DNA from: Podarcis vaucheri
Taxonomy: Eukaryota
Direction: 5' to 3' (one strand)
Length of the DNA: 64,000 bases
NCBI GenBank assembly: GCA_965113315.1
Contig: OZ220372.1
The notes under the pieces were generated by a model that worked only from the letters and a program-made list of their open reading frames with translations, did not search any database and was not told the DNA's origin. Positions 1 through 64,000 of this stretch are shown here, one piece after another. The translations under genes were made by a program, and so were the position numbers. The number at the start of each line of letters is the position of its first letter. The stretch's first letter is position 1.

Positions 1-734
1 CCATGGCTTGACACCCAACGATAAGCTTCTATCAAGTGCAGGAAACCTAAAGTCCTCCAAATATTTGCTAGACTTCAGTTCCCATTATCCCTGCTCATTC
101 GCCACATGGGCTGAAATTGATGGGGGTTGGTGTCTATGTCAGGGACTGGGAAGAGGAGGAATGGCGGAGACTGAGTCCCCAGCCTGACCCTTCCAGAGAG
201 GAAGACAGTTCAGAATTACAACAGGGGTCTGAGGGAGATCAGAGCTCAGAGGCAGATGAGGGAGAAAGCTGGGAAATAATGGGAGAGGAGGAGGAAGCAC
301 CAGAGAGCGGACAACTGATGGACGCAGTGTCTTTAGTAAGCATTCCAGACCCCCTCTCTCCCAGAACCCAGTGAGCACTGATAGTAGGAGAGCAGAGAGC
401 TCAGAGGCAGAAGGCACTTCTCAGAACCCATAATAAGGATGCATAAAGGGAGAGAAGGAGGGGGTGGAGAGTCATTCAGGGCAACGCCATTATTTCAAGA
501 GGCAGAAGTGCAAGCCTCTCTGTGAACATTGAACAAAAAGCAGTTGGTAAGAACTTTTCCTTGTCTTATCCATTCCTGGCGACCTGCCATGGGGGTTGGA
601 TCCACTGCTGCTGTTAGGGATTTATGACTCTCCTCTCACACCAAGACACAGCCATTCGACAGGTTTATAGTTTCTTGGATTTATTGGGTAATTACACAGT
701 CGCTCAATTGGAGCCCCTCCTTAATCATTCCTTC

Positions 735-736
<2 letters not shown>

Positions 737-786
<50 letters not shown>

Positions 787-903
787 GTTATTTATATCCC
801 GCCCTCCCCAGCCAAAGCCGGGCTCAGGGCGGCTAACAACAATAAAACAGTACAAAAGTACAGCATAAACAACACTCTAAAACCATTCATTATAAAATTA
901 ATT
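737..903 (-). mobile_element. L2-clade LINE 3' end with (AAT)n tail
   Basis: (AAT)n at 737-783 followed by the reverse complement of the 3' terminus seen at 1450-1514. Confidence 0.8.
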
Positions 904-1056
904 GAGTCAGATAGCCCACATGCTTGCCCCCCTTCCAACAAAGTAATTTCCGACCCAGACCCCGCCCCCTTCCTGCAGAACTGACATCTATCCTGGAGTT
1001 TGCTTCTGCACCGACTGCGAGGAGATTCTGGGAAGACTGGCTCCCCGTCTTCCCCT

Positions 1057-1514
1057 TCTACGTACCTATGGGACTGCCTCTCCTGGTATGCCCCACGGAG
1101 AACCTTAAGGTCCACAAATGATAACATTTTGGAGGTCCCAAGTCGCAAGATGTTTAGATTGGTCTCAACTAGGGCCAGGGCCTTTTCAGTAATGGCCCCG
1201 ACTTGGTGGAACGCTCTGTCACAAGAGACTAGGGCCCTGCGTGACTTGACATCTTTCCGCAGGGCCTGCAAGACAGAGCTGTTCCGCCTGGCCTTTGGTT
1301 TGGACTCAGTCTGACCCTTACGTTTCCCTCCCCCTTTGATCTATGGGCTACTTTTAAAATGAGGCTGCATTTTAAATTGCATTTTAACCTGTATTTTAAA
1401 TTGGGGTATTTTTTTCCCTATTATGTTTTTACTGTAATTTTACTGGTGTTAGCCACCCTGAGCCTGGCTCTGGCCGGGGAGGGCGGGGTATAAATAAAAT
1501 TTATTATTTATTAT
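1057..1514 (+). mobile_element. L2-clade LINE, 5'-truncated (ORF2 C-terminus plus 3' UTR)
   Basis: Encodes YAPRRTLRS...RAFSVMAPTWWNAL...FRRACKTELF, a typical L2 ORF2 end. TTA-rich tail. TSD TTCCCCT at 1050-1056 and 1515-1521. Confidence 0.9.
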
Positions 1515-1850
1515 TTCCCCTCTTGGGCCAATCCCAAATCAGACTCAGTCAGCCTCATGCTATCCTTGGAATCTGCAGCCAACATTCCTGAGAGGGGAGG
1601 GCTATTGTCACTCTCCCTGTGTAAAGACGCTCACTCCCCCCTTTCTCCCTCTGAGGTCTTGCCAGCACTTGAAGGATGCATGCTGGCAGAGGGAGAAGGC
1701 ATGTTCCCGACAGCCCCCTGACAGTCCAACAACATCTGGAGGACGCCAATTTCCAAACTCCCTTTTCCAAGCTCCTGGTTGGGACTGGAGCCAAATCTGA
1801 TGCATCTGGGCTCAGTGATATTTATTTATTTCATTTTGAAAATTGAGATT

Positions 1851-2100
1851 GAGAGCCAGTGTGGTGCAGTGGTTAAGAGCGGTGGATTTGTAATCTGGTG
1901 AACTGGGTTCGCTTCCCCACTCCTCCACATGCAGATGCTGGGTGACCTTGGGCCAGTCACACTTCTCTGAAGTCTCTCAGCCTCATTCACCTCACAGAGT
2001 GTTTGTTGTGGGGGAGGAAGGGAGAAGGAGATTGTTAGGCGCTTTGAGACCCCTTAGGGTAGTGATAAAGCGGGATATCAAATCCAAATCCAAACTCCTC
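1851..2100 (+). mobile_element. Squam3-type tRNA-derived SINE
   Basis: A-box/B-box head, CORE-like GTGACCTTGGGCCAGTCAC, and near-identical copies at 24013 and 30226. Confidence 0.85.
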
Positions 2101-2961
2101 ATTTCTAACCATACTTCATCAAACAAGCTGCCCCAGAGCACAGACCATAATACCACTGTGAGAACAGGTTGCTGGACAAGATGGGTCATGGACATGATCC
2201 ATTAGGCTCTTCTTATAGATCTTTCCACTTTATTCAAAATGAGCAGGTTTTTCTGCAGTTGCCCAGTTACAGCTGCCACTTTTATTATCATCTTATTGAC
2301 AAGCAAGTTAAAATAAAAACACATACTATTCTCCAGTTTCTCTCCTGTTCAGCAGAAGGCCAAGGCAAGCCCTACATATCACTCTAGCCTTCAAAATAGG
2401 GGATAAGTGGATTTTGAAGTAGCACTTAGTTCTTGGCTGGGTACAGAAATTACTTTTTAGTTGTTTCTATGAATTATCTCCTTGATGCATCCCTGTTGCT
2501 GGGGCGCAGGCCTGCAAAATGGTAACAGCTTGTACGCGCTCTCTCTCTCATCAAAACTCTTACATCAGAAAATGGTGCTTTCAGATAAATTCTCTTCTAG
2601 CTTCTTTTATATGTTGTATTGCAACAGTAGGTGAAAGCAGAATCTACCAATCCTGTGGAGGAAAAGAGACCGATGAAATATAGGGAAATTAACAGAACCT
2701 AATTATTAAAATTTAAAAAGCTTTCATAGCCCTCCCTGGAAAACATATCTGATCTGTGTAAGAAGATAATGCAGCCAAAGCTCCTAAAGGTGAGACCAGC
2801 AGAATATTCTCCTCTCTCTGAAGCTGACTATTGTCATATCAGCAACTTTCATCAAGTTTGATGCAAATGGACAGACACTTTGTGTCAAATGTGATTAAAA
2901 GGTCCCAAACAACAGGCCTTTGTAATGCTGGGCTACAGGCATAGGAACATTAGAAGTTGCC

Positions 2962-3304
2962 ATATGGTTCTTAATTGTAAACTATACGCTGATCTCCATC
3001 AGCGATTTCTAGATCAACTCTGTATCCCCAAATGGAAACCAGAGTTGGAGGTCATACATTTTCTATTACTGGGGAATGATCAGGAGCTCACCAAGTTAGT
3101 TGCTAAATATCTCTATTTCGTTTTTTGTCGTTGAAATACACTGCAGACATCTGATCTCCCTGGAGACCTAGAGATGTGACAATAGACTGCTCTGCCTCCT
3201 TTCTTTTAGCAAATGTTTTGTGCCACTGGGGAAGTGCTAATTCTGTATTGATTTGTTTTGGATGTTTCTATGTGATGCCAATAAAAGGTTTGATGGTGAT
3301 GATG
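2962..3304 (+). mobile_element. LINE 3' fragment (RTE-X-like)
   Basis: H-x-x-L-x-C-x-x-Y end of a zinc-knuckle-like ORF2 C-terminus (HMVLNCKLYADL...FLL...VAKYL), AATAAA and a (GAT)n tail. 13-bp TSD ATTAGAAGTTGCC at 2949-2961 and 3305-3317. Confidence 0.7.
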
Positions 3305-3320
3305 ATTAGAAGTTGCCTTT

Positions 3321-3670
3321 AAAGGATACTTGCAAAACCATATTGGAAAATCAGAACTCCTATTAGAATAAACAAGTTCCGTTTTAAATACTGAAATACT
3401 AAATAAGATGGATAACCATGTGTAATATAAAAAGAAGCATGAAATTAGGTTAAAGGTGTGTGAAAAAAAGTAATAGAAATGGAAAGAAATTGCAATTGAG
3501 TAGATTGGAAGTCTAACACAAAGGTGGGGTGTGGGTGGTGGATGGTGATGGGAAAAGGAATTACGGTATCTGTGGGACTGACTGAATGTACGTATGTTTG
3601 AATATTTTTAAGGATTGTATGAAATGTATGTTTGTATGCTTGTATAAAAAAGGGGGGAAGATTTAAAAAA
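3321..3670 (+). mobile_element. A-tailed LINE 3' fragment (L1-like)
   Basis: AT-rich 3' UTR ending in an A-run, flanked by AGAAGTTG(C/T)CTTT at 3308-3320 and 3671-3683. Confidence 0.5.
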
Positions 3671-3683
3671 AGAAGTTGTCTTT

Positions 3684-3828
3684 TATCACCTTGTTCATTA
3701 TTTACAATTACTGTCAGTGTCTCTCCAGGGTATCAGGGAGGGGACACTCCCAGCCCTATGTAGATATGCGTAGGATTGAACCTGGGACCTTCTCCATGCA
3801 AAGCAGATGACCTACCCCTGAGCTGTGA
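3684..3828 (-). mobile_element. tRNA-Ala-derived SINE (probably Squam2); its tail lies at about 2940-2961
   Basis: GATTGAACCTGGGACCTTCTCCATGCAAAGCAGATG is the reverse complement of a tRNA-Ala-like head. The tail is separated from the body by two LINE insertions. Confidence 0.7.
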
Positions 3829-4175
3829 TGCAGCCAGTTTAGTTATGAAACACACTCTTAGCTGCTTCTCTGGGGCTACATGACTGTCACAATTCCTGGC
3901 TCAGCAGACGTGAGGTGGTTGCATATGTACCAGTATATTAACCTCAGACATGGGACTTGTCTACCACTGGTCTTCAGAGGTGCCCAACTTCTTCTGCTTC
4001 CCAGTTTCCAGTCATTGACCTAAGACACGTTTACTTAAGGAAGATCACAGAGGGCAAGTCTTCTGTCCCCTCCTGCTGCCCTGCAGTCACAGAAAACTGG
4101 TCAAGAGGGATGCAGCCCTCCTGAAGGATGTGAGATGAGACACAGGTTGCTTCTGATGAGATGAAGGTACAGAGA

Positions 4176-4640
4176 TGTCAGGGGCTGGACTGAGGAGGAA
4201 TGGTGGGAGCCCGCCCCCCTTCACCTGAACCTTCCCAAGGGCAGGAGGACAGTATTGATTTAGAACAGTGGCTTGCAGAGGGGCATAGTCCAGAGGGGAA
4301 AAGCTGGGAAATATTGGGTGAGAAACAGCTAGAAGAGGAAACACCAGGAGAGAGACAGCTGGCAGATTCAGTCTCCTTCTGACCCCCCTTCACCTAAGAC
4401 TGGATGGGCTTTGAGAGTGATAGAACAGAGAGCTCAGCAGCAACAAGCTCAGATTACCCAACATAGGAGTGACGTAGATTAATGGGAATGGAGGGGGTGA
4501 ACCTTTACTGGAAGCAACGCCATTTCTAGAGAGATATGCATTCCTTTGTCTCTCACTGTGATTATTAAAGAACACTCCTTTCATTTGGTCTGCTTATTTA
4601 CTGCCACTGGGGGAGGGATCTGATTCCCCAAAGCCTGACA
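4176..4640 (+). mobile_element. Solo LTR C (same family as LTR A)
   Basis: TGTCAGG...CCTGACA termini, 465 bp, TSD AGAGA/AGAGG, ATTAAA signal near 4564. Confidence 0.85.
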
Positions 4641-4756
4641 AGAGGAGACTTTCTTTCCGCAAACTTCCTTGGATTGTCTTAGAATCCAAGCACCTTCCAA
4701 ACTGGGCAAAAGTTCTATATTAGACAGCGGGTTTGAACTCTAGCACTGCTCCTTCA

Positions 4757-4987
4757 TAGAAAGAAGATTCCACCTAAACATTAGGAAGAACTTCCTGACA
4801 GTAAGAGCTGTTCGACAGTGGAATTTGCTGCCAAGGGGTGTGGTGGAGTCTCCTACTTTGGAGGTCTTTAAGCAGAGGCTTGACAACCATATGTCAGGAG
4901 TGCTCTGATGGTGTTTCCTGCTTGGCAGGGGGTTGGACTCGATGGCCCTTGTGGTCTCTTCCAACTCTATGATTCTATGATTCTATT
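4757..4987 (+). mobile_element. CR1 LINE 3' end
   Basis: Encodes [21 protein letters not shown] and ends in an (ATTCTATG)n tail. Nearly identical to 18165-18402. Confidence 0.9.
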
Positions 4988-5096
4988 ATTAGGCTTTGTT
5001 CATACAGAGGTGTGCCAAGATAATTGCACCATGCAATGCAGCATGCTTAGGATATGGGTTCATCCAGACCTGCTGCCTAATACACTTCCTTTACAT

Positions 5097-5207
5097 CAGG
5101 GACGGGAACTTGTGGCCCTCCAGATGTTGCTGCACTGCTGCAGTTCCCATCATCCCTGGCCATTGACCAGGCAGGACGAGGGAGATGGGAGTTGGAGTCT
5201 AACAACA
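5097..5207. mobile_element. Degenerate hAT-type MITE
   Basis: Same palindromic body (CCCTCCAGATGTT...CCCATCATCCC...GATGGGAGTTG) as 53989-54124. Confidence 0.6.
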
Positions 5208-5526
5208 CTGTCACTTTAGAACCTGCTCAACAGTATATTGCAGTTCCCTCATCGTTGCATCTTCACTGCTGGCTGACTGTTTCCTTCAATACCAGGGGTG
5301 TAACAGCAGGTGAGACCTGATTATAACTGGAATCCTGCTGTTAAGTTAATCCGTTTTTTCCAGCTGAGATTTCAAGCAACCAATTTAATTTATTTATTTA
5401 TTTAAAAACCAAGTTAATGTGAGATGTGTGTGTTGCTTACCATTTATTCATTTACTGCTGTTACCTTTCTATATAGCTTTTTAATACACTCTCAAAAGGC
5501 TGCCACCAAGGTTTCTGTTCTTTCAT

Positions 5527-5528
<2 letters not shown>

Positions 5529-5561
<33 letters not shown>
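5529..5561. repeat. (GT)n microsatellite
   Basis: Directly visible. Confidence 0.95.
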
Positions 5562-5563
<2 letters not shown>

Positions 5564-5834
5564 TGGATTTCATTTACTCATCATCTTATTCATGGAATTG
5601 TTTCTGAATGATGCTGAGATCCAGAATTTGGTACATCCATGATCCCGTGATTACAGAAAAGGTGAAAACAGGACATTTGTACTTCATACTTGTGCATACA
5701 AACATAGGGTCTCAAAGTGTTTGCAAAATATTGAAGGTATCTCTGGGCCCAAAAGCTAAGCAAACAGACAAACAAAACCTTATTCAGGCACAGGAGCTCT
5801 GAAAGGACAAGTAGATAAGACTACGGGGACCACC

Positions 5835-6019
5835 TGGTCACAGCTCAGGAGTACAGCTTCTGTATTGTGTGCAGAAGGTCACAGCTTCAATGCCTGGCAT
5901 CTCCTGGTGGGGCTAGGAATGTCCCCCATCTGAAATTCTGGAGAGCCATTTCCAATCAATGTACTGAGCTAGAGAGAGCAATGGTCTGACTCTGCATAAG
6001 GCACCTTCTTATGTTCCCC
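5835..6019 (+). mobile_element. tRNA-Ala-derived SINE (probably Squam2)
   Basis: Degenerate tRNA head, body GAGCTAGA...GGTCTGACTC, tail CTTATGTTCC. Confidence 0.7.
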
Positions 6020-6214
6020 TCATGCAGGTCCTTCCAGGTCCACCATTTTCTAGTGTAGCCTGCATTTCTAGACTCCCTAATCATAATAGGAGACTTCACA
6101 AGTGGAAGAGGGTCCCAAGGTTTGAGGGGGACCTATGCAAGTATAGCTGTGTATGTGAGGGGCTTTCTCCATTGGGGCAGGAACCTACGTTGATTCTCAA
6201 ATCAGGGCTCAGTC

Positions 6215-6500
6215 TGCACTATACACCATGCCAGTTTAAACAGTTGTGGTTATCCCCAAAGAACCCCCTACAGGAGCTGTTGTTGGTTAAGAGTGGTGAA
6301 AGTTGTCAGGAGACCCCCTATTCTCCTCACAATTGCTATAATTCCAGAGCACCCTGGTGAAAGCGGCTGATGATTAAACCACTCTGGGAATTGTAGCTTC
6401 TACCAGGATTCTTTGGTGGAGAGCATGACTGCTTTGTGAGGGGTTCTCCTCACAACCCTCAGCAGTCTTAGCAAACTACAGTTCCCAGCATTCTGTTGGG
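6215..6500. mobile_element. Degenerate palindromic MITE (PIF/Harbinger-like); relatives near 21875, 26500, 33020, 44740 and 62075
   Basis: Shared CTACAGTTCCCAG / GGGAATTGTAG / GTTTGTTAAGGGTGCTG motifs in several dispersed copies. Confidence 0.5.
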
Positions 6501-7009
6501 CAGCCCCTCAACATATTACACCATTTGCTGGGCCCACAAGCCTCTTTCTGTCCATAGCTGCAGCATTTCCGCAAAGGTTTCTGGAAGCTTTTTCAGATCA
6601 TGCAGTAGCTGGAACCATTGCTCTTGGCACCTGCAGACTGCCTTAAAAAAGAATAATAACTCTGACCTTGTGCAATGCATTTTTCTCATTGTCTTCTTTC
6701 CTCCTGCTGTTCTGGCTGCAGTTGGAGATTTCGACTGCAGTCCTGCACACAAGTGGGCTGCTAATTCCTATTCAAGTTAAAAGGATTTAAGTAGCCTAAC
6801 TGTGAGCAGGTTTTCCATTATTATCCTCTACCTGCCTCCTAATCTCACAAGGAGTAGCTTGTCCATTGATTCCTCCTTTTCATTGGCTTTGGAGTCCTAC
6901 GTATAACAGTATAATGTTGGCCAAAAGCCAACAGTGCCTCGAACTATTATGAGTTGAGCCCAAATGCTACCACCTGGCTGCCACCCCCCAAAAAATTATT
7001 TTTAACAAC

Positions 7010-7010
<1 letters not shown>

Positions 7011-7066
<56 letters not shown>

Positions 7067-7106
7067 TTTATTTATATCCCGCCCTCCCCAGCCGAAGCCG
7101 GGCTCA
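7011..7106 (-). mobile_element. Very short L2 3' terminus with (AAT)n tail
   Basis: (AAT)n followed by TTATATCCCGCCCTCCCCAGCCGAAGCCGGGCTCA, as at 790-826. Confidence 0.8.
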
Positions 7107-8865
7107 ACAGTAGCTTCAAAGCAAAGCAATGGTTTTTTGTTTTTGCTTTTGCTTTTTTGCTTTTTAAAAAGAAACACTCCCCACTCCCAAATTAATATAT
7201 ACAACTTTAGCATTGATTTTCTTAGTGTGTTGCACCTGGGGTTGCTGGTAAGGAAATAATGGGCCCTTTCATTGATGTGAAAAACTCACTTTAATCAGGA
7301 TCTGTTCATTTGCCTTCATTCAATATATTGTAACAATATTGAATATTTCATTGGCACTGTTCATCATTTCTAAAGAATGTTACTTTCAGTGGAAACAAAT
7401 TGACGCACACAATCCCTTAGGACTGTGATGTGCTACAAGCCCCGCATGTTTGAGAGCATGTATGCACATTTCTTTCCTTTCTTTTTTTAAAAAACACCTT
7501 TCTCTGTATTCAAAGCCAATGAGATTAGGAGCATCTTCAAACACCAACCACTGGGCCAACCCCCTTTGAAGTGAAGTCTGAGGCTTTGATTTCAGGTCAC
7601 TCCCCATGTGGCTATCTTTAAAGTTCATCAGAATTAACATTTGCTGGTATTTTTTCACCTCCCAACTCTGACAGTTGGCACAATCATTAAGAATGGATAA
7701 TAATGCAACTAAACCTCAAAGTTCCATTAAATCATTTAATGCCACATTGTTCTGTAATGAGCGTGGCATTTTAGTCCTTCTATAACATCGAATGCTTTCT
7801 TTTCCGTGGGTTTGGGAGGGGGGAATTTTGATTGTGATTGCACTAAAGTGGACAGACATGGTCTGATAGCTCTCTCAGACTCAGAATTGAGGATTCCTAT
7901 TTAAATTAAAGATAACAGGCGGGATTAGAAAAGGTACAGTGTTAAAGAAACCACAAAAGAGGCATTTCTAGCTTGGGGCTTATGGAACTTGGTCTTCCAA
8001 TAGTTGTCATTCATGAATGAATATCAGAATCTCATCTGACCATCTTGAGAAGACAGATGTTTTCAAAGTGATGCAATGGATAATTCCACCTCATTCTGCG
8101 GGGGAGGGGGGGACAGGGGCAGTTAGGTATCTAAAAATTATTCTATTCTATTTGTTTTGTTTTGGTAGGAATTATTTATCACATTACCTTGAAAACATTT
8201 GTCCTGTTCTGTGTATCTCTTTGAAAAATGTTCCCTACTGTGTTCCGTCCAGCAGGTGGTTTTAAAAATTAAAACTGAAAGACTTAAAAAGAGATTCTGA
8301 AACCCAGAAGGCATAATTTGAGATGGAGCAACATTTATCAGAAGGATATGCAGGTTGCTATTATTGTTACTTCTAAATCCAAGTGGATTCAGTGAATCAT
8401 CCCCACTCTCTGTGAGCTGTTTGCCTCCTCCCCACCACACCTCCCCCTATAACAACTTTAATTCAAACATTTGTATAACATTTTACCTCTTAATCCACTG
8501 TGGGTGTTAAACCTGCTATGAATATTATTATTACTGTTAATCGAGATTTGTAATCTCCTGCTAGCTTCAAAGTAGAAAAAAAAGATTTGCTTCTCTGCCT
8601 TGTCATCAAAACAACTTATGTGATGTAGACCACTATTATTTTCACAGGACATCCAAGGAACTTCAATTAAGTAGGGCAGAGTGGAAGGCCCCAAATGGCA
8701 CATTACATTAGACCAAATGCTGGGTCTATGTGTGAACCCTCATACTAAAGAGTAAAGGACTTTGCCCTTTACTCCCCACTGTGATCCTGACCTAGATCCC
8801 TCTATCACCACCCCACTGGTAATTTGCATTGGTGGAGACTTCCCATTCTCTTCAATTATCCCCTA

Positions 8866-9093
8866 CAGTGGTACCTTGGGTTAAGGACTTAATTCGTTCT
8901 GGAGGTCCGTTCTTAACCTGAAACTGTTCTTAACCTGAGGTACCACTTTAGTTAATGGGTCCTCCCGCTGCAGCATGATTTCTGTTCTCATCCTGAAGCA
9001 AAGTTCTTAACCCGAGGTACTATTTCTGGGTTAGCAGAGTCTGTAACCTGAAGCATCTGTAACCTGAAGTATCTGTAACCTGAGATACCACTG
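8866..9093. mobile_element. Tc1/mariner (Tigger-like) MITE
   Basis: TIRs CAGTGGTACCT...GATACCACTG, TA TSD on both sides, internal TAACCTGA repeats. Confidence 0.85.
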
Positions 9094-9405
9094 TATTCAA
9101 ATTTATGGAATAGAAAAGCCTGGCATTCATACATAGGTAAAGTAACACACAGCTTGATTGTAGTACAGTATTTGAATGCCATCACACCACACCAAATCCT
9201 ACGCTCACTCTTACCTGCAAAGCTAGACATTATTTGGGATAAAGGGTGAGCTGCAAGAGAAAAACATAGAGTTGAAATTACCTAAAAATATACCTACTGG
9301 ATCAAGCAAAGGCCTATCTATTCCATTATCTTGTTCTAATTGTGGCTAACTACAGTGGCTAGCTAACCTATGGAAAACCCACAAGCAGAACCCAGCTGCT
9401 ACAGT

Positions 9406-9697
9406 CAGTGGCGTAGCGTGGGTTGCCAGTGCCCGGGCCTCATGGTGAACTGGGGGGAGAGAGGAAAATGGACAGATTACACACGTGCATTCAACTGCCT
9501 AAGGGTGGCTATGTCACCCAGGAGACCACAGCTACAGAGATAAGAAAAGAAGAGTTGTTCTGTTGTCTGGAGAGGTCACTTTCAGGTTCAAATGGAGAAA
9601 CCAGCAATGGAAGCACACAGCCTTATTGAGGCAGCACCAAGTGTTGAAATTCTGCACCTGGGGAAACCACCCCTGTGCCCCCCACACTACACCACTG
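9406..9697. mobile_element. Non-autonomous hAT element inserted into a CR1 3' UTR remnant
   Basis: TIRs CAGTGGCGTAGCGTGGG and CCCACACTACACCACTG. 8-bp TSD GCTACAGT/GCAACTGT matches at 6 of 8. Confidence 0.65.
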
Positions 9698-9739
9698 GCA
9701 ACTGTACTCTCCCCATTTGTGTTTTCCGGGAAGGCTGCA

Positions 9740-9932
9740 CAGTAGTACCTCTGGTTACAAACTCAATTTGTTCTGGAGGTCCATTCTTAACCTGAAACCT
9801 TTCTTAACCTGAGGTACCACTTTAGCTAATGTGGCCTCATGCCGCAGCCATGCTATTCTCATCCTGAGGTAAAGGTCTTAACCCGAGGTACTACTTCCGG
9901 GTTAGTGGAATCTGTAATCCGAGGTACCACTG
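9740..9932. mobile_element. Tigger-like MITE, same family as 8866-9093
   Basis: CAGTAGTACCTC...GAGGTACCACTG with CA/TA flanks. Confidence 0.8.
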
Positions 9933-11363
9933 TAGAACTCTTGAGCAGATGCTTGGAAACTGTTTTGGAATTCTTAAGGGTTAACTAACTAGAACCTGAT
10001 CTGGACAAGATTGAAGCATTGTGGGTCAGAATGTTGTCTGTTCAAGATGGAGTTGCATTCTCTCTCAAAAATTAAGTAGTACAAAAAGTACCTGTAGTAT
10101 CACAGGTGTTGGTGGTGACTAGGAGCATCGTATATAAGTTTCTGATGGACTGATTCTCCAGCTATAACCCTAACTAGTCTCCAGAGATTTTATTGCAGCA
10201 ATCCATGCCTGGAAAATATATCCAGACTGGTCTACTACAATGTACTCTACATGGAAGATGGTTTGATAGCTTAATTTAGTGCAGTGGCTAAGGGGCCAAA
10301 CTCTTTGACTATATTACACTTATTTGCACTGGTCCTAGAATCATAGAGTTGGAGGGGAGCTATCAACACCCTCTCCGTATCTATTATTGTAGGACTGTGA
10401 AGACATAACTTTCAGTGTGACTGCATATCTAGAGCAGTTCTTGAGCACTCCTGAAATCATCTCTAGCTCCAGGTATTTTAGTCCCTTGTGCCAGTGTAAG
10501 CAAACGTCAACAATGCCTCTCAAATCTTTGCCAAACAGCAGAGCGTCACAGCAGCTTAATCAAAGAGAGAATGTCCTCTCTGCAATGGAATTTACAAAAG
10601 GGCAATGTTACAAAATGCAAAGTGACCTCGGAAATATCAAATTCGCTTGGCTCCAGAGCCTCATGCCACAGAGATATCATTCGAACTGACAGTTTTTAAA
10701 TGTTTGACCTGATCTGTCACATTGCTACATGTAGCATCAGTTTGCAGAGATGTGGCTTTATCCCTTCAGACATTGGAGGATGTGGTAGCGGCAAGCTCTG
10801 TAATACATCTGTAGGTACTTAGCTCATGGTATTTAAAGAGCGTCTCTGAGCAGAGATGCCATTACTTTATGCGGGATGAGAATCAAATTTGGCATTCCTT
10901 TGCTGTGGATAAAGAGATGAGATCCAGGGCTCAGCTTCCAGGAACTAACTCCGTTAGAGAGGATAAACAAACCCAGCTTGCTGTCGCTGCCCCCCCCCCC
11001 CCGCATTCATCTCTCCCACTTTTAGCCTGGAAGAGTGTAGCAGAAATTGACTAGATTGTTAAGACTTCTCACCCTAACCGATCATTTCATTCTAAAGCTC
11101 TGCACTTGAATGCAGGTCTTTTTGTTTATGTTTTAAATGCAAATAGCTGCTGCCAGGTGATTGAAATTGATCGAAATACTTTGTCACTTGTACAACTTGT
11201 ATACAGTGAAATTACATGAGCAACCCCCACTCAGTTCTCTTAGTCTAAATTCCCCTCGTTTACTGACACACACTCACCAAACCCGAAAGTCAGTTGCCCT
11301 GTTGTTATCTTTTCATTCAGCAGCCTAACAGCCCACGGATAGAAGCTGTTCTTTACCCTGTTA

Positions 11364-11540
11364 CAGATAGGTAGCCGTGTTGGTCTGCCATAGTCAAAAT
11401 AAAAAAAATCCTTCCAGTAGCACCTTAAAGACCAACTAGGTTAGTTCTTGGTATGAGCTTTCGTGTGCATGCACACTTCTTCAGATACACATATCTTCAG
11501 ATACACATATTGGTGAGCTACTGGAAGGATTTTTTTTATT
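11364..11540 (-). mobile_element. Penelope-like element (pLTR fragment with short inversion)
   Basis: GGTAGCCGTGTTGGTCTG end, 12-bp TSD TTTACCCTGTTA (11352-11363 and 11541-11552). Same family as 44997-45385. Confidence 0.8.
11451..11488 (-). ncRNA. Minimal type I hammerhead ribozyme motif
   Basis: Minus strand reads GUAU-CUGAAGA-A-GUGUGC-AU-GCACAC-GAAA-GCUC-AUAC: intact core, stem I GUAU/AUAC, stem II and palindromic AGCU stem III. Confidence 0.75.
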
Positions 11541-12074
11541 TTTACCCTGTTAGTGCGACTAATCATGATTCTATATCTTCTGCCTGAGGGCAGGAGATCA
11601 AGAAAGTGCTGGCCAGGGTGTGAATCATCCCTGAGAATTTTCCTCACTCTCCTGAGGCAAAGTTCTTCCACTATTTCATCCAGCGGATTCACGGGACAGC
11701 CCATGATATCTTGTGCCGTATTCACCACGCTCTGTAGGTACTTCCTATCAGTTGATGTCAAACCAGTGTACCACACCATGATGCAGTATGAAAGGACAAT
11801 TTCTATTGTTGACCGGTAGAAGGAGATCATCAAATGTTGATTGACATGCTCTGAGGTGGGGAGGCTAAGGAACAGTGGGACCATGGAGAGGAGGAAAGGG
11901 GCAGGATGTTTAACTATTTCCTGCTATGCAGAGTCCTGAAGAAAAAAATAATCTGCCTTCCTGAAGCTCAATATTGTCTCCCCCATACAGAATATGGGTT
12001 GTTGTTGTTGTTTGGAGAGAGCAGTTTTTCAACAGGATGAAGGGCAGGGGGAAATCTCCACATTAATTGGAGAA

Positions 12075-12420
12075 TTATTATTATCAATTACTTTAATTTA
12101 TATACCGTGCTCTATCCAAGGATCATAGGGCAGCTTACAATAGAAAAACACAATAATACATAACATAGTAACAAACAAAAACACACCCCACCCATAAATT
12201 GTTTAATACACCAAAGGCTTGAGAGAAGAGGAATGTTTTTGCCTGGTGCCTAAAAATATGTAATGAAGGCGTCAGGGGAGCCTCCTTGGGGAGAGCATTT
12301 CACAACTGGGCAGCTACTGCAGAAAAGGCATGTTCTCGTGGTGCTGCTCTCCAAACCTCACATGATGAAGGGGCTGAGATGATAAGCACAGGGTCCAGGT
12401 CAGTTCATATGGCGAGAGGC
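12075..12420 (-). mobile_element. Older L2 3' fragment
   Basis: Reverse complement of the RAFS..A..LWN region (GAGAGCATTTCACAACTGGGCAGCTACTGCAGAAAAGGC) and the tail. Confidence 0.65.
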
Positions 12421-12427
12421 ATACACA

Positions 12428-12771
12428 GACCCTCCAAGTGTCCCTATTTTCCAGGGTTATCCCTGATTTAGAGAAGCTGTCCCGGTTTTAGATTCGATCC
12501 CGGAATGTCCCACTTTCTCTTATGAAGTCCCTATTTTCATTGGAGAAATGTCGGAAGGTATGGAGTTATCCGAACTCCCAAGCCATCTGAAGGTAATCCT
12601 GTATAGGAATTTAAAAAATATTTTTTACTGGTTTATTATGTTTTATATATATGTTGGAAGCTGCCCAGAGTGGCTGGGGCAAGCCAGTAAGATGTGTGGG
12701 GTATAAATAGTAAAGGTATCATTATGGAAAGGGATGTCCCTATTTTCATTGGAGAAATATTGGAGGATATG
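12428..12771. mobile_element. Composite non-autonomous DNA transposon containing an L2 3' end
   Basis: Termini resemble CATACCCTCCAA / TTGGAGGATATG. Repeated GTCCCTATTTTC motifs. Internal GGAAGCTGCCCAGAGTGGCTGGGG segment. Second copy at 44133-44335. Confidence 0.6.
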
Positions 12772-13950
12772 CATACATGCAATCAACATCATGCTTAACT
12801 CTTTCATTATCAGTGTATACATGCTTAATTTTGCATGGTAGAAATAGTGATGGGTGGAGAAATGAGTTTCAGCTCACATTTCAAAGCAAAGCTGCATGCT
12901 TTTGGGGGGAGGGCACCATCTTTTCTTTCACCTCAGGCAGCAGAATATAATGAGCCAGCCCTGTTTGTATCATGTAAGCCAGACAAATCGGGCTGCACAC
13001 AGTAACAGTCAAGAATCCAAGGCACCAAAGCAAACATCTCTCTCAAATTAAGATCTAATTACAATAACAACAGCAGTTCAATTAGCCATTCAATTAAGTA
13101 AAAATGGGAGGGGGGATCATATTAGTACATTTCACAGAATGTATCCTTTGGCTCCATTCTTAATGAGGGGACGGATTGTTCTCCCTGCCAGAAAACAAAA
13201 GCAGGAAAAGAACATAAATGGCATCCGTATTTCTCTGAACATAAAATGTGCACCTGTGTGAGAAAGGTTTATAATGCTAACAAAATACTCAATGGGGAAA
13301 TAAATGCAATCCGCTTGCAGCACCCAGCATTTTTCTTGCTTATATGGGCACAAGAGAGATCTCTCAAAAACCTTGATAATCAGATTAGCTAACCTTTCTG
13401 TATTTGGCAACCTTCCAGAAAACAAAATGAGCACATTTGTAATGCGGTCTTGGCTCACCACTCTGGCAGCAAGATATGGACTAGCAAATGGGTGTCTATA
13501 TGTTGGCTTGGATAAAGCTCAGCTGCTTTGCTCTGCAATGAGTGAGGCCTAGGAAAGATGTCTGCTTGGTAAACTCAAATGGAAAACATGCACCTTTTCT
13601 TTCAACATTTACTAGGCTTCAACCAAAGTGCTGGGTTTTCATCTATAAGGTCCTGCACAGCTCAGGACCCAAATACCTTTTGGAGTGCCTCTTCTGATAG
13701 TAGCCTCCAATTATAGCTAGTCAAATGCTCTTGGGAAGCCCAGAAGGAGAGTAAGAGAGCTTGTCAGGGTTAGCTCTAAGGATCTAAGGGCGCCCTGGGC
13801 CCTGGCAGCAGTAGTAGGACCAGCTTCCTACAACTAGCGGCAATGTAACATAACAGGTTGAGCTGCTATTTTACTCACAGTGTGGAAAATGGGCCAGGGC
13901 AGGGATTAGTCTTGACAGAGTTCTGGATCCTGGTAGCAGCCACCAAAAGA

Positions 13951-14473
13951 TGTCAGATGTGGACACCACTCCTGAGTGCCATCACTTTGCACAACCACAG
14001 GTGAAGCAGCCCCTCAGCTGTAGCAAAATTAATGTTTGAGGCTGAAGGACATCTCCACGCAGCGGTGAGAAAACAAAGGGTGTTTATTGCTAGCAATAAT
14101 GGCTCAGTGGGATCACTCTCCAAAAGCTGAGCCAACCCAAAGAGTGGGGTCTTCTTAATATACATAACTGTTATCTATTAAAGCAATACATATGCATAAA
14201 CTTCCTCCAATCTAAAGTTACAACACAATACATTCCTTTCTACCTGAGGGGGTTAGGACATTTGAGCAGAGCACGTCTCATTGTCAAATGTAGACACTTA
14301 GGAATGTTGTTTACAACCTTGGGACTAAAGCTGCTCCTAGCACAAGATAAGGCACTACAAAGAAACAATAGACACAAGGCCTCTAGCCTGGCTAGTTAGC
14401 TGAGCTTATAGGTCTCTATGTTCATCACAACCTTGGAGTGAATCTCTCATACACGCAACTCAAAATGCCCACA
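13951..14473 (-). mobile_element. Probable solo LTR (ERV/Gypsy-like)
   Basis: TG...CA boundaries with minus-strand polyA (TTTATT near 14083) and TATA-like (near 14157) signals in LTR order. No clear TSD. Confidence 0.35.
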
Positions 14474-15289
14474 ACTTGCTCTCTGTGAATAGGATGGCAA
14501 ATGGATCAGGACATTTTATTTAGCCCCATCACAAAGAAAGCCCCAGGTTTATGATTTGCTTGAGAGATTCCAAGTCTGATCATGTCATAGGCTGAGGGTT
14601 TCTAGGGTACAAACTAGAAGATCTCCCACGAGAGAGTTCGGCATGTGCTTAATTCATTCCCTCCAGAATCAATGGGACCTAAAAGTCTTGAACTTTGACT
14701 GGACTATGTCCAAAGTATTCGCCTCTCTTTCTGAGCCCGGGCCTTCAAGGCTTTCCTACTTAGATCTCAAAACAACTTGAAGCTGCAGCTTTGAACTCAG
14801 CTATCCAGGAATGCTCTTCTTAACCCAATTGAAATTCAACGTTTTCAGAAGCACCCTTTAATTCCTTGCTACCACACTTGTTTATTGAAAGCAGGGGGGG
14901 GGGTGGACTCCACACAGAGAAAACACTTGAAAGGAATATGAAAACATTTCAGCGTTTTGCTTTAAGTGTAAATTATTTCCACACCAATTCAATTTATGCT
15001 GCAGAATGAGGTAGAGAAAGACATTTCAACCATTCCCCTCCACCTTATCAGATGAAAGTCGGTATCTGAATGATGGTTTCCTTCATTCTTTATTGCAGGA
15101 TATGTCTTCTGGTTTTTGATTTCTACAGTGTTATTCAAAGGCCCTGGCTGGGTCAGTAGTTGACACAGTGAAACTGCCTCAATTTGAGTCCAGGACTTTC
15201 AGTTCTTAACAGCAAAATCTTATGCCTCTGAAATGGGTGGGGGGAGAGAGAGAGAACTGCTGAGTGATATTCAAGCCTGGGAAAATTAA

Positions 15290-16100
15290 TAGAATTAAGA
15301 AAATTGCTAAATAATAATGGCACCATTATAAGTTATAATCAAATTAAAAATACTGTATTATGAATAAGAGATGTTTACCAGTATTAGAATACCTGCAGAT
15401 TAATCACATTACAACCCAGATATTAAGAAAATCTGTTTACTTTGAGACCTTACACCATGCAAGGAATTACTAACAAATGTAAATCTCAAGGGCTGTTTGA
15501 CAACATGGCAAATCAGTCTCCCCAGGAGAAACATGGAATTGGTGATGGGAAAGGATCTGCATTGTACCTGCAATATGAATCTGAAATATTTTTAGCATAA
15601 ATTATTAGCAATATGATATCTCATTCCTAAAGGATTAAGTAAAATATAACCATTTTCTTGCAATCATTGTTGGCAATGTCAGTATGCTGATGCAGACATT
15701 TACCACGTTAACAAAACTGATCCTAAAATTAAACAACATTGGCAACAAATATTCAAAGAAATTAAAAATATGATAGAATAAGAACTATCAAATGACCCAT
15801 TAATGGTATTATTTGTATGTATTAAAATAAAGCCACCCAAGAGGATCAAGAACTTGCTTCCAGCTTGTATTACCATAGTGCAAGCATGGAGAAATTCTGA
15901 AACACTTAGATTAAGACTGGTTATATAAAATCAGGGATATTGCATCAGTGGTCAAATTAACAAATATTATCGGGGTCAAGACAGTGATAAAAAGTGATAA
16001 TAATTTTATTGAAAAACTGAGCGCATTCGTGGCTTATACAGTTGGGACTGAAATTTAATATTAAATACATTCTTGGGTGAATTCTAATAACAATAACCTA
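15290..16100 (+). pseudogene. Degenerate L1-clade LINE ORF2 C-terminal region
   Basis: AT-rich, with a disrupted frame YLIPKGLSKI*..CNHCWQC..ADIYH...PKIKQHWQQIFKEIK (CCHC zinc-knuckle region) and IVQAWR. Multiple stops and frameshifts. Confidence 0.7.
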
Positions 16101-16469
16101 ATAAGAAGAAAAATCAGATGAGTGAAAGAACAATGATTAGTTAAATAAGCAAACAATAATAAATGAATGCACACTTATGTTGCAATTGTATTCCCTATAG
16201 TTGCTAACTGGATTGTTGTTTATTGTCTGAAATATTGTCCAAATAGATTTTCTTGCATTAAATAGGCACATAGATACATTTATACTACTTTAAGTTTTAG
16301 AAATATGTGTTTATTCCCTTTATACAGTTGAAACACATAAAATGAGAGAGAGAGAGAGAGAGTTATAGTCCTCGCCTGTTGTTGCTCTCCAGCAACTTGA
16401 CATAAGTGGTTTCATTCACTTGTGCTGTTGGAGATTCTCTATAACCATCATGGAAAATAGGAATTGAAT

Positions 16470-17570
16470 CAGTGCCTAGGATCCTGTGTGTACAGAAATA
16501 GAGGGTGTTTAGCACTCTCAAAATACCTGAAGGACTGTCACAAAGGAGAGGTAAAAGGCTTTGCAACCCTAGAGAGCAGAACTAGAGTGAATGGGCTGAA
16601 GCAGGGGTGCCAATTTGAATAAAATATTGGTGGATCCAGGTAAGCCCCACCTTGCATAATCGATCACAGGACACAGTGCATGCACACCATTTGAATGGCA
16701 ATGCCCGTTAACTTTGCAGGGGGTGGCCCCCTCAAAAAAAATATGGTGGGGTTGAAGGGACCTCAGCCCCTAGGACTGAAATTACAGGAGGGTAGATTTT
16801 GGCTGAACATTGGGTGAAACTTCTTAATGCTAGGAGCAGTACCATGCTCTAGTTATCTCTCACTTGGACTACTGCAATGCACTCTACGTGGGGCTACCTT
16901 TGAAGGTGGCCCGGAAACTACAACTAATCCAGAATGTGGCAGCTAGACTGGTGACTGGGGGCGGCCACCGAGACCACATAACACCGGTCTTGAAAGACCT
17001 ACATTGGCTCCCAGTACGTTTCCGAGCACAATTCAAAGTGTTGGTGTTGACCTTTAAAGCCCTAAAGAGCCTCGGCCCAGTATACCTGAAGGAGCGTCTC
17101 CACCCCCATCATTCTGCCCAGACGCTGAGGTCCTTCTGGCGGTTCCCTCATTGTGAGAAGCAAAGCTACAGGGAACCAGGCAGAGGGCCTTATTGGTAGT
17201 GGCACCCGCCCTGTGGAATGCCCTCCTATCAGATGTCAAAGAGATAAATAACTACCTGACATTCAGAAGACATCTGAAGGCAGCCCTGTTCAGGGAAGTT
17301 TTTAATGTGTGACATTTTAGTGTATTTTTGGTCTTGTTGGAAGCCGCCCAGAGTGGCTGGGGAAACCCAGCTAGATGGGTGGGGTACAAATAATAAACTA
17401 TTATTATTATTTAACTGGAGCTGGGGTGACCTCTCCATCATTGAAGGACCTCAAGCAGATGCTGGGCAGCAACCTGTTGGGCATGTTCTAGTTATGGGTG
17501 TCCTGCAATGAGCCATAAGTTGGGCTAACTGGCCCACAATGTGCCTTCCAGCTACATCATTCCATAAAGA
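16470..17570 (+). mobile_element. Old CR1 fragment split by a hAT element (about 16602-16772) and an L2 (16841-17411)
   Basis: CR1 motifs (TCAAATACCTGAAGGACTGTCA; AGAACTAGAGTGAATGGGCTGAA; TTACAGGAGGGTAGATTTTGGCTGAACATT; AAGCAGATGCTGG) are collinear once the inserts are removed. GGCTGAAG/GACTGAAA flanks the hAT insert. Confidence 0.6.
16841..17411 (+). mobile_element. L2 LINE, 5'-truncated
   Basis: LDYCNALYVGLPLK...LQLIQN.AARLV...HITPVLKDLHWLPV..R..FKVL; (TTA)n tail. Same family as 58306-59502. Confidence 0.92.
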
Positions 17571-17652
17571 AACACAGGGCTGTTGTTCATATTGTAAGTC
17601 ACTCTCTCTATATGCCCCAACAATGAATCCCTCAGGAAGCGTGCATTTGAAT

Positions 17653-17691
17653 GAGGGCTGCCAAATGTCCGGATTTTCACTGGCAACCCTA
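17653..17691. mobile_element. 39-bp minimal hAT element
   Basis: TIRs GAGGGCTGCCA / TGGCAACCCTA with a perfect 8-bp TSD ATTTGAAT (17645-17652 and 17692-17699). Confidence 0.75.
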
Positions 17692-17789
17692 ATTTGAATA
17701 GATTGCAAAAGTCTCTGAAATGCGCAGGGTTCCATGGTAGAAAAGTTAGGAACATAGCAAGCTGTCTAATACAGAGTCAGACTAATAGC

Positions 17790-18402
17790 CCAATGCAATT
17801 CTGGGCTGCATCAATAGGAGTATAGCATCTAGATCAAGGGAAGTAATAGTGCCACTGTATTCTGCTCTGGTCAGACCTCACCTGGAGTACTGTGTCCAGT
17901 TCTGGGCACCACAATTCAAGAAGGACACTGACAAACTGGAACGTGTCCAGAGGAGGGCAACCAAAATGGTCAAAGGCCTGGAAACGATGCCTTATGAGGA
18001 ACAGCTAAGGGAGCTGGGCATGTTTAGCCTGGAGAAGAGGAGGTTAAGGGGTGATATGATAGCCATGTTCAAATATATAAAAGGATGTCACATAGAGGAG
18101 GGAGAAAGGTTGTTTTCTGCTGCTCCAGAGAAGCGGACATGGAGCAATAGATCCAAACTACAAGAAAGAAGATTCCACCTAAACATTAGGAAGAACTTCC
18201 TGACAGTAAGAGCTGTTCGACAGTGGAATTTGCTGCCAAGGAGTGTGGTGGAGTCTCCTACTTTGGAGGTCTTTAAGCAGAGGCTTGACAACCATATGTC
18301 AGGAGTGCTCTGATGGTGTTTCCTGCTTGGCAGGGGGTTGGACTCGATGGCCCTTGTGGTCTCTTCCAACTCTAGGATTCTATGATTCTATGATTCTATG
18401 AT
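17790..18402 (+). mobile_element. Young CR1 LINE, 5'-truncated, inserted in a Squam2-like SINE (17748-17789 and 18403-18535)
   Basis: Open ORF2 C-terminus [36 protein letters not shown]...[11 protein letters not shown] to the stop at 18313; (ATTCTATG)n tail. Confidence 0.95.
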
Positions 18403-19420
18403 CTACTTCAGTATTGTTTACACTGACTGGCAGTGGCTCTCCAGCGTATCAGGCAGAGGTTTATTCCGGCCTTACCTGGAGATGCTCAGCTTAGGACCTT
18501 CTGCATGCAAAGTGGAGGCTCTAACATTGAGGCGCAGTCTCCCATGTTCCTGCAGAAAAAGTGCTCTCCAAAAGCGAAAGCTATCCCAAAACCAAATCCT
18601 TCAGCCACGGTGACTCGAGATCCTTTGGGTTCAGAAGTCCTAATTTGAGGGCTATTTTGAATCCATGCATAACCTAATAGGTCACACATCCAATATGCAG
18701 AGCTCATTCTGGCATTTTGCAGGAAACTGCAATACATAGTTTGAGAACAATCCAGTTGTCATTTAACCGCCATTCACTCCGGTAATGGTCCTCCAGGAAA
18801 TCGCAGGTTTAGAAGCATGTTGCTAAATAATTAAATGACCCAGCTGCCACAAATCCAAATAACGGGGGAGGTGGGGGGGGTTTCCCCCAAACAAAAACCT
18901 TTGCATTTGATTAGCTGGCTTTCGTCACAACATTATCTGAAAGCCTGGAAGAAAGTGAGATGGAGGAGAGCTAATTAAAAAGATTGGACGTGACAACACT
19001 GATATTTTTGAGGAACAGAGATATCAGAATTAACGCGAACAGCGCTGTGTTTCCAGCATTTGTCACATGAGGGTTTTAAACTGATAATTAACTTTGTGTT
19101 GCTTTTTTCACTTGTTTGCCCTCATGGTACTCTTTACAGATGACATCGTACAAGACGGGTGCCATATTTCATGTATGCGCACGCCGCCCCACACCTGGCT
19201 CCTTCATTCTCAGGATTTTAACAAGAACCCAGGGATTGAAATAAAGAGCTTTTTTGAGGATATGCATTGCTTACTAATGATGGAAGCAGCATCCTAATTG
19301 GAGCTTTAGAAATGTTAATGCAAAATGCCATAAATCACATGTTAATGTGTTTGGTTCTCTAATAGCATATAGCTTAATGAAGCCCTTTTCCTCCTTTCCT
19401 TGATGTGGGTGGTCCTGTGA

Positions 19421-19618
19421 TAATAATAATAATAATAATTTATTATTTATACCCCACCCATCTGGCTGAGTTTCCCCAGCCACTTTGGTCGGCTCCCAAT
19501 CAAGTGTTAAAAACAGTACAGCGTTAAATATTAAAAACTTCCCTGAACAGGGCTGCCTTCAGATGTCTTTTAAAGATAGGATAGCTGCTTGTTTCCTTCA
19601 CATCTGAAGGGAGGGTGT
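19421..19618 (-). mobile_element. L2 3' end
   Basis: (TAA)n followed by the reverse complement of 17220-17411-type sequence. Confidence 0.85.
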
Positions 19619-19679
19619 TGTACATAATTTTGGATGCATGGCCACACTAGATTCAGCTGGTTGTTACTGTTCCCTTCTT

Positions 19680-20310
19680 GGGCAAGGTTCTTGGGCAGGT
19701 AAGCACTGGCGAGATCCAGGCTCTCTTGGATGTGACCAATTTTCTAGATCCATTTTAGTCAGTTTATAGACTTGGTTTTGGCACAGAAGCTGCCTTTGTT
19801 GTATGATTGCCTTTGCCAGAAGAGAAAAACTGAAGTGTGCCCTGTTGATTCTTCTTAATCTCCCAGCAGCTTCCCAACACCGCCATCATGGTATCCTTCT
19901 TGAGCAATTGTCCAGGGTGGGCCTGTGTGATTCTATTTTGTGGTGGTTGCATCACGTGGATGGCTATTCTCAGAAGATGTTGCTTGTGGTGGTCCTGTAA
20001 GAGTCAGTTTTATCCCCCGTACAATTTAACATCTCCATGAAACCACTGAGTGGGGTCATCTGAAGTTCTGGAGTGCAATGTCAGCAATATGCTCATGATA
20101 CACACCACTATTCCCCCTTTACATCTGCAGGTGTGGCAGAGGATGTGCTAGGTCAATGCCAGGCCTTGGTAACAACAGCCAATAAAATGAAGCTTAATCC
20201 AGACAGAGTGAGGCACTGTTATTGGGTGGTTCCCTGGAGGTGATGGGCGGAGCCTGACCTTCTCTGGATGGGGTTATAGTCCCTCTGAAAGAGGAGGTGC
20301 ATAGCTCAAT
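19680..20310 (+). pseudogene. Old degenerate L2 reverse-transcriptase fragment
   Basis: Remnants of LDPF.S..R.G.GTE.A, LL.L.AA..T..HGILL, QYA(H)DT and KLNPD motifs, with many disruptions. Confidence 0.7.
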
Positions 20311-20370
20311 TAAAGGAAATGGCAAAAAGCAAGAGATTTGAAAGAGAGTAAAACTTTGTCAAAGTCAGTA

Positions 20371-20608
20371 CAGTGGTGCCCCGCAAGACGAAAAACTCGC
20401 TAGACGAAAGGGTTTTCCGTTTTTGCGTTGCTTCGCTAGATGAATTTCCCTATGGGCTTGCTTCGCCAAGACGAAAATGTCTTGCGCTTTTTTTAAAAAG
20501 CCGCTTGAAGAGGCGCAGTTGCGATGGACCGTGCTTCGCAAGACGAAAAACATCGCAAGACGAAAAGACTCACGGAACGAATTCTTTTCATCTTGCGAGG
20601 CACCACTG
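20371..20608. mobile_element. Tc1/mariner (Tigger-like) MITE, CpG-rich (young)
   Basis: TIRs CAGTGGTGCCCCGCAAGA / TCTTGCGAGGCACCACTG, TA TSD, internal CGCAAGACGAA repeats. Confidence 0.88.
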
Positions 20609-20699
20609 TACACTAACACCATTGCGTGTTTCGCTTCTCATAGGTTCTGTTTTCAAACAGAACTGGCAAGAATATTAATTCTTCATGCATACAAGTACC

Positions 20700-21762
20700 T
20701 GGAGGCAAAATGGAGGAAGGAGGGTCTTCAGCTCTAAGGCTCATTTCAAGGCAAGTTTTTGCTCTATAACCAACCCTCAGTACTTGTTTTTATCCCTCTC
20801 CTCCGTTTTACTCTTTAACTATTTTTAGTGCTTCCTCTAGTGCTGAGTCCTGTTGTTTTAACATTGTTTTATCTCGTTATTTTACTGCTCTAACTCCCCC
20901 ATATTGGGAGGCTGCAAGAAGCTGGGCTGGCCTGGGTTGAGCACCTTGCCAGGCACTGCCAAATGAAAGGTCGCGTCAAACTTTATTAGATACAAGCTAT
21001 AAATTAAGGAAGAGAAACACACACACCCAAAGTGGTTTTTTCCCCTGCTGGATGGCACTGACTGGCCCTGCAAATTCAAGGCCAACATATCTGGAGATAA
21101 TTGACTTCAGCAAGCCATCGATAACCAACTATATTTACTATGGTGCTTACTAGAAATAACTGCAAAGATCTGGGAATCATGCCAGTCCCGTTAATCAGTT
21201 CCCCAGAACCCCAAAGGAGACAGAGTAAAATCCCTCATTATTTTCTCCAAAAGGAAGAGAGAAAGAGGGACCTGAATGGGTTAATCTTAGATGAGGTTAT
21301 TGCTCCCCCTTCCACTGTGCTGGATTGGTCAACTCAGCTTAAAGAGCTCCGACAAGATCCCGAGAATATAAACAACTCAATAAGCCTGGCCCAAGAATTG
21401 GCCTTAGCTGAGAATACCTACAAGGCAAATACAACTCATATAACGACACAAATGCTGCCTTCTGAGCTTGGAAATGACCTTCAAAGTCAGCAGGTTACTT
21501 CCAAAGGTACCCAAACAGAGGAGAGAGGTGGCTATCTGCAGGACCAGGTCCACTTAATATGCATGGACCTATCCAACATGAAAAAAATCTTAACGATAAC
21601 AAATGGGTTACTTCTGACCCTAGTGGAAAATTCTGCACCTCAAGAAAGAGACACAGAGCCAAAAATGAACAACCTCCCCGAACCAGCTGCTATAAATCAT
21701 CCAGTACTCAGTAAGAAATCACAAAGACAAAAACCTGAAGCAAACAAGAAGAAAAGCAAAAA
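20700..21762 (+). mobile_element. 5' UTR plus N-terminal ORF1 of a LINE (RTE-X/L1-like), 3'-truncated
   Basis: AAAATGGAGG YY1-like start and a long A-rich open frame from 21140 (MVLTRN...QSKIPHYF...). It ends abruptly at a copied genomic segment. Family assignment is tentative. Confidence 0.5.
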
Positions 21763-21958
21763 TGTCACATTTCATGTATGCGCATGCCACTCCACACCTG
21801 GCCCCTTCATTCTCAGGATTTTAACAAGAACCCAGGGATACTTCTGGATCTATTACTGTCACCTTGGTAGTATGGAATGCCCAGAGTGGTTTAACTATCA
21901 ATCCCCCCTCACTGGGAACTTTGGGAATTGTAGCTTTATGAGATCAGGGGGCTCCTAA
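21140..21958 (+). CDS. Chimeric 272-aa ORF: putative LINE ORF1 N-terminus, then captured local DNA, then MITE sequence
   Basis: Longest ORF in the window. About the first 208 aa are ORF1-like; the remainder reads through a duplicated segment and a MITE. Expression is not shown. Confidence 0.3.
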   Translation: MVLTRNNCKDLGIMPVPLISSPEPQRRQSKIPHYFLQKEERKRDLNGLILDEVIAPPSTVLDWSTQLKELRQDPENINNSISLAQELALAENTYKANTTHITTQMLPSELGNDLQSQQVTSKGTQTEERGGYLQDQVHLICMDLSNMKKILTITNGLLLTLVENSAPQERDTEPKMNNLPEPAAINHPVLSKKSQRQKPEANKKKSKNVTFHVCACHSTPGPFILRILTRTQGYFWIYYCHLGSMECPEWFNYQSPLTGNFGNCSFMRSGGS

Positions 21959-23635
21959 CATTCTCAGCCCCCTTAACAAACTACAGCTCCCATACTTCTG
22001 TGGGAGAGGCTATGGCTGTTTAAAGTGGTGTCTTAGTGATATAAATGTGCCCTATATCAGCCAAGAGAAGTTGGAAAGCCACAGGTTCTGCAGCCCAGGA
22101 CTAGAGGATTGTTCCTCTTGTGTTTTATCTCTCTGTAGAGATCTATCCTTCCCCCTCCACCCATTTCCTTCCCAAGGGGGGTTCCCTAGCTGGTGCCTCC
22201 CCCTCCACTCCTCTGCATCCAGCCATTCCATGACAGCTCACTAGTAGAAACAACTTACTCATCCCCTTTTATTTCACAGTTCCCAGCATATCCACTTGGC
22301 AACCCAACTTGAATCCACAGAGTTGAAGCTGCGTGTCTATTGCTTTACAGATGGCTAGAAGGCAGATCTCTTCTGATTGTAAGGAGCTTACAATCTAAAA
22401 TTCAGTTCAGGGGAAGGAAGTATAGACTGGGTAAACAGGGAAGCAGTATTTGGTTGTTTTACTCAGAGCAGATTAATTTGTGAAAATGAATGGGCCTAAT
22501 TTAGTCATGTGCATCAATTTGAATAGGTCTACTCTTAAGTAAAACCAACTTTGGATACAACCAAGGCTGGATTAAAGTGGTTGGGGGCCCTGATGCGGTT
22601 CCCAAAACAGGGGCCCCCTCCCCCCCCCAAAAAGGAACACATGAAATAAGTTATCACAGAAATAGTCTTCTGGTTTCTTAAAGACTACCACTTTTATACC
22701 AGCATAAAATTTCATGGAAAAAATGAAAACAAGCCCCTGAGCACTCCCAGCAAACTGCAGATGGATATTTTTCTTTTGTTGTCAATATTGTTAAACAGAA
22801 AGAAAATACTCTGAGCGTGTGCACTTAATGCATTGCTGTTTCCGTTCACTTCCTACCTTGGGCCAGTGACCAACTTTCAGCCTAACTCACCTCACCTGGC
22901 TGTTGTGATGACACTCAGCCATGAATCATGGTTCTTGACTTCTCTCTCTTCCCCTCTTCCTCCCAACTTGCTTTTTTTTTCTTCCCATAAGCAACTTTTG
23001 AAAGACAAGTAAGAACTATGCAGTAAAGTACAATGACTCAAGAGTTGGTCCTGTTACGTTCTGGAATCTCTGTTTTGTAATCTAGCAGAGAGGTCTACTT
23101 TGGGCTCTTGCACTTACATTCAGACACATCACCCATTGCAGTAGCTTTGCCTTGATGTTTCCATTCTGCCTTCTATTCATTGCATTGCAAATTTGAGGGT
23201 TATTTCTTTGCTCGGTTCTTTGATGCATGACCAAATTAGGACTGTTGCCTACAGCTCATGGAGGCGTTTCTCTTAATGGAGGCTTATGAGTAACAGAATC
23301 AAGGATGTCACTCTTCAGAAAGACTCAGCTCTTCCCATGTGAGTAACAAAGAGGAGGGCTTTGAGTCATCACCCCTTTCAGCAGTTCACTGTGTCAATCA
23401 TCCAGAGCTCCAGCATGCCTCCAGGTAACCATTATGATTGACAGGTAGGAAAAGGATTGCTGATGGGCCTGTTTATTTTTAGAGCAATTGTGACAGCAAG
23501 AAGATTGGGAGAGAGAGAGAGAGAAAGAGGGAGAGAGAGGAAGGCACCAGTATATGGATCTCGGAGCTCATACGAAAAGTGAAATTGTTCTCCGCAAACT
23601 TTTCTGTACAGGAGTGCATAAGGATGGACATAATA

Positions 23636-23882
23636 ATGTAAGAACATGAGATGAGCCTGCTGGATCAGGCCAGTGGTGGATCTAGTCCAGCATCTTGTTT
23701 ACACAATGGCCAACCAGATGCCTGTGAGAAGCCCACAAGCAGGATTGGAGCACAAAACACTCTCCCCCCCCCCTGTGGTTTCCACAAATTGGTATTCAGA
23801 ATCATCTCAGCCTCCAACTGTGGAGGCAGAGCCCAGCGCTGATGGCTAGCAGCTCTCTCCTCCATAAATTTGTCTAATCCCT
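23636..23882 (-). mobile_element. CR1 (second family) 3' UTR
   Basis: AAGAACAT tail and CCTGCTGGATCAGGCC...TCTAGTCCAGCATC. Related pieces lie at about 9290-9400, 33775-33960 and 34670-34745. Confidence 0.75.
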
Positions 23883-24012
23883 CACAGCTGCTGAGGACAG
23901 ACCCAACAAGAGCCACAAGCTCAACAAACAAATCAACCAGCCCAACTGGAGCAGGAGCTAGCCTCAGTTGGTACTTCCCACAGGGGCAAGTTCCTATAAG
24001 TTGTCTCACTTA

Positions 24013-24267
24013 GAGAGCCAGAATGGTGTAGTGGTTAAGAGCAGTAGACTCGTAATCTGGTGAACCGGGTTCACGTCTCTGCTCCTCCACATGCAGCTGC
24101 TGGGTGACCTTGGGCCAGTCACACTTCTGTGAAGTCTCTCAGCCCCACTCACCTCACAGAGTGTTTGTTGTGGGGGAGGAAGGGAAAGGAGAATGTTAGC
24201 CGCTTTGAGATTCCTTAGGGTAGTGATAAAGCGGGATATCAAATCCAAACTCTTCGTCTTCTTCTTC
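24013..24267 (+). mobile_element. Squam3-type SINE
   Basis: Full-length homolog of 1851-2100 with a (CTT)n tail. Confidence 0.88.
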
Positions 24268-25072
24268 ACTGTGGGTCAATAAGGGGACAGTCCGACTGAA
24301 ACAGGCACTGGTGTTCTCTTTGCTTCCCTCCCTCCCTTAGGGCCTGGATTGTTTTCTAAAATGTAGGGAATAAAAGGTCACTTTCCCATCATCACCATCT
24401 TCATTTTATTTGGTTCTAAAGTATGATTAACTTGGGAACCAGGCCCTTTTCCAGGGATCTTCTGATATACTGCAAACACTGCAAGAGCGATTAAAACTAA
24501 ACATGAAACTTCTAGAAGTTGAACTTTCGAAAAACAAATTAATTTCAAATGAAATGGGGGAAGGATCTGAGCTCGGCAGTACCAGAAACTCTCCCGCTCA
24601 ACAGCCATCAACTCTAAGAGTTTGGCATAATAAATCTTTGGGGACCAGCAAGAATATTTGTCGTGATTAATTGAAAAAAATAAGAACCCACTTAGTGCTA
24701 ATGGTTGTTGGGGAATAAAAATATGGAAATCAGTTGAAATGATGAAGCTATCAAATTGAGAAGGGTGAATACAGATAGAAACGTGTGGAGCATCAGGCAT
24801 TATTTCTTCATTAACAGAATGGGGAACCTAATGGCAGTGCTGACTCAGTCTCTTTGTTTTCTTTGTTTTAAATTGTTTTGCTTATATCAAGATGGTTGGC
24901 ATTTATTAAAACAAAACAACTGGAAATATATGTAGTTCTGTGCTTTTGCTTCAGGCATAGAGTCAAAGAGCTGGAGGCTGAAGGAGATCCAACAGCCTAG
25001 AGGCAGGTCTCTAGATGGTTGAATCTGTCCATTGCAATTCCTTTACATTTCTCATTTTTCGAAGCTTAAGTT

Positions 25073-25140
25073 CATAGAATCATAGAGTTGGAAGAGACCA
25101 CAAGGGCAATCGAGTCCAACCCCCTGCCAAGCAGGAAACA
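25073..25140 (-). mobile_element. CR1 extreme 3' end
   Basis: CATAGAATCATAGAGTTGGAAGAGACCACAAGGG is the reverse complement of the CR1 tail. Confidence 0.85.
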
Positions 25141-27580
25141 ATTAGCAAAATTTCCACATCTGTTATTTGTGAGCTTCCTTGATATAATGCGCTTTTGTAT
25201 ACGATTTAAACTGATATGATACATTTTTATGCACGCTTTCCACTAGTAAATGCATTCCGTCCCCCACCTTTTTCCATTGGGGAACTATATCCCAATATTC
25301 AGCGAAGTGTGAATTTCAAAGGTTTCACAATAACTGCATCAGACCTGAGGAAACCATTCCTTAGTGAAAGATTAGATGGAGGAAGTTAAAATCAGGTTCC
25401 TTACATTCGCAGTGGATTAAAAGACATCAGTTGCAATATTAGAAATGTACGCCCAATATTTCTGATCTGACAAAATGAATAAGAGGACACATTTGTTACT
25501 AATCTCACCAATGATTAGCTACTTGTTTCAATTTAGGAATAGCCTGGAGAAAGAGGGAGTCTGTAAAGTAGACATAATTCAAACAGAGATAAAACTGTTG
25601 AACTTTCTTCCCCCTGTTTCCTTGTCACTGTGACATTATATTGTTGACTGATAAGGTTTAAGTGATTACACTGGCAATGTAGAACTGAATTGGCACAGAT
25701 GCTAGCAGTCGTTTTGATTTCTCTGGTGAATTGAGACCTAAGCAGCACATCCAAGGCCATGACATTATATATTGTGTCTTGTTTTACGCTTATTCCCTGT
25801 TGTTGTGGGCTTTCAAGAGAGTAAAGAGGGTGTCTGTCTAGAAATGAGGTGGGTGTTATGTTTTAGGGGTGCAATGGTGACCATAATTCCTGTTAATCAT
25901 TTGTACTGAATTTGGTATAAACCAGAAAGTGATAGATGTGGTTGATCTTGTATCTTATCTTCAAAACTATTATCATTCTGATCTTAAACATCTTTTCCAC
26001 CAATCTTAAGTCCTAATTATTTCATTCGGACTTCCTAAAAAATATACAATTGCAGCCAGCGTTGATTAAGGCTGATTAAGGTTAGGAGTAAGGCTTAAAT
26101 TAACCAGACAACTCATACGAAGCTGTCAGTTGTGGAAGACCTAGTGGCCTGTTCTTTAATGGTGTGGTTTGCAGGAAAATGCGTAATCTCATGATACTAT
26201 AATGCTGTAAATATCTGACATACACCTTTGCCATACTGCTTTCGACAGCTACTAAAAATATTTTTGGTTAGGCAAGCCTATCCAGCAGACGTGGAACTTT
26301 AGTGTGCATGTTTGTTTTAAAACTGTTGATTACTGTGTTAATTGCTTAACCAACACAAGATGTCAAGAAAAGGATTTGTTTTTTCATATGTGGTAGGATT
26401 TGAAAAAAACCGAAGGCTGAAAAATTGCACATAAGACTTTGTTTCCTGGCACAAAGTGAACTCTATCATCATTATTAGACAGTCCACATAGGCCCCATTT
26501 GCCTATGTCACAGCTTCCCCTAAAGAATTATGGGAGCTGTAATTTGTTAAGGGTGCTGGGGGTTGTGTGTAGACCCCTATTCTTCTCACAGAGCTATGAT
26601 TCCCAGCATTCCTCATGATGGTTAAACCACTCTGTCTCACCAGAGTGGGGGCCATGCACTCTTCAGGAGATGGATCAGCTGTGAAGTGTGGTTTGTATAC
26701 CTGTGTGTGACTGTCCTGTGTGCATTTTGTGTGCATTTTGTGTGCCCGAGAGAGTGTGTGTGGTGTGTCCACACTCATTTGTGACTATGCCCACTGCTGA
26801 CATTTGATCCTTGCAGAGTACACCCAAGGGTGATTGCATCTCCCAGACCAAAGAAAAGTGAGCAACCCCTGGTTTAAGTAAATCACATGTTACTCTGTAC
26901 CTGGACTGAAGAATGTCAGTGTGACTTGCTGATTATTATTTTCTTAATCTTAACCTTTTCACATTAATAAATTGAGCTAGATGAGTTCTTTTCTTTGGAC
27001 CATTCTTGAATTCCACAAGGACATTCTGTATTGAAATGCCAATATTTCTTTCCCTCTAATTATGACTGCCAGGTAATGTCATGGGTGAACCACAATGTTA
27101 CATTTAATGAGATGAAATATGACGCACACAGTTCACCACCAAGTCACATATTTCAGGAGCACATTATTAAGAAAAGGGAACTGGACAGGTTTTGGTTTAT
27201 TTTAAGGAACCAGAAAGTTTTTGACCTTAAACTGTATTTACTCAGTTAGAGTGGGAATAATTAGATATCCATATATGTATATAATTTAAAGCGATCTTAG
27301 GAATGTTGGAATCTCAGGCTACTGTTCTTTAAAACAACAAAGAGATGAAGTTGTTGCATCCTGATGACAGATCCTGCATTGAGCAAGAGGTTGAACAAGG
27401 ACTTCCGAAATCCCTTCCAGCTATATAATTGCATTTTTTGCATGGCAGTGTGGTCCATTATTATATGACTGTATTGCAATATTAAGCCTGAAATTCTATA
27501 CAGCACAGGTGGGGGATGTTTTTGGTATTCACCCTTGACCAACTGTGGGCTGTTTGCCCATGGTGGGCCAACTTACATAT

Positions 27581-28039
27581 TGTTACGGAAAAGGAGCAAT
27601 GCGGCAGCGAGCTGCAGCTGGCTGGAAAGCAAAACAGGAAGGGAAAGTTTGGGACTGTACCGTGGGAACAAAGGGACAATCTATTCACTGTGCTGAGCAC
27701 AAGATTTAGCTCAAAGTGTCATTTGACCTGTACAGGAAGTACAGGAGGTGGAGTTTGTCTCTCTGCTGTTGGAGTTTGAAGAGAGCAGACGCGTTTCTCT
27801 GTAATGCTGCAAAGACAGAAATAAAGGCATGTAAATACATTTCTGTCTATCTCTTTCCCCTCCCTGGGGGGAGCAGGGAGCAGGGAAGAGTGGTGTGTCC
27901 TTCTCACGTTGAGAAGAATCACCGATCGTGACCTAGCCTGGATCCTGCCGGGGAATGCAGACAGGGAGGTCAACCAGGAGATCAAGCCGGGTGCCTGGAG
28001 AGTGACCAGTTTCTCCTGATAAGGCTGGATTTTCTGACA
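27581..28039 (+). mobile_element. Solo LTR D1
   Basis: TGTTACG...CTGACA, perfect TSD CATAT (27576-27580 and 28040-28044), AATAAA near 27820. Confidence 0.9.
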
Positions 28040-28273
28040 CATATATCCTCATGCACATACAACATAGGCCCATACAGAACACACACCCATTTATCCTCTT
28101 TTCTGCTGAAGAAGGGTGAGAGCCAGGAGGGAAAGTTCCCAACACACTCCACAAGTACTCAGCAGATATGGAGCCCAATGGGGCCTTTCCCAATGGGAAG
28201 GGCCAGACAAATACATTTTGGCACCTAAGGCAGACACCAAAATGGAAGGAGATGATGGAAGGAGTGAGGGAAG

Positions 28274-28726
28274 TGTTGCGAATCAAGCCTTTATCAGGAG
28301 AAACTGGCCACTCTCCAGGCACCCGGCTTGATCTCCGGTTGACCTCCCTGTCTGCATTTCCCGGCAGGATACAGGCTAGGTCGCGATAGGCGATCCTTCT
28401 CAGCGTGAGAAGAACACACCACTCTTTCCTACAGCCCCCCCCCCCAGGCAGGGGAAAGAGATAGACAGAAACGTATTTACATGGCTTTATTTCTGTCTTT
28501 GCAGCGTTACAGAAAACACATCTGCTCTCTTCAAACTCCAACAGCCGAGAGAGTAACTCCTCCTGTACTTCCTGTACAGCTCATATTACACTCTGAGCTA
28601 ATTCCGGTGCTTCGCACTGTGAATAGACTGTCCCTCTGTTTCCCATGGAACAGTCCCAATATTCCCATTATGTTTTGCTTTCAAGATAGCAGCAGCTCGC
28701 GGCTGCATTGCTTCTATATCATAACA
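28274..28726 (-). mobile_element. Solo LTR D2 (same family as D1, inverted)
   Basis: TGTTGCG...ATAACA, perfect TSD GGAAG (28269-28273 and 28727-28731). Reverse-complement match to D1. Confidence 0.9.
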
Positions 28727-30225
28727 GGAAGATCTACATTAGGAAGAGATACTGACACTGGGTTTTGCTGTCCTGGTGAATCCTGCCTCCTGAGGTGGTC
28801 ACTTCACCTTGCCTCATGGGGGGGCTGACCCTGAATAAAGATTGACATCGGGATCTGCTGCCCCAGGGTTTCCTGCCGCCTGAGGCAGTGGCCTCTCCTT
28901 ACCTCATGTGGCAGCAGCTTTGCCAAGGGGGATGCTTGGCGTGTTCACTTGCCCCTTCCAAAAACAGCTGAGGGCTTCTTCTTTTTTAAGGGTTCCCTCT
29001 TCCAGGGCCAGTCATATTATCACTGCTGCCAGTGCTGCTACTGTTGCTCATAGGGGCAGAGAAAGGCAGGTTGGGGTGTTATTTCTCTTCCCCACTACCT
29101 CTGCTTCCACTGCCACAAAAATGGTAGGGGCTTGGTGGGTTGTCCAGAAAGGCTTAGCAGGACAGGGCCAGCCCACAAGCCAATGGTCTCCCCCACAAGA
29201 TATATAAATTTACTTGAGACTAAGCTCCATTCAGATAAACAAGGCTTCCAAGGAGATGTTCATTGGATTGTACTGTAAGAGAGTTAAACAGGTATGCATG
29301 TAGATAGATGAGAGGCAGGGGACCTTAGCCCAAATGCAGCCCCCCAAGCCTCTATGTCTGGCCCTCAGGACTCTCCCTAGGCCACACCCCTCCCTAACCA
29401 CACCCATCTACTGAGGCCACACCCCGCATACGCTCTGCTCAGTGTTTTTGTTTGGCTGGAATGTGTCATTGGGCTCTGATCATTCATCTTGCTTGTTTGG
29501 TTGGAGGGGTGGGTAAAAGGTTTTGGGTGTATGTAGACTTTTGCCTGAGTGTAATGTAGCCTTTTGTACAAAGGTAAGATCCCCACCCGTTGCTCCACCC
29601 ACTTTTGCATCTGGCCCCACCCACCACCAGCAGGCAGTCCTCAGAAACTTTGCGCTGGCAATAGTATAGATCTCAGGCTGGAAAGGAAAAAGTTTCCTAT
29701 CTCTAATATAGATCGCTCCCTGGAACCAAGCAAAATGCTCTCCAAAGGACATTTGCCATTTGGAAAAGGGAGTTCAGGGCGACATGAATTACAGTCACTG
29801 TTTTCCTGCTGACCTGCCAACATTTCTGATGAATGTCTCGGAAGAATACTATGCGATATGAAAGCTTTTTCAAGGAGTGTGTTCTGTGGCAACTTTTTGA
29901 CATCACACTGAGAACTCCACAGGAGATCCTCTTCAGGCCAAACTGAGAAAGGTGCATTTCCACAGCTAATATAGCACTCTGAGACCCCTCAATGTTTTGG
30001 GACTTTGACAATAGAGATGACCCTTGTGCATTTATGGCTTTTTCCAGATTGTGGATTTTCTTATTATTTAATAAGGCTGCATATTTTTTCTTATTTCATG
30101 GCATTGCGATTTTATGTGCTGGTTGTCCATCAGGTTTAGCTTCTTGGTGCATTCTTATAGACGTTGCTGGGGAAATTTATCGTTCATACCTGTTACATTA
30201 ATAAAATTAGGCCTTAGATTGTTTT

Positions 30226-30516
30226 AAGAGCCAGTGCGGTGTAGTGGTTAAGAGCGGTAGTCTCGTAATCTGGGGAACCAAGTTCGCATCGCTGCTCCTC
30301 CACATGCAGCTGCTGGGTGACCTTGGGCCAGCCATACTTCTTTGAAGTCTCTCAGCCCCACTCACCTCACAGAGTGTTTGTTGTGGGGGAGGAAGGGAAA
30401 GGAGAATGTTAGCCGCTTTGAGACTCCTTAAAGGGAGTGAAAGGTGAGATATCAAATCCAAACTTCTCCTCCTCTTCTTCTTCTTCTTCTTCTTCTTCTT
30501 CTTCTTCTTCTTCTTC
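30226..30516 (+). mobile_element. Squam3-type SINE with long (CTT)n tail
   Basis: Homolog of the 1851 and 24013 copies. Confidence 0.88.
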
Positions 30517-33064
30517 AGGGTTTAGGTAACCCTGTGCAGGAGGTATTATCTTAACAAACCTCTGAAGGGTTCTCATACATTGCTTAACATTAGTTATAAA
30601 CATTAGTTATCACAGGAGCCATCTCTGGGGGGCCCTGAGTGCCTCAGGACCCACAACATTTCCACTGTGGATGCCTGGCTGGACGACCCAATGTGTCGTG
30701 CGTGTGACGACACACAGTGTCACATAGGTGCCATCTCCATGGGCCCGTGGGCAGAGACCTCCTCTGGAAGATGTGCCCTCTGTTGCCCCATCCCCACCGC
30801 TCCAGCAGTGACCAGGCCAAGGCCTCCACCGAGAGGCCTCCATTGAGGCCCTCCAAAGCTGCAGACACACACTGGAAGCCAGACATACAGCTGTGATTTC
30901 TGTGTGGCAGGACTAGATGAGCCTTTGGTTTCTTTCCACCTCTCTTGCAGGGTTGTGGAAAGAAGGAAGGAGCCATAATTTTACTTGTGAGCCTACAATT
31001 TGATATCTTTTTAAAACCACTGGAAAAAAGTTTGTTTGTGGACAGCTCTTTCAGTTTACGAATTCTGAAGTTGCCCCTCCATCAACAACAGTATCCTGTG
31101 CCGGCTTTGAAGAAGGAGCTCCTGTGAAGTCCTGGAAAGGGAGAGTTTCTCATATATTGTATATCACTTAAAGAAGGCTCCCATTGCATCAGTACAGGAA
31201 CAGCTGTGCAGGAACATCCAGGAACAGCAAGAATACCCCTTCCCCTTGCTTTGTAGTCTCCAAAAAGGCAACGTGAAAAGAGAGCCATTCTCATTATAGA
31301 AATGGTAAACAAAATGGGATCCCGTTACATGGTGTCATTTGTATTTGAGGGCCATTTCAGAAGATCGGTGAAGGTTCCTGAAAGCAACCTCCTTGGGGAA
31401 ATCAACTACAGAAATGACTGCAGCAGCAGCAACATTTGACATCAGGACTAATACTGCCAGGGAGATAAAGGAGAATTGTTGCCAAACTTCTATGGAGGAA
31501 AACCTAGTAGTTTATAAGAAACATGGGCTTTGTGGTAGAATTTTGTGGACTTGCTAGACTTGTTTGTCCTTGCTAGACTCTAGGCCTGAAACAAAATGTC
31601 ATATAAAATTAAGATTGAGAGAGAATTCCAGAATCAGTTCAAGTTTTTTTGAATGTGGAACATTTTTTAAAAAAAAGTTTTGAAATTTGAGTCTCCAAGC
31701 AGGCAAAGTTGATGAATTTCAGTACAAAGTGATGACCTTCCAGACTAATGTTCTTATTCAAACTTAGTTATCCAGCAACTTTTATGCATAAATGTTCCAG
31801 CATAGTTTTTGACTCAAAAATATAGTAAAGTACATTTATATTATTTTACTACAGTCGAGCAGAATATAAATTTTATGAAATGAAGAATAAATTGAAAATA
31901 TGCATTTTAGGAGGAAAATTCATTCAGACAGGTTTGCACTAAAATAGTGTAAAATAAATATTTAAAGGTGGATTTATTGGTGGGTATTTTGTTTTTATTT
32001 ATTTTATAAAACATATGTACCGCATGATTGTAAAATAAAAAAGAAGTATAAAGTTATTGGTAAAAACATTTAAATATTTTAAAAAAATAAAACTAGCAAC
32101 AAACTAAAAGAACACCAGCATTCTAGGTATCTGAGTAGGCTTGTCAAAACAAAAATGACCGCTCCCCGCTTAAAATGGGGGGCGCCCTTTGCGTGGACGC
32201 GTGCAGCCCCTAGATCTGGAGCGGCCCCAACAGCATAGGTTTGGCTTTGCCTTCCCACAGGTGGGATACCTGGAGGTCTCCGCCTACCTGACAAAAAGAG
32301 TATTATGAAGGTGCCTGCCTGATATAAATAGGTGATATCAGGTGATTTTATGGGTGATTTGTGCACAACAAAATCAACAAGGAAACATTTGCCAAGAATT
32401 AAGTAGGCTAGGACCAGACAGTTCTGTAAATTAGATTTTGATGCAACCCCAAGACATTATTGAGTATTTATCACCATTTTCTTTTGGTCTTCTTGTTATG
32501 GGTAAACTGGCTCAATTGCTAGAGACAAAAAAGCAGACCAAGAGCAGCAGCAGAACATCCAAGAAACAACTGCATAGAGAACTGGGTACCAATCATGTTT
32601 ATTGGTCATCTACCCAGAAGTTCCCAGAATTCCTGTAAGTCTTTGTATCAGTATTTGAGGAAGGCACCTGAGGTGGACCCCAAAATTGTGTCCTCCTACC
32701 CACTAGAGAAGAAGGGATGAGTGAAGATCCACATCAGGAACAAGGAGGGGAATAAAAAGCTACATCAAGATCTGCTGCCCCTGTGGAGTCCATCACCCGA
32801 GGCAGTCACCTCACCTTGCCTCATGGGTGGGCCGCCCCTGGCTGCCATTATATTAATGTTGAACTATGTCATCTTACATATACTATACAATGGGCATATT
32901 CCATGGGACATAAATGTCCATCCAGACCCGTTATTTTGCTAACCTGATATTAAATGCAATTCACAAATACAGAAACAGGATAGAACTGATTTATGAATGA
33001 ACATAGGTGAAACTGGGATGGGCCACATCCACACCACACATTTAAAGCACTATTATGCTACTTC

Positions 33065-33234
33065 AACAACAACAATAACACCACCACCAACAACAAGAAC
33101 AATTTATTATTTATATGCCGTCCATCTAACTGGGTTCCCCCAGCCATTCTGAGCAGTTTCCAACAAACTAAAACATTAAGCACAGTAAAACACCAAACAT
33201 TAAAAACTTCCCCGTACAGGGCTGTCTTCAGATG
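33065..33234 (-). mobile_element. L2 3' end inserted in a MITE
   Basis: Degenerate tail followed by CCCAGCCATTCTGAGCAGTTTCCAAC...GGCTGTCTTCAGATG. Confidence 0.7.
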
Positions 33235-33344
33235 TGCTTCCCCCAAGGAATCACGGGAACTGCTGTTTGTTAAGGTTGCTGAGGGTTGTTAGGAACCCCT
33301 ATTCCATTCCCTGAGCTCTCAAGAGTGGTTCATGTATGATAAGG

Positions 33345-33770
33345 TGTCAGGGAACTGCCATCAGAGGCACGGGAGAAGGAGAGGGTCTCGGATTCTGCAG
33401 TGCACTAGAGGGAGACTTAGCCGGGAAGAAGGGGAAGAGAATGAGTGTAACACCAGGGATCCAGGAGAGCAACGGGACAGGGAGGTGCAGGGGCTCCAGG
33501 ACTCTTCGTTGGAAGTTAGCGAGGAGAGCCCAAGCACCCCGCTGCCCACGCCCACCCTGCGCAGGAGACTCCCACGCAGTGAGAGGCGGAAACGATTGGG
33601 CGTCAAACAACTCTTATGTTGGCAACGCTTTAAGAAACACCCACAGTCAGATTCTACAAGTGACTAAGGGCAGCCACGCTACTATGGGCTGCGTAGTCCG
33701 GAGGGTTTAACCAGGCAATCCGATGCTCAAACGGAGCAGGATTACGCACGAGTAACTCCCAACCATTACA
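33345..33770 (+). mobile_element. Solo LTR E, CpG-rich (young)
   Basis: TGTCAGG...ATTACA, 426 bp, perfect TSD TAAGG (33340-33344 and 33771-33775). Confidence 0.9.
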
Positions 33771-34846
33771 TAAGGCTATCAGTGGCTACCAGCCAGGATG
33801 GCTCTGCTTTTGCCTCCATGGTCTGAGGCAGTGATGCTTCTGAACAGCAGTTGCTGGAAGCCACAGGGGTGAAGAATGCTCTTGTGCTTTCAGGCTTCCC
33901 TTGGGCACCACCTGTGATAACAGGATGGGCTGTTGGCCTCGTTCAGCAGGTTCTTCTTACTCTCTTCCTTCCTTGGACTGTGGGTTGGTTTTAAAACTTC
34001 TAAATCCGACATTCACTGCAAAGTTATGGGGTGGGAGAACCCCATAAAATGACAGTAAGTGCACCCTTCGCTTTTCACCCACATCCATAGCATAAAACAT
34101 GAAGCCATAGGATGTGATTGAATCAATTGCACATCCAGCCCACCGCACAACCTGGGTTTTAAGCAATACTAACAAAGAAAAAACCATATAGCATTGTTTG
34201 AGGGACCTATAATTAAAGAAGTGATTTAACTGCTTGTTTGTCTGATTTGGCAAATGGCAGATTTTCTTTTTCTTTTTCTTTTGAGCTACCGAAGCTGTAA
34301 TTACACTGCATCAGGAACTGTACATTCGATAATATTCTGTTGTGCATGCATATGACTGACTGTAACACTTAACTTTTCTAAAAGAATAATAGCAAAAAGA
34401 CCAAGGAGGTACAGAAACAATGTGCAGTTCCGCAGTCTCCCCAAACTCTTCATTTAGCTGTCTATGTAAACATGCCAAGTTGCCATAGTAACTGCCACAT
34501 CAGGATACTACTTTTTTTTTTGTACCTCTGAGATACAGAACACTTCCTTTGCCAAAAAACAAAGAAAAATGGGATGATGAAACACCAGCATTTTGTACAA
34601 TTTAAGAACATGATGGGCTTTTGAAAGCATATATGAGAAGAAGGCAGGAAATGACCCTATAGCCTTGTTTAAAACATGCAGATTAGCCTGTTGGATCAAA
34701 CCAATGGCCTATCTGGTGCAGCAGTCTGTTCTCATGGTGGCTGTCCAGCCTCTTCATGTGCATCATCTTCTGCTGTGTTGGGTTTCAATATTAAATGGAA
34801 AGCAGCAGATAATTTGCCACAATGCTGCTTCATCAGCATTACCTAG

Positions 34847-35278
34847 TGTGACGTTCATGCAGAGCCCTTGGTCGTCTCACGGACTATTGACATGTACACC
34901 ACTAATCCGCTGCCACCAACCATGTCCTCCCTGGTAAATCACTTAGTCTCAGTCAGGTTCTTAAGTGAACAATGAAGATTGTAGTTTATTGCAAACACAA
35001 ATAAACTTTAAATGCATTCGAAACGCTGTTACCCTTTACCCTCTTAGTCTTATTTTATTCTGTCTCTAACTCTTCTACCTCCCCTCAGACAAGAACCAAC
35101 TGCACTGTCTATTTCCATCTGTCTGCCAACTGCTTTCCCAACTGTCTTTTCCCAACCAACTAACTAAACCTCGGGCTATAAACAGGTAGGCTGCACCTCT
35201 GGCTTTTCTATTGGTCTACCTATTAACCCTTTCTCTCCCCCTGTACAGACATTTTCAAACAAACAGGCAAACGCCACA
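34847..35278 (-). mobile_element. Solo LTR G
   Basis: TGTGACG...CGCCACA termini, TSD CCTAG/CCTCG, TTTATT near 34985 and ATTGG near 35209 in minus-strand LTR order. Confidence 0.75.
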
Positions 35279-36321
35279 CCTCGGAAAATAGGAAGGAGCC
35301 TTGTACCAAATCTTATACACTGGAAATGCCCATCTTGGAGACACTTGATATTGAATCTGGGACTTTTTTATGTGCATGTGCCTTACCACGGATCAATTGC
35401 CCTTTTTCAAAGAGTATTTCACATCATTCTGCATTCAGAGCAGGCTGACAGTATCACTTGCACAGCCGGCCTTACAGCAATGCACCATCCTATCTGCTCC
35501 TGTTATCTACACAAGTTCTCACTGCTACTGCCACTTCTTCCTTATCTGGCAGTGGGGGGGGGGTGGACAGGAGGTGCCCATGGTGGACCCGGATTTAGTA
35601 CACGACCCTCCACACCACCCCACCCCTCTCCACCAGAGAAGCAAGGAAAGGTAGCTGCAGTGGCAACATTGGCTTCTGGCTTCCGGCAAAATCTGCCCCC
35701 CACCCACACAAAAAAAGCACTTGGCATGAATCAGAATCTTAGATAGCCTTATTTTATATATTGATTCTAAAAGTGCAGATTTGAAATGAACACTAAAGAC
35801 TTGCACTCACTGCCATCAGAGTCAGTAGGAGCTTTTTCTACTGACGCAAATGTGCAAAACAGCAACAACAATAAAACCCCAAAACTTGCTAAAAATTATC
35901 CACAACAGTTCAGGCTAAAGTGGATTGTGAAGAAGTGCATAATAACGCAAAACATGTAACGAAATGAAAGTAGCGGTGATGTGCAAAGTGGGGGAAATGA
36001 ATCCTAAATACACTTAGATCCTGCTGCGTTCTGCGTTAGTTTTAGCATGAAAAACAGATTTTGGTGTCATTGTGGAAAATGTCTCGGAGAATCATCGCAG
36101 TGGTGTGTTGTTGCAGCCATCAAAAGGTCTGCAGAAATTAGCGAATATGAGGAATGAATACAACAGTCTTGAAAATGGCATGCCCCTGTAGGTGAGAGTG
36201 GGTTGGCAAAGTGGTTTGAAAGCTATTTTATTATTTCTGTCCCAGTGTCTCACACCGGAATTAGAAGCTTTCTCCCTTGCCATGGCAATTCCTCAAAGAA
36301 AAAAACAGATTGTGGAATGGC

Positions 36322-36755
36322 CAGGGCCAGATATAGGTTTGATGAGGCCCTAAACTACTGAAGGTAATGGGGCCCTTTATATGTCCAGCTGTCCTTTGTC
36401 AACAACAAATTGCCACTGTTTTTTGGGTTGAATATATGCTATATGGTAATTTATGGACCTAATAGGTATCTAAAGCCATTTGTACATGCAGAATGTAGGC
36501 ACGCTATATATAGAAATGAGCAAACCAGTGATATTTTAGGGAGCAGACTAGCAGGCGGGGCCCATTGCTTACATCATAGGAGCCTGCACAACACAAAACA
36601 CTATTGCTGTATGTAGGATTTATTTTATGTGTTTTTAATCTTATATTTTGGAAATGTACATTCAGGTGTTTTTTTCCTTTAAATTTTTTTGGGGGCCCCA
36701 AGAAAGTGGGGCCCTAAGCTATAGCTTTTTTAGCTTATACGTAAATCCGGCACTG
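36322..36755. mobile_element. Non-autonomous hAT (Tip100-like) element
   Basis: TIRs CAGGGCCAGAT / ATCCGGCACTG, perfect 8-bp TSD GGAATGGC, subterminal GGGCCC motifs. Confidence 0.88.
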
Positions 36756-38511
36756 GGAATGGCCTTTTATCCCAAGTACTTCTTTCTTTGGATGTGTTGG
36801 ATTCTCCTCAGGGAGACACATCTGGAATTCATGTCAAACTTCGTCTGTTGATGGGAAGTATAAGCAAAGTCATAACAAATTAAATTTTACTCATGCAAAT
36901 AGTCTTGAGTGATGGATCACCCCAGATGCGATGATCAATAAGAACCCTTCCTCTCCAATATTTAGGCCATATCAATTAGCAATACTAGGATTAGTCTATG
37001 AAAATAGGATAGAGCCTGGTTCTCAAGAGATCCCATTCAATTTTATGGAGCAAAACTGGAAAGCTTTCACAAGAGAGTAGTGGACACAGTTCCAAGGCTG
37101 AGACAGGGTCCTCCCAGGCAGTGATGGCTCAATGCATGATACTGCCTGGAGTAAGGCATAAATGCATACCCTCCAAATTTTCTCCAATGAAAATGGGGCA
37201 TCTTATTCATTCATTTATTAATTCATTTTCCACCCATCTGTGTTGCCCTGTAAATAAATAATCCTGTCTGACAAACCCCTAAGCACCCCTAGCTACTTCC
37301 CTAGTGAGGCCCTATCTGGCAGTTAAACTGTCAAATTCTACCTTTACCAACCCTGATTGGTCAAGGGTCTCAAGGGTGACGTCCCAATGGTTGGTCCATG
37401 ACACAGCCATCCAGTGCCCAGAAGCCTCCAGGTTATTGTGCCAGCTGTTGTGTGAGTAGACAACTGCAGGTAGTTTGGACTGCTATAGTCACATGGAGAC
37501 CTCTGAATATATGTTGGCTGGTTTATAAGCTGCTGTTTGAAACAGACCCATCATTCTCACATCATTAGGTTGTGTATGTGTTGTTGTTTTTTAAATGTAC
37601 CATAGCTGTAGGAAACAGCACCATTCAGTGGAAGAGAATGTAAGCATATTCTTAATTTTCTTTATGGATTATGTACTTAAGAAGAAGCACGACCAAATAG
37701 TAATTCAAAGGACATTTAAAATGTTTTCAACAGACATCACAGAGGAACTTTATCTGAAAATCTCATATATTTAATGCCTACAGTTTGCCAATACAGTGTT
37801 TATTTCTATACCTTGGCCACACAGCAGGAGAGCCATAAATAAATATAGCCTCCACTGTTGGTTAAATGGCTTTGGCCAAAAGCTCTGATTAATGTACTTA
37901 CATGAGCCAGTTGACATTAGCCCTCCTAGTCTATCGAAAAGTAGAAGTGACTTCCAAGTGTTATAATTGCTATGCTTTTTTTTTTGTCTGAGTGGCTAAA
38001 GTGGTTCTGTACAAGCCAGAAGCAAATGCTGAATGCAGAGCTTTGCTGTGGTTGAAGCAGATTTGCAGCAGACACAGCTCTGCAAATATGAAGTAAAAAT
38101 GGCCAAAAAAGAAATAGTACCCATAACACCTCAAAGCATAACATAGAGATCCTGCCCTAATTTTGCACTGGATGAAATGTCTCCAGCTTCCCTTGGATTT
38201 ACTTGGATATGACCCGAGTTCTATTTTTTTAAAAAATGGAAAGGAACTGAGATAATTGACGCTGACATCAAGACTTGTACAAAGATCCTCAACCCCCCAG
38301 CACTCACCTGTGTTGCAAAACGATTCAGGTAGGGAATTAAAGAAACACCAAGTTGCCCTTTAACAGGTTTATTTGCTAGATAATAATAAAAAGCACAAAG
38401 CATTAAAAAGCTATTTGAGTTGCTGGGGAATTCCCTCCTGAACACCAGTGCATCCTGTCACTCCTACATTCCATTTTCACTTTTTTTGGTTGTTGATTGT
38501 GAAAGCTAACA

Positions 38512-38872
38512 TGTATACCTGAAGGAGCGTCTCCACCCCCATCGTTCAGTCTGGATACTGAGGTCCAGCTCCGAGGGCCTTCTGGCAGTTCCCTCACTGC
38601 GAGAAGTGAGGTTACAGGGAACCAGGCAGAGGGTCTTCTCAGTAGTGGTGCTCACCCTGTGGAACGATACAGCATTAAATATTAAAAACTTCCCTAAACA
38701 GAGCTGCCTTCAGATGTCTTTTAAAAATAGGATAGCTGCTTATTTCCTTGACATCTGATGGGAGGGCGTTCCACAGGGCGGGCGCCACTACTGGGAAGGC
38801 CCTCTGCCTGGTTCCCTGTATCCTCACTTCTCGCAATGAGGGAACCACCAGAAGGCCCTTGGCGCTGGATCT
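38512..38872. mobile_element. Two L2 fragments fused tail-to-tail (+ strand 38512-38667, - strand 38668-38872)
   Basis: Both match the L2 at 59130-59390, in opposite orientations. Confidence 0.85.
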
Positions 38873-41824
38873 AGAGCAATGGGGGATATTGGAATATCTG
38901 CTACAGTTTCCCAGGCATCAGAAACCATGGGGAATTTCAAAGACCCTAGTAGGGAGGTCAGGAATCATAGGAGCTTCAGTTCCCTCTAGTTGCTGGGATA
39001 CTGTTGTGAGCATCTGTTCCTGTTTCTGCTTCTGCATAAGTTCTAGGAGAAGGTGCAGATGGGAAGCTCCCAGGTCCCGTCATTGTCCTGGTAACATGAT
39101 AAGAAGTATTACAGGGCCACATTTATGAATGGACACAGGGAGGAAATGTATTATTTGTGTAGAGGATTGGGTTTTTCCTAAGTCCATTCTTAATTGAGCC
39201 AGGATTTCTGGAGTGCCTGGAAGCGGGGGCGACAATGACACCCGTCCATCACTGTGAAAAGTGTCTTTAAAGATCCTTTCTGTTCAAGACCCTTTTTTTA
39301 AAGACTTCATTTTCAATTATTCCTATTCAGGGAGGCCGATCATAAAAGTTTCCCTCTCCTCAGCCTGTCCTTTTGTCCTTACCCTTCTGTTCCTCGCCCA
39401 ATTCATCACAGTTCCTTCTGCAGCACTAAAAGCAATGGAGGGTGTGAAGCAGTGGGATGCCATCCACTCTCCTGATCAGGCTGCCTGCTGAGACCAAGTG
39501 ATTTCAAAACACAACTAACATTTGAGAGCAGTGAAAACACAGTGGGAGGATGCCATTCGGCAACAATCACCCTGAAGCTGGTCTGGAACACTCAGTTGGA
39601 TTACCTCTATTGAAGGAGCAGAACCCTCAGAGCTGCTCAGATCTTTTCCCAGGCATTCTCCTATTGTCTTGTGTGCCAGAGGAAGGAATGGCATAGAGGC
39701 AGGTAATTGGTTCAAGCCTGCCATGGCCCTCATTGATTTACCTGTCTGCCAGGTGTGCAGAAACACAAAGCTGTGTGGATTCCATGCGTTCCAAGGAGAT
39801 GCCAAAACTTCACATCTGGCACAGAAGATCTGCTTCCTCCTGAGTTCTGCAAACTTTAATGGTTTTATTGTTGGGAGGAATGGGGATTTTAGCCACTGGC
39901 ATTGTGAAAAACAGCTGGATTTGTGTGTCTGTGTGTGTATGGTTTTGTGTGTTTTTTTGAAAAAGAGATAAGTTGCTCAGCTATCAATCTGACTGAGTGG
40001 CCTTGGGCAAAGACACTGTCTCACAGCTGAACCTACACATAGTGATGTTATGAAACAAAAATACCATTCTGATAGCCAAACTAGACATGATGCTAAACAT
40101 TGTCACTTGGAATCACATTAGAGGTTAGGTTTTTTTATAAAATAAAATAAAAGAAGAAGATATTAGTAGATATGGGAGGCATTTTTACTGGGACCACTAT
40201 GCATGGAGAGGTCCTGATTAAAATCCACACACATACAAGCTGTTATTCATCCTGGGGGGGAAAGCATTGGTTCTTGGAGGAAAGTGTGAGATACAAATGG
40301 AAAACTCTTAACCATCTTATGCATATTTGGAAGTTATGTTCTACAAAGATGCCTAGAAGCTATTCCCAAGTAACTTTGCACAGTCCTTGAGAGCAACCCT
40401 TTTATTGCAGCATCAAGTTTGGCCTGCCAAAATTCGTCAAATTTGTTCAGTAGATTAAGAAACTTATTGATTAGGAAGATTAAGAAAAATGAGGTGCGCT
40501 GGAGGATAAACCAAGTTAACAAGGTGAAAACTAATAAGCACAAATACACAAACAGAGAGAGAGAACAAAATCCATATATTGACAAGCTGGGATGTATATA
40601 GTAGAACCTAACCTAAAGAGCTGAATTTTGCACTGAATTAAATGGACAACATATTGTAAGTAGGGTGTGCTCTGTGTGTATTGGAGTTCTGATGCCTGCA
40701 GCACTGTCTCAGGGCAAGACAAATGTTACAAAAAACCTATAGTGAATCCATATTTGTAATATTATAATAATACATTTTGCATGGAATATTTGTTGAATCT
40801 CAGGCTTTGATGATAACCCTTCAAATGTTATTCTCAAAAATTCTGAGGCCATTCCTGAGGGAAGGAGTACTATGGAAATCATCCAAATGAACATGCCAAA
40901 ATTAAAGAGATTGGTGGAAACAAACAAACCCCCACTAGATCCTCAACAATTGAACGTGTTGATTTGTTTAGGGAGGTTTATAAATGACTTGTGATATCAT
41001 TTCCTGAAAGGAAAGATGAGGCATACTGATCCACCCCCCTCTTACTTTAGGATGGGGGTGGGGTTTGATTTAGTTAGTATTTAAAGGCAAAGCAACCTAA
41101 CTTGCACTTTCCCAAACAATACATAGACTAAAATGCTTCAAAATTTACACCTCTCTGAATTTTTCAATGCAGTTCTCCATTCAAGTAACGTGTACAAAAA
41201 TATATGAAGTGTGCATAAAAATGCTTAGTGAAAATAACATAACAAAAATCAAGGGAAATTGCATTGCAAAAAATGTGTGTGCAAAAATGTGTTTATTAAA
41301 AGCAATCCACACTAAGATTGTTGATTAATTTTCATGCAAACTCTCAAAATAAATAAATGTGGAAATGTGAAGACATGGAGAACTGAACTTAAGATGGAAG
41401 AATGACAACTTTTGTGTGACTAGTAGAATGTCTCGGGAGATGGAAATATTCTCCCAATTGCTTCTGAATGTTGCCATTTTCTATGTCAGCAAGCAGCACC
41501 AGTGGCAAACCAGCAGACTGGTATCCATAGTTAGATGCTGATAGTCACTAGGGCTGTTCAAAGCTCCCCTGAAAATGTTGTTACTCTTATCAAAACTCTT
41601 TTAATTTCTCCCTTATAGATCTCCTACGTTTTGCCCAGGCACAGATTTCCAAATTCACCAGATATCTATATTTATGAGGCTTTGCATCTTTACAGACTGT
41701 TAAATGGTATTTACTAACTCACAGGCTGGAAAACATCCCTTTAACAAAATGCATCTTGTAAATATGATTTACATTATTCACCCAATATCAGCAAGGGATA
41801 CCAGCAGAGACCTGCAGGCAGTTA

Positions 41825-42277
41825 TGTAAGCGCCAAGCAGATATGTACTCTGCATCTCCAACCACGTCTGTTTCACAAGACATATCCAGGATCCATTACA
41901 CTAGGTGGCTGTGTCTTTTCATTGCAATTGGGACGTGCTTTCTTCATCTTGGGCTACTAGTTCTTAAGTGTGCCTAGTTAAACAAGTTAAAATGTAATAA
42001 AACATAGAATAAAACACTGAAGCTAGTGTGTGCTAGTTGTCTGGAACAAGGTCATTGTCTGCATTCCTAACTTAATTTGAGTGACCGATGGGCCCATGGA
42101 GATGGAGGATCCCCCATACTCTCCAGGGAGGTCTCTGCTGGCTGCGCTCTCACCTCACCTTCCTCCTCCACTATCTCGTAACTAGGCAATTCTTCCCCTT
42201 CCACCTCTTCTTCAGAGAGAAGCTGATCAAACTGAGTGCACACTTCCCAGTCTTCCTGTTCCGACCATTCCCTGACA
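41825..42277 (-). mobile_element. Solo LTR F
   Basis: Minus strand begins TGTCAGGGAATGG, like LTRs A, C and E. The far end (TGTAAG at 41825) is tentative and no TSD was found. Confidence 0.6.
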
Positions 42278-43944
42278 CATAGTGAACCAGGGTTTCCACA
42301 TACTCCAAGTATTTGCCAACATAAAATTCTGCCTCTTTGTAACCCATAGCTCAAAATCTATTTAACAGAAGGGCAAGAAACATGTCTGCATTTTAAAGAG
42401 ACATTCACCCTGAAACATGTTTTAAGGGAAGCTTTGCTGCATACCTACCTTTGTGGCAACACTTGTTCCTTTAGATAGAAAGGAAACCATCGCAAGTGTC
42501 TCATTTGCTTAAGGTCAGCTTGAAATATTACACTTGCAGCTGCATTTAAAAAAAGTGATACATTTTATCCATTGCGTGGTATATAGAGAATGGCAGGTTG
42601 TTCAGGAAAGAGCAAAGCCTTTGATTTCTCACCTTGTGAATGTCGGACTTGATGGCTGTGAACATCAGGCTCCAATTCAGAAGGTTTAGTGGCCTTAGGA
42701 GGATGCCAGCTCTCACCTTAATGGCAAAGAAGCTGCAAAAATGGCCCCAGTCATCATCTGAGTGACAGCAGGGCAATTTCAGCAACAGCAGTAGCAGGTG
42801 GTTGGCATGGGGACAATAGGCAGTAAGCGATGAGACATCAGCTGCTACAACTCTTTTATCTTCTCATCCCTGGGCTGAATAACACACATGTACATGTACA
42901 TCATTTCACTGCATTCAGTTATGGAAGGTGCATGTGTGAAATGGTATCGAAGTGCCAAGGTGATATGAAAGTTCTTGTTGGTGTTTGATGTGTGATAGGC
43001 CTTTCCCACATGAAAGCCATCAATTTGGTGCTAGAATAATAAAATAACTGGGCAATCCAATGGGTTCGGTAGAGCTTACTTCCTACTCCGAGCATTTAGG
43101 CTTTCAGCCTAAAGCTACAGCCCCAGACTTATTTATCTGGAATTAAGACCAACTGAACACAATGTGACTTGCTTCTGACTAAGTATATTAGGGAATTCCG
43201 AAAGAAATCAGAGTGGAAATTGCTCATGTTTATTTATCCATTCCATCTACGGAACAGAAATCAATCCAGCACATATGATCAGTATCTCCTGCTATTGTTT
43301 TCAGTCTGCAATTAATTAATTCAGCATGTAATTAATGAGGTGTGTCCCCACCTTACATTTGCATTGTTTTTTCTTTGTGCTGAAGTGAACGGCCTTTGCA
43401 TCCAAACAAATGGTGCAGAATAATGTAATTAATTGCATAATTAGTTGAATAACTAATTATGTAAAATTCCACCTTAGCAGACTGCAAGATGAATAACTAG
43501 GGTTTTTGTCAGAGGCCAAACTGCAGAAGAATGGAAACAGCACTGCCTGTGATGGACACGGGTCAGAATGCTAATTGATGCCTTCTTTCATACCTGCTTC
43601 TGAGTATATGTGTACAGAATTGCACTGTTAATCTTGTTGCAAAGCAATTCAGGCTGCAGAAGTAAATCCCTTTGAGATTTCGGAATGTACTTCTGAAAAA
43701 GCATCCATAGAAATGCACTGGAAATTGCCTGAAGAACTCACTTGTGTGGGGTAGGAGGGTATTCAGGCAAACCCTCTTAAGCATTAAAATCATTGTGAAG
43801 GTGCTGCAGATTAGCCCCAATCCCCACTGCAAGCACACCCTCCAGCCCCACCCTCTGCAGATCACATGTTCAGCCACTGTGGGAAGTGGCTCTACACACA
43901 TACCAGTGTATGTACGCAGAACTCCCCTAACCTCCGTGTGGTAA

Positions 43945-44135
43945 AAAGGTCAAGGTAAAGGACCCCTGGATGGTTAAATCCAGGCAAAGGTGACTTTGGG
44001 ATTGCAGCGCTCATCTCGTTTTCAGGCCGAGGGAGCTGGTGTTTGTCAACAGACAGCTTTCTGAGTCATGTGGCCAGCATGACTAAACTGCTTCTGGTGT
44101 AATGGAACACCATGATAGAAACCAGAGCGCATGGA
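43945..44135 (-). mobile_element. Sauria/Squam1 SINE, 3' half
   Basis: AAGGTAAAGG tail and CATGTGGCCAGCATGACT body. Confidence 0.85.
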
Positions 44136-44335
44136 AGGTATGAAGTTATCCAACCCCTGAGCCATCTAGAGGCAATCCTGTATAGGGAAGTTCAATGTTT
44201 TATTATGTTTTTATATATGTTGGAAGCTGCCCAGAGTCCTGGGCAACCCAGTAAGATGTGCAGGGTATAAATAGTAAAATTACCATTATGGAATGGGATG
44301 TTCCTATTTTCATCGGAGTAATGTTGGAATGTATG
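44133..44335. mobile_element. Composite DNA transposon fragment with internal L2 3' end
   Basis: Collinear with 12553-12771. Confidence 0.65.
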
Positions 44336-45086
44336 CCTGCATTTGGGAACCTGGTGGAGGAAAGGAATTAGGCTCAAGGAATCAGCGACATGTATCATTT
44401 CTGCTTCTTTACTTTTGGGGATGGAAAAAAAATCGGAGCAGCACAAATGCTCACTTCCTTGAAACGAGTTACAAAAATTCCTGGCAACTGTATTTACAGC
44501 TTCATCTGTCACAATAGTTAGACCACAGTTGCCTAGGCATTAAAGTGATGCAATGAGCTATCAAATCACTTTAAGAAGGATTCACAACATCACTGCCAGT
44601 CAGATCATACTTTACTTGCCCAGACAAAGTTCACCGTTGTTTTTAATATGACACGCTACAGCCCAAATCTATGCATGTCTGTGATACAGTGTTCAGTAGG
44701 CCTTAATCTCTATTCAATTAACTGTATTTGTCTACAATCACACTATGCATTTAAAGCACGATGATACCACTTTAAACTGTCATCGCTTCCCCCAAATAAT
44801 TATGGGATCTGCAGTTTGTTAAGGGTGCTGGGAGTTGTTAGGAAGTCCCTTTCTCTTCACAGAGCTGCATTTTTCAGAAAATCAATCCTGCTTCTTGGAA
44901 GCGAAGCTGTGTGAAGGGTACACAGCTCTCCTAACAACTCCCAGCACTCTTAACAAACTATAGTTCCTAGGATTTTAATAATCAATGGTTTATATAGTAG
45001 ATAGGTAGCCGTGTTGGTCTGCCATAGTCAAAATAAAAAAAAATTCCTTCCAGTAGCACCTTAAATACCAACTAAGTTACTTCTTG

Positions 45087-45124
45087 GTATGAGCTTTCGT
45101 GTGCATGCACACTTCTTCAGATAC
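45087..45124 (-). ncRNA. Minimal hammerhead ribozyme motif (intact core)
   Basis: Identical to the motif at 11451-11488. Confidence 0.75.
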
Positions 45125-45288
45125 ACTGAAACAGAAGTTGCCAGATCCTTCTATATAGTGAGAAGGTGGGGATCTCCCATTCCCACCTATCTCCCATTCT
45201 GCCTATCTCCCATCCCCACCACCCTTCTGAGTAACACCCCTCCCCACCTTCTCACTATATAGAAGGATCTGGCAACTTCTGTTTCAGT

Positions 45289-45326
45289 GTATCTGAAGAA
45301 GTGTGCATGCACACAAAAGCTCATAC
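45289..45326 (+). ncRNA. Minimal hammerhead motif with mutated core (GAAA to AAAA)
   Basis: GTATCTGAAGAAGTGTGCATGCACACAAAAGCTCATAC. The G12 equivalent is lost at a CpG. Confidence 0.6.
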
Positions 45327-47021
45327 CAAGAACTAACTTAGTTGGTCTTTAAGGTGCTACTGGAAGGAATTTTTTTTTATTTTGACAATGGTTTATATAT
45401 TTATTGTATCTATAGTTGTGAATGCATCTGATAGTGATTTATCTTTATATTCTCAAGTTTCTTTTCTCTCCCTACCCCATATTATGTCTTAAAGCCAACC
45501 TGCAGCTGATGGAAGTTGTAGTACAAAACATTTGAAGGGCACCAGGTTGGTGGATGCTGGCCTACACAGTAGGTAAATGATGCAGGATTCATACAGTCAT
45601 GTAAACAGGGGCCTTTTCTTCTGTTAGAGGGGAAACAACTGCCATTCCTCAGTTCAGTTTCCTTGTGTGGAGCACAGATACACAGCTACCAGTGCAGAAA
45701 TGCCTAGGGAAATACCGCTGACAGATACTCAGGGAAGTTGGGCTTAGACAAAGAGCCCGCAATAATTCCTTCAGTTCCCTTTGGGAAAACACTTCCACCC
45801 TTTTTGACAGAAAGCGAGCGGAAGAAAAATAGGTGACATTTCCTCTCAGAGTCGTCTGGAAAGAGTCCTAAAGTATAGCCAATTGCACTTCTTCATACAC
45901 CATGGTGTGCTGTCAGACAGCAGCATGAGGAGAAAATGATGAGTTCTGCTGTTTGATCAATCAGTGAGAAATTAAGTTGGCCTACCTTTACCTAAGTGAC
46001 ATGGCTGCTCCTGGCTGCTAGTGACAGTTATTAGATACTTTATTGATGTGAAGTTCGGTAGCCCTATTGGACCGCAACTCTACCAAAGGAAAAGAAAGCA
46101 AACTTACTTAATAGAAAATCTCCTCAGTGTCAGCTGGATAGCTGGGTGTGATACTCATTTTATTTGTTTTTCTTACATTTGTATATCCCACCTTCTTTTT
46201 GTCATGGAACCCAACTGCAGTGGCAACCAATTCTATGGCCAACTCAAAGTGCTGATTTTGACCTATAAAGCCTTATGGAGCTCAGGACCACAATGACTAT
46301 ATGTGTGGTTTCTCAGTTTCCAGTCTTACTTCCAAGGAAGTATGCACAGAATTGCAACCCTCCACTTTTCATCATCATGAACCTATTTTGTCATTAAGAA
46401 CATCTTCTGCGGCCTCTCTCCATGTTCTCTCATCCAGCAATTGCCTCAAGCAACAGGGGCAGCAAATTTAGGTGCCTCCCCAGATCTCCTACTTGCTTGC
46501 CCCACTGGCCCATTCACCCATCCAGCTGCCAACCAGGCTCTCATCTCATATATAGTATTCAAGAGCCACCCTCTGCCCTCCTCCTCTCCACTGTGCCATT
46601 TCTTCCCCATCTGCACATCTCTTGTGGGTGAGATGCAGAGTTCAGTGGTTATCTTCCTATTGAGGCAGCCAAGGGTGTCTGTGAGGGGTCCTTCCTATCA
46701 TCATACAAATCATCTCACCAGTGGTCTGCCTCTGAGCTTATCCAGACACCCATGGAGCCATTTGATATCAGGACACACAGGCGGCCAGGGAGGGTGCAGA
46801 GTGGCGGAGAAGTGTTTACTGGAAAAGTAAAAAAATGCACATCACCCTTGACCACTTGAGAAGGCAAGCTCAAAACCCTGCTGCATGCACAGAAATTCTA
46901 AAGAAATTCTTAAAATGCCCTGAGACTCAGGCAGAAAAATGAAAGCCCCTTCCTCAGGGAGGAAGACCTTTAAGAAATCAGAGGACCGGTTGTTTTTCTG
47001 AGAATTTAGAGCACATATTTG

Positions 47022-47047
<26 letters not shown>
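47022..47047. repeat. (GT)n microsatellite
   Basis: Directly visible. Confidence 0.95.
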
Positions 47048-47052
<5 letters not shown>

Positions 47053-47927
47053 TGGAACCATCAAGATTCTAATGTGTGTGTGTGTGCATTTTTAAAAAAA
47101 GCTTCTAGTCCTTGTGAATCCTGGAATAAATGTGCACACATGATAGCAAACTGTGGTGATGATGAGCCGCGATGATGACCAAAGACTGAAGTGAAACAGA
47201 TTAAAAAGCTCAACTCAGCCAGCCTCCAGAATGGATCGTACGATAATCCCAAGAACAACAGACAGAAATGAACTGTCACTTTCTCTGTGCCACCGCATGG
47301 AAGTGAACAGTAAAAGTTAGGCAAGGTTAATTGCTCTGTAGGGATATAATGTTGTTTTCCTTTATCCTTCTTCCTTTCTTTGAGCAAAAGAGATCTGATT
47401 GAGAGCACTCACAAAAGGCTTTTGTTTTCTTAAGGTTCATTTTCCCTGTGTTATAATAACTTCCCCCCCAAAAAAAAAATAAAAGAAATAGTGGCTGTGT
47501 TGGTGTGTCATGGAGAGAAAAGGATGGAGCATTCTGGGCTCTGGTCCAGAAATGTCTGTGTGTGGCAGTAGCTGCTTAAGCACAATAAATGGCTGGGGAC
47601 AAGTTTTGACATCAGCAACAATAACCTATCTTGAAGAGATAAAGGGCCACACAAGGTGATGTCGTCTGAAACAGATACAAAGGAGACCATAAGGTACACG
47701 CACACACACAAAATGCTTTAAGTGAAAGTCTCAGAATATTTCAAGCCTACCAACTCTTCTTAAGGAGAATAATTGCTGTCAGGTGTAGTTATGTAGTGCT
47801 TATTAGAGTTTCATTGATCTCATGGTGACATTGGTGCAGCAATTGACTGTACAACTTGCAGTTCCCATGAACTTCGATGATTCTGTTGGATCAATACATT
47901 TTTGGCGCATCTTACCTAGGAAACTAT

Positions 47928-48290
47928 GGGACGCGGGTGGCGCTGTGGGTTAAAGCCTCAGCGCCTAGGGCTTGCCGATCGAAAGGTCGGCAGTTCGAAT
48001 CCCCGCGGCGGGGTGCGCTCCCGCTGCTCGGTCCCAGCGCCTGCCAACCTAGCAGTTCGAAAGCACCCCCGGGTGCAAGTAGATAAATAGGTACCGCTTA
48101 CCAGCGGGAAGGTAAACGGCGTTCCGTGTGCTGCGCTGGCTCGCCAGATGCAGCTTTGTCACGCTGGCCACGTGACCCGGAAGTGTCTCCGGACAGCGCT
48201 GGCCCCCGGCCTCTTGAGTGAGATGGGCGCACAAACCCCAGAGTCTGTCAAGACTGGCCCGTTCGGGCAGGGGTACCTTTACCTTTACCT
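47928..48290 (+). mobile_element. Sauria/Squam1 SINE, full length, CpG-rich
   Basis: GGGACGCGGGTGGCGCTGTGG head, GTTCGAATCC B box, (TTTACC)n tail, TSD TTACCTAGGAAACT. Confidence 0.93.
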
Positions 48291-48307
48291 TTACCTAGGA
48301 AACTGCT

Positions 48308-48672
48308 GGGACGCGGGTGGCGCTGTGGGTAAAACCTCAGTGCCTAGGACTTGCCGATCGTATGGTCGGCAGTTCGAATCCCCGCGGCGGGGTGAGCTCC
48401 CATCTTTCGGTCCCAGCTCCTGCCCACCTAGCAGTTCAAAAGCACCCCTAAGTGCAAATAGATAAATAGGTACCGCTTTCTAGCGGGAAGGTAAACGGCG
48501 TTTCCGTGTGCTGCGCTGGTGCTGGCTCGCCAGAGCAGCTTCGTCACGCTGCCCACGTGACCCGGAGGTGTCTCCGGACAGCGCTGGCCCCTGGCCTCTT
48601 AAGTGAGATGGGCGCACAACCCTAGAGTCGGACACAACTGGCCCGTATGGGCAGGGGTACCTTTACCTTACC
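48308..48672 (+). mobile_element. Sauria/Squam1 SINE, full length
   Basis: As above, with TSD TTACCTAGGAAACTGC. Confidence 0.93.
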
Positions 48673-48677
48673 TTACC

Positions 48678-48820
48678 TAGGAAACTGCCTTAGACCAAGT
48701 CTGATTATTGGTCCATCCAGCATGGCATTGTCAATGCTGGATCTTTCCCAGCATTACCTGGGGATGCCAGGGATTGAATCTGGGACCTTCTATATGCAAA
48801 GCAAATGCTCTACCACTGAG
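48678..48820 (-). mobile_element. tRNA-Ala-derived SINE (probably Squam2)
   Basis: GGGATTGAATCTGGGACCTTCTATATGCAAAGCAAATGCTCTACCACTGAG. Confidence 0.75.
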
Positions 48821-48967
48821 TCCTCCTCATTAGGCTCCATGTTGTCCCTTGTAGAACCCAGCAGGGAAGAAGATGGAGACAACATGACAATCAGTTGGCT
48901 CTGCCTGTCATTGGCTCTAGCTCCATCCACTGTTCATTTCCCTGCCTTTCGCCCTGCCAGTCCCAAT

Positions 48968-49352
48968 GGGCATGCGGGTGGCACTGTGGTCTAAACCACT
49001 GAGCCTCTTGGGCTTTCTGATCAGAAGGTTGGCGGTTTGAGTCTGTGCAATGGGATGAGCTCCCGTTGCTCTGTCCCAGCTCCTGCCAACCTAGCTGTTT
49101 GAAAGCACACCAGTGCAAGTAGATAAATAGGTACCACTGTGGCGGGAAGGTAAACGGCGATTCTGTGCGCTCTGGTTTCCATCACAGTGTTCTGTTGTGG
49201 CAGATGTGATTGAGTCATGCTGGCCACATGACCCGGAAAGCTGTCTGTGGACAAACGCCGGCTTCCTCTGCCTGAAAGTGAGATGAGTGACGTAACCCCA
49301 TAGTTGCCTTTGACTGGACTTAACCATCCAGGGATCCTTTACCTTTACCTTT
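48968..49352 (+). mobile_element. Sauria/Squam1 SINE, older subfamily
   Basis: CpG-decayed head, (TTTACC)n tail, flanking CCCAAT repeat. Confidence 0.88.
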
Positions 49353-51239
49353 TCTTTTACCCAATGGGCCATCACTGGGTGTAACATGTTGCTATATGCT
49401 ACAGTGAACTCACCATTAGGCCAGACCTGTTATCACTATATCTTTATTATATCTTTATATATACTTGCTTGTTTTCCCTAATGGGTCTCAAGATGACTAT
49501 ATTTCTTTGATTTTATATTACACCCCATTTTCCAGCCAAGATTGGCACCCAATACAGCTACCATTAAATATATGCAAAAGATATAGTATCTTAGCAATAG
49601 ATGCTGGTGCTTGCCAGCTTAGCTGGACTGTGTTGTGTGGTAGATTCTACTCCACCAGCCCCAGCCAGCATGGTCAGTGGCCAGGGATGATGGGATCTGT
49701 AGTCCAGCAACATCTGGCAGGCCTCTTGTTCCCCATCCCTGCCTTACAATTGTCTTCATTTTCTAGGTTTTAAAGAGGCTGTGGAGCATCACTCTTGTGG
49801 GAAGGAAGTGCTTTGTAAAAGGGAACATGCTCTCGGCTTCTACAAAATTAATGGTAATTAGTCTCAAATGAAAGTACTTGATCTTACTTGTTCCTTGCAC
49901 AAAAACATAGATCCAGGATTTGTCCAGTGAATTCTTGGTGGTTTTCAGTTTTAAGATTACCTTGGTCTTAATTCATTCCCACTTGAAATGAAATGCATTC
50001 GTTTATTTGGGGAAATATCAAAGACACACAAGGGAAGATCTATGTCATTTCCCCCCTTTAGTTCCTTCTTTTTACCAGGGACTTTTTGTTATGTGAACAA
50101 ACAGTATATTCGAGAAGCTCTTGTGATGTCACAACCAGATTATGCAGGGAGCCAACTATATCAGTGGCAGATCAAGGGCTCTGGCTTCTTCACTGCTTCT
50201 GGAATGACGACCACTCCCTGAACTTGTCATTCCAAGTAGTTGCATGTAGTTTATTTTTAACATCCATGTATCAATTTTTTATTTAGAACATGCTCTTCAG
50301 TGGAAAAAAGCTCCCAGGATGGCTTGTATGCAGTCAATTAAAACAGGACAGTTTCTGCCTGCAGGGTTCTAGAAGACATGGCACAAAAGGGGAAATGATC
50401 GGGGATGGAAGGGGAAAACAAGCAAACTCAGGCACCAATTATTAAAGTTAAACAGTAGCTCTCATAATGACCAGCTGGAATGGAAACAGTTCAGGGACAA
50501 GAGGGGTCTGATGGAGCTGGTCCTTCAACACTGCTGATGGAATGAGTCTTGCTTCTCATCTCTCCTGCTGCAAAGGGCTAGAGATCAGCTGAACTAGTCC
50601 TGACTGCTCTCTCTTTTTTCCAATAGTTTCCCCACCTCCATTTCGTGCCACCTTTGTAAGATGCCTATTTATCTTCAAATGTATTGAGAGAGGAGGAGTC
50701 AGCAGAAGATAATGGATGTGTACTTAATGCTTTGTATTTCTTCAGAGTTTGCCCTTTTCCTTATATAACCAGAATTATTCACTTCCGTAGTGACTCAGGA
50801 TTAGGAATGGTTTCTTCAACATGGGGAAGCAGGAGAGTTTAATTCATTCTTTCATGTTGGTGCGATACATTGTAGTCATGGTGGTTGTTTATTTTTAGTT
50901 AAAACCATGAGTTTAATGGCAGAGTTTCAAAAAATGACCACATTTCCTTCAATTAAAAACACACTGCCTGCAGTGACTCTATCACCGCCTGAAACAATAG
51001 GCTTAGAGCCCTGCAATTAAGCTGAAGTGAGTTTCCAGGATCCCCCCCCCAAAAAAAGAATACCAGTTTAGTTTGCTTTTTTTATTAATAGAATGCCCAA
51101 AAAAAACCTCCCAGCTTCTATTTAGAGAAAGGCCAGAGCTGCTTTATATATAAATATACAATGGATGATTATGAACCTTTACAATTATTATTCTCCTCAG
51201 ATATAAAAGTGAAACAAAGCGTTTCAGAGCATTTCCGGA

Positions 51240-51440
51240 CATAAGTTATGATTCTCAAAAGGGATATTGTAGACTTGGAAAGGGCTCGGGAAAGGACAAC
51301 CAAAATGATCAAGGGGGTGGAAGATGCAACATTTGGGACTTTTTAGTTTAGAGAAAAGGTGAATTAGAGACAGCATGATAAAAGTTTATTAAATTATGAA
51401 TGGCACAGAGAGAGTAGAGCAAAGTTTTTCTTCCTCTCTA
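51240..51440 (+). mobile_element. Old CR1 ORF2 fragment
   Basis: Remnants of KRDI..LE...R.TKMIKG and LFSLEKR..R..MI.VY. Confidence 0.6.
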
Positions 51441-53042
51441 TATATCTATATCAATCTCAATACAATACAATATATTACAGACTCAGGGTCAAGTTCCCCT
51501 GACTTTGCACACTAAGCAAAACCTAACTACTAATTGCAAAACAGTAGGGGAAATGTGACGGCTTCATCAAACCTACCTATGTCACCACACAAACCAAAAG
51601 CAACATTATTGGAAGAACGGAAGGATTATTGAAAGGAGATGCATTTTCATCATGTTCCCTCCAGATGAGAGTGTCGTGTTCATGACACTATTTCACTGCT
51701 ACATGTGCTGACTTTAGCTTAATTTGTTAGAGCTGGAGGTGCAAAAGACGGGGGGGGGGGGGAGCAGTCCAAGAACACAAGGAAGGAAACCTCTAGACAG
51801 AGAAAATATGGTTTATTAGACCCAGAGCATCCAGACTGAAGATTACTTAGGGAAAATCAGGAGTGGACCTTCGTGTGGAATGGCTGAGAGCTTAGGTATG
51901 GTTAGGAAAACAAATCTGGAGGGCTGCACATGTGCTCAGAGGTACCCTTTACCCATATTTAAGGCTGCCAACCTTTTGGGGACCTGGAAACTGGAGAAAC
52001 TGGAAACTGGAGAAACTGATGAGTGCACCACAGGCACACACAACGAAACCATGCACAAACCACAACTTTCTATACCGACTACAAGGGAACACTTCTTTCA
52101 AGTCTAATCTCAGAAGAAGAAGAAGCAACAGGAAGGAAATTGTCATGTGTCAGGGAACCCTTCAGCAGGCACATGGACACCCATGGGTGCCACATTAACA
52201 ACCCCTGGTCTAAGTGTACACCTGCTCCATTGAGCCATTGTGCAGATATTTGGCCCCAGTGGGTAGATTTCAGGGATCAAGGAAAAGAAAAGAAGAAAAG
52301 CAGATCCCACAAGTCTAAAGTCTGCCCACCCCTCCTCAACATGACTCTTTAGCCAACCCTCTCCCACTTACAGTAGAATAAATTATGCAGCAGAAGCAAA
52401 TATTTATGTATTATGCAATATTCGTACAGGCTGTTTCAGCACAGGTTTATACGTGTTTAAGTTAGGCATTTTTTGTAGTGGAGAGTTAGTGGGATCCACA
52501 CACCAGGAAATTTCAAATCAATCAGAAATGTGTTAGCATTGAAAATTCATTACAGTTTTAAAAGCCATGACTTAGAGGGAATAAGCAACCTTCAGCATTG
52601 TGGGACAATTCCACATCATAGATTCAAGAGGGAATATATCACGTTTCACAAACTCTTTCTTAAATTCTGAACGTCAACCCAGCATGAGCACTCAAGGCAG
52701 AAATGATACGGTGTACATCAAATTGTAGCTCTTACCTGGATGATAACAGTGGTAAAGAGAGATGTTTATGGTTATTCAGCTGGAGGTAATCCAAAATTCT
52801 GATGACACTTAGTACAGTGCTGCTTTTTTATAATCAATTTCTCTGTTTAATTTCTGTTCACAGATAGTGGCTTCATATAGGGTCTAACTAAATTGATAAT
52901 AACGGAGCACAATGAGGAGTGCTGTTTTGTCTGTAATGTATTCCTCATTGCTGACTGAAATGAATAAGTATTCTGTTCAGCCTTCTTCCTCTACCCTAGA
53001 GGTTACCAACATACCACCTCTACGAATAGTCTTGGTTAAATA

Positions 53043-53394
53043 GGTAAAGGTAAAGGTACCCCTGACTATAAGGTCCAGTCACGGACAACTCTGGGGTTGC
53101 ACGCTCATCTCGCTCTATAGGCCAAGGGAGCCGGCGTTTGTCTGCAGACAGTTTTTCTGGGTCATGTGGCCAGCATGACTAAGCTGCTTCTGGCGAAACC
53201 AGAGCAGCGCACGGAAACGCTGTTTACCTTCCCACCGGAGTGGTACCTATTTATCTACTTCCACTTTGATGTGCTTTCGAACTGCTAGGTTGGCAGGAGC
53301 TGGGACCAAACAACGATGGAGCTCACCCCATCGCTGGATTCGAACCTTCTGATCGGCAAGTCCTAGGTTCAGTGGTTTAGACCACAGCACCACC
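53043..53394 (-). mobile_element. Sauria/Squam1 SINE
   Basis: (GGTAAA)n tail and GGATTCGAAC B box in reverse. Confidence 0.9.
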
Positions 53395-53988
53395 AGCATG
53401 TTTAATATCCCCTCACAAATCCACAGTGCATGAGAGGCTTTTGCTCTTCCTGCTCAGTTCCTGTTTGCATTGGTTCAGCCTTTCATCCACTGAACATCCC
53501 CCACTTAAACATGGTCACATTACATTTGGTGCCTGAATTGGACACCCACTTTCCCATTCATTTTGAACAGAGGAGAGTCACAAACAGCTTTTCTCCATGA
53601 GCTAGCACAGTGGTGGCTGATTTAAGTCCCTTTTCCCCGCTGGTGGGAGTGGATAATGGCAGGGAGATAGGGCCCTCTTTTTAGACGCTTCTACCTGTGA
53701 CAGCCATGATGTCATGCGTATCTCAGCTTCATCTGCCTCTGCTCCAGAAGCACCTGGTGTGATTTCACAAATGCAACAGGAGGAGGAGGAAGGGAAAAAG
53801 ATGAGGGGCTGGAAAGCAGGCACTCAGGGATGAAGGGGAGAGGTTACAAACCATTATATCTCCAGATGTCAAAGAGGAGGGAGCAGATCTCTTGGCCTAT
53901 TCTACTGCCCTTCTTGGGGAGCCCAGAGCCTCATCAGGGAGTCAGGAGGACTTCTTTGTAGCTTAATGGCATCTTTGTAACTGTATAG

Positions 53989-54124
53989 CAGGCATTGGCA
54001 AACTCGGCCCTCCAGATGTTTTGGGACTACAACTCCCATCATCCCTGATCACTGGTCCTGTTAGCTAGGGATGATGGGAGTTGTAGTCCCAAAACATCTG
54101 AAGGGTCGAGTTTGCCTATGCCTG
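53989..54124. mobile_element. hAT MITE, 136 bp, near-palindromic
   Basis: TIRs CAGGCAT.GGCAAACTCG / CGAGTTTGCCTATGCCTG, perfect 8-bp TSD CTGTATAG. Confidence 0.92.
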
Positions 54125-55181
54125 CTGTATAGCATCATCAGTTATGTGTCTTGGAATCTTGAATTTTGGACCTGTACTGCTATTAGCCTGAATAAAGTTT
54201 TTCTTTCTTTCAAGCACTGGCACTGTGTTTTTGAATGGGATCTTGGCACATTTTGTTTTATGCCACACCCCCTCCACTGTCATTTTGTGACTGGTGCCCA
54301 TAGAAGTTTATCAGTTTTCCAAGTGTACCCACTGGCCCCAAAGCTGCAATCCTATTTGGACATAATTAGGGGTAAGTCCTAGAAAACACAGCACAATTTA
54401 CTTTTGAGCAGACATGCAGAAGATTGTTCTCTTACTCTGAGTCTTTTGAAGAGAAGGCGAGACAAGAAGTGGCAGACTATTGATTTATTTTTAAGGAAAG
54501 GGAGCAGGTGGGAAAAGCAAAGCTACAGTAAGAACATGCAATTTCTTCATGGCTTAAAAATGTCCATCTGTTCTTGTTCCCCTGAATACTTAAATGGTGA
54601 TAGATAGATAATCTGCCTGGTTCCTGAAAGCTCAGGACAGATCGCATGAGATTTTCCACTCACTGATTCTGAATTGAGCAATGGCCCTTTGCAATGCAAA
54701 TTCATCTGCCAAGTTAAATTCCAACCAGACCCTGTTTTCCTTCCATTCATTTACTGCTTGCTTTATATCTTGGTTCCAGCAGTTTTCCTGCCTACATGTT
54801 TCAGTCAAAGTTGTGTTCCTTCGTTGGTTTTGGAGTCTGCAGGGTGAATAAACAACTGTCCTTGTAAAGCATCAGGGGTCTTGAAATTGGCACTCAAGCA
54901 GCAGGACACAGGTGTCTTACCCTTTCATCTGTGGTGTTAATTTGCTAAAGAAGGAAACTGCCAGCAGTTTTGCCAAGTTATCGCTCTGGAATTATTGTCT
55001 CCTTACCTTTGACTCCTCCATTATTGTTCAGAATCCTCATATGGAGTGGAGGAGAAGGTTCAGCTCTCGCCTCCACCTGCACCATCTGCCTGTTTTTCTC
55101 AGGCAGCAGCAACCCAAGGAGGATGGTAGGGTTTTGTGTTGGGAATTTGATATGAGATACACATTCATAACCCTAACCCTA

Positions 55182-55182
<1 letters not shown>

Positions 55183-55232
<50 letters not shown>

Positions 55233-55545
55233 CTGCCCATCTGGCTAGGCTTCCCCAGCCACTCTGGGAGGCTTCCAACAAAATATTAAAATACAGTAAT
55301 GCATCAAACATTAAAAGCTTCCCTAAACAGGGCTGCCTTCAGATGCCTTCTAAAAGTCTGGTAGTTGTTGTTCTCTTTGACATCTGGTGGGAGGGCGTTT
55401 CACAGGGCAGGTGTCACTACCAAGAAGGCCCTCTGCCTGGTTCTCTGTAACTTGGCTTCTTGCTCTGAGGGAACCGCCAGAAGGCCCTCGGCACTGGACA
55501 TCAGTGTCCAGGTAGAACAATGGGGGTGGAGATGCTCCTTCAGAT
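55183..55545 (-). mobile_element. L2 3' fragment with (ATT)n tail
   Basis: Reverse complement of 59135-59450-type sequence. Confidence 0.9.
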
Positions 55546-56190
55546 CTTGACCGCAGTACTAGTCACCAGAGAGAAGCAGAGTAAGGTCCAGATTTTACTG
55601 TTGTAGATGATATAGGCTCAGTAAAACAGCTCTGGATGTATTTATATACAGACAAATAAGTTCCAGCTTGTAGGCTCTGGTAGGTACAGAAATGTACAGA
55701 GACATACAAATATGAAGTACGGTATCTCTGTTGCTCTAAATAACTCAAAAAAACTCAAGATATAATGCTGGACAACTAACAGACTCAGACAGATTCAAAC
55801 AACCATATTAGTTGACATACATTAATCATAGATATAGTTGGGGCACTGGGCTGTTGCCACAGCAACTGGCTCAGTTGACCTTGCACCTGTGATTAGCTCA
55901 TGAAGGAAATTAACTCCTTCTCATGTCCAGTTACTCCAACATTTTGTGGGTCTCCCATGTCATCATGGCTCTCTTCTCCCCGCACCTGACTTCCTTTAAT
56001 ATGATCTCTTTCAGATTACATCATGTCTCTGGGGTAGGAAGTAGAGTCCAAGAGAACTGCTGCTCTGTAGCATCTGCATGCCCTCCCAATGAATGATGGG
56101 AGCTTGACCCAAAAGTCTATGCCATGATACATGGGTTTCTGGGGCAAGTTCCAATAAGGAAATATTTGGGGCATTATTAATTATTATTAC

Positions 56191-56221
<31 letters not shown>

Positions 56222-56353
56222 CATTAGTCACTGGTTGCTCAAAGGTCTGCAAATGACTTATAATGCATTTAAAAACATAAACATAAATACAATATTTATA
56301 CCATTAAAATTATACAAAATATTAACAAATTCACACAAAACACCTACAGTTCA

Positions 56354-56405
<52 letters not shown>

Positions 56406-56408
<3 letters not shown>

Positions 56409-56722
56409 TTTCGTAGATTTTCACGGGTACAGGAATGCAGGTTTTGGTGTCTTCGGGTGTCTTCCCGTGTAAGAGTCGGGGTGTCTGTGCGACGTTTCGA
56501 CGAGGTCTCACTCGTCATCTTCAGGCTGGTGCTTTCGGCTTCTTGTTACTGGAACAGAGCTCTGTTCCAGTAACAAGAAGCCGAAAGCACCAGCCTGAAG
56601 ATGACGAGTGAGACCTCGTCGAAACGTCGCACAGACACCCCGACTCTTACACGGGAAGACACCCGAAGACACCAAAACCTGCATATATATATATATATAT
56701 ATTTGCTTTCGTAGATTTTCAC

Positions 56723-56724
<2 letters not shown>
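56406..56724. mobile_element. Penelope-like pLTR fold-back: perfect 250-bp palindrome (56435-56684) plus duplicated terminus
   Basis: Arms checked base by base, centre between 56559 and 56560. Carries a hammerhead core. TGCTTTCGTAGATTTTCACGGG occurs at 56406 and again near 56704. Confidence 0.75.
56593..56630 (+). ncRNA. Minimal hammerhead ribozyme motif (mirror copy at 56489-56526 on the - strand)
   Basis: GC-CUGAAGA-U-GACGAG-UGAGAC-CUCGUC-GAAA-CGUC-GC: core intact, 6-bp stem II, palindromic ACGU stem III, GUC cleavage triplet. Stem I is weak. Confidence 0.7.
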
Positions 56725-56763
<39 letters not shown>

Positions 56764-57379
56764 TATATAATAAAATTGTAATGATGTCATCATGCTGTAG
56801 TTTGCAAGGGGTGGCATCCCCTAGCATGTATGCACTGAATTGCACTGACCTGGGTCTTAAGGGTTACATACAATGGATTCGGATGATAGTCTTATGTAGC
56901 TTAAGTTTCACATATGAGGATTTGAACACATACGTATATGAATCCAGTATTAAAAACCAGAAATAGATGCAATGCTTAAACTTGCTTTTTCAGAGGTGAC
57001 TTTGCAGGAGCCTTTCTTCTTGACTCATGACTTGTTAAAATGTGTGTTTTGGATGGAATATGCACAGAAGTAATAATGCCACACAGCTGACAAGGATCTA
57101 TTGTTTAATAGCAAGGAGCTGCGCAGAGAACCTGCACTTGGACCAGAGGTTAATTGATGGAATATTTCCACAAGGCATCTGCTTGCTTAAGCATTCTGTT
57201 CATGATGTTAGCCTGTCCTGCATTTGTGATTGCGTCTCCCAGAAAGAACAAAATATAGGAATGCACAAAAGTTCAGGAAATTCTTTCCCTAATCTACAGA
57301 CTTCTCTTGTTATTGCACCTCATGCAGAGAACATTACTATTAACAGTTTGTATCTTAAGATAAATTTATCTATTAATGT

Positions 57380-57595
57380 ATTTATTTATTTATTACATTT
57401 ATATGCCACTTTGTTTTCCAATGAGTTTGAGGTGGTGTACATGGTTCCCCTCCTCCCTATTTCATCTTCACAACAACACTGTGAGGGAGGTTACACTGAG
57501 AGATGGCGACTGGCCCAAGGCGGCCATCCCACTGAGCTTCATTAGGGAATTGAACCCTGCTTTCCTAGGTCATAGCCCAATACTCTAACCATTAC
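57380..57595 (-). mobile_element. Old Squam3/Ther1(MIR)-type SINE
   Basis: TCTTCACAACAACACTGTGAGG...GACTGGCCCAAGG...ATTGAACCC...CTCTAACCA. Confidence 0.65.
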
Positions 57596-57676
57596 GTAAA
57601 AGGAACATTTTCATTTACCCTTTCTACAGCCATCTGCAACATAAACACCCCAAAAGCCATCTTCTATGGGAAAGGG

Positions 57677-57908
57677 TAGTTCAAAAGCACCCCTAAGTGC
57701 AAGTAGATAAATAGGTGCCGCTTTATAGCGGGAAGATAAACGGCGTTTCCGTGTGCTGTGCTGGCTCGCCAGAGCAGCTTCGTCACGCTGCCCACGTGAC
57801 CCGGAAGTGTCTTCGGACAGCGCTGGCTCCCAGCCTCTTAAGTGAGATGAGCGCACAACCCCAGAGTCGGACACGACTGGCCCATACGTGCAGGGGTACC
57901 TTTACCTT
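57677..57908 (+). mobile_element. Sauria/Squam1 SINE, 5'-truncated
   Basis: Matches 48432-48670. Confidence 0.9.
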
Positions 57909-58305
57909 TATGGGTGCCTCTTGAACTATGTGGGGTCAGGCATAGGGGCTGCTGGGGGAACACTTTCATTCTGTGAACTTCCTTAGAAACTAAACCCAAT
58001 CTGGGGCAATTCCTCCCCCTGCATCAGTCTCCCTTCTGCATTGTTCAGAGGGATCCCTGACCTTCCAGAGAGAGATTTTGGGGGTGCAGCTGGGTTGCCT
58101 GAGGAGGAGGGGATGAGACACTTTCTTTCCATGAACATTTTCACATTAACTTATCATCAGATCCAAGACAAGGCTTAGAAACATCAGTGGAGATTATGAA
58201 GTTTCTCATTTTTCCTATCTCACACTCAGTTATTCACATTTTAGCAGCAGATCATGATTTGTTTGTTTATAAAATCTTCATGAAAATCAATCAACAGCTC
58301 TACCT

Positions 58306-59459
58306 GGGGGCACAGTCATACAGTGGTTCCGCTCCTTCCTCCTGGGCCGTGTTCAGAAAGTGGTAGTGGGAGATGAGTTTTCAGACCCCTGGGCTCTCAC
58401 TTGTGGGGTGCCTCAGGGTTCTGTCCTCTCCCCCATGCTTTTCAACATCTACATGCAGCCGCTAGGAGAAATCATCAGGAGGTTTCGGCTGGATGTTCAT
58501 CAGTATGCGGATGATACCCAGCTCTACCTCTCTTTCAAATCATAACCAGTGAAGGTGCTGAAGGTCCTGTGAGTGTCTGGAGGCAGTTGGAAGATGGATG
58601 GCAGCTAACAGATTGAGGTTGAGGTTGAGATTGAGGTTGAGGTTGAATCCTGGCAAGACAAAATTACTGTTTTCGGAGGACAGGAGGCGGGCAGGTGTGG
58701 AGGACTCCCTGGTCCTGAATGGGGTAACTGTGCCCCTGAAGGACCAGGTGCACAGCCTGCAAGTCATTTTGGACTCAAAGCTATCCATGGAGGCACAGGT
58801 CAATTCTGTGTCCAGGGCAGCTGTTTACCAGCTCCATCTGGTACGTAGGCTGAGACCCTATCTGCCCGCGGACTGTCTCGCCAGAGTGGTGCATACTCTA
58901 GTTATCTCTCGCTTGGACTACTGCAATGCGCTCTTTGTGGGGTTACCTTTGAAGGTGATCTGGAAACTACAACTAATCCAGAATGCAGTAGCTAGACTGG
59001 TGACTGGGAGCGGCCACCAAGACCACATAACACTGGCCTTGAAAGACCTACATTGACTCCCAGTACGTTTCCGAGCCCAATTCAAAGTGTTTGTGCTAAC
59101 CTTTAAAGCTCTAAACAGCCTCGGTTTAGTATACCTGAATGAGTGTCTCCACCCCCATCGTCCTGCCCGGACACTGAGGTCCAGTGCCGAGGGCCTTCTG
59201 GCGGTTCCCTCACTGAGAGAAGCCAAGTTTCAGAGAACCAGGCAGAGTGCCTTCTCGGTAGTGGCACCCGTCCTGTGGAACACCTTCCCACCAGATGTCA
59301 AAGAGATAAATAACTACCTGACATTCAGAAGACATCTGAAGGCAGCCCTGTTTAGGGAAGCTTTTAATGTTTAACAGACTATTGTATTTTAATATTTTGT
59401 TGGAAGCCGCCCAGAGTGGCTGGGGAAACCCAGCCAGATGGGCGGGGTACAAATAATAA

Positions 59460-59502
<43 letters not shown>
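58306..59502 (+). pseudogene. L2 LINE, 5'-truncated, disrupted reverse transcriptase C-terminal half
   Basis: GVPQGSVLSPMLFNIYM, QYADDTQLY, SRLDYCN and FRRHLK motifs, with internal stops and a frameshift. (TTA)n tail. TSD TACCTGGGG (58301-58309 and 59503-59511) inside a Squam2-like SINE. Confidence 0.95.
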
Positions 59503-59504
<2 letters not shown>

Positions 59505-60947
59505 CCTGGGGATACTGTTTATTGAACCTGGGCAGATGCTCTACCACTGAGCTATGGCCCTTTTCCAATATCAGTGCACAGGTTAGTTAAACTAGATTGT
59601 TCATAAGGAGAAGAGGAGCTGTCACACATAGCTGTAGCTGATCACCCTGATTACAGCTGTTTCTAGACCAAACTGCAGATGCAAGGAAACATTTGTGTGG
59701 CTCTGCTTAGCTGTCATACAGCAGAGATGCAACTTTAAAAAGTTACCCAAATCTATTAAGCTCAGACCTCTTCCATCAAATTACAGCTGGGAAAGTCTAG
59801 CAAGAAACCTGAAAAGATACATGGGTTTCATCAAAGCCAGAGAATGCACCAGGAGAGAACTGTGTATCTGTAAGGGGTTTCGAATCCCCTTGCAAAATGG
59901 TAGATAAGATCTGCACATTGATTGATAAAGAAGAAAAAGATGCATGAATAATGGAATAATCATATTCAATGGAAACCAACAGAATTTAAAAGGGATGCAT
60001 TGTTACCAGAGGAGATGAAAATGAAGCAAGATTGGAAGAAAAGTTAGTAAATAAGAGAACAAAATCTGAGAGTAGATAGAAAGAAGAAGGAAGGGGTTTG
60101 GCATAAAAGACAAAAATAACTAGAAAGGGGGCATTTCTGGAGAAAAAGACAGTGCTCCGGAGACTGGAGAACAGACATAAGAGTGTTAGCATGAGAAAGA
60201 GCAACAGAATAATAAATAAATCAACATAATTCCTATGTAAGAGTGTATATATCTTTCTCATTAGTATCTGAATGGGGCTGCTGAAGTGACAGCTACTCAT
60301 GCTTTAGAATATTATCAATATTTAATATGTGTAAACATCTGATAATTAATGAATAAAATATTGTATATAAGATGCTGGCTCCCAACTCACCCAAAGCCTT
60401 ATGAAAAATGCATGCCTCCAAAGACTCATTAACCTTTCTGTGCAATAGCTGGTAAGCTTGTGATTCAATCCAGCAGTGGAAGGATTGTAATGATTTCGAG
60501 GGCGGGGGGTTGCTTAGGAGGGGTAACAGGATTTCATTGTAAAATGCACTCTGAAGGCCAAAAGAACAGCATGGGATAGGGAAGCACAGCCGGTATTTTT
60601 TTAACAATGGACTGAAGGAATGGTCACTTACTACGAACGAGATTCTGAGAAATTCATGAATGGGTTGCAGCATCTCTGAAAGCAGTGGGGGTTGCTCTGT
60701 TAGAGTGAACAGATCACAGCTCCACCAACCTCAGTCTTTCGTCAACCAACCTGCATCTGCCTGCCTTCTGACTTTCAACCTGCCAGGGACTAACAATACA
60801 TTCCTAAGCAAGTCTGCAGAGATACTACTGCAGAGATACTAAGCATGTCTGCAGAGATATTTAAAAAGATACTTACTTGGAAATAAGTCCCATTGGAGAA
60901 AGAGTGCCTCTCACATCTCAGCAGACATGCTTAGGTTTGTAAGCTTT

Positions 60948-61303
60948 AGGGTGGCGCTGCGGTCTAAACCACTGAGCCTAGGGCTTGCCAATCGGAAGGT
61001 CAGCAGTTCGAATCCCCACAATGGGGTGAGCTCCCATTCCTTAGTCCCTGCTTCTGCCAACCTAGCAGTTTGAAAGCATGTCAAAGTGCAAGCAGATAAA
61101 CAGGTACCGCTCTGGTGGGAAGGTAAACGGTGTTTCCGTGCACTGCTCTGGTTTCGCCAGAAGTGGCTTAGTCATGCTGGCCACATGACCCGGAAAAACT
61201 GTCTGCGGACAAACGCTGGCTCCCATGGCCAGTAAAGTGAGATGAGTGCCACAACCCCAGAGTCATTTGCGACTGGACTTAACTGTCAGGTGTCCTTTAC
61301 CCT
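60948..61303 (+). mobile_element. Sauria/Squam1 SINE
   Basis: GGGTGGCGCTG head, GTTCGAATCC B box, CCTTTACC tail. Confidence 0.9.
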
Positions 61304-62894
61304 TTTTTATCTTTAGCATTGAAGCATGAATAAAGCCCTCTCCGCGTTACTTGCATGTAGAGGGAAAGACCATGAGTTTATTTGTTTGCCACTTTTCAAT
61401 GGTAGAATCATGCTCCGAGTGACCCACAACAACATACAGAACAGAACATTTTAACATAATTCATTAGCAGATGCTTTTAGCTATAACCTGTATTTGGTTG
61501 ATTTTGATTTGATTTGCATTATCCATTGCAACACAGAATAGAATTTGAACAAAAAGTCGTGTTACTATCAACAGGGCAGACAAACATCTCAGGGCAGACT
61601 AAAACAATGCTTAATGATAAAATACAAAACACCCAAATAGCAGCAAAAAACATACTGCCCCCCAGGCATGGGGTGTAGCAAGGCAGGTGGAAAAGATTGC
61701 CCTTCCAGCTGCCTCCATCTTTGTCCTCATCAGGTTGAGGTTAATAAGCCTGACCATTGCTGGAACCTCCCATGATTTTGAAGACTGACTAATCAGAGCT
61801 CTACATCACACAGGGAGCTCTGAGTATAGAAAAGTCTCCCTGCTACAGATGTTGACCTCAACATGATGGCAGGAGGATGACAAGCAGTGTGACTTTGGGG
61901 GTGGGGGGGATGCATGGCTCCAAGACCCCTTTCAACATACTAGCCTTCTGCACATGAGTTCAGTGGGACTTACTTCTGAGGAGGCATGGTTTAGCCTTGC
62001 CCTGTTAGACTGGATCCAACCAGTTGAGCTCGAGGTTGCAATCCTGAGCACAGGTACTTAGGAGTAAGGCTAACTATACTCCACACATTTAAAGCACCTG
62101 AACAGAGAATCGTGGGAAATGCAGTTTGTTAAGGGTGCTGGGAGCTGCTGTTCTGTGAGTGGTAAACTACGGCTCCCAGAATTTTTTGGTAGTCGGAATG
62201 TGCTTTAAAATTAATGGTGTGCGTGGTGTTTAGTAGTGGTACAAAGCTTCACACTTGCTTAACTCAGCCATGGACTGTGTTGTGTTCTTCATAGCCCTTT
62301 GTGGAAGTCACTCTTGTCTGTTCCAGCACCATGGAGAGGGATTAGAAGTTTGGAGGCTTTGCATCTCACTGTGAATTCTGTGCCCTGAATCTTCTGCCCA
62401 GCTTAAAAAATATTTTATGATTTCGTGTGTGTGTGTTTTTGCCAACAAACGTAATTTGCTGTAATTGCTGTTATATTTTATAGGGCATTCATTCTGGACA
62501 CAGCATAATCATTCTCTACACAGTATAATGAAACCAATCTAATGGCTATAAGGGCTTTCTCCCCTCTGTCTCCCTCTCTCCCTTTCTTTTACACAGAAGT
62601 GAAAACTAGAGGCCCTTACAATTACAATGAACAAAATGTTTTCTCTTTGGGGCTATAATTAATATGTACAGACACATTAGAATGACAAGTATAATATGAC
62701 AGTTTGCTAACAAAAGTTCAAAAAAATATTATAATGGTCCCCTCATGAGCAACGCAGGGACCCTGCTGTTTTCCTTGTGGCAATATTTACTAATGCCAAA
62801 CATGGGCAACTGCCAGCCTTAGAGATTCAGAATTAGAGTCCGTAAAACAGCACACATACTGGATCTCTCTAGAAACTCTGAGCAAAAGGAAACA

Positions 62895-63050
62895 TCATAG
62901 CTCAGTGGTAGAGCCTTGCATGTAGACGGTCCCAGCTTCATCCCTTGGCCTCTCCAGGCTGAGAGAAGCCCCTGTCTGAAATTCAGAAGAGTTGTTGCCA
63001 GTCAGGGTAGAAAATACTGAGCTTGACTCAGTATCATGTAGGTTCCAGAC
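62895..63050 (+). mobile_element. tRNA-Ala-derived SINE (probably Squam2)
   Basis: CATAGCTCAGTGGTAGAGC head and the family body. Confidence 0.7.
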
Positions 63051-63374
63051 ACTCACCCATCTAGACACTGACAAGACCAAGACCTGATTATCTCTACTTA
63101 CTTATCAGATTTATATCCCATACTTTCCTCTAAGATCAAGATGACGTACATCATACCCTGCAATTGTCCCCAAAGAAACAACACACCCCATTTTCTCCCA
63201 CAAGAGCACGGCAGCCATTTTGGGTATTGTGATCTTGCCTGAAAAAAAGTGCTTGGGGGGAGCAAGTTCTTGCACAGCACTTCAAAGTGCATGTTTTGGG
63301 ATGCTGTGTGAGCATGGCCCTGGAAAAGTGTGTCTTTTGGGCTCCGCAATCTCACGTGACTTGGGTAGGAGCAT

Positions 63375-63770
63375 GGATGGGAATAACCAGCTAAATGCCA
63401 TCTTCCCAAATTGCCCTCTTCTTTCCTGATCGCAGTGCATTCATTGAACCACAGTACTTCCATAATGTCAGGATTGAGCTTCAGTTTATTGACCCATGTC
63501 GAGCCCATTTTCTCATTGACCCTCAACTAACCCATTACAAAGCCAGTTCAGCACTTCAGTGGCCTTACCTGATAAGTAGTAGAGCTCAGGGTCATCAACA
63601 TACTTTTGAGACTTCACTCCTGAATCTCTTGATGATCTAATCCAGAAGCTTCATATAGATCTAAGGAAGACAAAGATGGAGCACTGTAGGACCTCATACC
63701 AGTAGTGCCAAGGGGCCAAGCAGAATTCTTCCCCACTGCAAGTACCTCCTTCTGGAACCTGCTCTGCAAC
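63375..63770 (-). pseudogene. Old degenerate L2 reverse-transcriptase fragment
   Basis: W..NKLKLNPD.ME and degenerate YADD and G.PQ.S.. remnants on the minus strand. Confidence 0.55.
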
Positions 63771-64000
63771 TAGGAAATAAACTATGGGAAGATTCATATT
63801 GGAGTAGGTGCTTATTGGAATATCCAGACTCAGACTATTCTGGATCCAGTGTTGGTTTCAACTTTCCACTCTGGGGAAGATAACCAAGGCAGCCACACTG
63901 GTTTTGGTTGCCACGCCTTCCCAAGTGTTGCTCTTTATGTTCTGAGATCCTAGAGAACCAGAAATAAAATACCCCTCTTCCTCAATGGATTTTTTAAAAA

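Follow-up and report, generated by a model that had tools for sequence, protein, structure and literature searches.

A selected integrase tail encoded in the LTRs of squamate chromoviruses and its possible role at the nucleosome

The window analyzed here is a 64,000-nucleotide stretch of the Podarcis vaucheri contig OZ220372.1. It contains five LTRs (A, B, C, E, and F) from a squamate clade of Tf1/sushi-type chromoviruses, and in all five a translation starting at LTR base 2, first noticed in a sequence-only reading of this DNA, was present at the position described. A, C, and E are true solo LTRs, each with a 5-bp target duplication, and A is found in two parts because B is nested in its 3′ end. 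The features are as follows.

137-611 and 1713-1723, + strand: solo LTR A, target duplication GTCTA/GTCCA, split by LTR B
138..446, + strand: what remains of the integrase-tail frame in A, open for 78 codons and, after a single stop, for 23 more
612..1712, − strand: LTR B, nested in A in opposite orientation
1711..1515 and about 1062..905, − strand: tail frame of B, split by a repeat insert
about 1063-1514 and 730-904: repeat inserts in B
4176..4640, + strand: solo LTR C, target duplication AGAGA/AGAGG, homologous to A
28274..28726, strand not given: LTR D, negative control from another lineage, without a base-2 frame
33345..33770, + strand: solo LTR E, target duplication TAAGG/TAAGG
33346-33667, + strand: tail frame of E, broken by one 11-nt deletion
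33643..33653, + strand: inferred self-primer, 11 nt complementary to the PBS of the element, overlapping the last codons of the E tail
42060..42277, − strand: LTR F, of which about 220 bp of the 5′ part remain, internally deleted; the base-2 frame stays open for 69 codons

The tail frame of C is interrupted by frameshifts near LTR positions 31 and 203, in a family for which a first look gave 2357 candidates genome-wide. A relative of E in which the frame is open shares 99.3% identity with it; the single 11-nt deletion of E lies at LTR position 56, and the stop seen in E results from this frame shift. B had been described as holding one insert (L2); an insert is indeed present, but two repeat inserts were found. 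A search for the 3′ end of F found none. D and G were said to be devoid of a base-2 frame, and none is present in either; a tRNA-type PBS was observed in two relatives of D. Pfam searches gave no match for five tails and, for 115 ORFs of the window, only a LINE-type RT fragment above the cut-off.

At the DNA level, only A and C could be clearly aligned (score of 82 versus a shuffle maximum of 29), A and E were marginal (29 versus 27 for shuffles), and the scores of the remaining eight LTR pairs fell inside the shuffle range, in agreement with the earlier statement that, apart from A and C, these LTRs cannot be aligned as DNA. The shuffle test proposed at that time was also run. When 1000 dinucleotide shuffles were made of each sequence, 0-8 satisfied a strict rule for the order acidic, S/T-P, and basic; among 193 tiles of the window a single one did, that of E. 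Among the window copies, only E satisfied the rule, in the frame shifted by its deletion, and three of five open relatives did so in the base-2 frame. In 19 copies of the C family, 13 stops were counted among 1889 codons of the base-2 frame, and 113/1878 and 172/1877 in the other frames. All five stops of the S-P/basic part fell at alignment columns with a CpG codon in another real copy, which bears out the CpG decay suggested for the basic part.

In full-length elements of this genome, the chromodomain, the PPT, and LTR base 2 lie in one pol frame, LTR base 1 being a third codon position, and the suggestion that pol runs through the PPT into the 3′ LTR at base 2 is thus established. Intact ORFs of 1212-1564 aa encode RT-RNaseH-integrase-SH3-chromodomain, with the chromodomain upstream of the PPT, and pol ends 330-350 nt into the LTR, with a tail of about 100-117 codons across families. 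Pfam analysis of L067 and L071 showed the chromovirus order PR-RT-RNaseH-integrase with a C-terminal chromodomain, and the L172 (family E) and L071 pol sequences are 76-79% identical. In family E, all eight PPT-bearing junctions were in frame, and exactly 110 open codons were found in 28 of 29 other copies. Eight of 14 old A/C/F-type junctions were in frame (p = 0.06 against one third); the relatives of A with an in-frame chromodomain (L182-L188, L194, and L036) carry the full chromodomain, and such relatives of F are L201, L206, and L026. An in-frame junction was sought for B and C and none was found, the three nearest B relatives and two C-like copies being out of frame; in the B relative L144, integrase/SH3 sequence and a PPT precede the LTR, but with a frameshift. 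Attachment to a chromovirus pol was observed in some copy for E, A, F, and B, and for C only via its homology to A and via C-like copies. No 5′ LTR was found within 9.5 kb upstream of ten A-, B-, C-, or F-type 3′ ends. In a young sister family whose tail carries RRSARL, only 17 of 37 junctions, a few of which may be double-counted, were in frame, owing to length variation of a homopolymer run ahead of the PPT; of the lengths seen, the one that keeps the frame was the commonest single class, assembly error being indistinguishable from slippage in these data.

Our literature search brought up no paper describing a tail encoded by the LTR in chromoviruses of lizards or other vertebrates; repeat-library reports and supplements, which lay outside this search, may already mention the read-through. 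For the E region, no RNA dataset containing it was listed. Contigs of presumed RNA runs from a related organism (two studies) span the PPT/LTR junction, as any genomic transcript would, and were given no weight. A second frame of 210 codons across the E junction was considered and rejected, as it was without selection (dN/dS of about 1.2 in its frame).

Ty1 and Ty5 are Ty1/copia elements, and the C-terminal motifs of their integrases are not known to be LTR-encoded. A parallel is offered by the plant centromeric retrotransposons: in the CRM-clade chromoviruses (group A, CR motif), including beet Bingo1-4 and Bingo7, the pol ORF likewise passes the PPT into the 3′ LTR, and in CRM the LTR-encoded part is the putative targeting domain (PMC3059260, PMC3605345). 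However, in CRM the CR motif replaces the chromodomain and priming is by tRNA-Met, whereas the squamate elements have a canonical chromodomain upstream of the PPT, a PBS of the self-priming type, a separate acidic-plus-basic tail added by the LTR, and a vertebrate host. They are therefore CRM-like in layout and not CRM members. They resemble Tf1 and sushi-ichi in domain order and C-terminal chromodomain, in having TG..CA LTRs and 5-bp duplications, and in a PBS that is complementary to their own LTR. Self-priming PBS matches of 10-11 nt in the own LTR, as in Tf1/sushi elements, were found in four families, and none was found in L293 and L297; in the E family, self-primer and PBS matched in seven of seven 5′ LTRs, with two sequence variants. 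A quick RT-integrase tree (41 rows, midpoint root, without a named reference such as sushi-ichi) placed the squamate families next to frog and fish relatives. Most of the fish relatives end about 20 residues past a junction-like motif, with a basic stretch before it; the tail of the squamate elements has about five times that length, and the one of the E clade also overlaps the self-primer.

Five independent, non-overlapping pairs of real copies, picked for open frames, gave dN/dS values of 0.34, 0.41, 0.26, 0.36, and 0.30 in the base-2 frame and of 0.75-3.4 in the other two frames, and all tail indels in these pairs were multiples of three. The pooled changes at codon positions 1/2/3 were 53/49/108 in the tail frame (p = 2e-7) and 28/36/26 past the stop (p = 0.39). 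The basic 35 codons, with the self-primer excluded, showed a pN/pS of 0.22-0.27 (p below 1e-7), and the acidic part was weakly constrained (0.57; a transition bias of 3 raises it to 0.72, and the dN/dS of this part then reached 0.8-0.9 in two pairs). One of four upstream-pol controls gave 0.89, with few codons aligned. These results support the earlier idea of purifying selection on a U3-encoded tail, and the frame is almost certainly a selected integrase tail. LTRs are usually regarded as non-coding, and here most of their 440-640 bp is selected protein-coding sequence; for this reason, solo LTRs stay recognizable as peptides after their DNA similarity is gone, which could help to classify thousands of solo LTRs in lizards at the protein level.

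Alternatively, the frame could be a by-product, arising when a pol stop was lost and a purine-rich U3 happened to read as acidic, its conservation then reflecting promoter or self-priming constraints on the nucleic acid. The G/A-rich 5′ parts of the LTRs, the two high values of the acidic part, and the overlap of the E-clade self-primer, and so probably of the promoter, with the frame are in line with such an origin. It is nevertheless very improbable, and largely refuted already for the basic end, given that the third-position excess occurs in the base-2 frame only, that indels keep the frame, that pN/pS stays low without the self-primer codons, and that the length of the tail stays near 100-117 codons in families that share about 47% identity in their pol proteins. 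The location of the tail in U3 requires one correction, since in the E clade its end probably lies in R.

Concerning composition, the acidic disordered region proposed earlier was recovered: the first two thirds of the tail are acidic and predicted to be disordered, and, over the first 62% of their length, 16 of 17 tails have a net charge of −4 to −19, whereas over the remainder 15 of 17 are positively charged. Of the CDK-type site, S/T-P itself was present in 14 of 17 open tails, but the full consensus S/T-P-x-K/R in only one, and a family with 100% identical LTRs is among the three without S/T-P. An NLS-like helix had also been suggested; a short helix is indeed predicted, with confidence at the end of the E-clade tail, but it corresponds to a VKQLLCW-type motif with invariant L, C, and W and not to the Arg run. 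The basic end could be mainly an NLS, or a motif docking onto a host targeting factor and possibly switched by phosphorylation, as at the C-terminus of yeast Ty1/Ty5 integrases. In these yeast elements, short C-terminal motifs direct import or integration under phosphorylation control, the bipartite NLS of Ty1 holds the targeting domain, Ty5 targeting requires phosphorylation, and Ty1 integrase is a CK2 substrate. The distribution of charge and the confident helix agree with such a role, which we consider rather unlikely as the principal one: the basic ends are Arg-rich rather than Lys-rich, three tails dispense with S/T-P, and what lacertid and Anolis tails have in common is the conserved element RRSAR[LI].

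This last motif occurred in 5 of 17 open tails, as RRSARL in three tails of the young sister family and as RRSARI in two Anolis proteins, for which the LTR boundary was deduced from protein only, and it is absent from all five families of the window (A, B, C, E, and F types). It arises in 0.01-0.07% of shuffled tails. In the E clade only RRxxR is present, a pattern that 30% of shuffles produce as well. The RRSAR[LI] families and E belong to one clade in the quick tree (SH-aLRT 100). RRSAR binds the acidic patch in HMGN2, its core has been modelled on this patch by cryo-EM, and related motifs bind in Dsup and Dot5. As in HMGN, Dsup, and Dot5, the motif of the two sister families stands near the end of a disordered charged region; unlike them, it is carried by a retrotransposon integrase behind a chromodomain, and its binding is putative. 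A literature search found no paper on an HMGN-type motif in a retrotransposon, a search of solved structures with the RRSARL tail gave no match, and the Atlas gave no usable match.

We propose that pol, continuing past the chromodomain and the PPT, adds the LTR-encoded codons to integrase as an acidic, probably disordered linker and a selected arginine-rich end. This tail would stay on the mature integrase, and its basic end, by analogy with the HMGN core, may bind the H2A-H2B acidic patch or nucleosomal DNA, so as to tether integrase to nucleosomes beside the chromodomain. We give this model as a whole a probability of roughly 0.6. Since RRSAR[LI], the nucleosome-binding core of HMGN, closes the tails of sister families in this genome and in Anolis, a chromatin tether appears, by a slight preponderance, to be the main job of the tail, and it offers a short testable candidate for the way a vertebrate chromovirus engages nucleosomes. 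A bolder and more tentative version, which we would put somewhat below even odds, is that the LTR stores an HMGN-type arginine anchor on a long acidic linker, an arrangement predating the lacertid-anole split, that this anchor and the chromodomain form a two-point grip on the nucleosome, and that in one subclade the promoter region and the self-primer use the same bases. If true, one LTR stretch of that subclade carries three functions. The inferred transcription start is at or past the end of the tail frame, and the E-clade promoter probably overlaps this frame as the self-primer does.

A single template gives rise to both LTRs of an element, so that the tail coding sequence is retained in every solo LTR. 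Each solo LTR was thought at first to disperse a ready-made peptide module, and host genes might have taken up such modules as exons. Thousands of candidate copies exist, many with the frame still open, and pieces of the tail occur in two gene models of Podarcis, one for a P4-ATPase and one for a Gla-domain protein. This proposal found no support and seems extremely unlikely: the frame lacks its own start, transcription is inferred to begin no earlier than the end of the frame, the window copies are broken, and protein searches returned no credible host protein. In a set of 1.84 billion proteins, the A/C/F tail profile matched only six ORF calls, all singletons and located on contigs of 0.5-1.2 kb, and none of 39 candidates scored passed when the tail of A was searched against longer proteins. 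The tail in a solo LTR would rather be a decaying fossil that has neither a start codon nor an upstream promoter. The P4-ATPase model was rejected as a case of exonization, since it runs past a splice donor, the junction has no matching LTR, and the ordinary last exon is found about 1.9 kb downstream in this genome. Gene predictors can join these open frames to host genes, and such models call for caution.

That these LTRs code for protein is well supported. The five translations proposed by the sequence-only reading (LTRs A, B, C, E, and F) were reproduced at their positions in a frame that starts at LTR base 2 and encodes an acidic part, S/T-P sites, and an Arg-rich end, hereafter the tail, and LTRs D and G were likewise found to be devoid of this frame. 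As had been stated, A and C gave the only clear DNA-level alignment among the five. Under a strict rule, the shared motif order was rarely obtained by chance: no sequence gave more than 8 passing shuffles in 1000, and among 193 window tiles, one passed. Three of them (A, C, and E) are solo LTRs that each have TG..CA ends and a 5-bp duplication; B sits within the 3' end of A, inverted relative to it, and F represents a 5' fragment. A repeat insert noted within B is indeed present, but there are two inserts rather than one. Three substitutions and one 11-nt deletion separate the E copy of the window from its nearest relative. D is a member of another lineage; in two of its 29 relatives (L264 and L275), a tRNA-type primer site was observed, the LTR being followed by TGGTAGCA.., which we take to resemble initiator Met. 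The window contains a further LTR-like element:

34847-35278, LTR-like element, TG..CA ends, duplication CCTAG/CCTCG, without the base-2 frame

Purine tracts preceding an LTR start of the A/C type were matched 16 times in a pattern search, versus 0 times for the reversed pattern used as a control, and at the usual junction in these matches, LTR base 1 was the third base of a codon. Long intact ORFs were recovered by a chromodomain search (2780 candidates, of which 150 were scored), and Pfam detected gag, protease, RT, RNase H, integrase, SH3, and chromodomain in the long ORFs. The proposal that pol is in frame with LTR base 2 was borne out in the full-length chromovirus copies L067, L068, L069, and L076, whose ORF crosses the chromodomain and the polypurine tract (PPT) and stops ~330-350 nt into the LTR; the same holds for L071 and L072 (LTRs 100% identical). 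In the E family, exactly 110 codons were open from base 2 in 28 of the 29 other copies, and the chromodomain was in frame at all eight copies with a PPT. A complete chromodomain was also in frame in close relatives of A and in relatives of F. Old A/C/F-type junctions were in frame in 8 of 14 cases (p 0.06 vs. one third), with six duplicated copies counted as one; this count omits a locus whose start was misplaced as well as any loci where no LTR start could be detected. The three nearest internal-bearing relatives of B were all out of frame, and the junctions of a sister family were mostly in frame. No internal-bearing copy of C was found and two C-like copies were out of frame, and thus the assignment of C rests on homology to A. 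In the young RRSARL sister family, a homopolymer of variable length put 20 of 37 junctions out of frame, which may reflect assembly error or real slippage.

The proposed selection on the tail was analyzed by simple counting in frame-blind DNA alignments of five non-overlapping pairs of real copies, picked for open frames. The base-2 frame gave dN/dS values of 0.34, 0.41, 0.26, 0.36, and 0.30, compared to 0.75-3.4 in the other two frames and a scatter around 1 past the stop. Pooled changes at codon positions 1/2/3 were 53/49/108 in the tail (p 2e-7) and 28/36/26 past the stop (p 0.39), and the lengths of the tail indels were divisible by three in these pairs. pN/pS was 0.22 for the basic 35 codons and 0.57 for the acidic part (0.27 and 0.72, respectively, at a transition bias of 3). 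For upstream pol, three pairs lay at 0.09-0.38 and a fourth, in which the alignment was poor, at 0.89. In line with the suspected CpG decay of Arg codons, stops were far rarer in the base-2 frame of 19 old C copies than in the other frames, and those in its basic part were located at CpG-variable columns. No selection signal was seen in another open frame, 210 codons long, that spans the PPT/LTR junction of the E family (L171:5378-6010, minus-oriented, L172, and L177).

The tail comprises ~100-117 residues, with a net acidic front and a basic end, and is predicted to be disordered apart from one short helix that spans residues 90-101 (mean pLDDT 57). It would stay on the integrase, to which it would add a second chromatin contact. 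In HMGN2, the nucleosome acidic patch is bound through the RRSAR core, and related motifs have been described in Dsup and Dot5 (10.1101/2025.01.06.631586, PMC12871379); viral proteins also use this patch (PMC9040877). RRSAR was found in <0.1% of shuffled tails from the lizard families. As a concrete hypothesis, this candidate nucleosome-binding tail may thus act as a chromatin tether. The five window families contain only looser Arg clusters and no RRSAR motif, and a tether in these families is therefore an extrapolation. The main rival explanation, import or partner docking as reported for Ty1 and Ty5 (PMC7459421, PMC9673352), is compatible with a tether. The idea of a CDK-type site appears weak: 14 of 17 tails contain S/T-P, and 1 of 17 contains the full consensus.

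As in Tf1, where the self-priming PBS is complementary to the element's own LTR (10.1101/2022.12.06.519325), the PBS of the lizard elements could pair with 10-11 nt of their own LTR. This self-primer is located at LTR position 392 in the RRSARL family, past the stop and 30 nt downstream of a TATA-like box, and at LTR 307-335 in three families of the E clade (E plus close families), within the last codons of the tail. All 7 E-family 5' LTRs had a self-primer that agreed with the PBS, in two sequence variants. By analogy with Tf1, E-clade transcripts would start at the self-primer site, in which case the tail end would lie in R and the own promoter of a solo LTR would be unable to transcribe the tail frame. 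The suggestion that solo LTRs disperse ready-made peptide modules found no support, since protein searches revealed no credible tail-bearing host protein. Two Podarcis gene models, an ATPase and a Gla-domain model, contain tail pieces (P0123, P0125; L283:362-505 and about 2500). The ATPase model, which has an E-type tail at its end, continues past a splice donor and looks like a prediction artefact; the P. vaucheri genome contains the usual last exon, and no LTR of this type lies at the junction.

A chromodomain motif was detectable in 107 of the 120 relatives listed, at least 60 residues followed it in 31, and RRSxR[LIF] was present in 4. Two Anolis proteins display the same layout, from a junction-like motif through an acidic stretch and S/T-P to RRSARI, and a quick midpoint-rooted tree of 41 RT-integrase sequences joined the RRSARL family, Anolis, and the E clade (SH-aLRT 100). 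Many fish relatives end ~20 residues past the junction-like motif. Directly after the chromodomain, many of the fish proteins P0025-P0069 carry an RGRP-containing basic stretch, presumably AT-hook-like, and a short S-P-E-F/Y motif forms their end. The elements of the genome match Podarcis proteins, and tail-bearing Podarcis proteins are already present in UniRef under a generic name. The lizard coding LTR is a variant of an already known continuation of an ORF into the 3' LTR, as described for plant CRM, where it codes for the CR targeting motif (PMC3059260), and for several beet Reina elements (PMC3605345). The terms 'ORF' and 'open reading frame' are absent from an LTR-structure survey including the Sushi clade (PMC3601003), and a literature search, with a key 2001 paper and supplements outside its scope, found no lizard or vertebrate case.

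About 63 of the 150 scored chromodomain matches (hand count) were located on contig G000:C41 (41 Mb, 2.6% of the 1.6-Gb genome), as were, among 30 E-family loci, 15 of 15 internal-bearing LTRs and only 2 of 15 solo LTRs; a non-recombining W chromosome would fit this pattern. A short LTR start and PPT occur in duplicate before an A-type LTR in L027 and in L032 (just upstream of position 1510), which looks as though this LTR took in its own PPT. Finally, an old 3' fragment of the A family is repeated ~15 times, tens of kb apart, in G000:C26:16.0-16.7 Mb (L182-L198), and thus belongs to a tandem segmental duplication.

Follow-up and report, generated by a model that had tools for sequence, protein, structure and literature searches.

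A spacer-less palindrome in (TA)n of Podarcis vaucheri as a probable recent insertion of a truncated Penelope/Poseidon-type retrotransposon

Endonuclease-positive (EN+) Penelope-like elements (PLEs) leave a characteristic product, in which a 5'-truncated copy stands beside an inverted copy and a tail of 30-40 bp extends one side. This is presented as their hallmark in the available sections of Craig et al. 2021 (PMC8557442) and Arkhipova et al. 2013 (PMC3846280). In the accessible part of PMC8969392, inverted pLTRs and short 3' extensions are likewise routine PLE features, and the sections of PMC3846280 at hand interpret palindromes at inverted junctions as self-priming and report small RNAs from Penelope copies. 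The text available of Cervera and de la Pena 2014 (PMC4209133) describes minimal PLE hammerhead ribozymes and notes opposite-strand hammerhead pairs 100-700 bp apart. As far as the published PLE work was accessible, it treats as unresolved how inverted pLTRs arise, why microsatellites are favoured and what the hammerhead does.

For the mechanism, the relevant system is PAc (Poseidon_Ac) of Anolis carolinensis. According to the portions available of Frangieh et al. 2024 (PMC11167929), its ORF starts at stem II of the ribozyme, cleavage by the ribozyme falls 26 nt past the start codon, and reverse transcription begins 111-118 nt into the ORF. PAc cleaves and extends both strands in vitro, and the tail sits between two reverse transcriptase (RT) start sites. 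The same portions state that the PAc hammerhead cut only with the protein, that no RNA reads ended at the cut, and that cleavage was not needed in vitro.

Here we describe an insert in a 64,000-nt stretch of Podarcis vaucheri DNA (contig OZ220372.1; hereafter the window). Judged from sequence comparison, it is with roughly 95% probability the heavily 5'-truncated product of a recent insertion, into (TA)n, by an endonuclease-positive Penelope/Poseidon-type retrotransposon. The architecture is already published and the element is ordinary for its class. Compared with other EN+ PLE insertions, both copies are stumps, which leaves no internal body and makes the entire insert a 250-bp palindrome, and there is an extra stub made of tail only. 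We did not find the family or GC-centred joints described in the literature consulted; Dfam or Repbase may already hold the family.

The two arms (56435-56559, minus strand; 56560-56684, plus strand), 125 bp each, are fully complementary (100%) and meet without any spacer (0 nt). If pure two-letter runs are excluded, no other perfect spacer-less palindrome in the window has arms of at least 9 nt. The left arm is the 5'-truncated end of a pLTR with the minus strand as sense, and the upstream sequence of the family differs from 56559 on. Family contigs align from this position in runs X1, X2, X3 and X5, and in X1, X2 and X3 the family runs on upstream of it, so that here truncation and an adjacent inverted copy occur together. 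The right arm is that inverted copy, which has no tail and reaches +82 to +84 relative to the ATG; the AT at its end (56683-56684) is common to the arm and the adjoining TA tract. The head-to-head junction (56559-56560) falls on a GC, a 2-nt self-complementary overlap that could come from either copy. Each arm contains nine CpG (observed/expected 1.04, against 0.25 for the window). Both the exact symmetry and the CpG richness had been claimed in an earlier note on this DNA, and both hold. A blastn search within the window recovered no copy of the palindrome family besides the two arms and the stub.

Other inverted repeats occur nearby. One at 54000-54113 has 47-bp arms and a 20-nt spacer and gives a sub-cutoff mir-5408 score; it is probably a short palindromic DNA-transposon derivative. 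A pair of 325-nt inverted repeats (55219-55543 and 59135-59459, 88% complementary) lies beside (ATT)n tracts and probably represents the 3' ends of LINEs in opposite orientation, to either side of the palindromic insert.

The window has just three TA tracts of at least 8 units, and all of them adjoin the insert. The (TA)25 tract (56357-56406) would be the target and presumed primer of the left copy, the (TA)10 tract (56683-56702) separates the right arm from the stub, and the (TA)18 tract (56726-56762) forms the right boundary. Because both flanks are (TA)n, no target-site duplication (TSD) can be read. The insert is asymmetric, which the earlier note missed, because the minus-strand tail at 56407-56434 adds 28 3' bases to the left copy and the right copy has none. 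The tail ends at +112 from the ATG and lies at the low edge of the published range, its length being 28 nt, or 30 if the shared AT of the arm end is included, or 32 with the two extra bases of the stub. In other family copies, too, contigs pass beyond the arm and into tail sequence, as at the X1 loose end behind 56663. The stub (56703-56725, minus strand) comprises 21 nt of the 3' part of the tail and 2 nt more, ending at +114. Positions 56705-56725 equal 56407-56427 exactly over 21 nt, or 22 if one shared T is counted, and this is the 22-nt terminal repeat reported before. It has the orientation of the left copy, not of the right one. Since it carries the 3' sequence of the tail plus two bases in that orientation, we regard it as a separate, very short copy and not as the tail of the right copy.

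The insert encodes the first 37 codons of an RT-endonuclease ORF (56408-56518, minus strand), open to the tail end. Its ATG (56518) lies inside the hammerhead core, and the pLTR thus overlaps the ORF start together with the hammerhead. The protein match, not the openness of the frame, carries this assignment, because 26% of shuffled sequences were also stop-free and the stop-free frame is weak by itself. A phmmer search with the 37 residues against 1.84 billion proteins returned two matches. P0003 matches residues 1-37 of the element over its own residues 1-37 (68%, E 6.2e-4); the second, P0002, was dismissed as a tandem-repeat protein. P0003 leads to a rattlesnake ORF (P0004, E 8.5e-64), and P0004 to 398 longer proteins of 661-2000 aa (E up to 1e-10). 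RVT_1 was detected in all four P0004 relatives that were scanned, and GIY-YIG below cutoff in two of the four. A single ORF with RT and GIY-YIG is thus reached through a homology chain from P0001 via P0003 and P0004 to full-length RT proteins, the locus itself holding only 37 codons, which makes the initial step of the chain a short one. A word-indexed protein search with a 46-aa query found no match, and an Atlas search with the 37-aa query no usable match. The second Penelope-like family proposed in the earlier note is therefore supported, being tied by protein homology to an RT/GIY-YIG ORF.

An ADKG motif was found in 109 of the 120 P0004 relatives listed (of 398), and the CX2-5CxxC linker in none of the 85 listed relatives with a recognisable endonuclease start, including P0022 and P0018. 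With a C-terminal endonuclease, DKG and no linker in its relatives, the family would be placed with Penelope/Poseidon. Neptune membership was considered for the (TA)n context and rejected, given the zinc-finger linker in 0 of these 85 relatives. The (TA)n association as such is shared with Naiads, for which it is reported, and with Neptune, for which it is proposed. In contrast to Naiads, which lack hammerheads, the relatives have DKG instead of DKA and a C-terminal endonuclease.

The comparison with PAc is close in layout. The N-terminus of the Anolis protein P0018 corresponds by eye, one residue apart, to the translation of the PAc template in the part of PMC11167929 that was available, and this PAc protein is among the P0004 matches. 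The two elements have homologous ORF N-termini and AT-rich targets; in both, the ATG lies where stem II begins, and the core end GAAACGUC is common to them. The cut falls at +28 here and at +26 in PAc, and the insertion ends at +112 (left copy) and +114 (stub) compare with the PAc RT start at +111-118. The RENLR of the element aligns with HESLR of PAc, just before the RT start and insertion end. They are nonetheless different families, with a divergent N-terminal peptide, a different stem II and a shorter stem I here. The closest proteins of the element are P0003 and rattlesnake P0004, and via P0004 the wall-lizard ORF P0022 (82% identical to P0004 over 137 aa), not PAc. Whereas PAc prefers an ATT motif, the present family often lies against (TA)n.

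Each strand carries CUGAAGA-U, a 6-bp stem II with a 6-nt loop, and GAAA-CGUC, starting at 56595 (plus) and 56524 (minus). We identify these as minimal type-I hammerheads at 56489-56526 (minus, left copy) and 56593-56630 (plus, right copy, predicted cut after 56628), with a 2-bp stem I and a loop-less palindromic ACGU stem III. Read against the sections of PMC4209133 at hand, the sequence has the core nucleotides, the G10.1-C11.1 pair and the palindromic stem III of the minimal type. The motifs described there share the conserved core, the extra nucleotide before stem II, the G-C closing pair and a palindromic 15.2-16.2 without loop 3, and are of a dimer-dependent type. The 2-bp stem I of the predicted ribozyme is as in D. 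virilis, whereas the Schistosoma motifs in those sections have 4-5 bp. Rfam (E up to 1) gave no hammerhead match in the palindrome, probably because the loop of stem III is missing, and the ribozyme call therefore rests on the motif and on published features of minimal hammerheads. Rfam miRNA matches across the palindrome were rejected as well; their scores are below gathering and reflect the hairpin only. The family also differs, as proposed earlier, from the hammerhead family at about 11.4 kb and 45.1 kb (11451 and 45087), to which blastn found no similarity.

There is indeed one hammerhead on each strand, but the 'back-to-back' arrangement of the earlier note is a trivial outcome of the palindrome, and any transcript would hold only one sense copy. 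Predicted transcripts of either strand fold at -274 and -271 kcal/mol, with the arms paired over their full length but for a 4-nt turn, in line with the earlier claim of a hairpin that buries the ribozyme. On these folding models the hairpin would certainly form if the locus were transcribed; a supply of siRNAs from it, as proposed in the earlier note, would be hypothetical. The hammerheads would have been carried along with the pLTR, and cleavage by them at this locus is improbable. Single-arm folds were no stabler than shuffles (z -1.14 to +0.25, six folds), with stem II as the only stable part, and we therefore claim no further conserved structure.

To compare other family copies, four of 24 public runs, from three samples, were examined over 56535-56735. 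Positions 56675-56735 were skipped as repeat, a section that includes the proximal arm end and the stub junctions. The runs yielded 513, 1343, 176 and 634 contigs, of which 416, 940, 136 and 287 were at least 99% alike. The summed depth over the arm, 0.4-1.8 million, is not a copy number, and it indicates a very abundant family. The family is young in all four runs, which agrees with the recent activity claimed before. At 56631 most of the depth in one sample has the window allele A (C makes up 19% and 29%), whereas A is nearly absent (about 0-1%) in two others (C 100% and 99%), one of which carries the same organism label. This split points to a lineage-specific recent expansion, with 56631 as a sub-family marker.

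Loose ends of family contigs (24 shown of 114) comprise three that continue into normal upstream sequence before 56559, five TA-joined 5' ends, four inverted joints, one that enters the tail and nine with other flanks (six at 5' ends); two presumably are sequencing adapter. The bias towards (TA)n, which bears out the targeting of the earlier note in part, is therefore strong but not exclusive: among the 5' junctions shown that lead to non-family DNA, five of 11 are TA and six have other sequence. The four inverted rows fit spacer-less head-to-head joints centred at 56593/94, 56629/30 (two rows) and 56632/33, with 0, 0, 2 and 2 mismatches, the second fit being of 7 letters only. The junction centre thus varies between copies. 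The exact 56559/56560 junction is absent among the 32 pieces listed of 2686, none of which spans the stretch. Three records of X1 do pass over the centre, with 6-7 gaps or 8 mismatches, but their length falls short of the 31-letter bridging rule. Depth left of the centre is about 12,000-14,600 in X1 and 35-2,115 in X2, from the same sample. We also observed an X2 contig in which family sequence ends exactly at 56628, and an X3 contig (family 56599-56565) with a rearranged joint of family sequence and a short TA run, which suggests repeated priming within one insertion.

Two further hammerhead-bearing insertions in the window belong to an unrelated PLE family. At 44983-45399, a tailed copy on the minus strand is followed by an inverted tail-less copy after a 68-nt spacer. 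The inverted arms (45022-45172 and 45241-45391) are 151 bp long and 97% alike, and a 14-bp TSD lies at 44983 and 45386. One hammerhead of this insertion has AAAA in place of GAAA. At 11352-11552, a tailed copy is accompanied by a 29-bp inverted arm (11517-11545) and a 12-bp TSD. This second insertion has a short internal duplication on the 5' side of the ribozyme, and it interrupts an RT-like reading frame (11441-11923, minus strand) that, in our judgement, resembles a LINE fragment. Both insertions carry a 30-34-nt tail at their left side alone, and their tail-less ends, placed on the family sequence, agree to within about 4 nt. All three hammerhead-bearing insertions found in the window thus have one layout, a tailed copy with an inverted tail-less copy.

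How the insert arose is less firmly established. The reading we favour, at somewhat better than even odds, is that two target-primed cDNAs, one per strand and start site, were joined through the 2-nt GC. The GIY-YIG endonuclease would nick both strands inside the TA tract. The 3' end of the top strand would prime cDNA at the distal RT start (the tail end, +112), and that of the bottom strand a second cDNA at the proximal start (+82 to +84), with a 2-nt AT match. If both cDNAs stopped at about the same base and were joined through the self-complementary GC, a spacer-less palindrome with a one-sided tail would result, with the target duplication hidden in (TA)n. The stub of 21-23 nt could be left by one more, aborted priming on the TA tract to the right, whether during this event or afterwards. 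We infer the order of priming, the joining step and the timing of the stub. Two primers are preferred because they account together for the presence of a tail on one side, for the tail-less end that recurs in the other family and for what PAc does biochemically. Against them stands that cDNAs made independently would be expected to differ often in length, as those of the 45-kb copy with its 68-nt spacer do, whereas the present insert is symmetric to the base.

That symmetry is accounted for equally well by self-priming, the model of the earlier note and of Arkhipova et al. 2013, in which one cDNA or antisense template turns back, copies itself, stops at the tail boundary and joins TA. The arms are 100% identical and both carry the same sub-family allele at 56631, which fits such fold-back synthesis, and palindromes at inverted junctions are read in this way in the sections of PMC3846280 available. 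Fold-back normally needs a loop, however, which is left as a spacer, and the self-complementarity at the centre amounts to 2 nt. The mirror stop at the tail boundary, recurrent in two other insertions, is also unexplained by it, and in vitro PAc starts at two sites and extends both strands (PMC11167929, portions available). Fold-back synthesis is therefore not established; the missing tail is better explained by two primers, and we consider self-priming a serious but clearly less probable origin.

Quite improbable, in our estimate, is a palindromic non-autonomous (MITE-like) element copied as a ready-made 250-bp unit. One X1 record (record 3) does cross the centre region at depth 484, and the X1 depth left of the centre would allow some nearby joints to be multi-copy. 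But the centre-crossing X1 records carry the gaps and mismatches given above and do not satisfy the bridging rule, further joints are centred at 56593, 56629 and 56632, most of the depth continues into normal upstream family sequence, and X2 reaches only 35-2,115 in the same sample.

Palindromes and TA runs are known trouble spots, and the exact junction is absent among the pieces listed, both of which would suit a fold-back artefact of assembly or library. We find an artefact harder still to credit, because the mirror image breaks off precisely at the tail boundary, which is biologically defined, the flanks are unmirrored, and two older insertions with TSDs in the window have the same layout. 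Least plausible of all is a later rearrangement or gene conversion that made or homogenised the second arm, as perfect arm identity might reflect, since the family is young anyway (X1, 416 of 513 contigs at least 99% alike) and the layout is a published PLE product.

Returning to the joining of two target-primed cDNAs, the joints may be non-random. Spacer-less joints might form where both cDNAs end on self-complementary GC, with a hot spot at 56629/56630, the first base after the hammerhead cut; we regard this as speculative and rather unlikely. Three of the four distinct joint centres fall on GC, which makes up 6 of the 125 dinucleotides of the arm, and two of the four inverted rows are centred at the predicted cut site, but the pattern was noticed post hoc in tiny numbers, both cut-site rows come from one sample, one of them consists of 7 letters of blurred consensus, and there is no depth step at the cut. 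The centre of the palindrome lies elsewhere, at 56559/56560, and library fold-backs could yield such contigs. The PAc results in PMC11167929 likewise speak against the idea, since RNA reads ending at the cut were not found and cleavage was dispensable in vitro. If true, ribozyme-cleaved RNA would be the in vivo template and would leave a genomic footprint, making the role of PLE hammerheads traceable.

As a single locus the insert has small weight, being a textbook Penelope-like insertion cut down to its ends. Its value lies in marking an abundant, very young family and in providing material for testing the origin of mirror-image insertions. With near-identical copies, variable centres, two sub-family alleles and fixed start sites, a genome-wide count could decide between two primers and self-priming. 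A (TA)n bias in a family of Poseidon type would, moreover, mean that such a bias does not require the zinc-finger linker of Neptune and Naiad.
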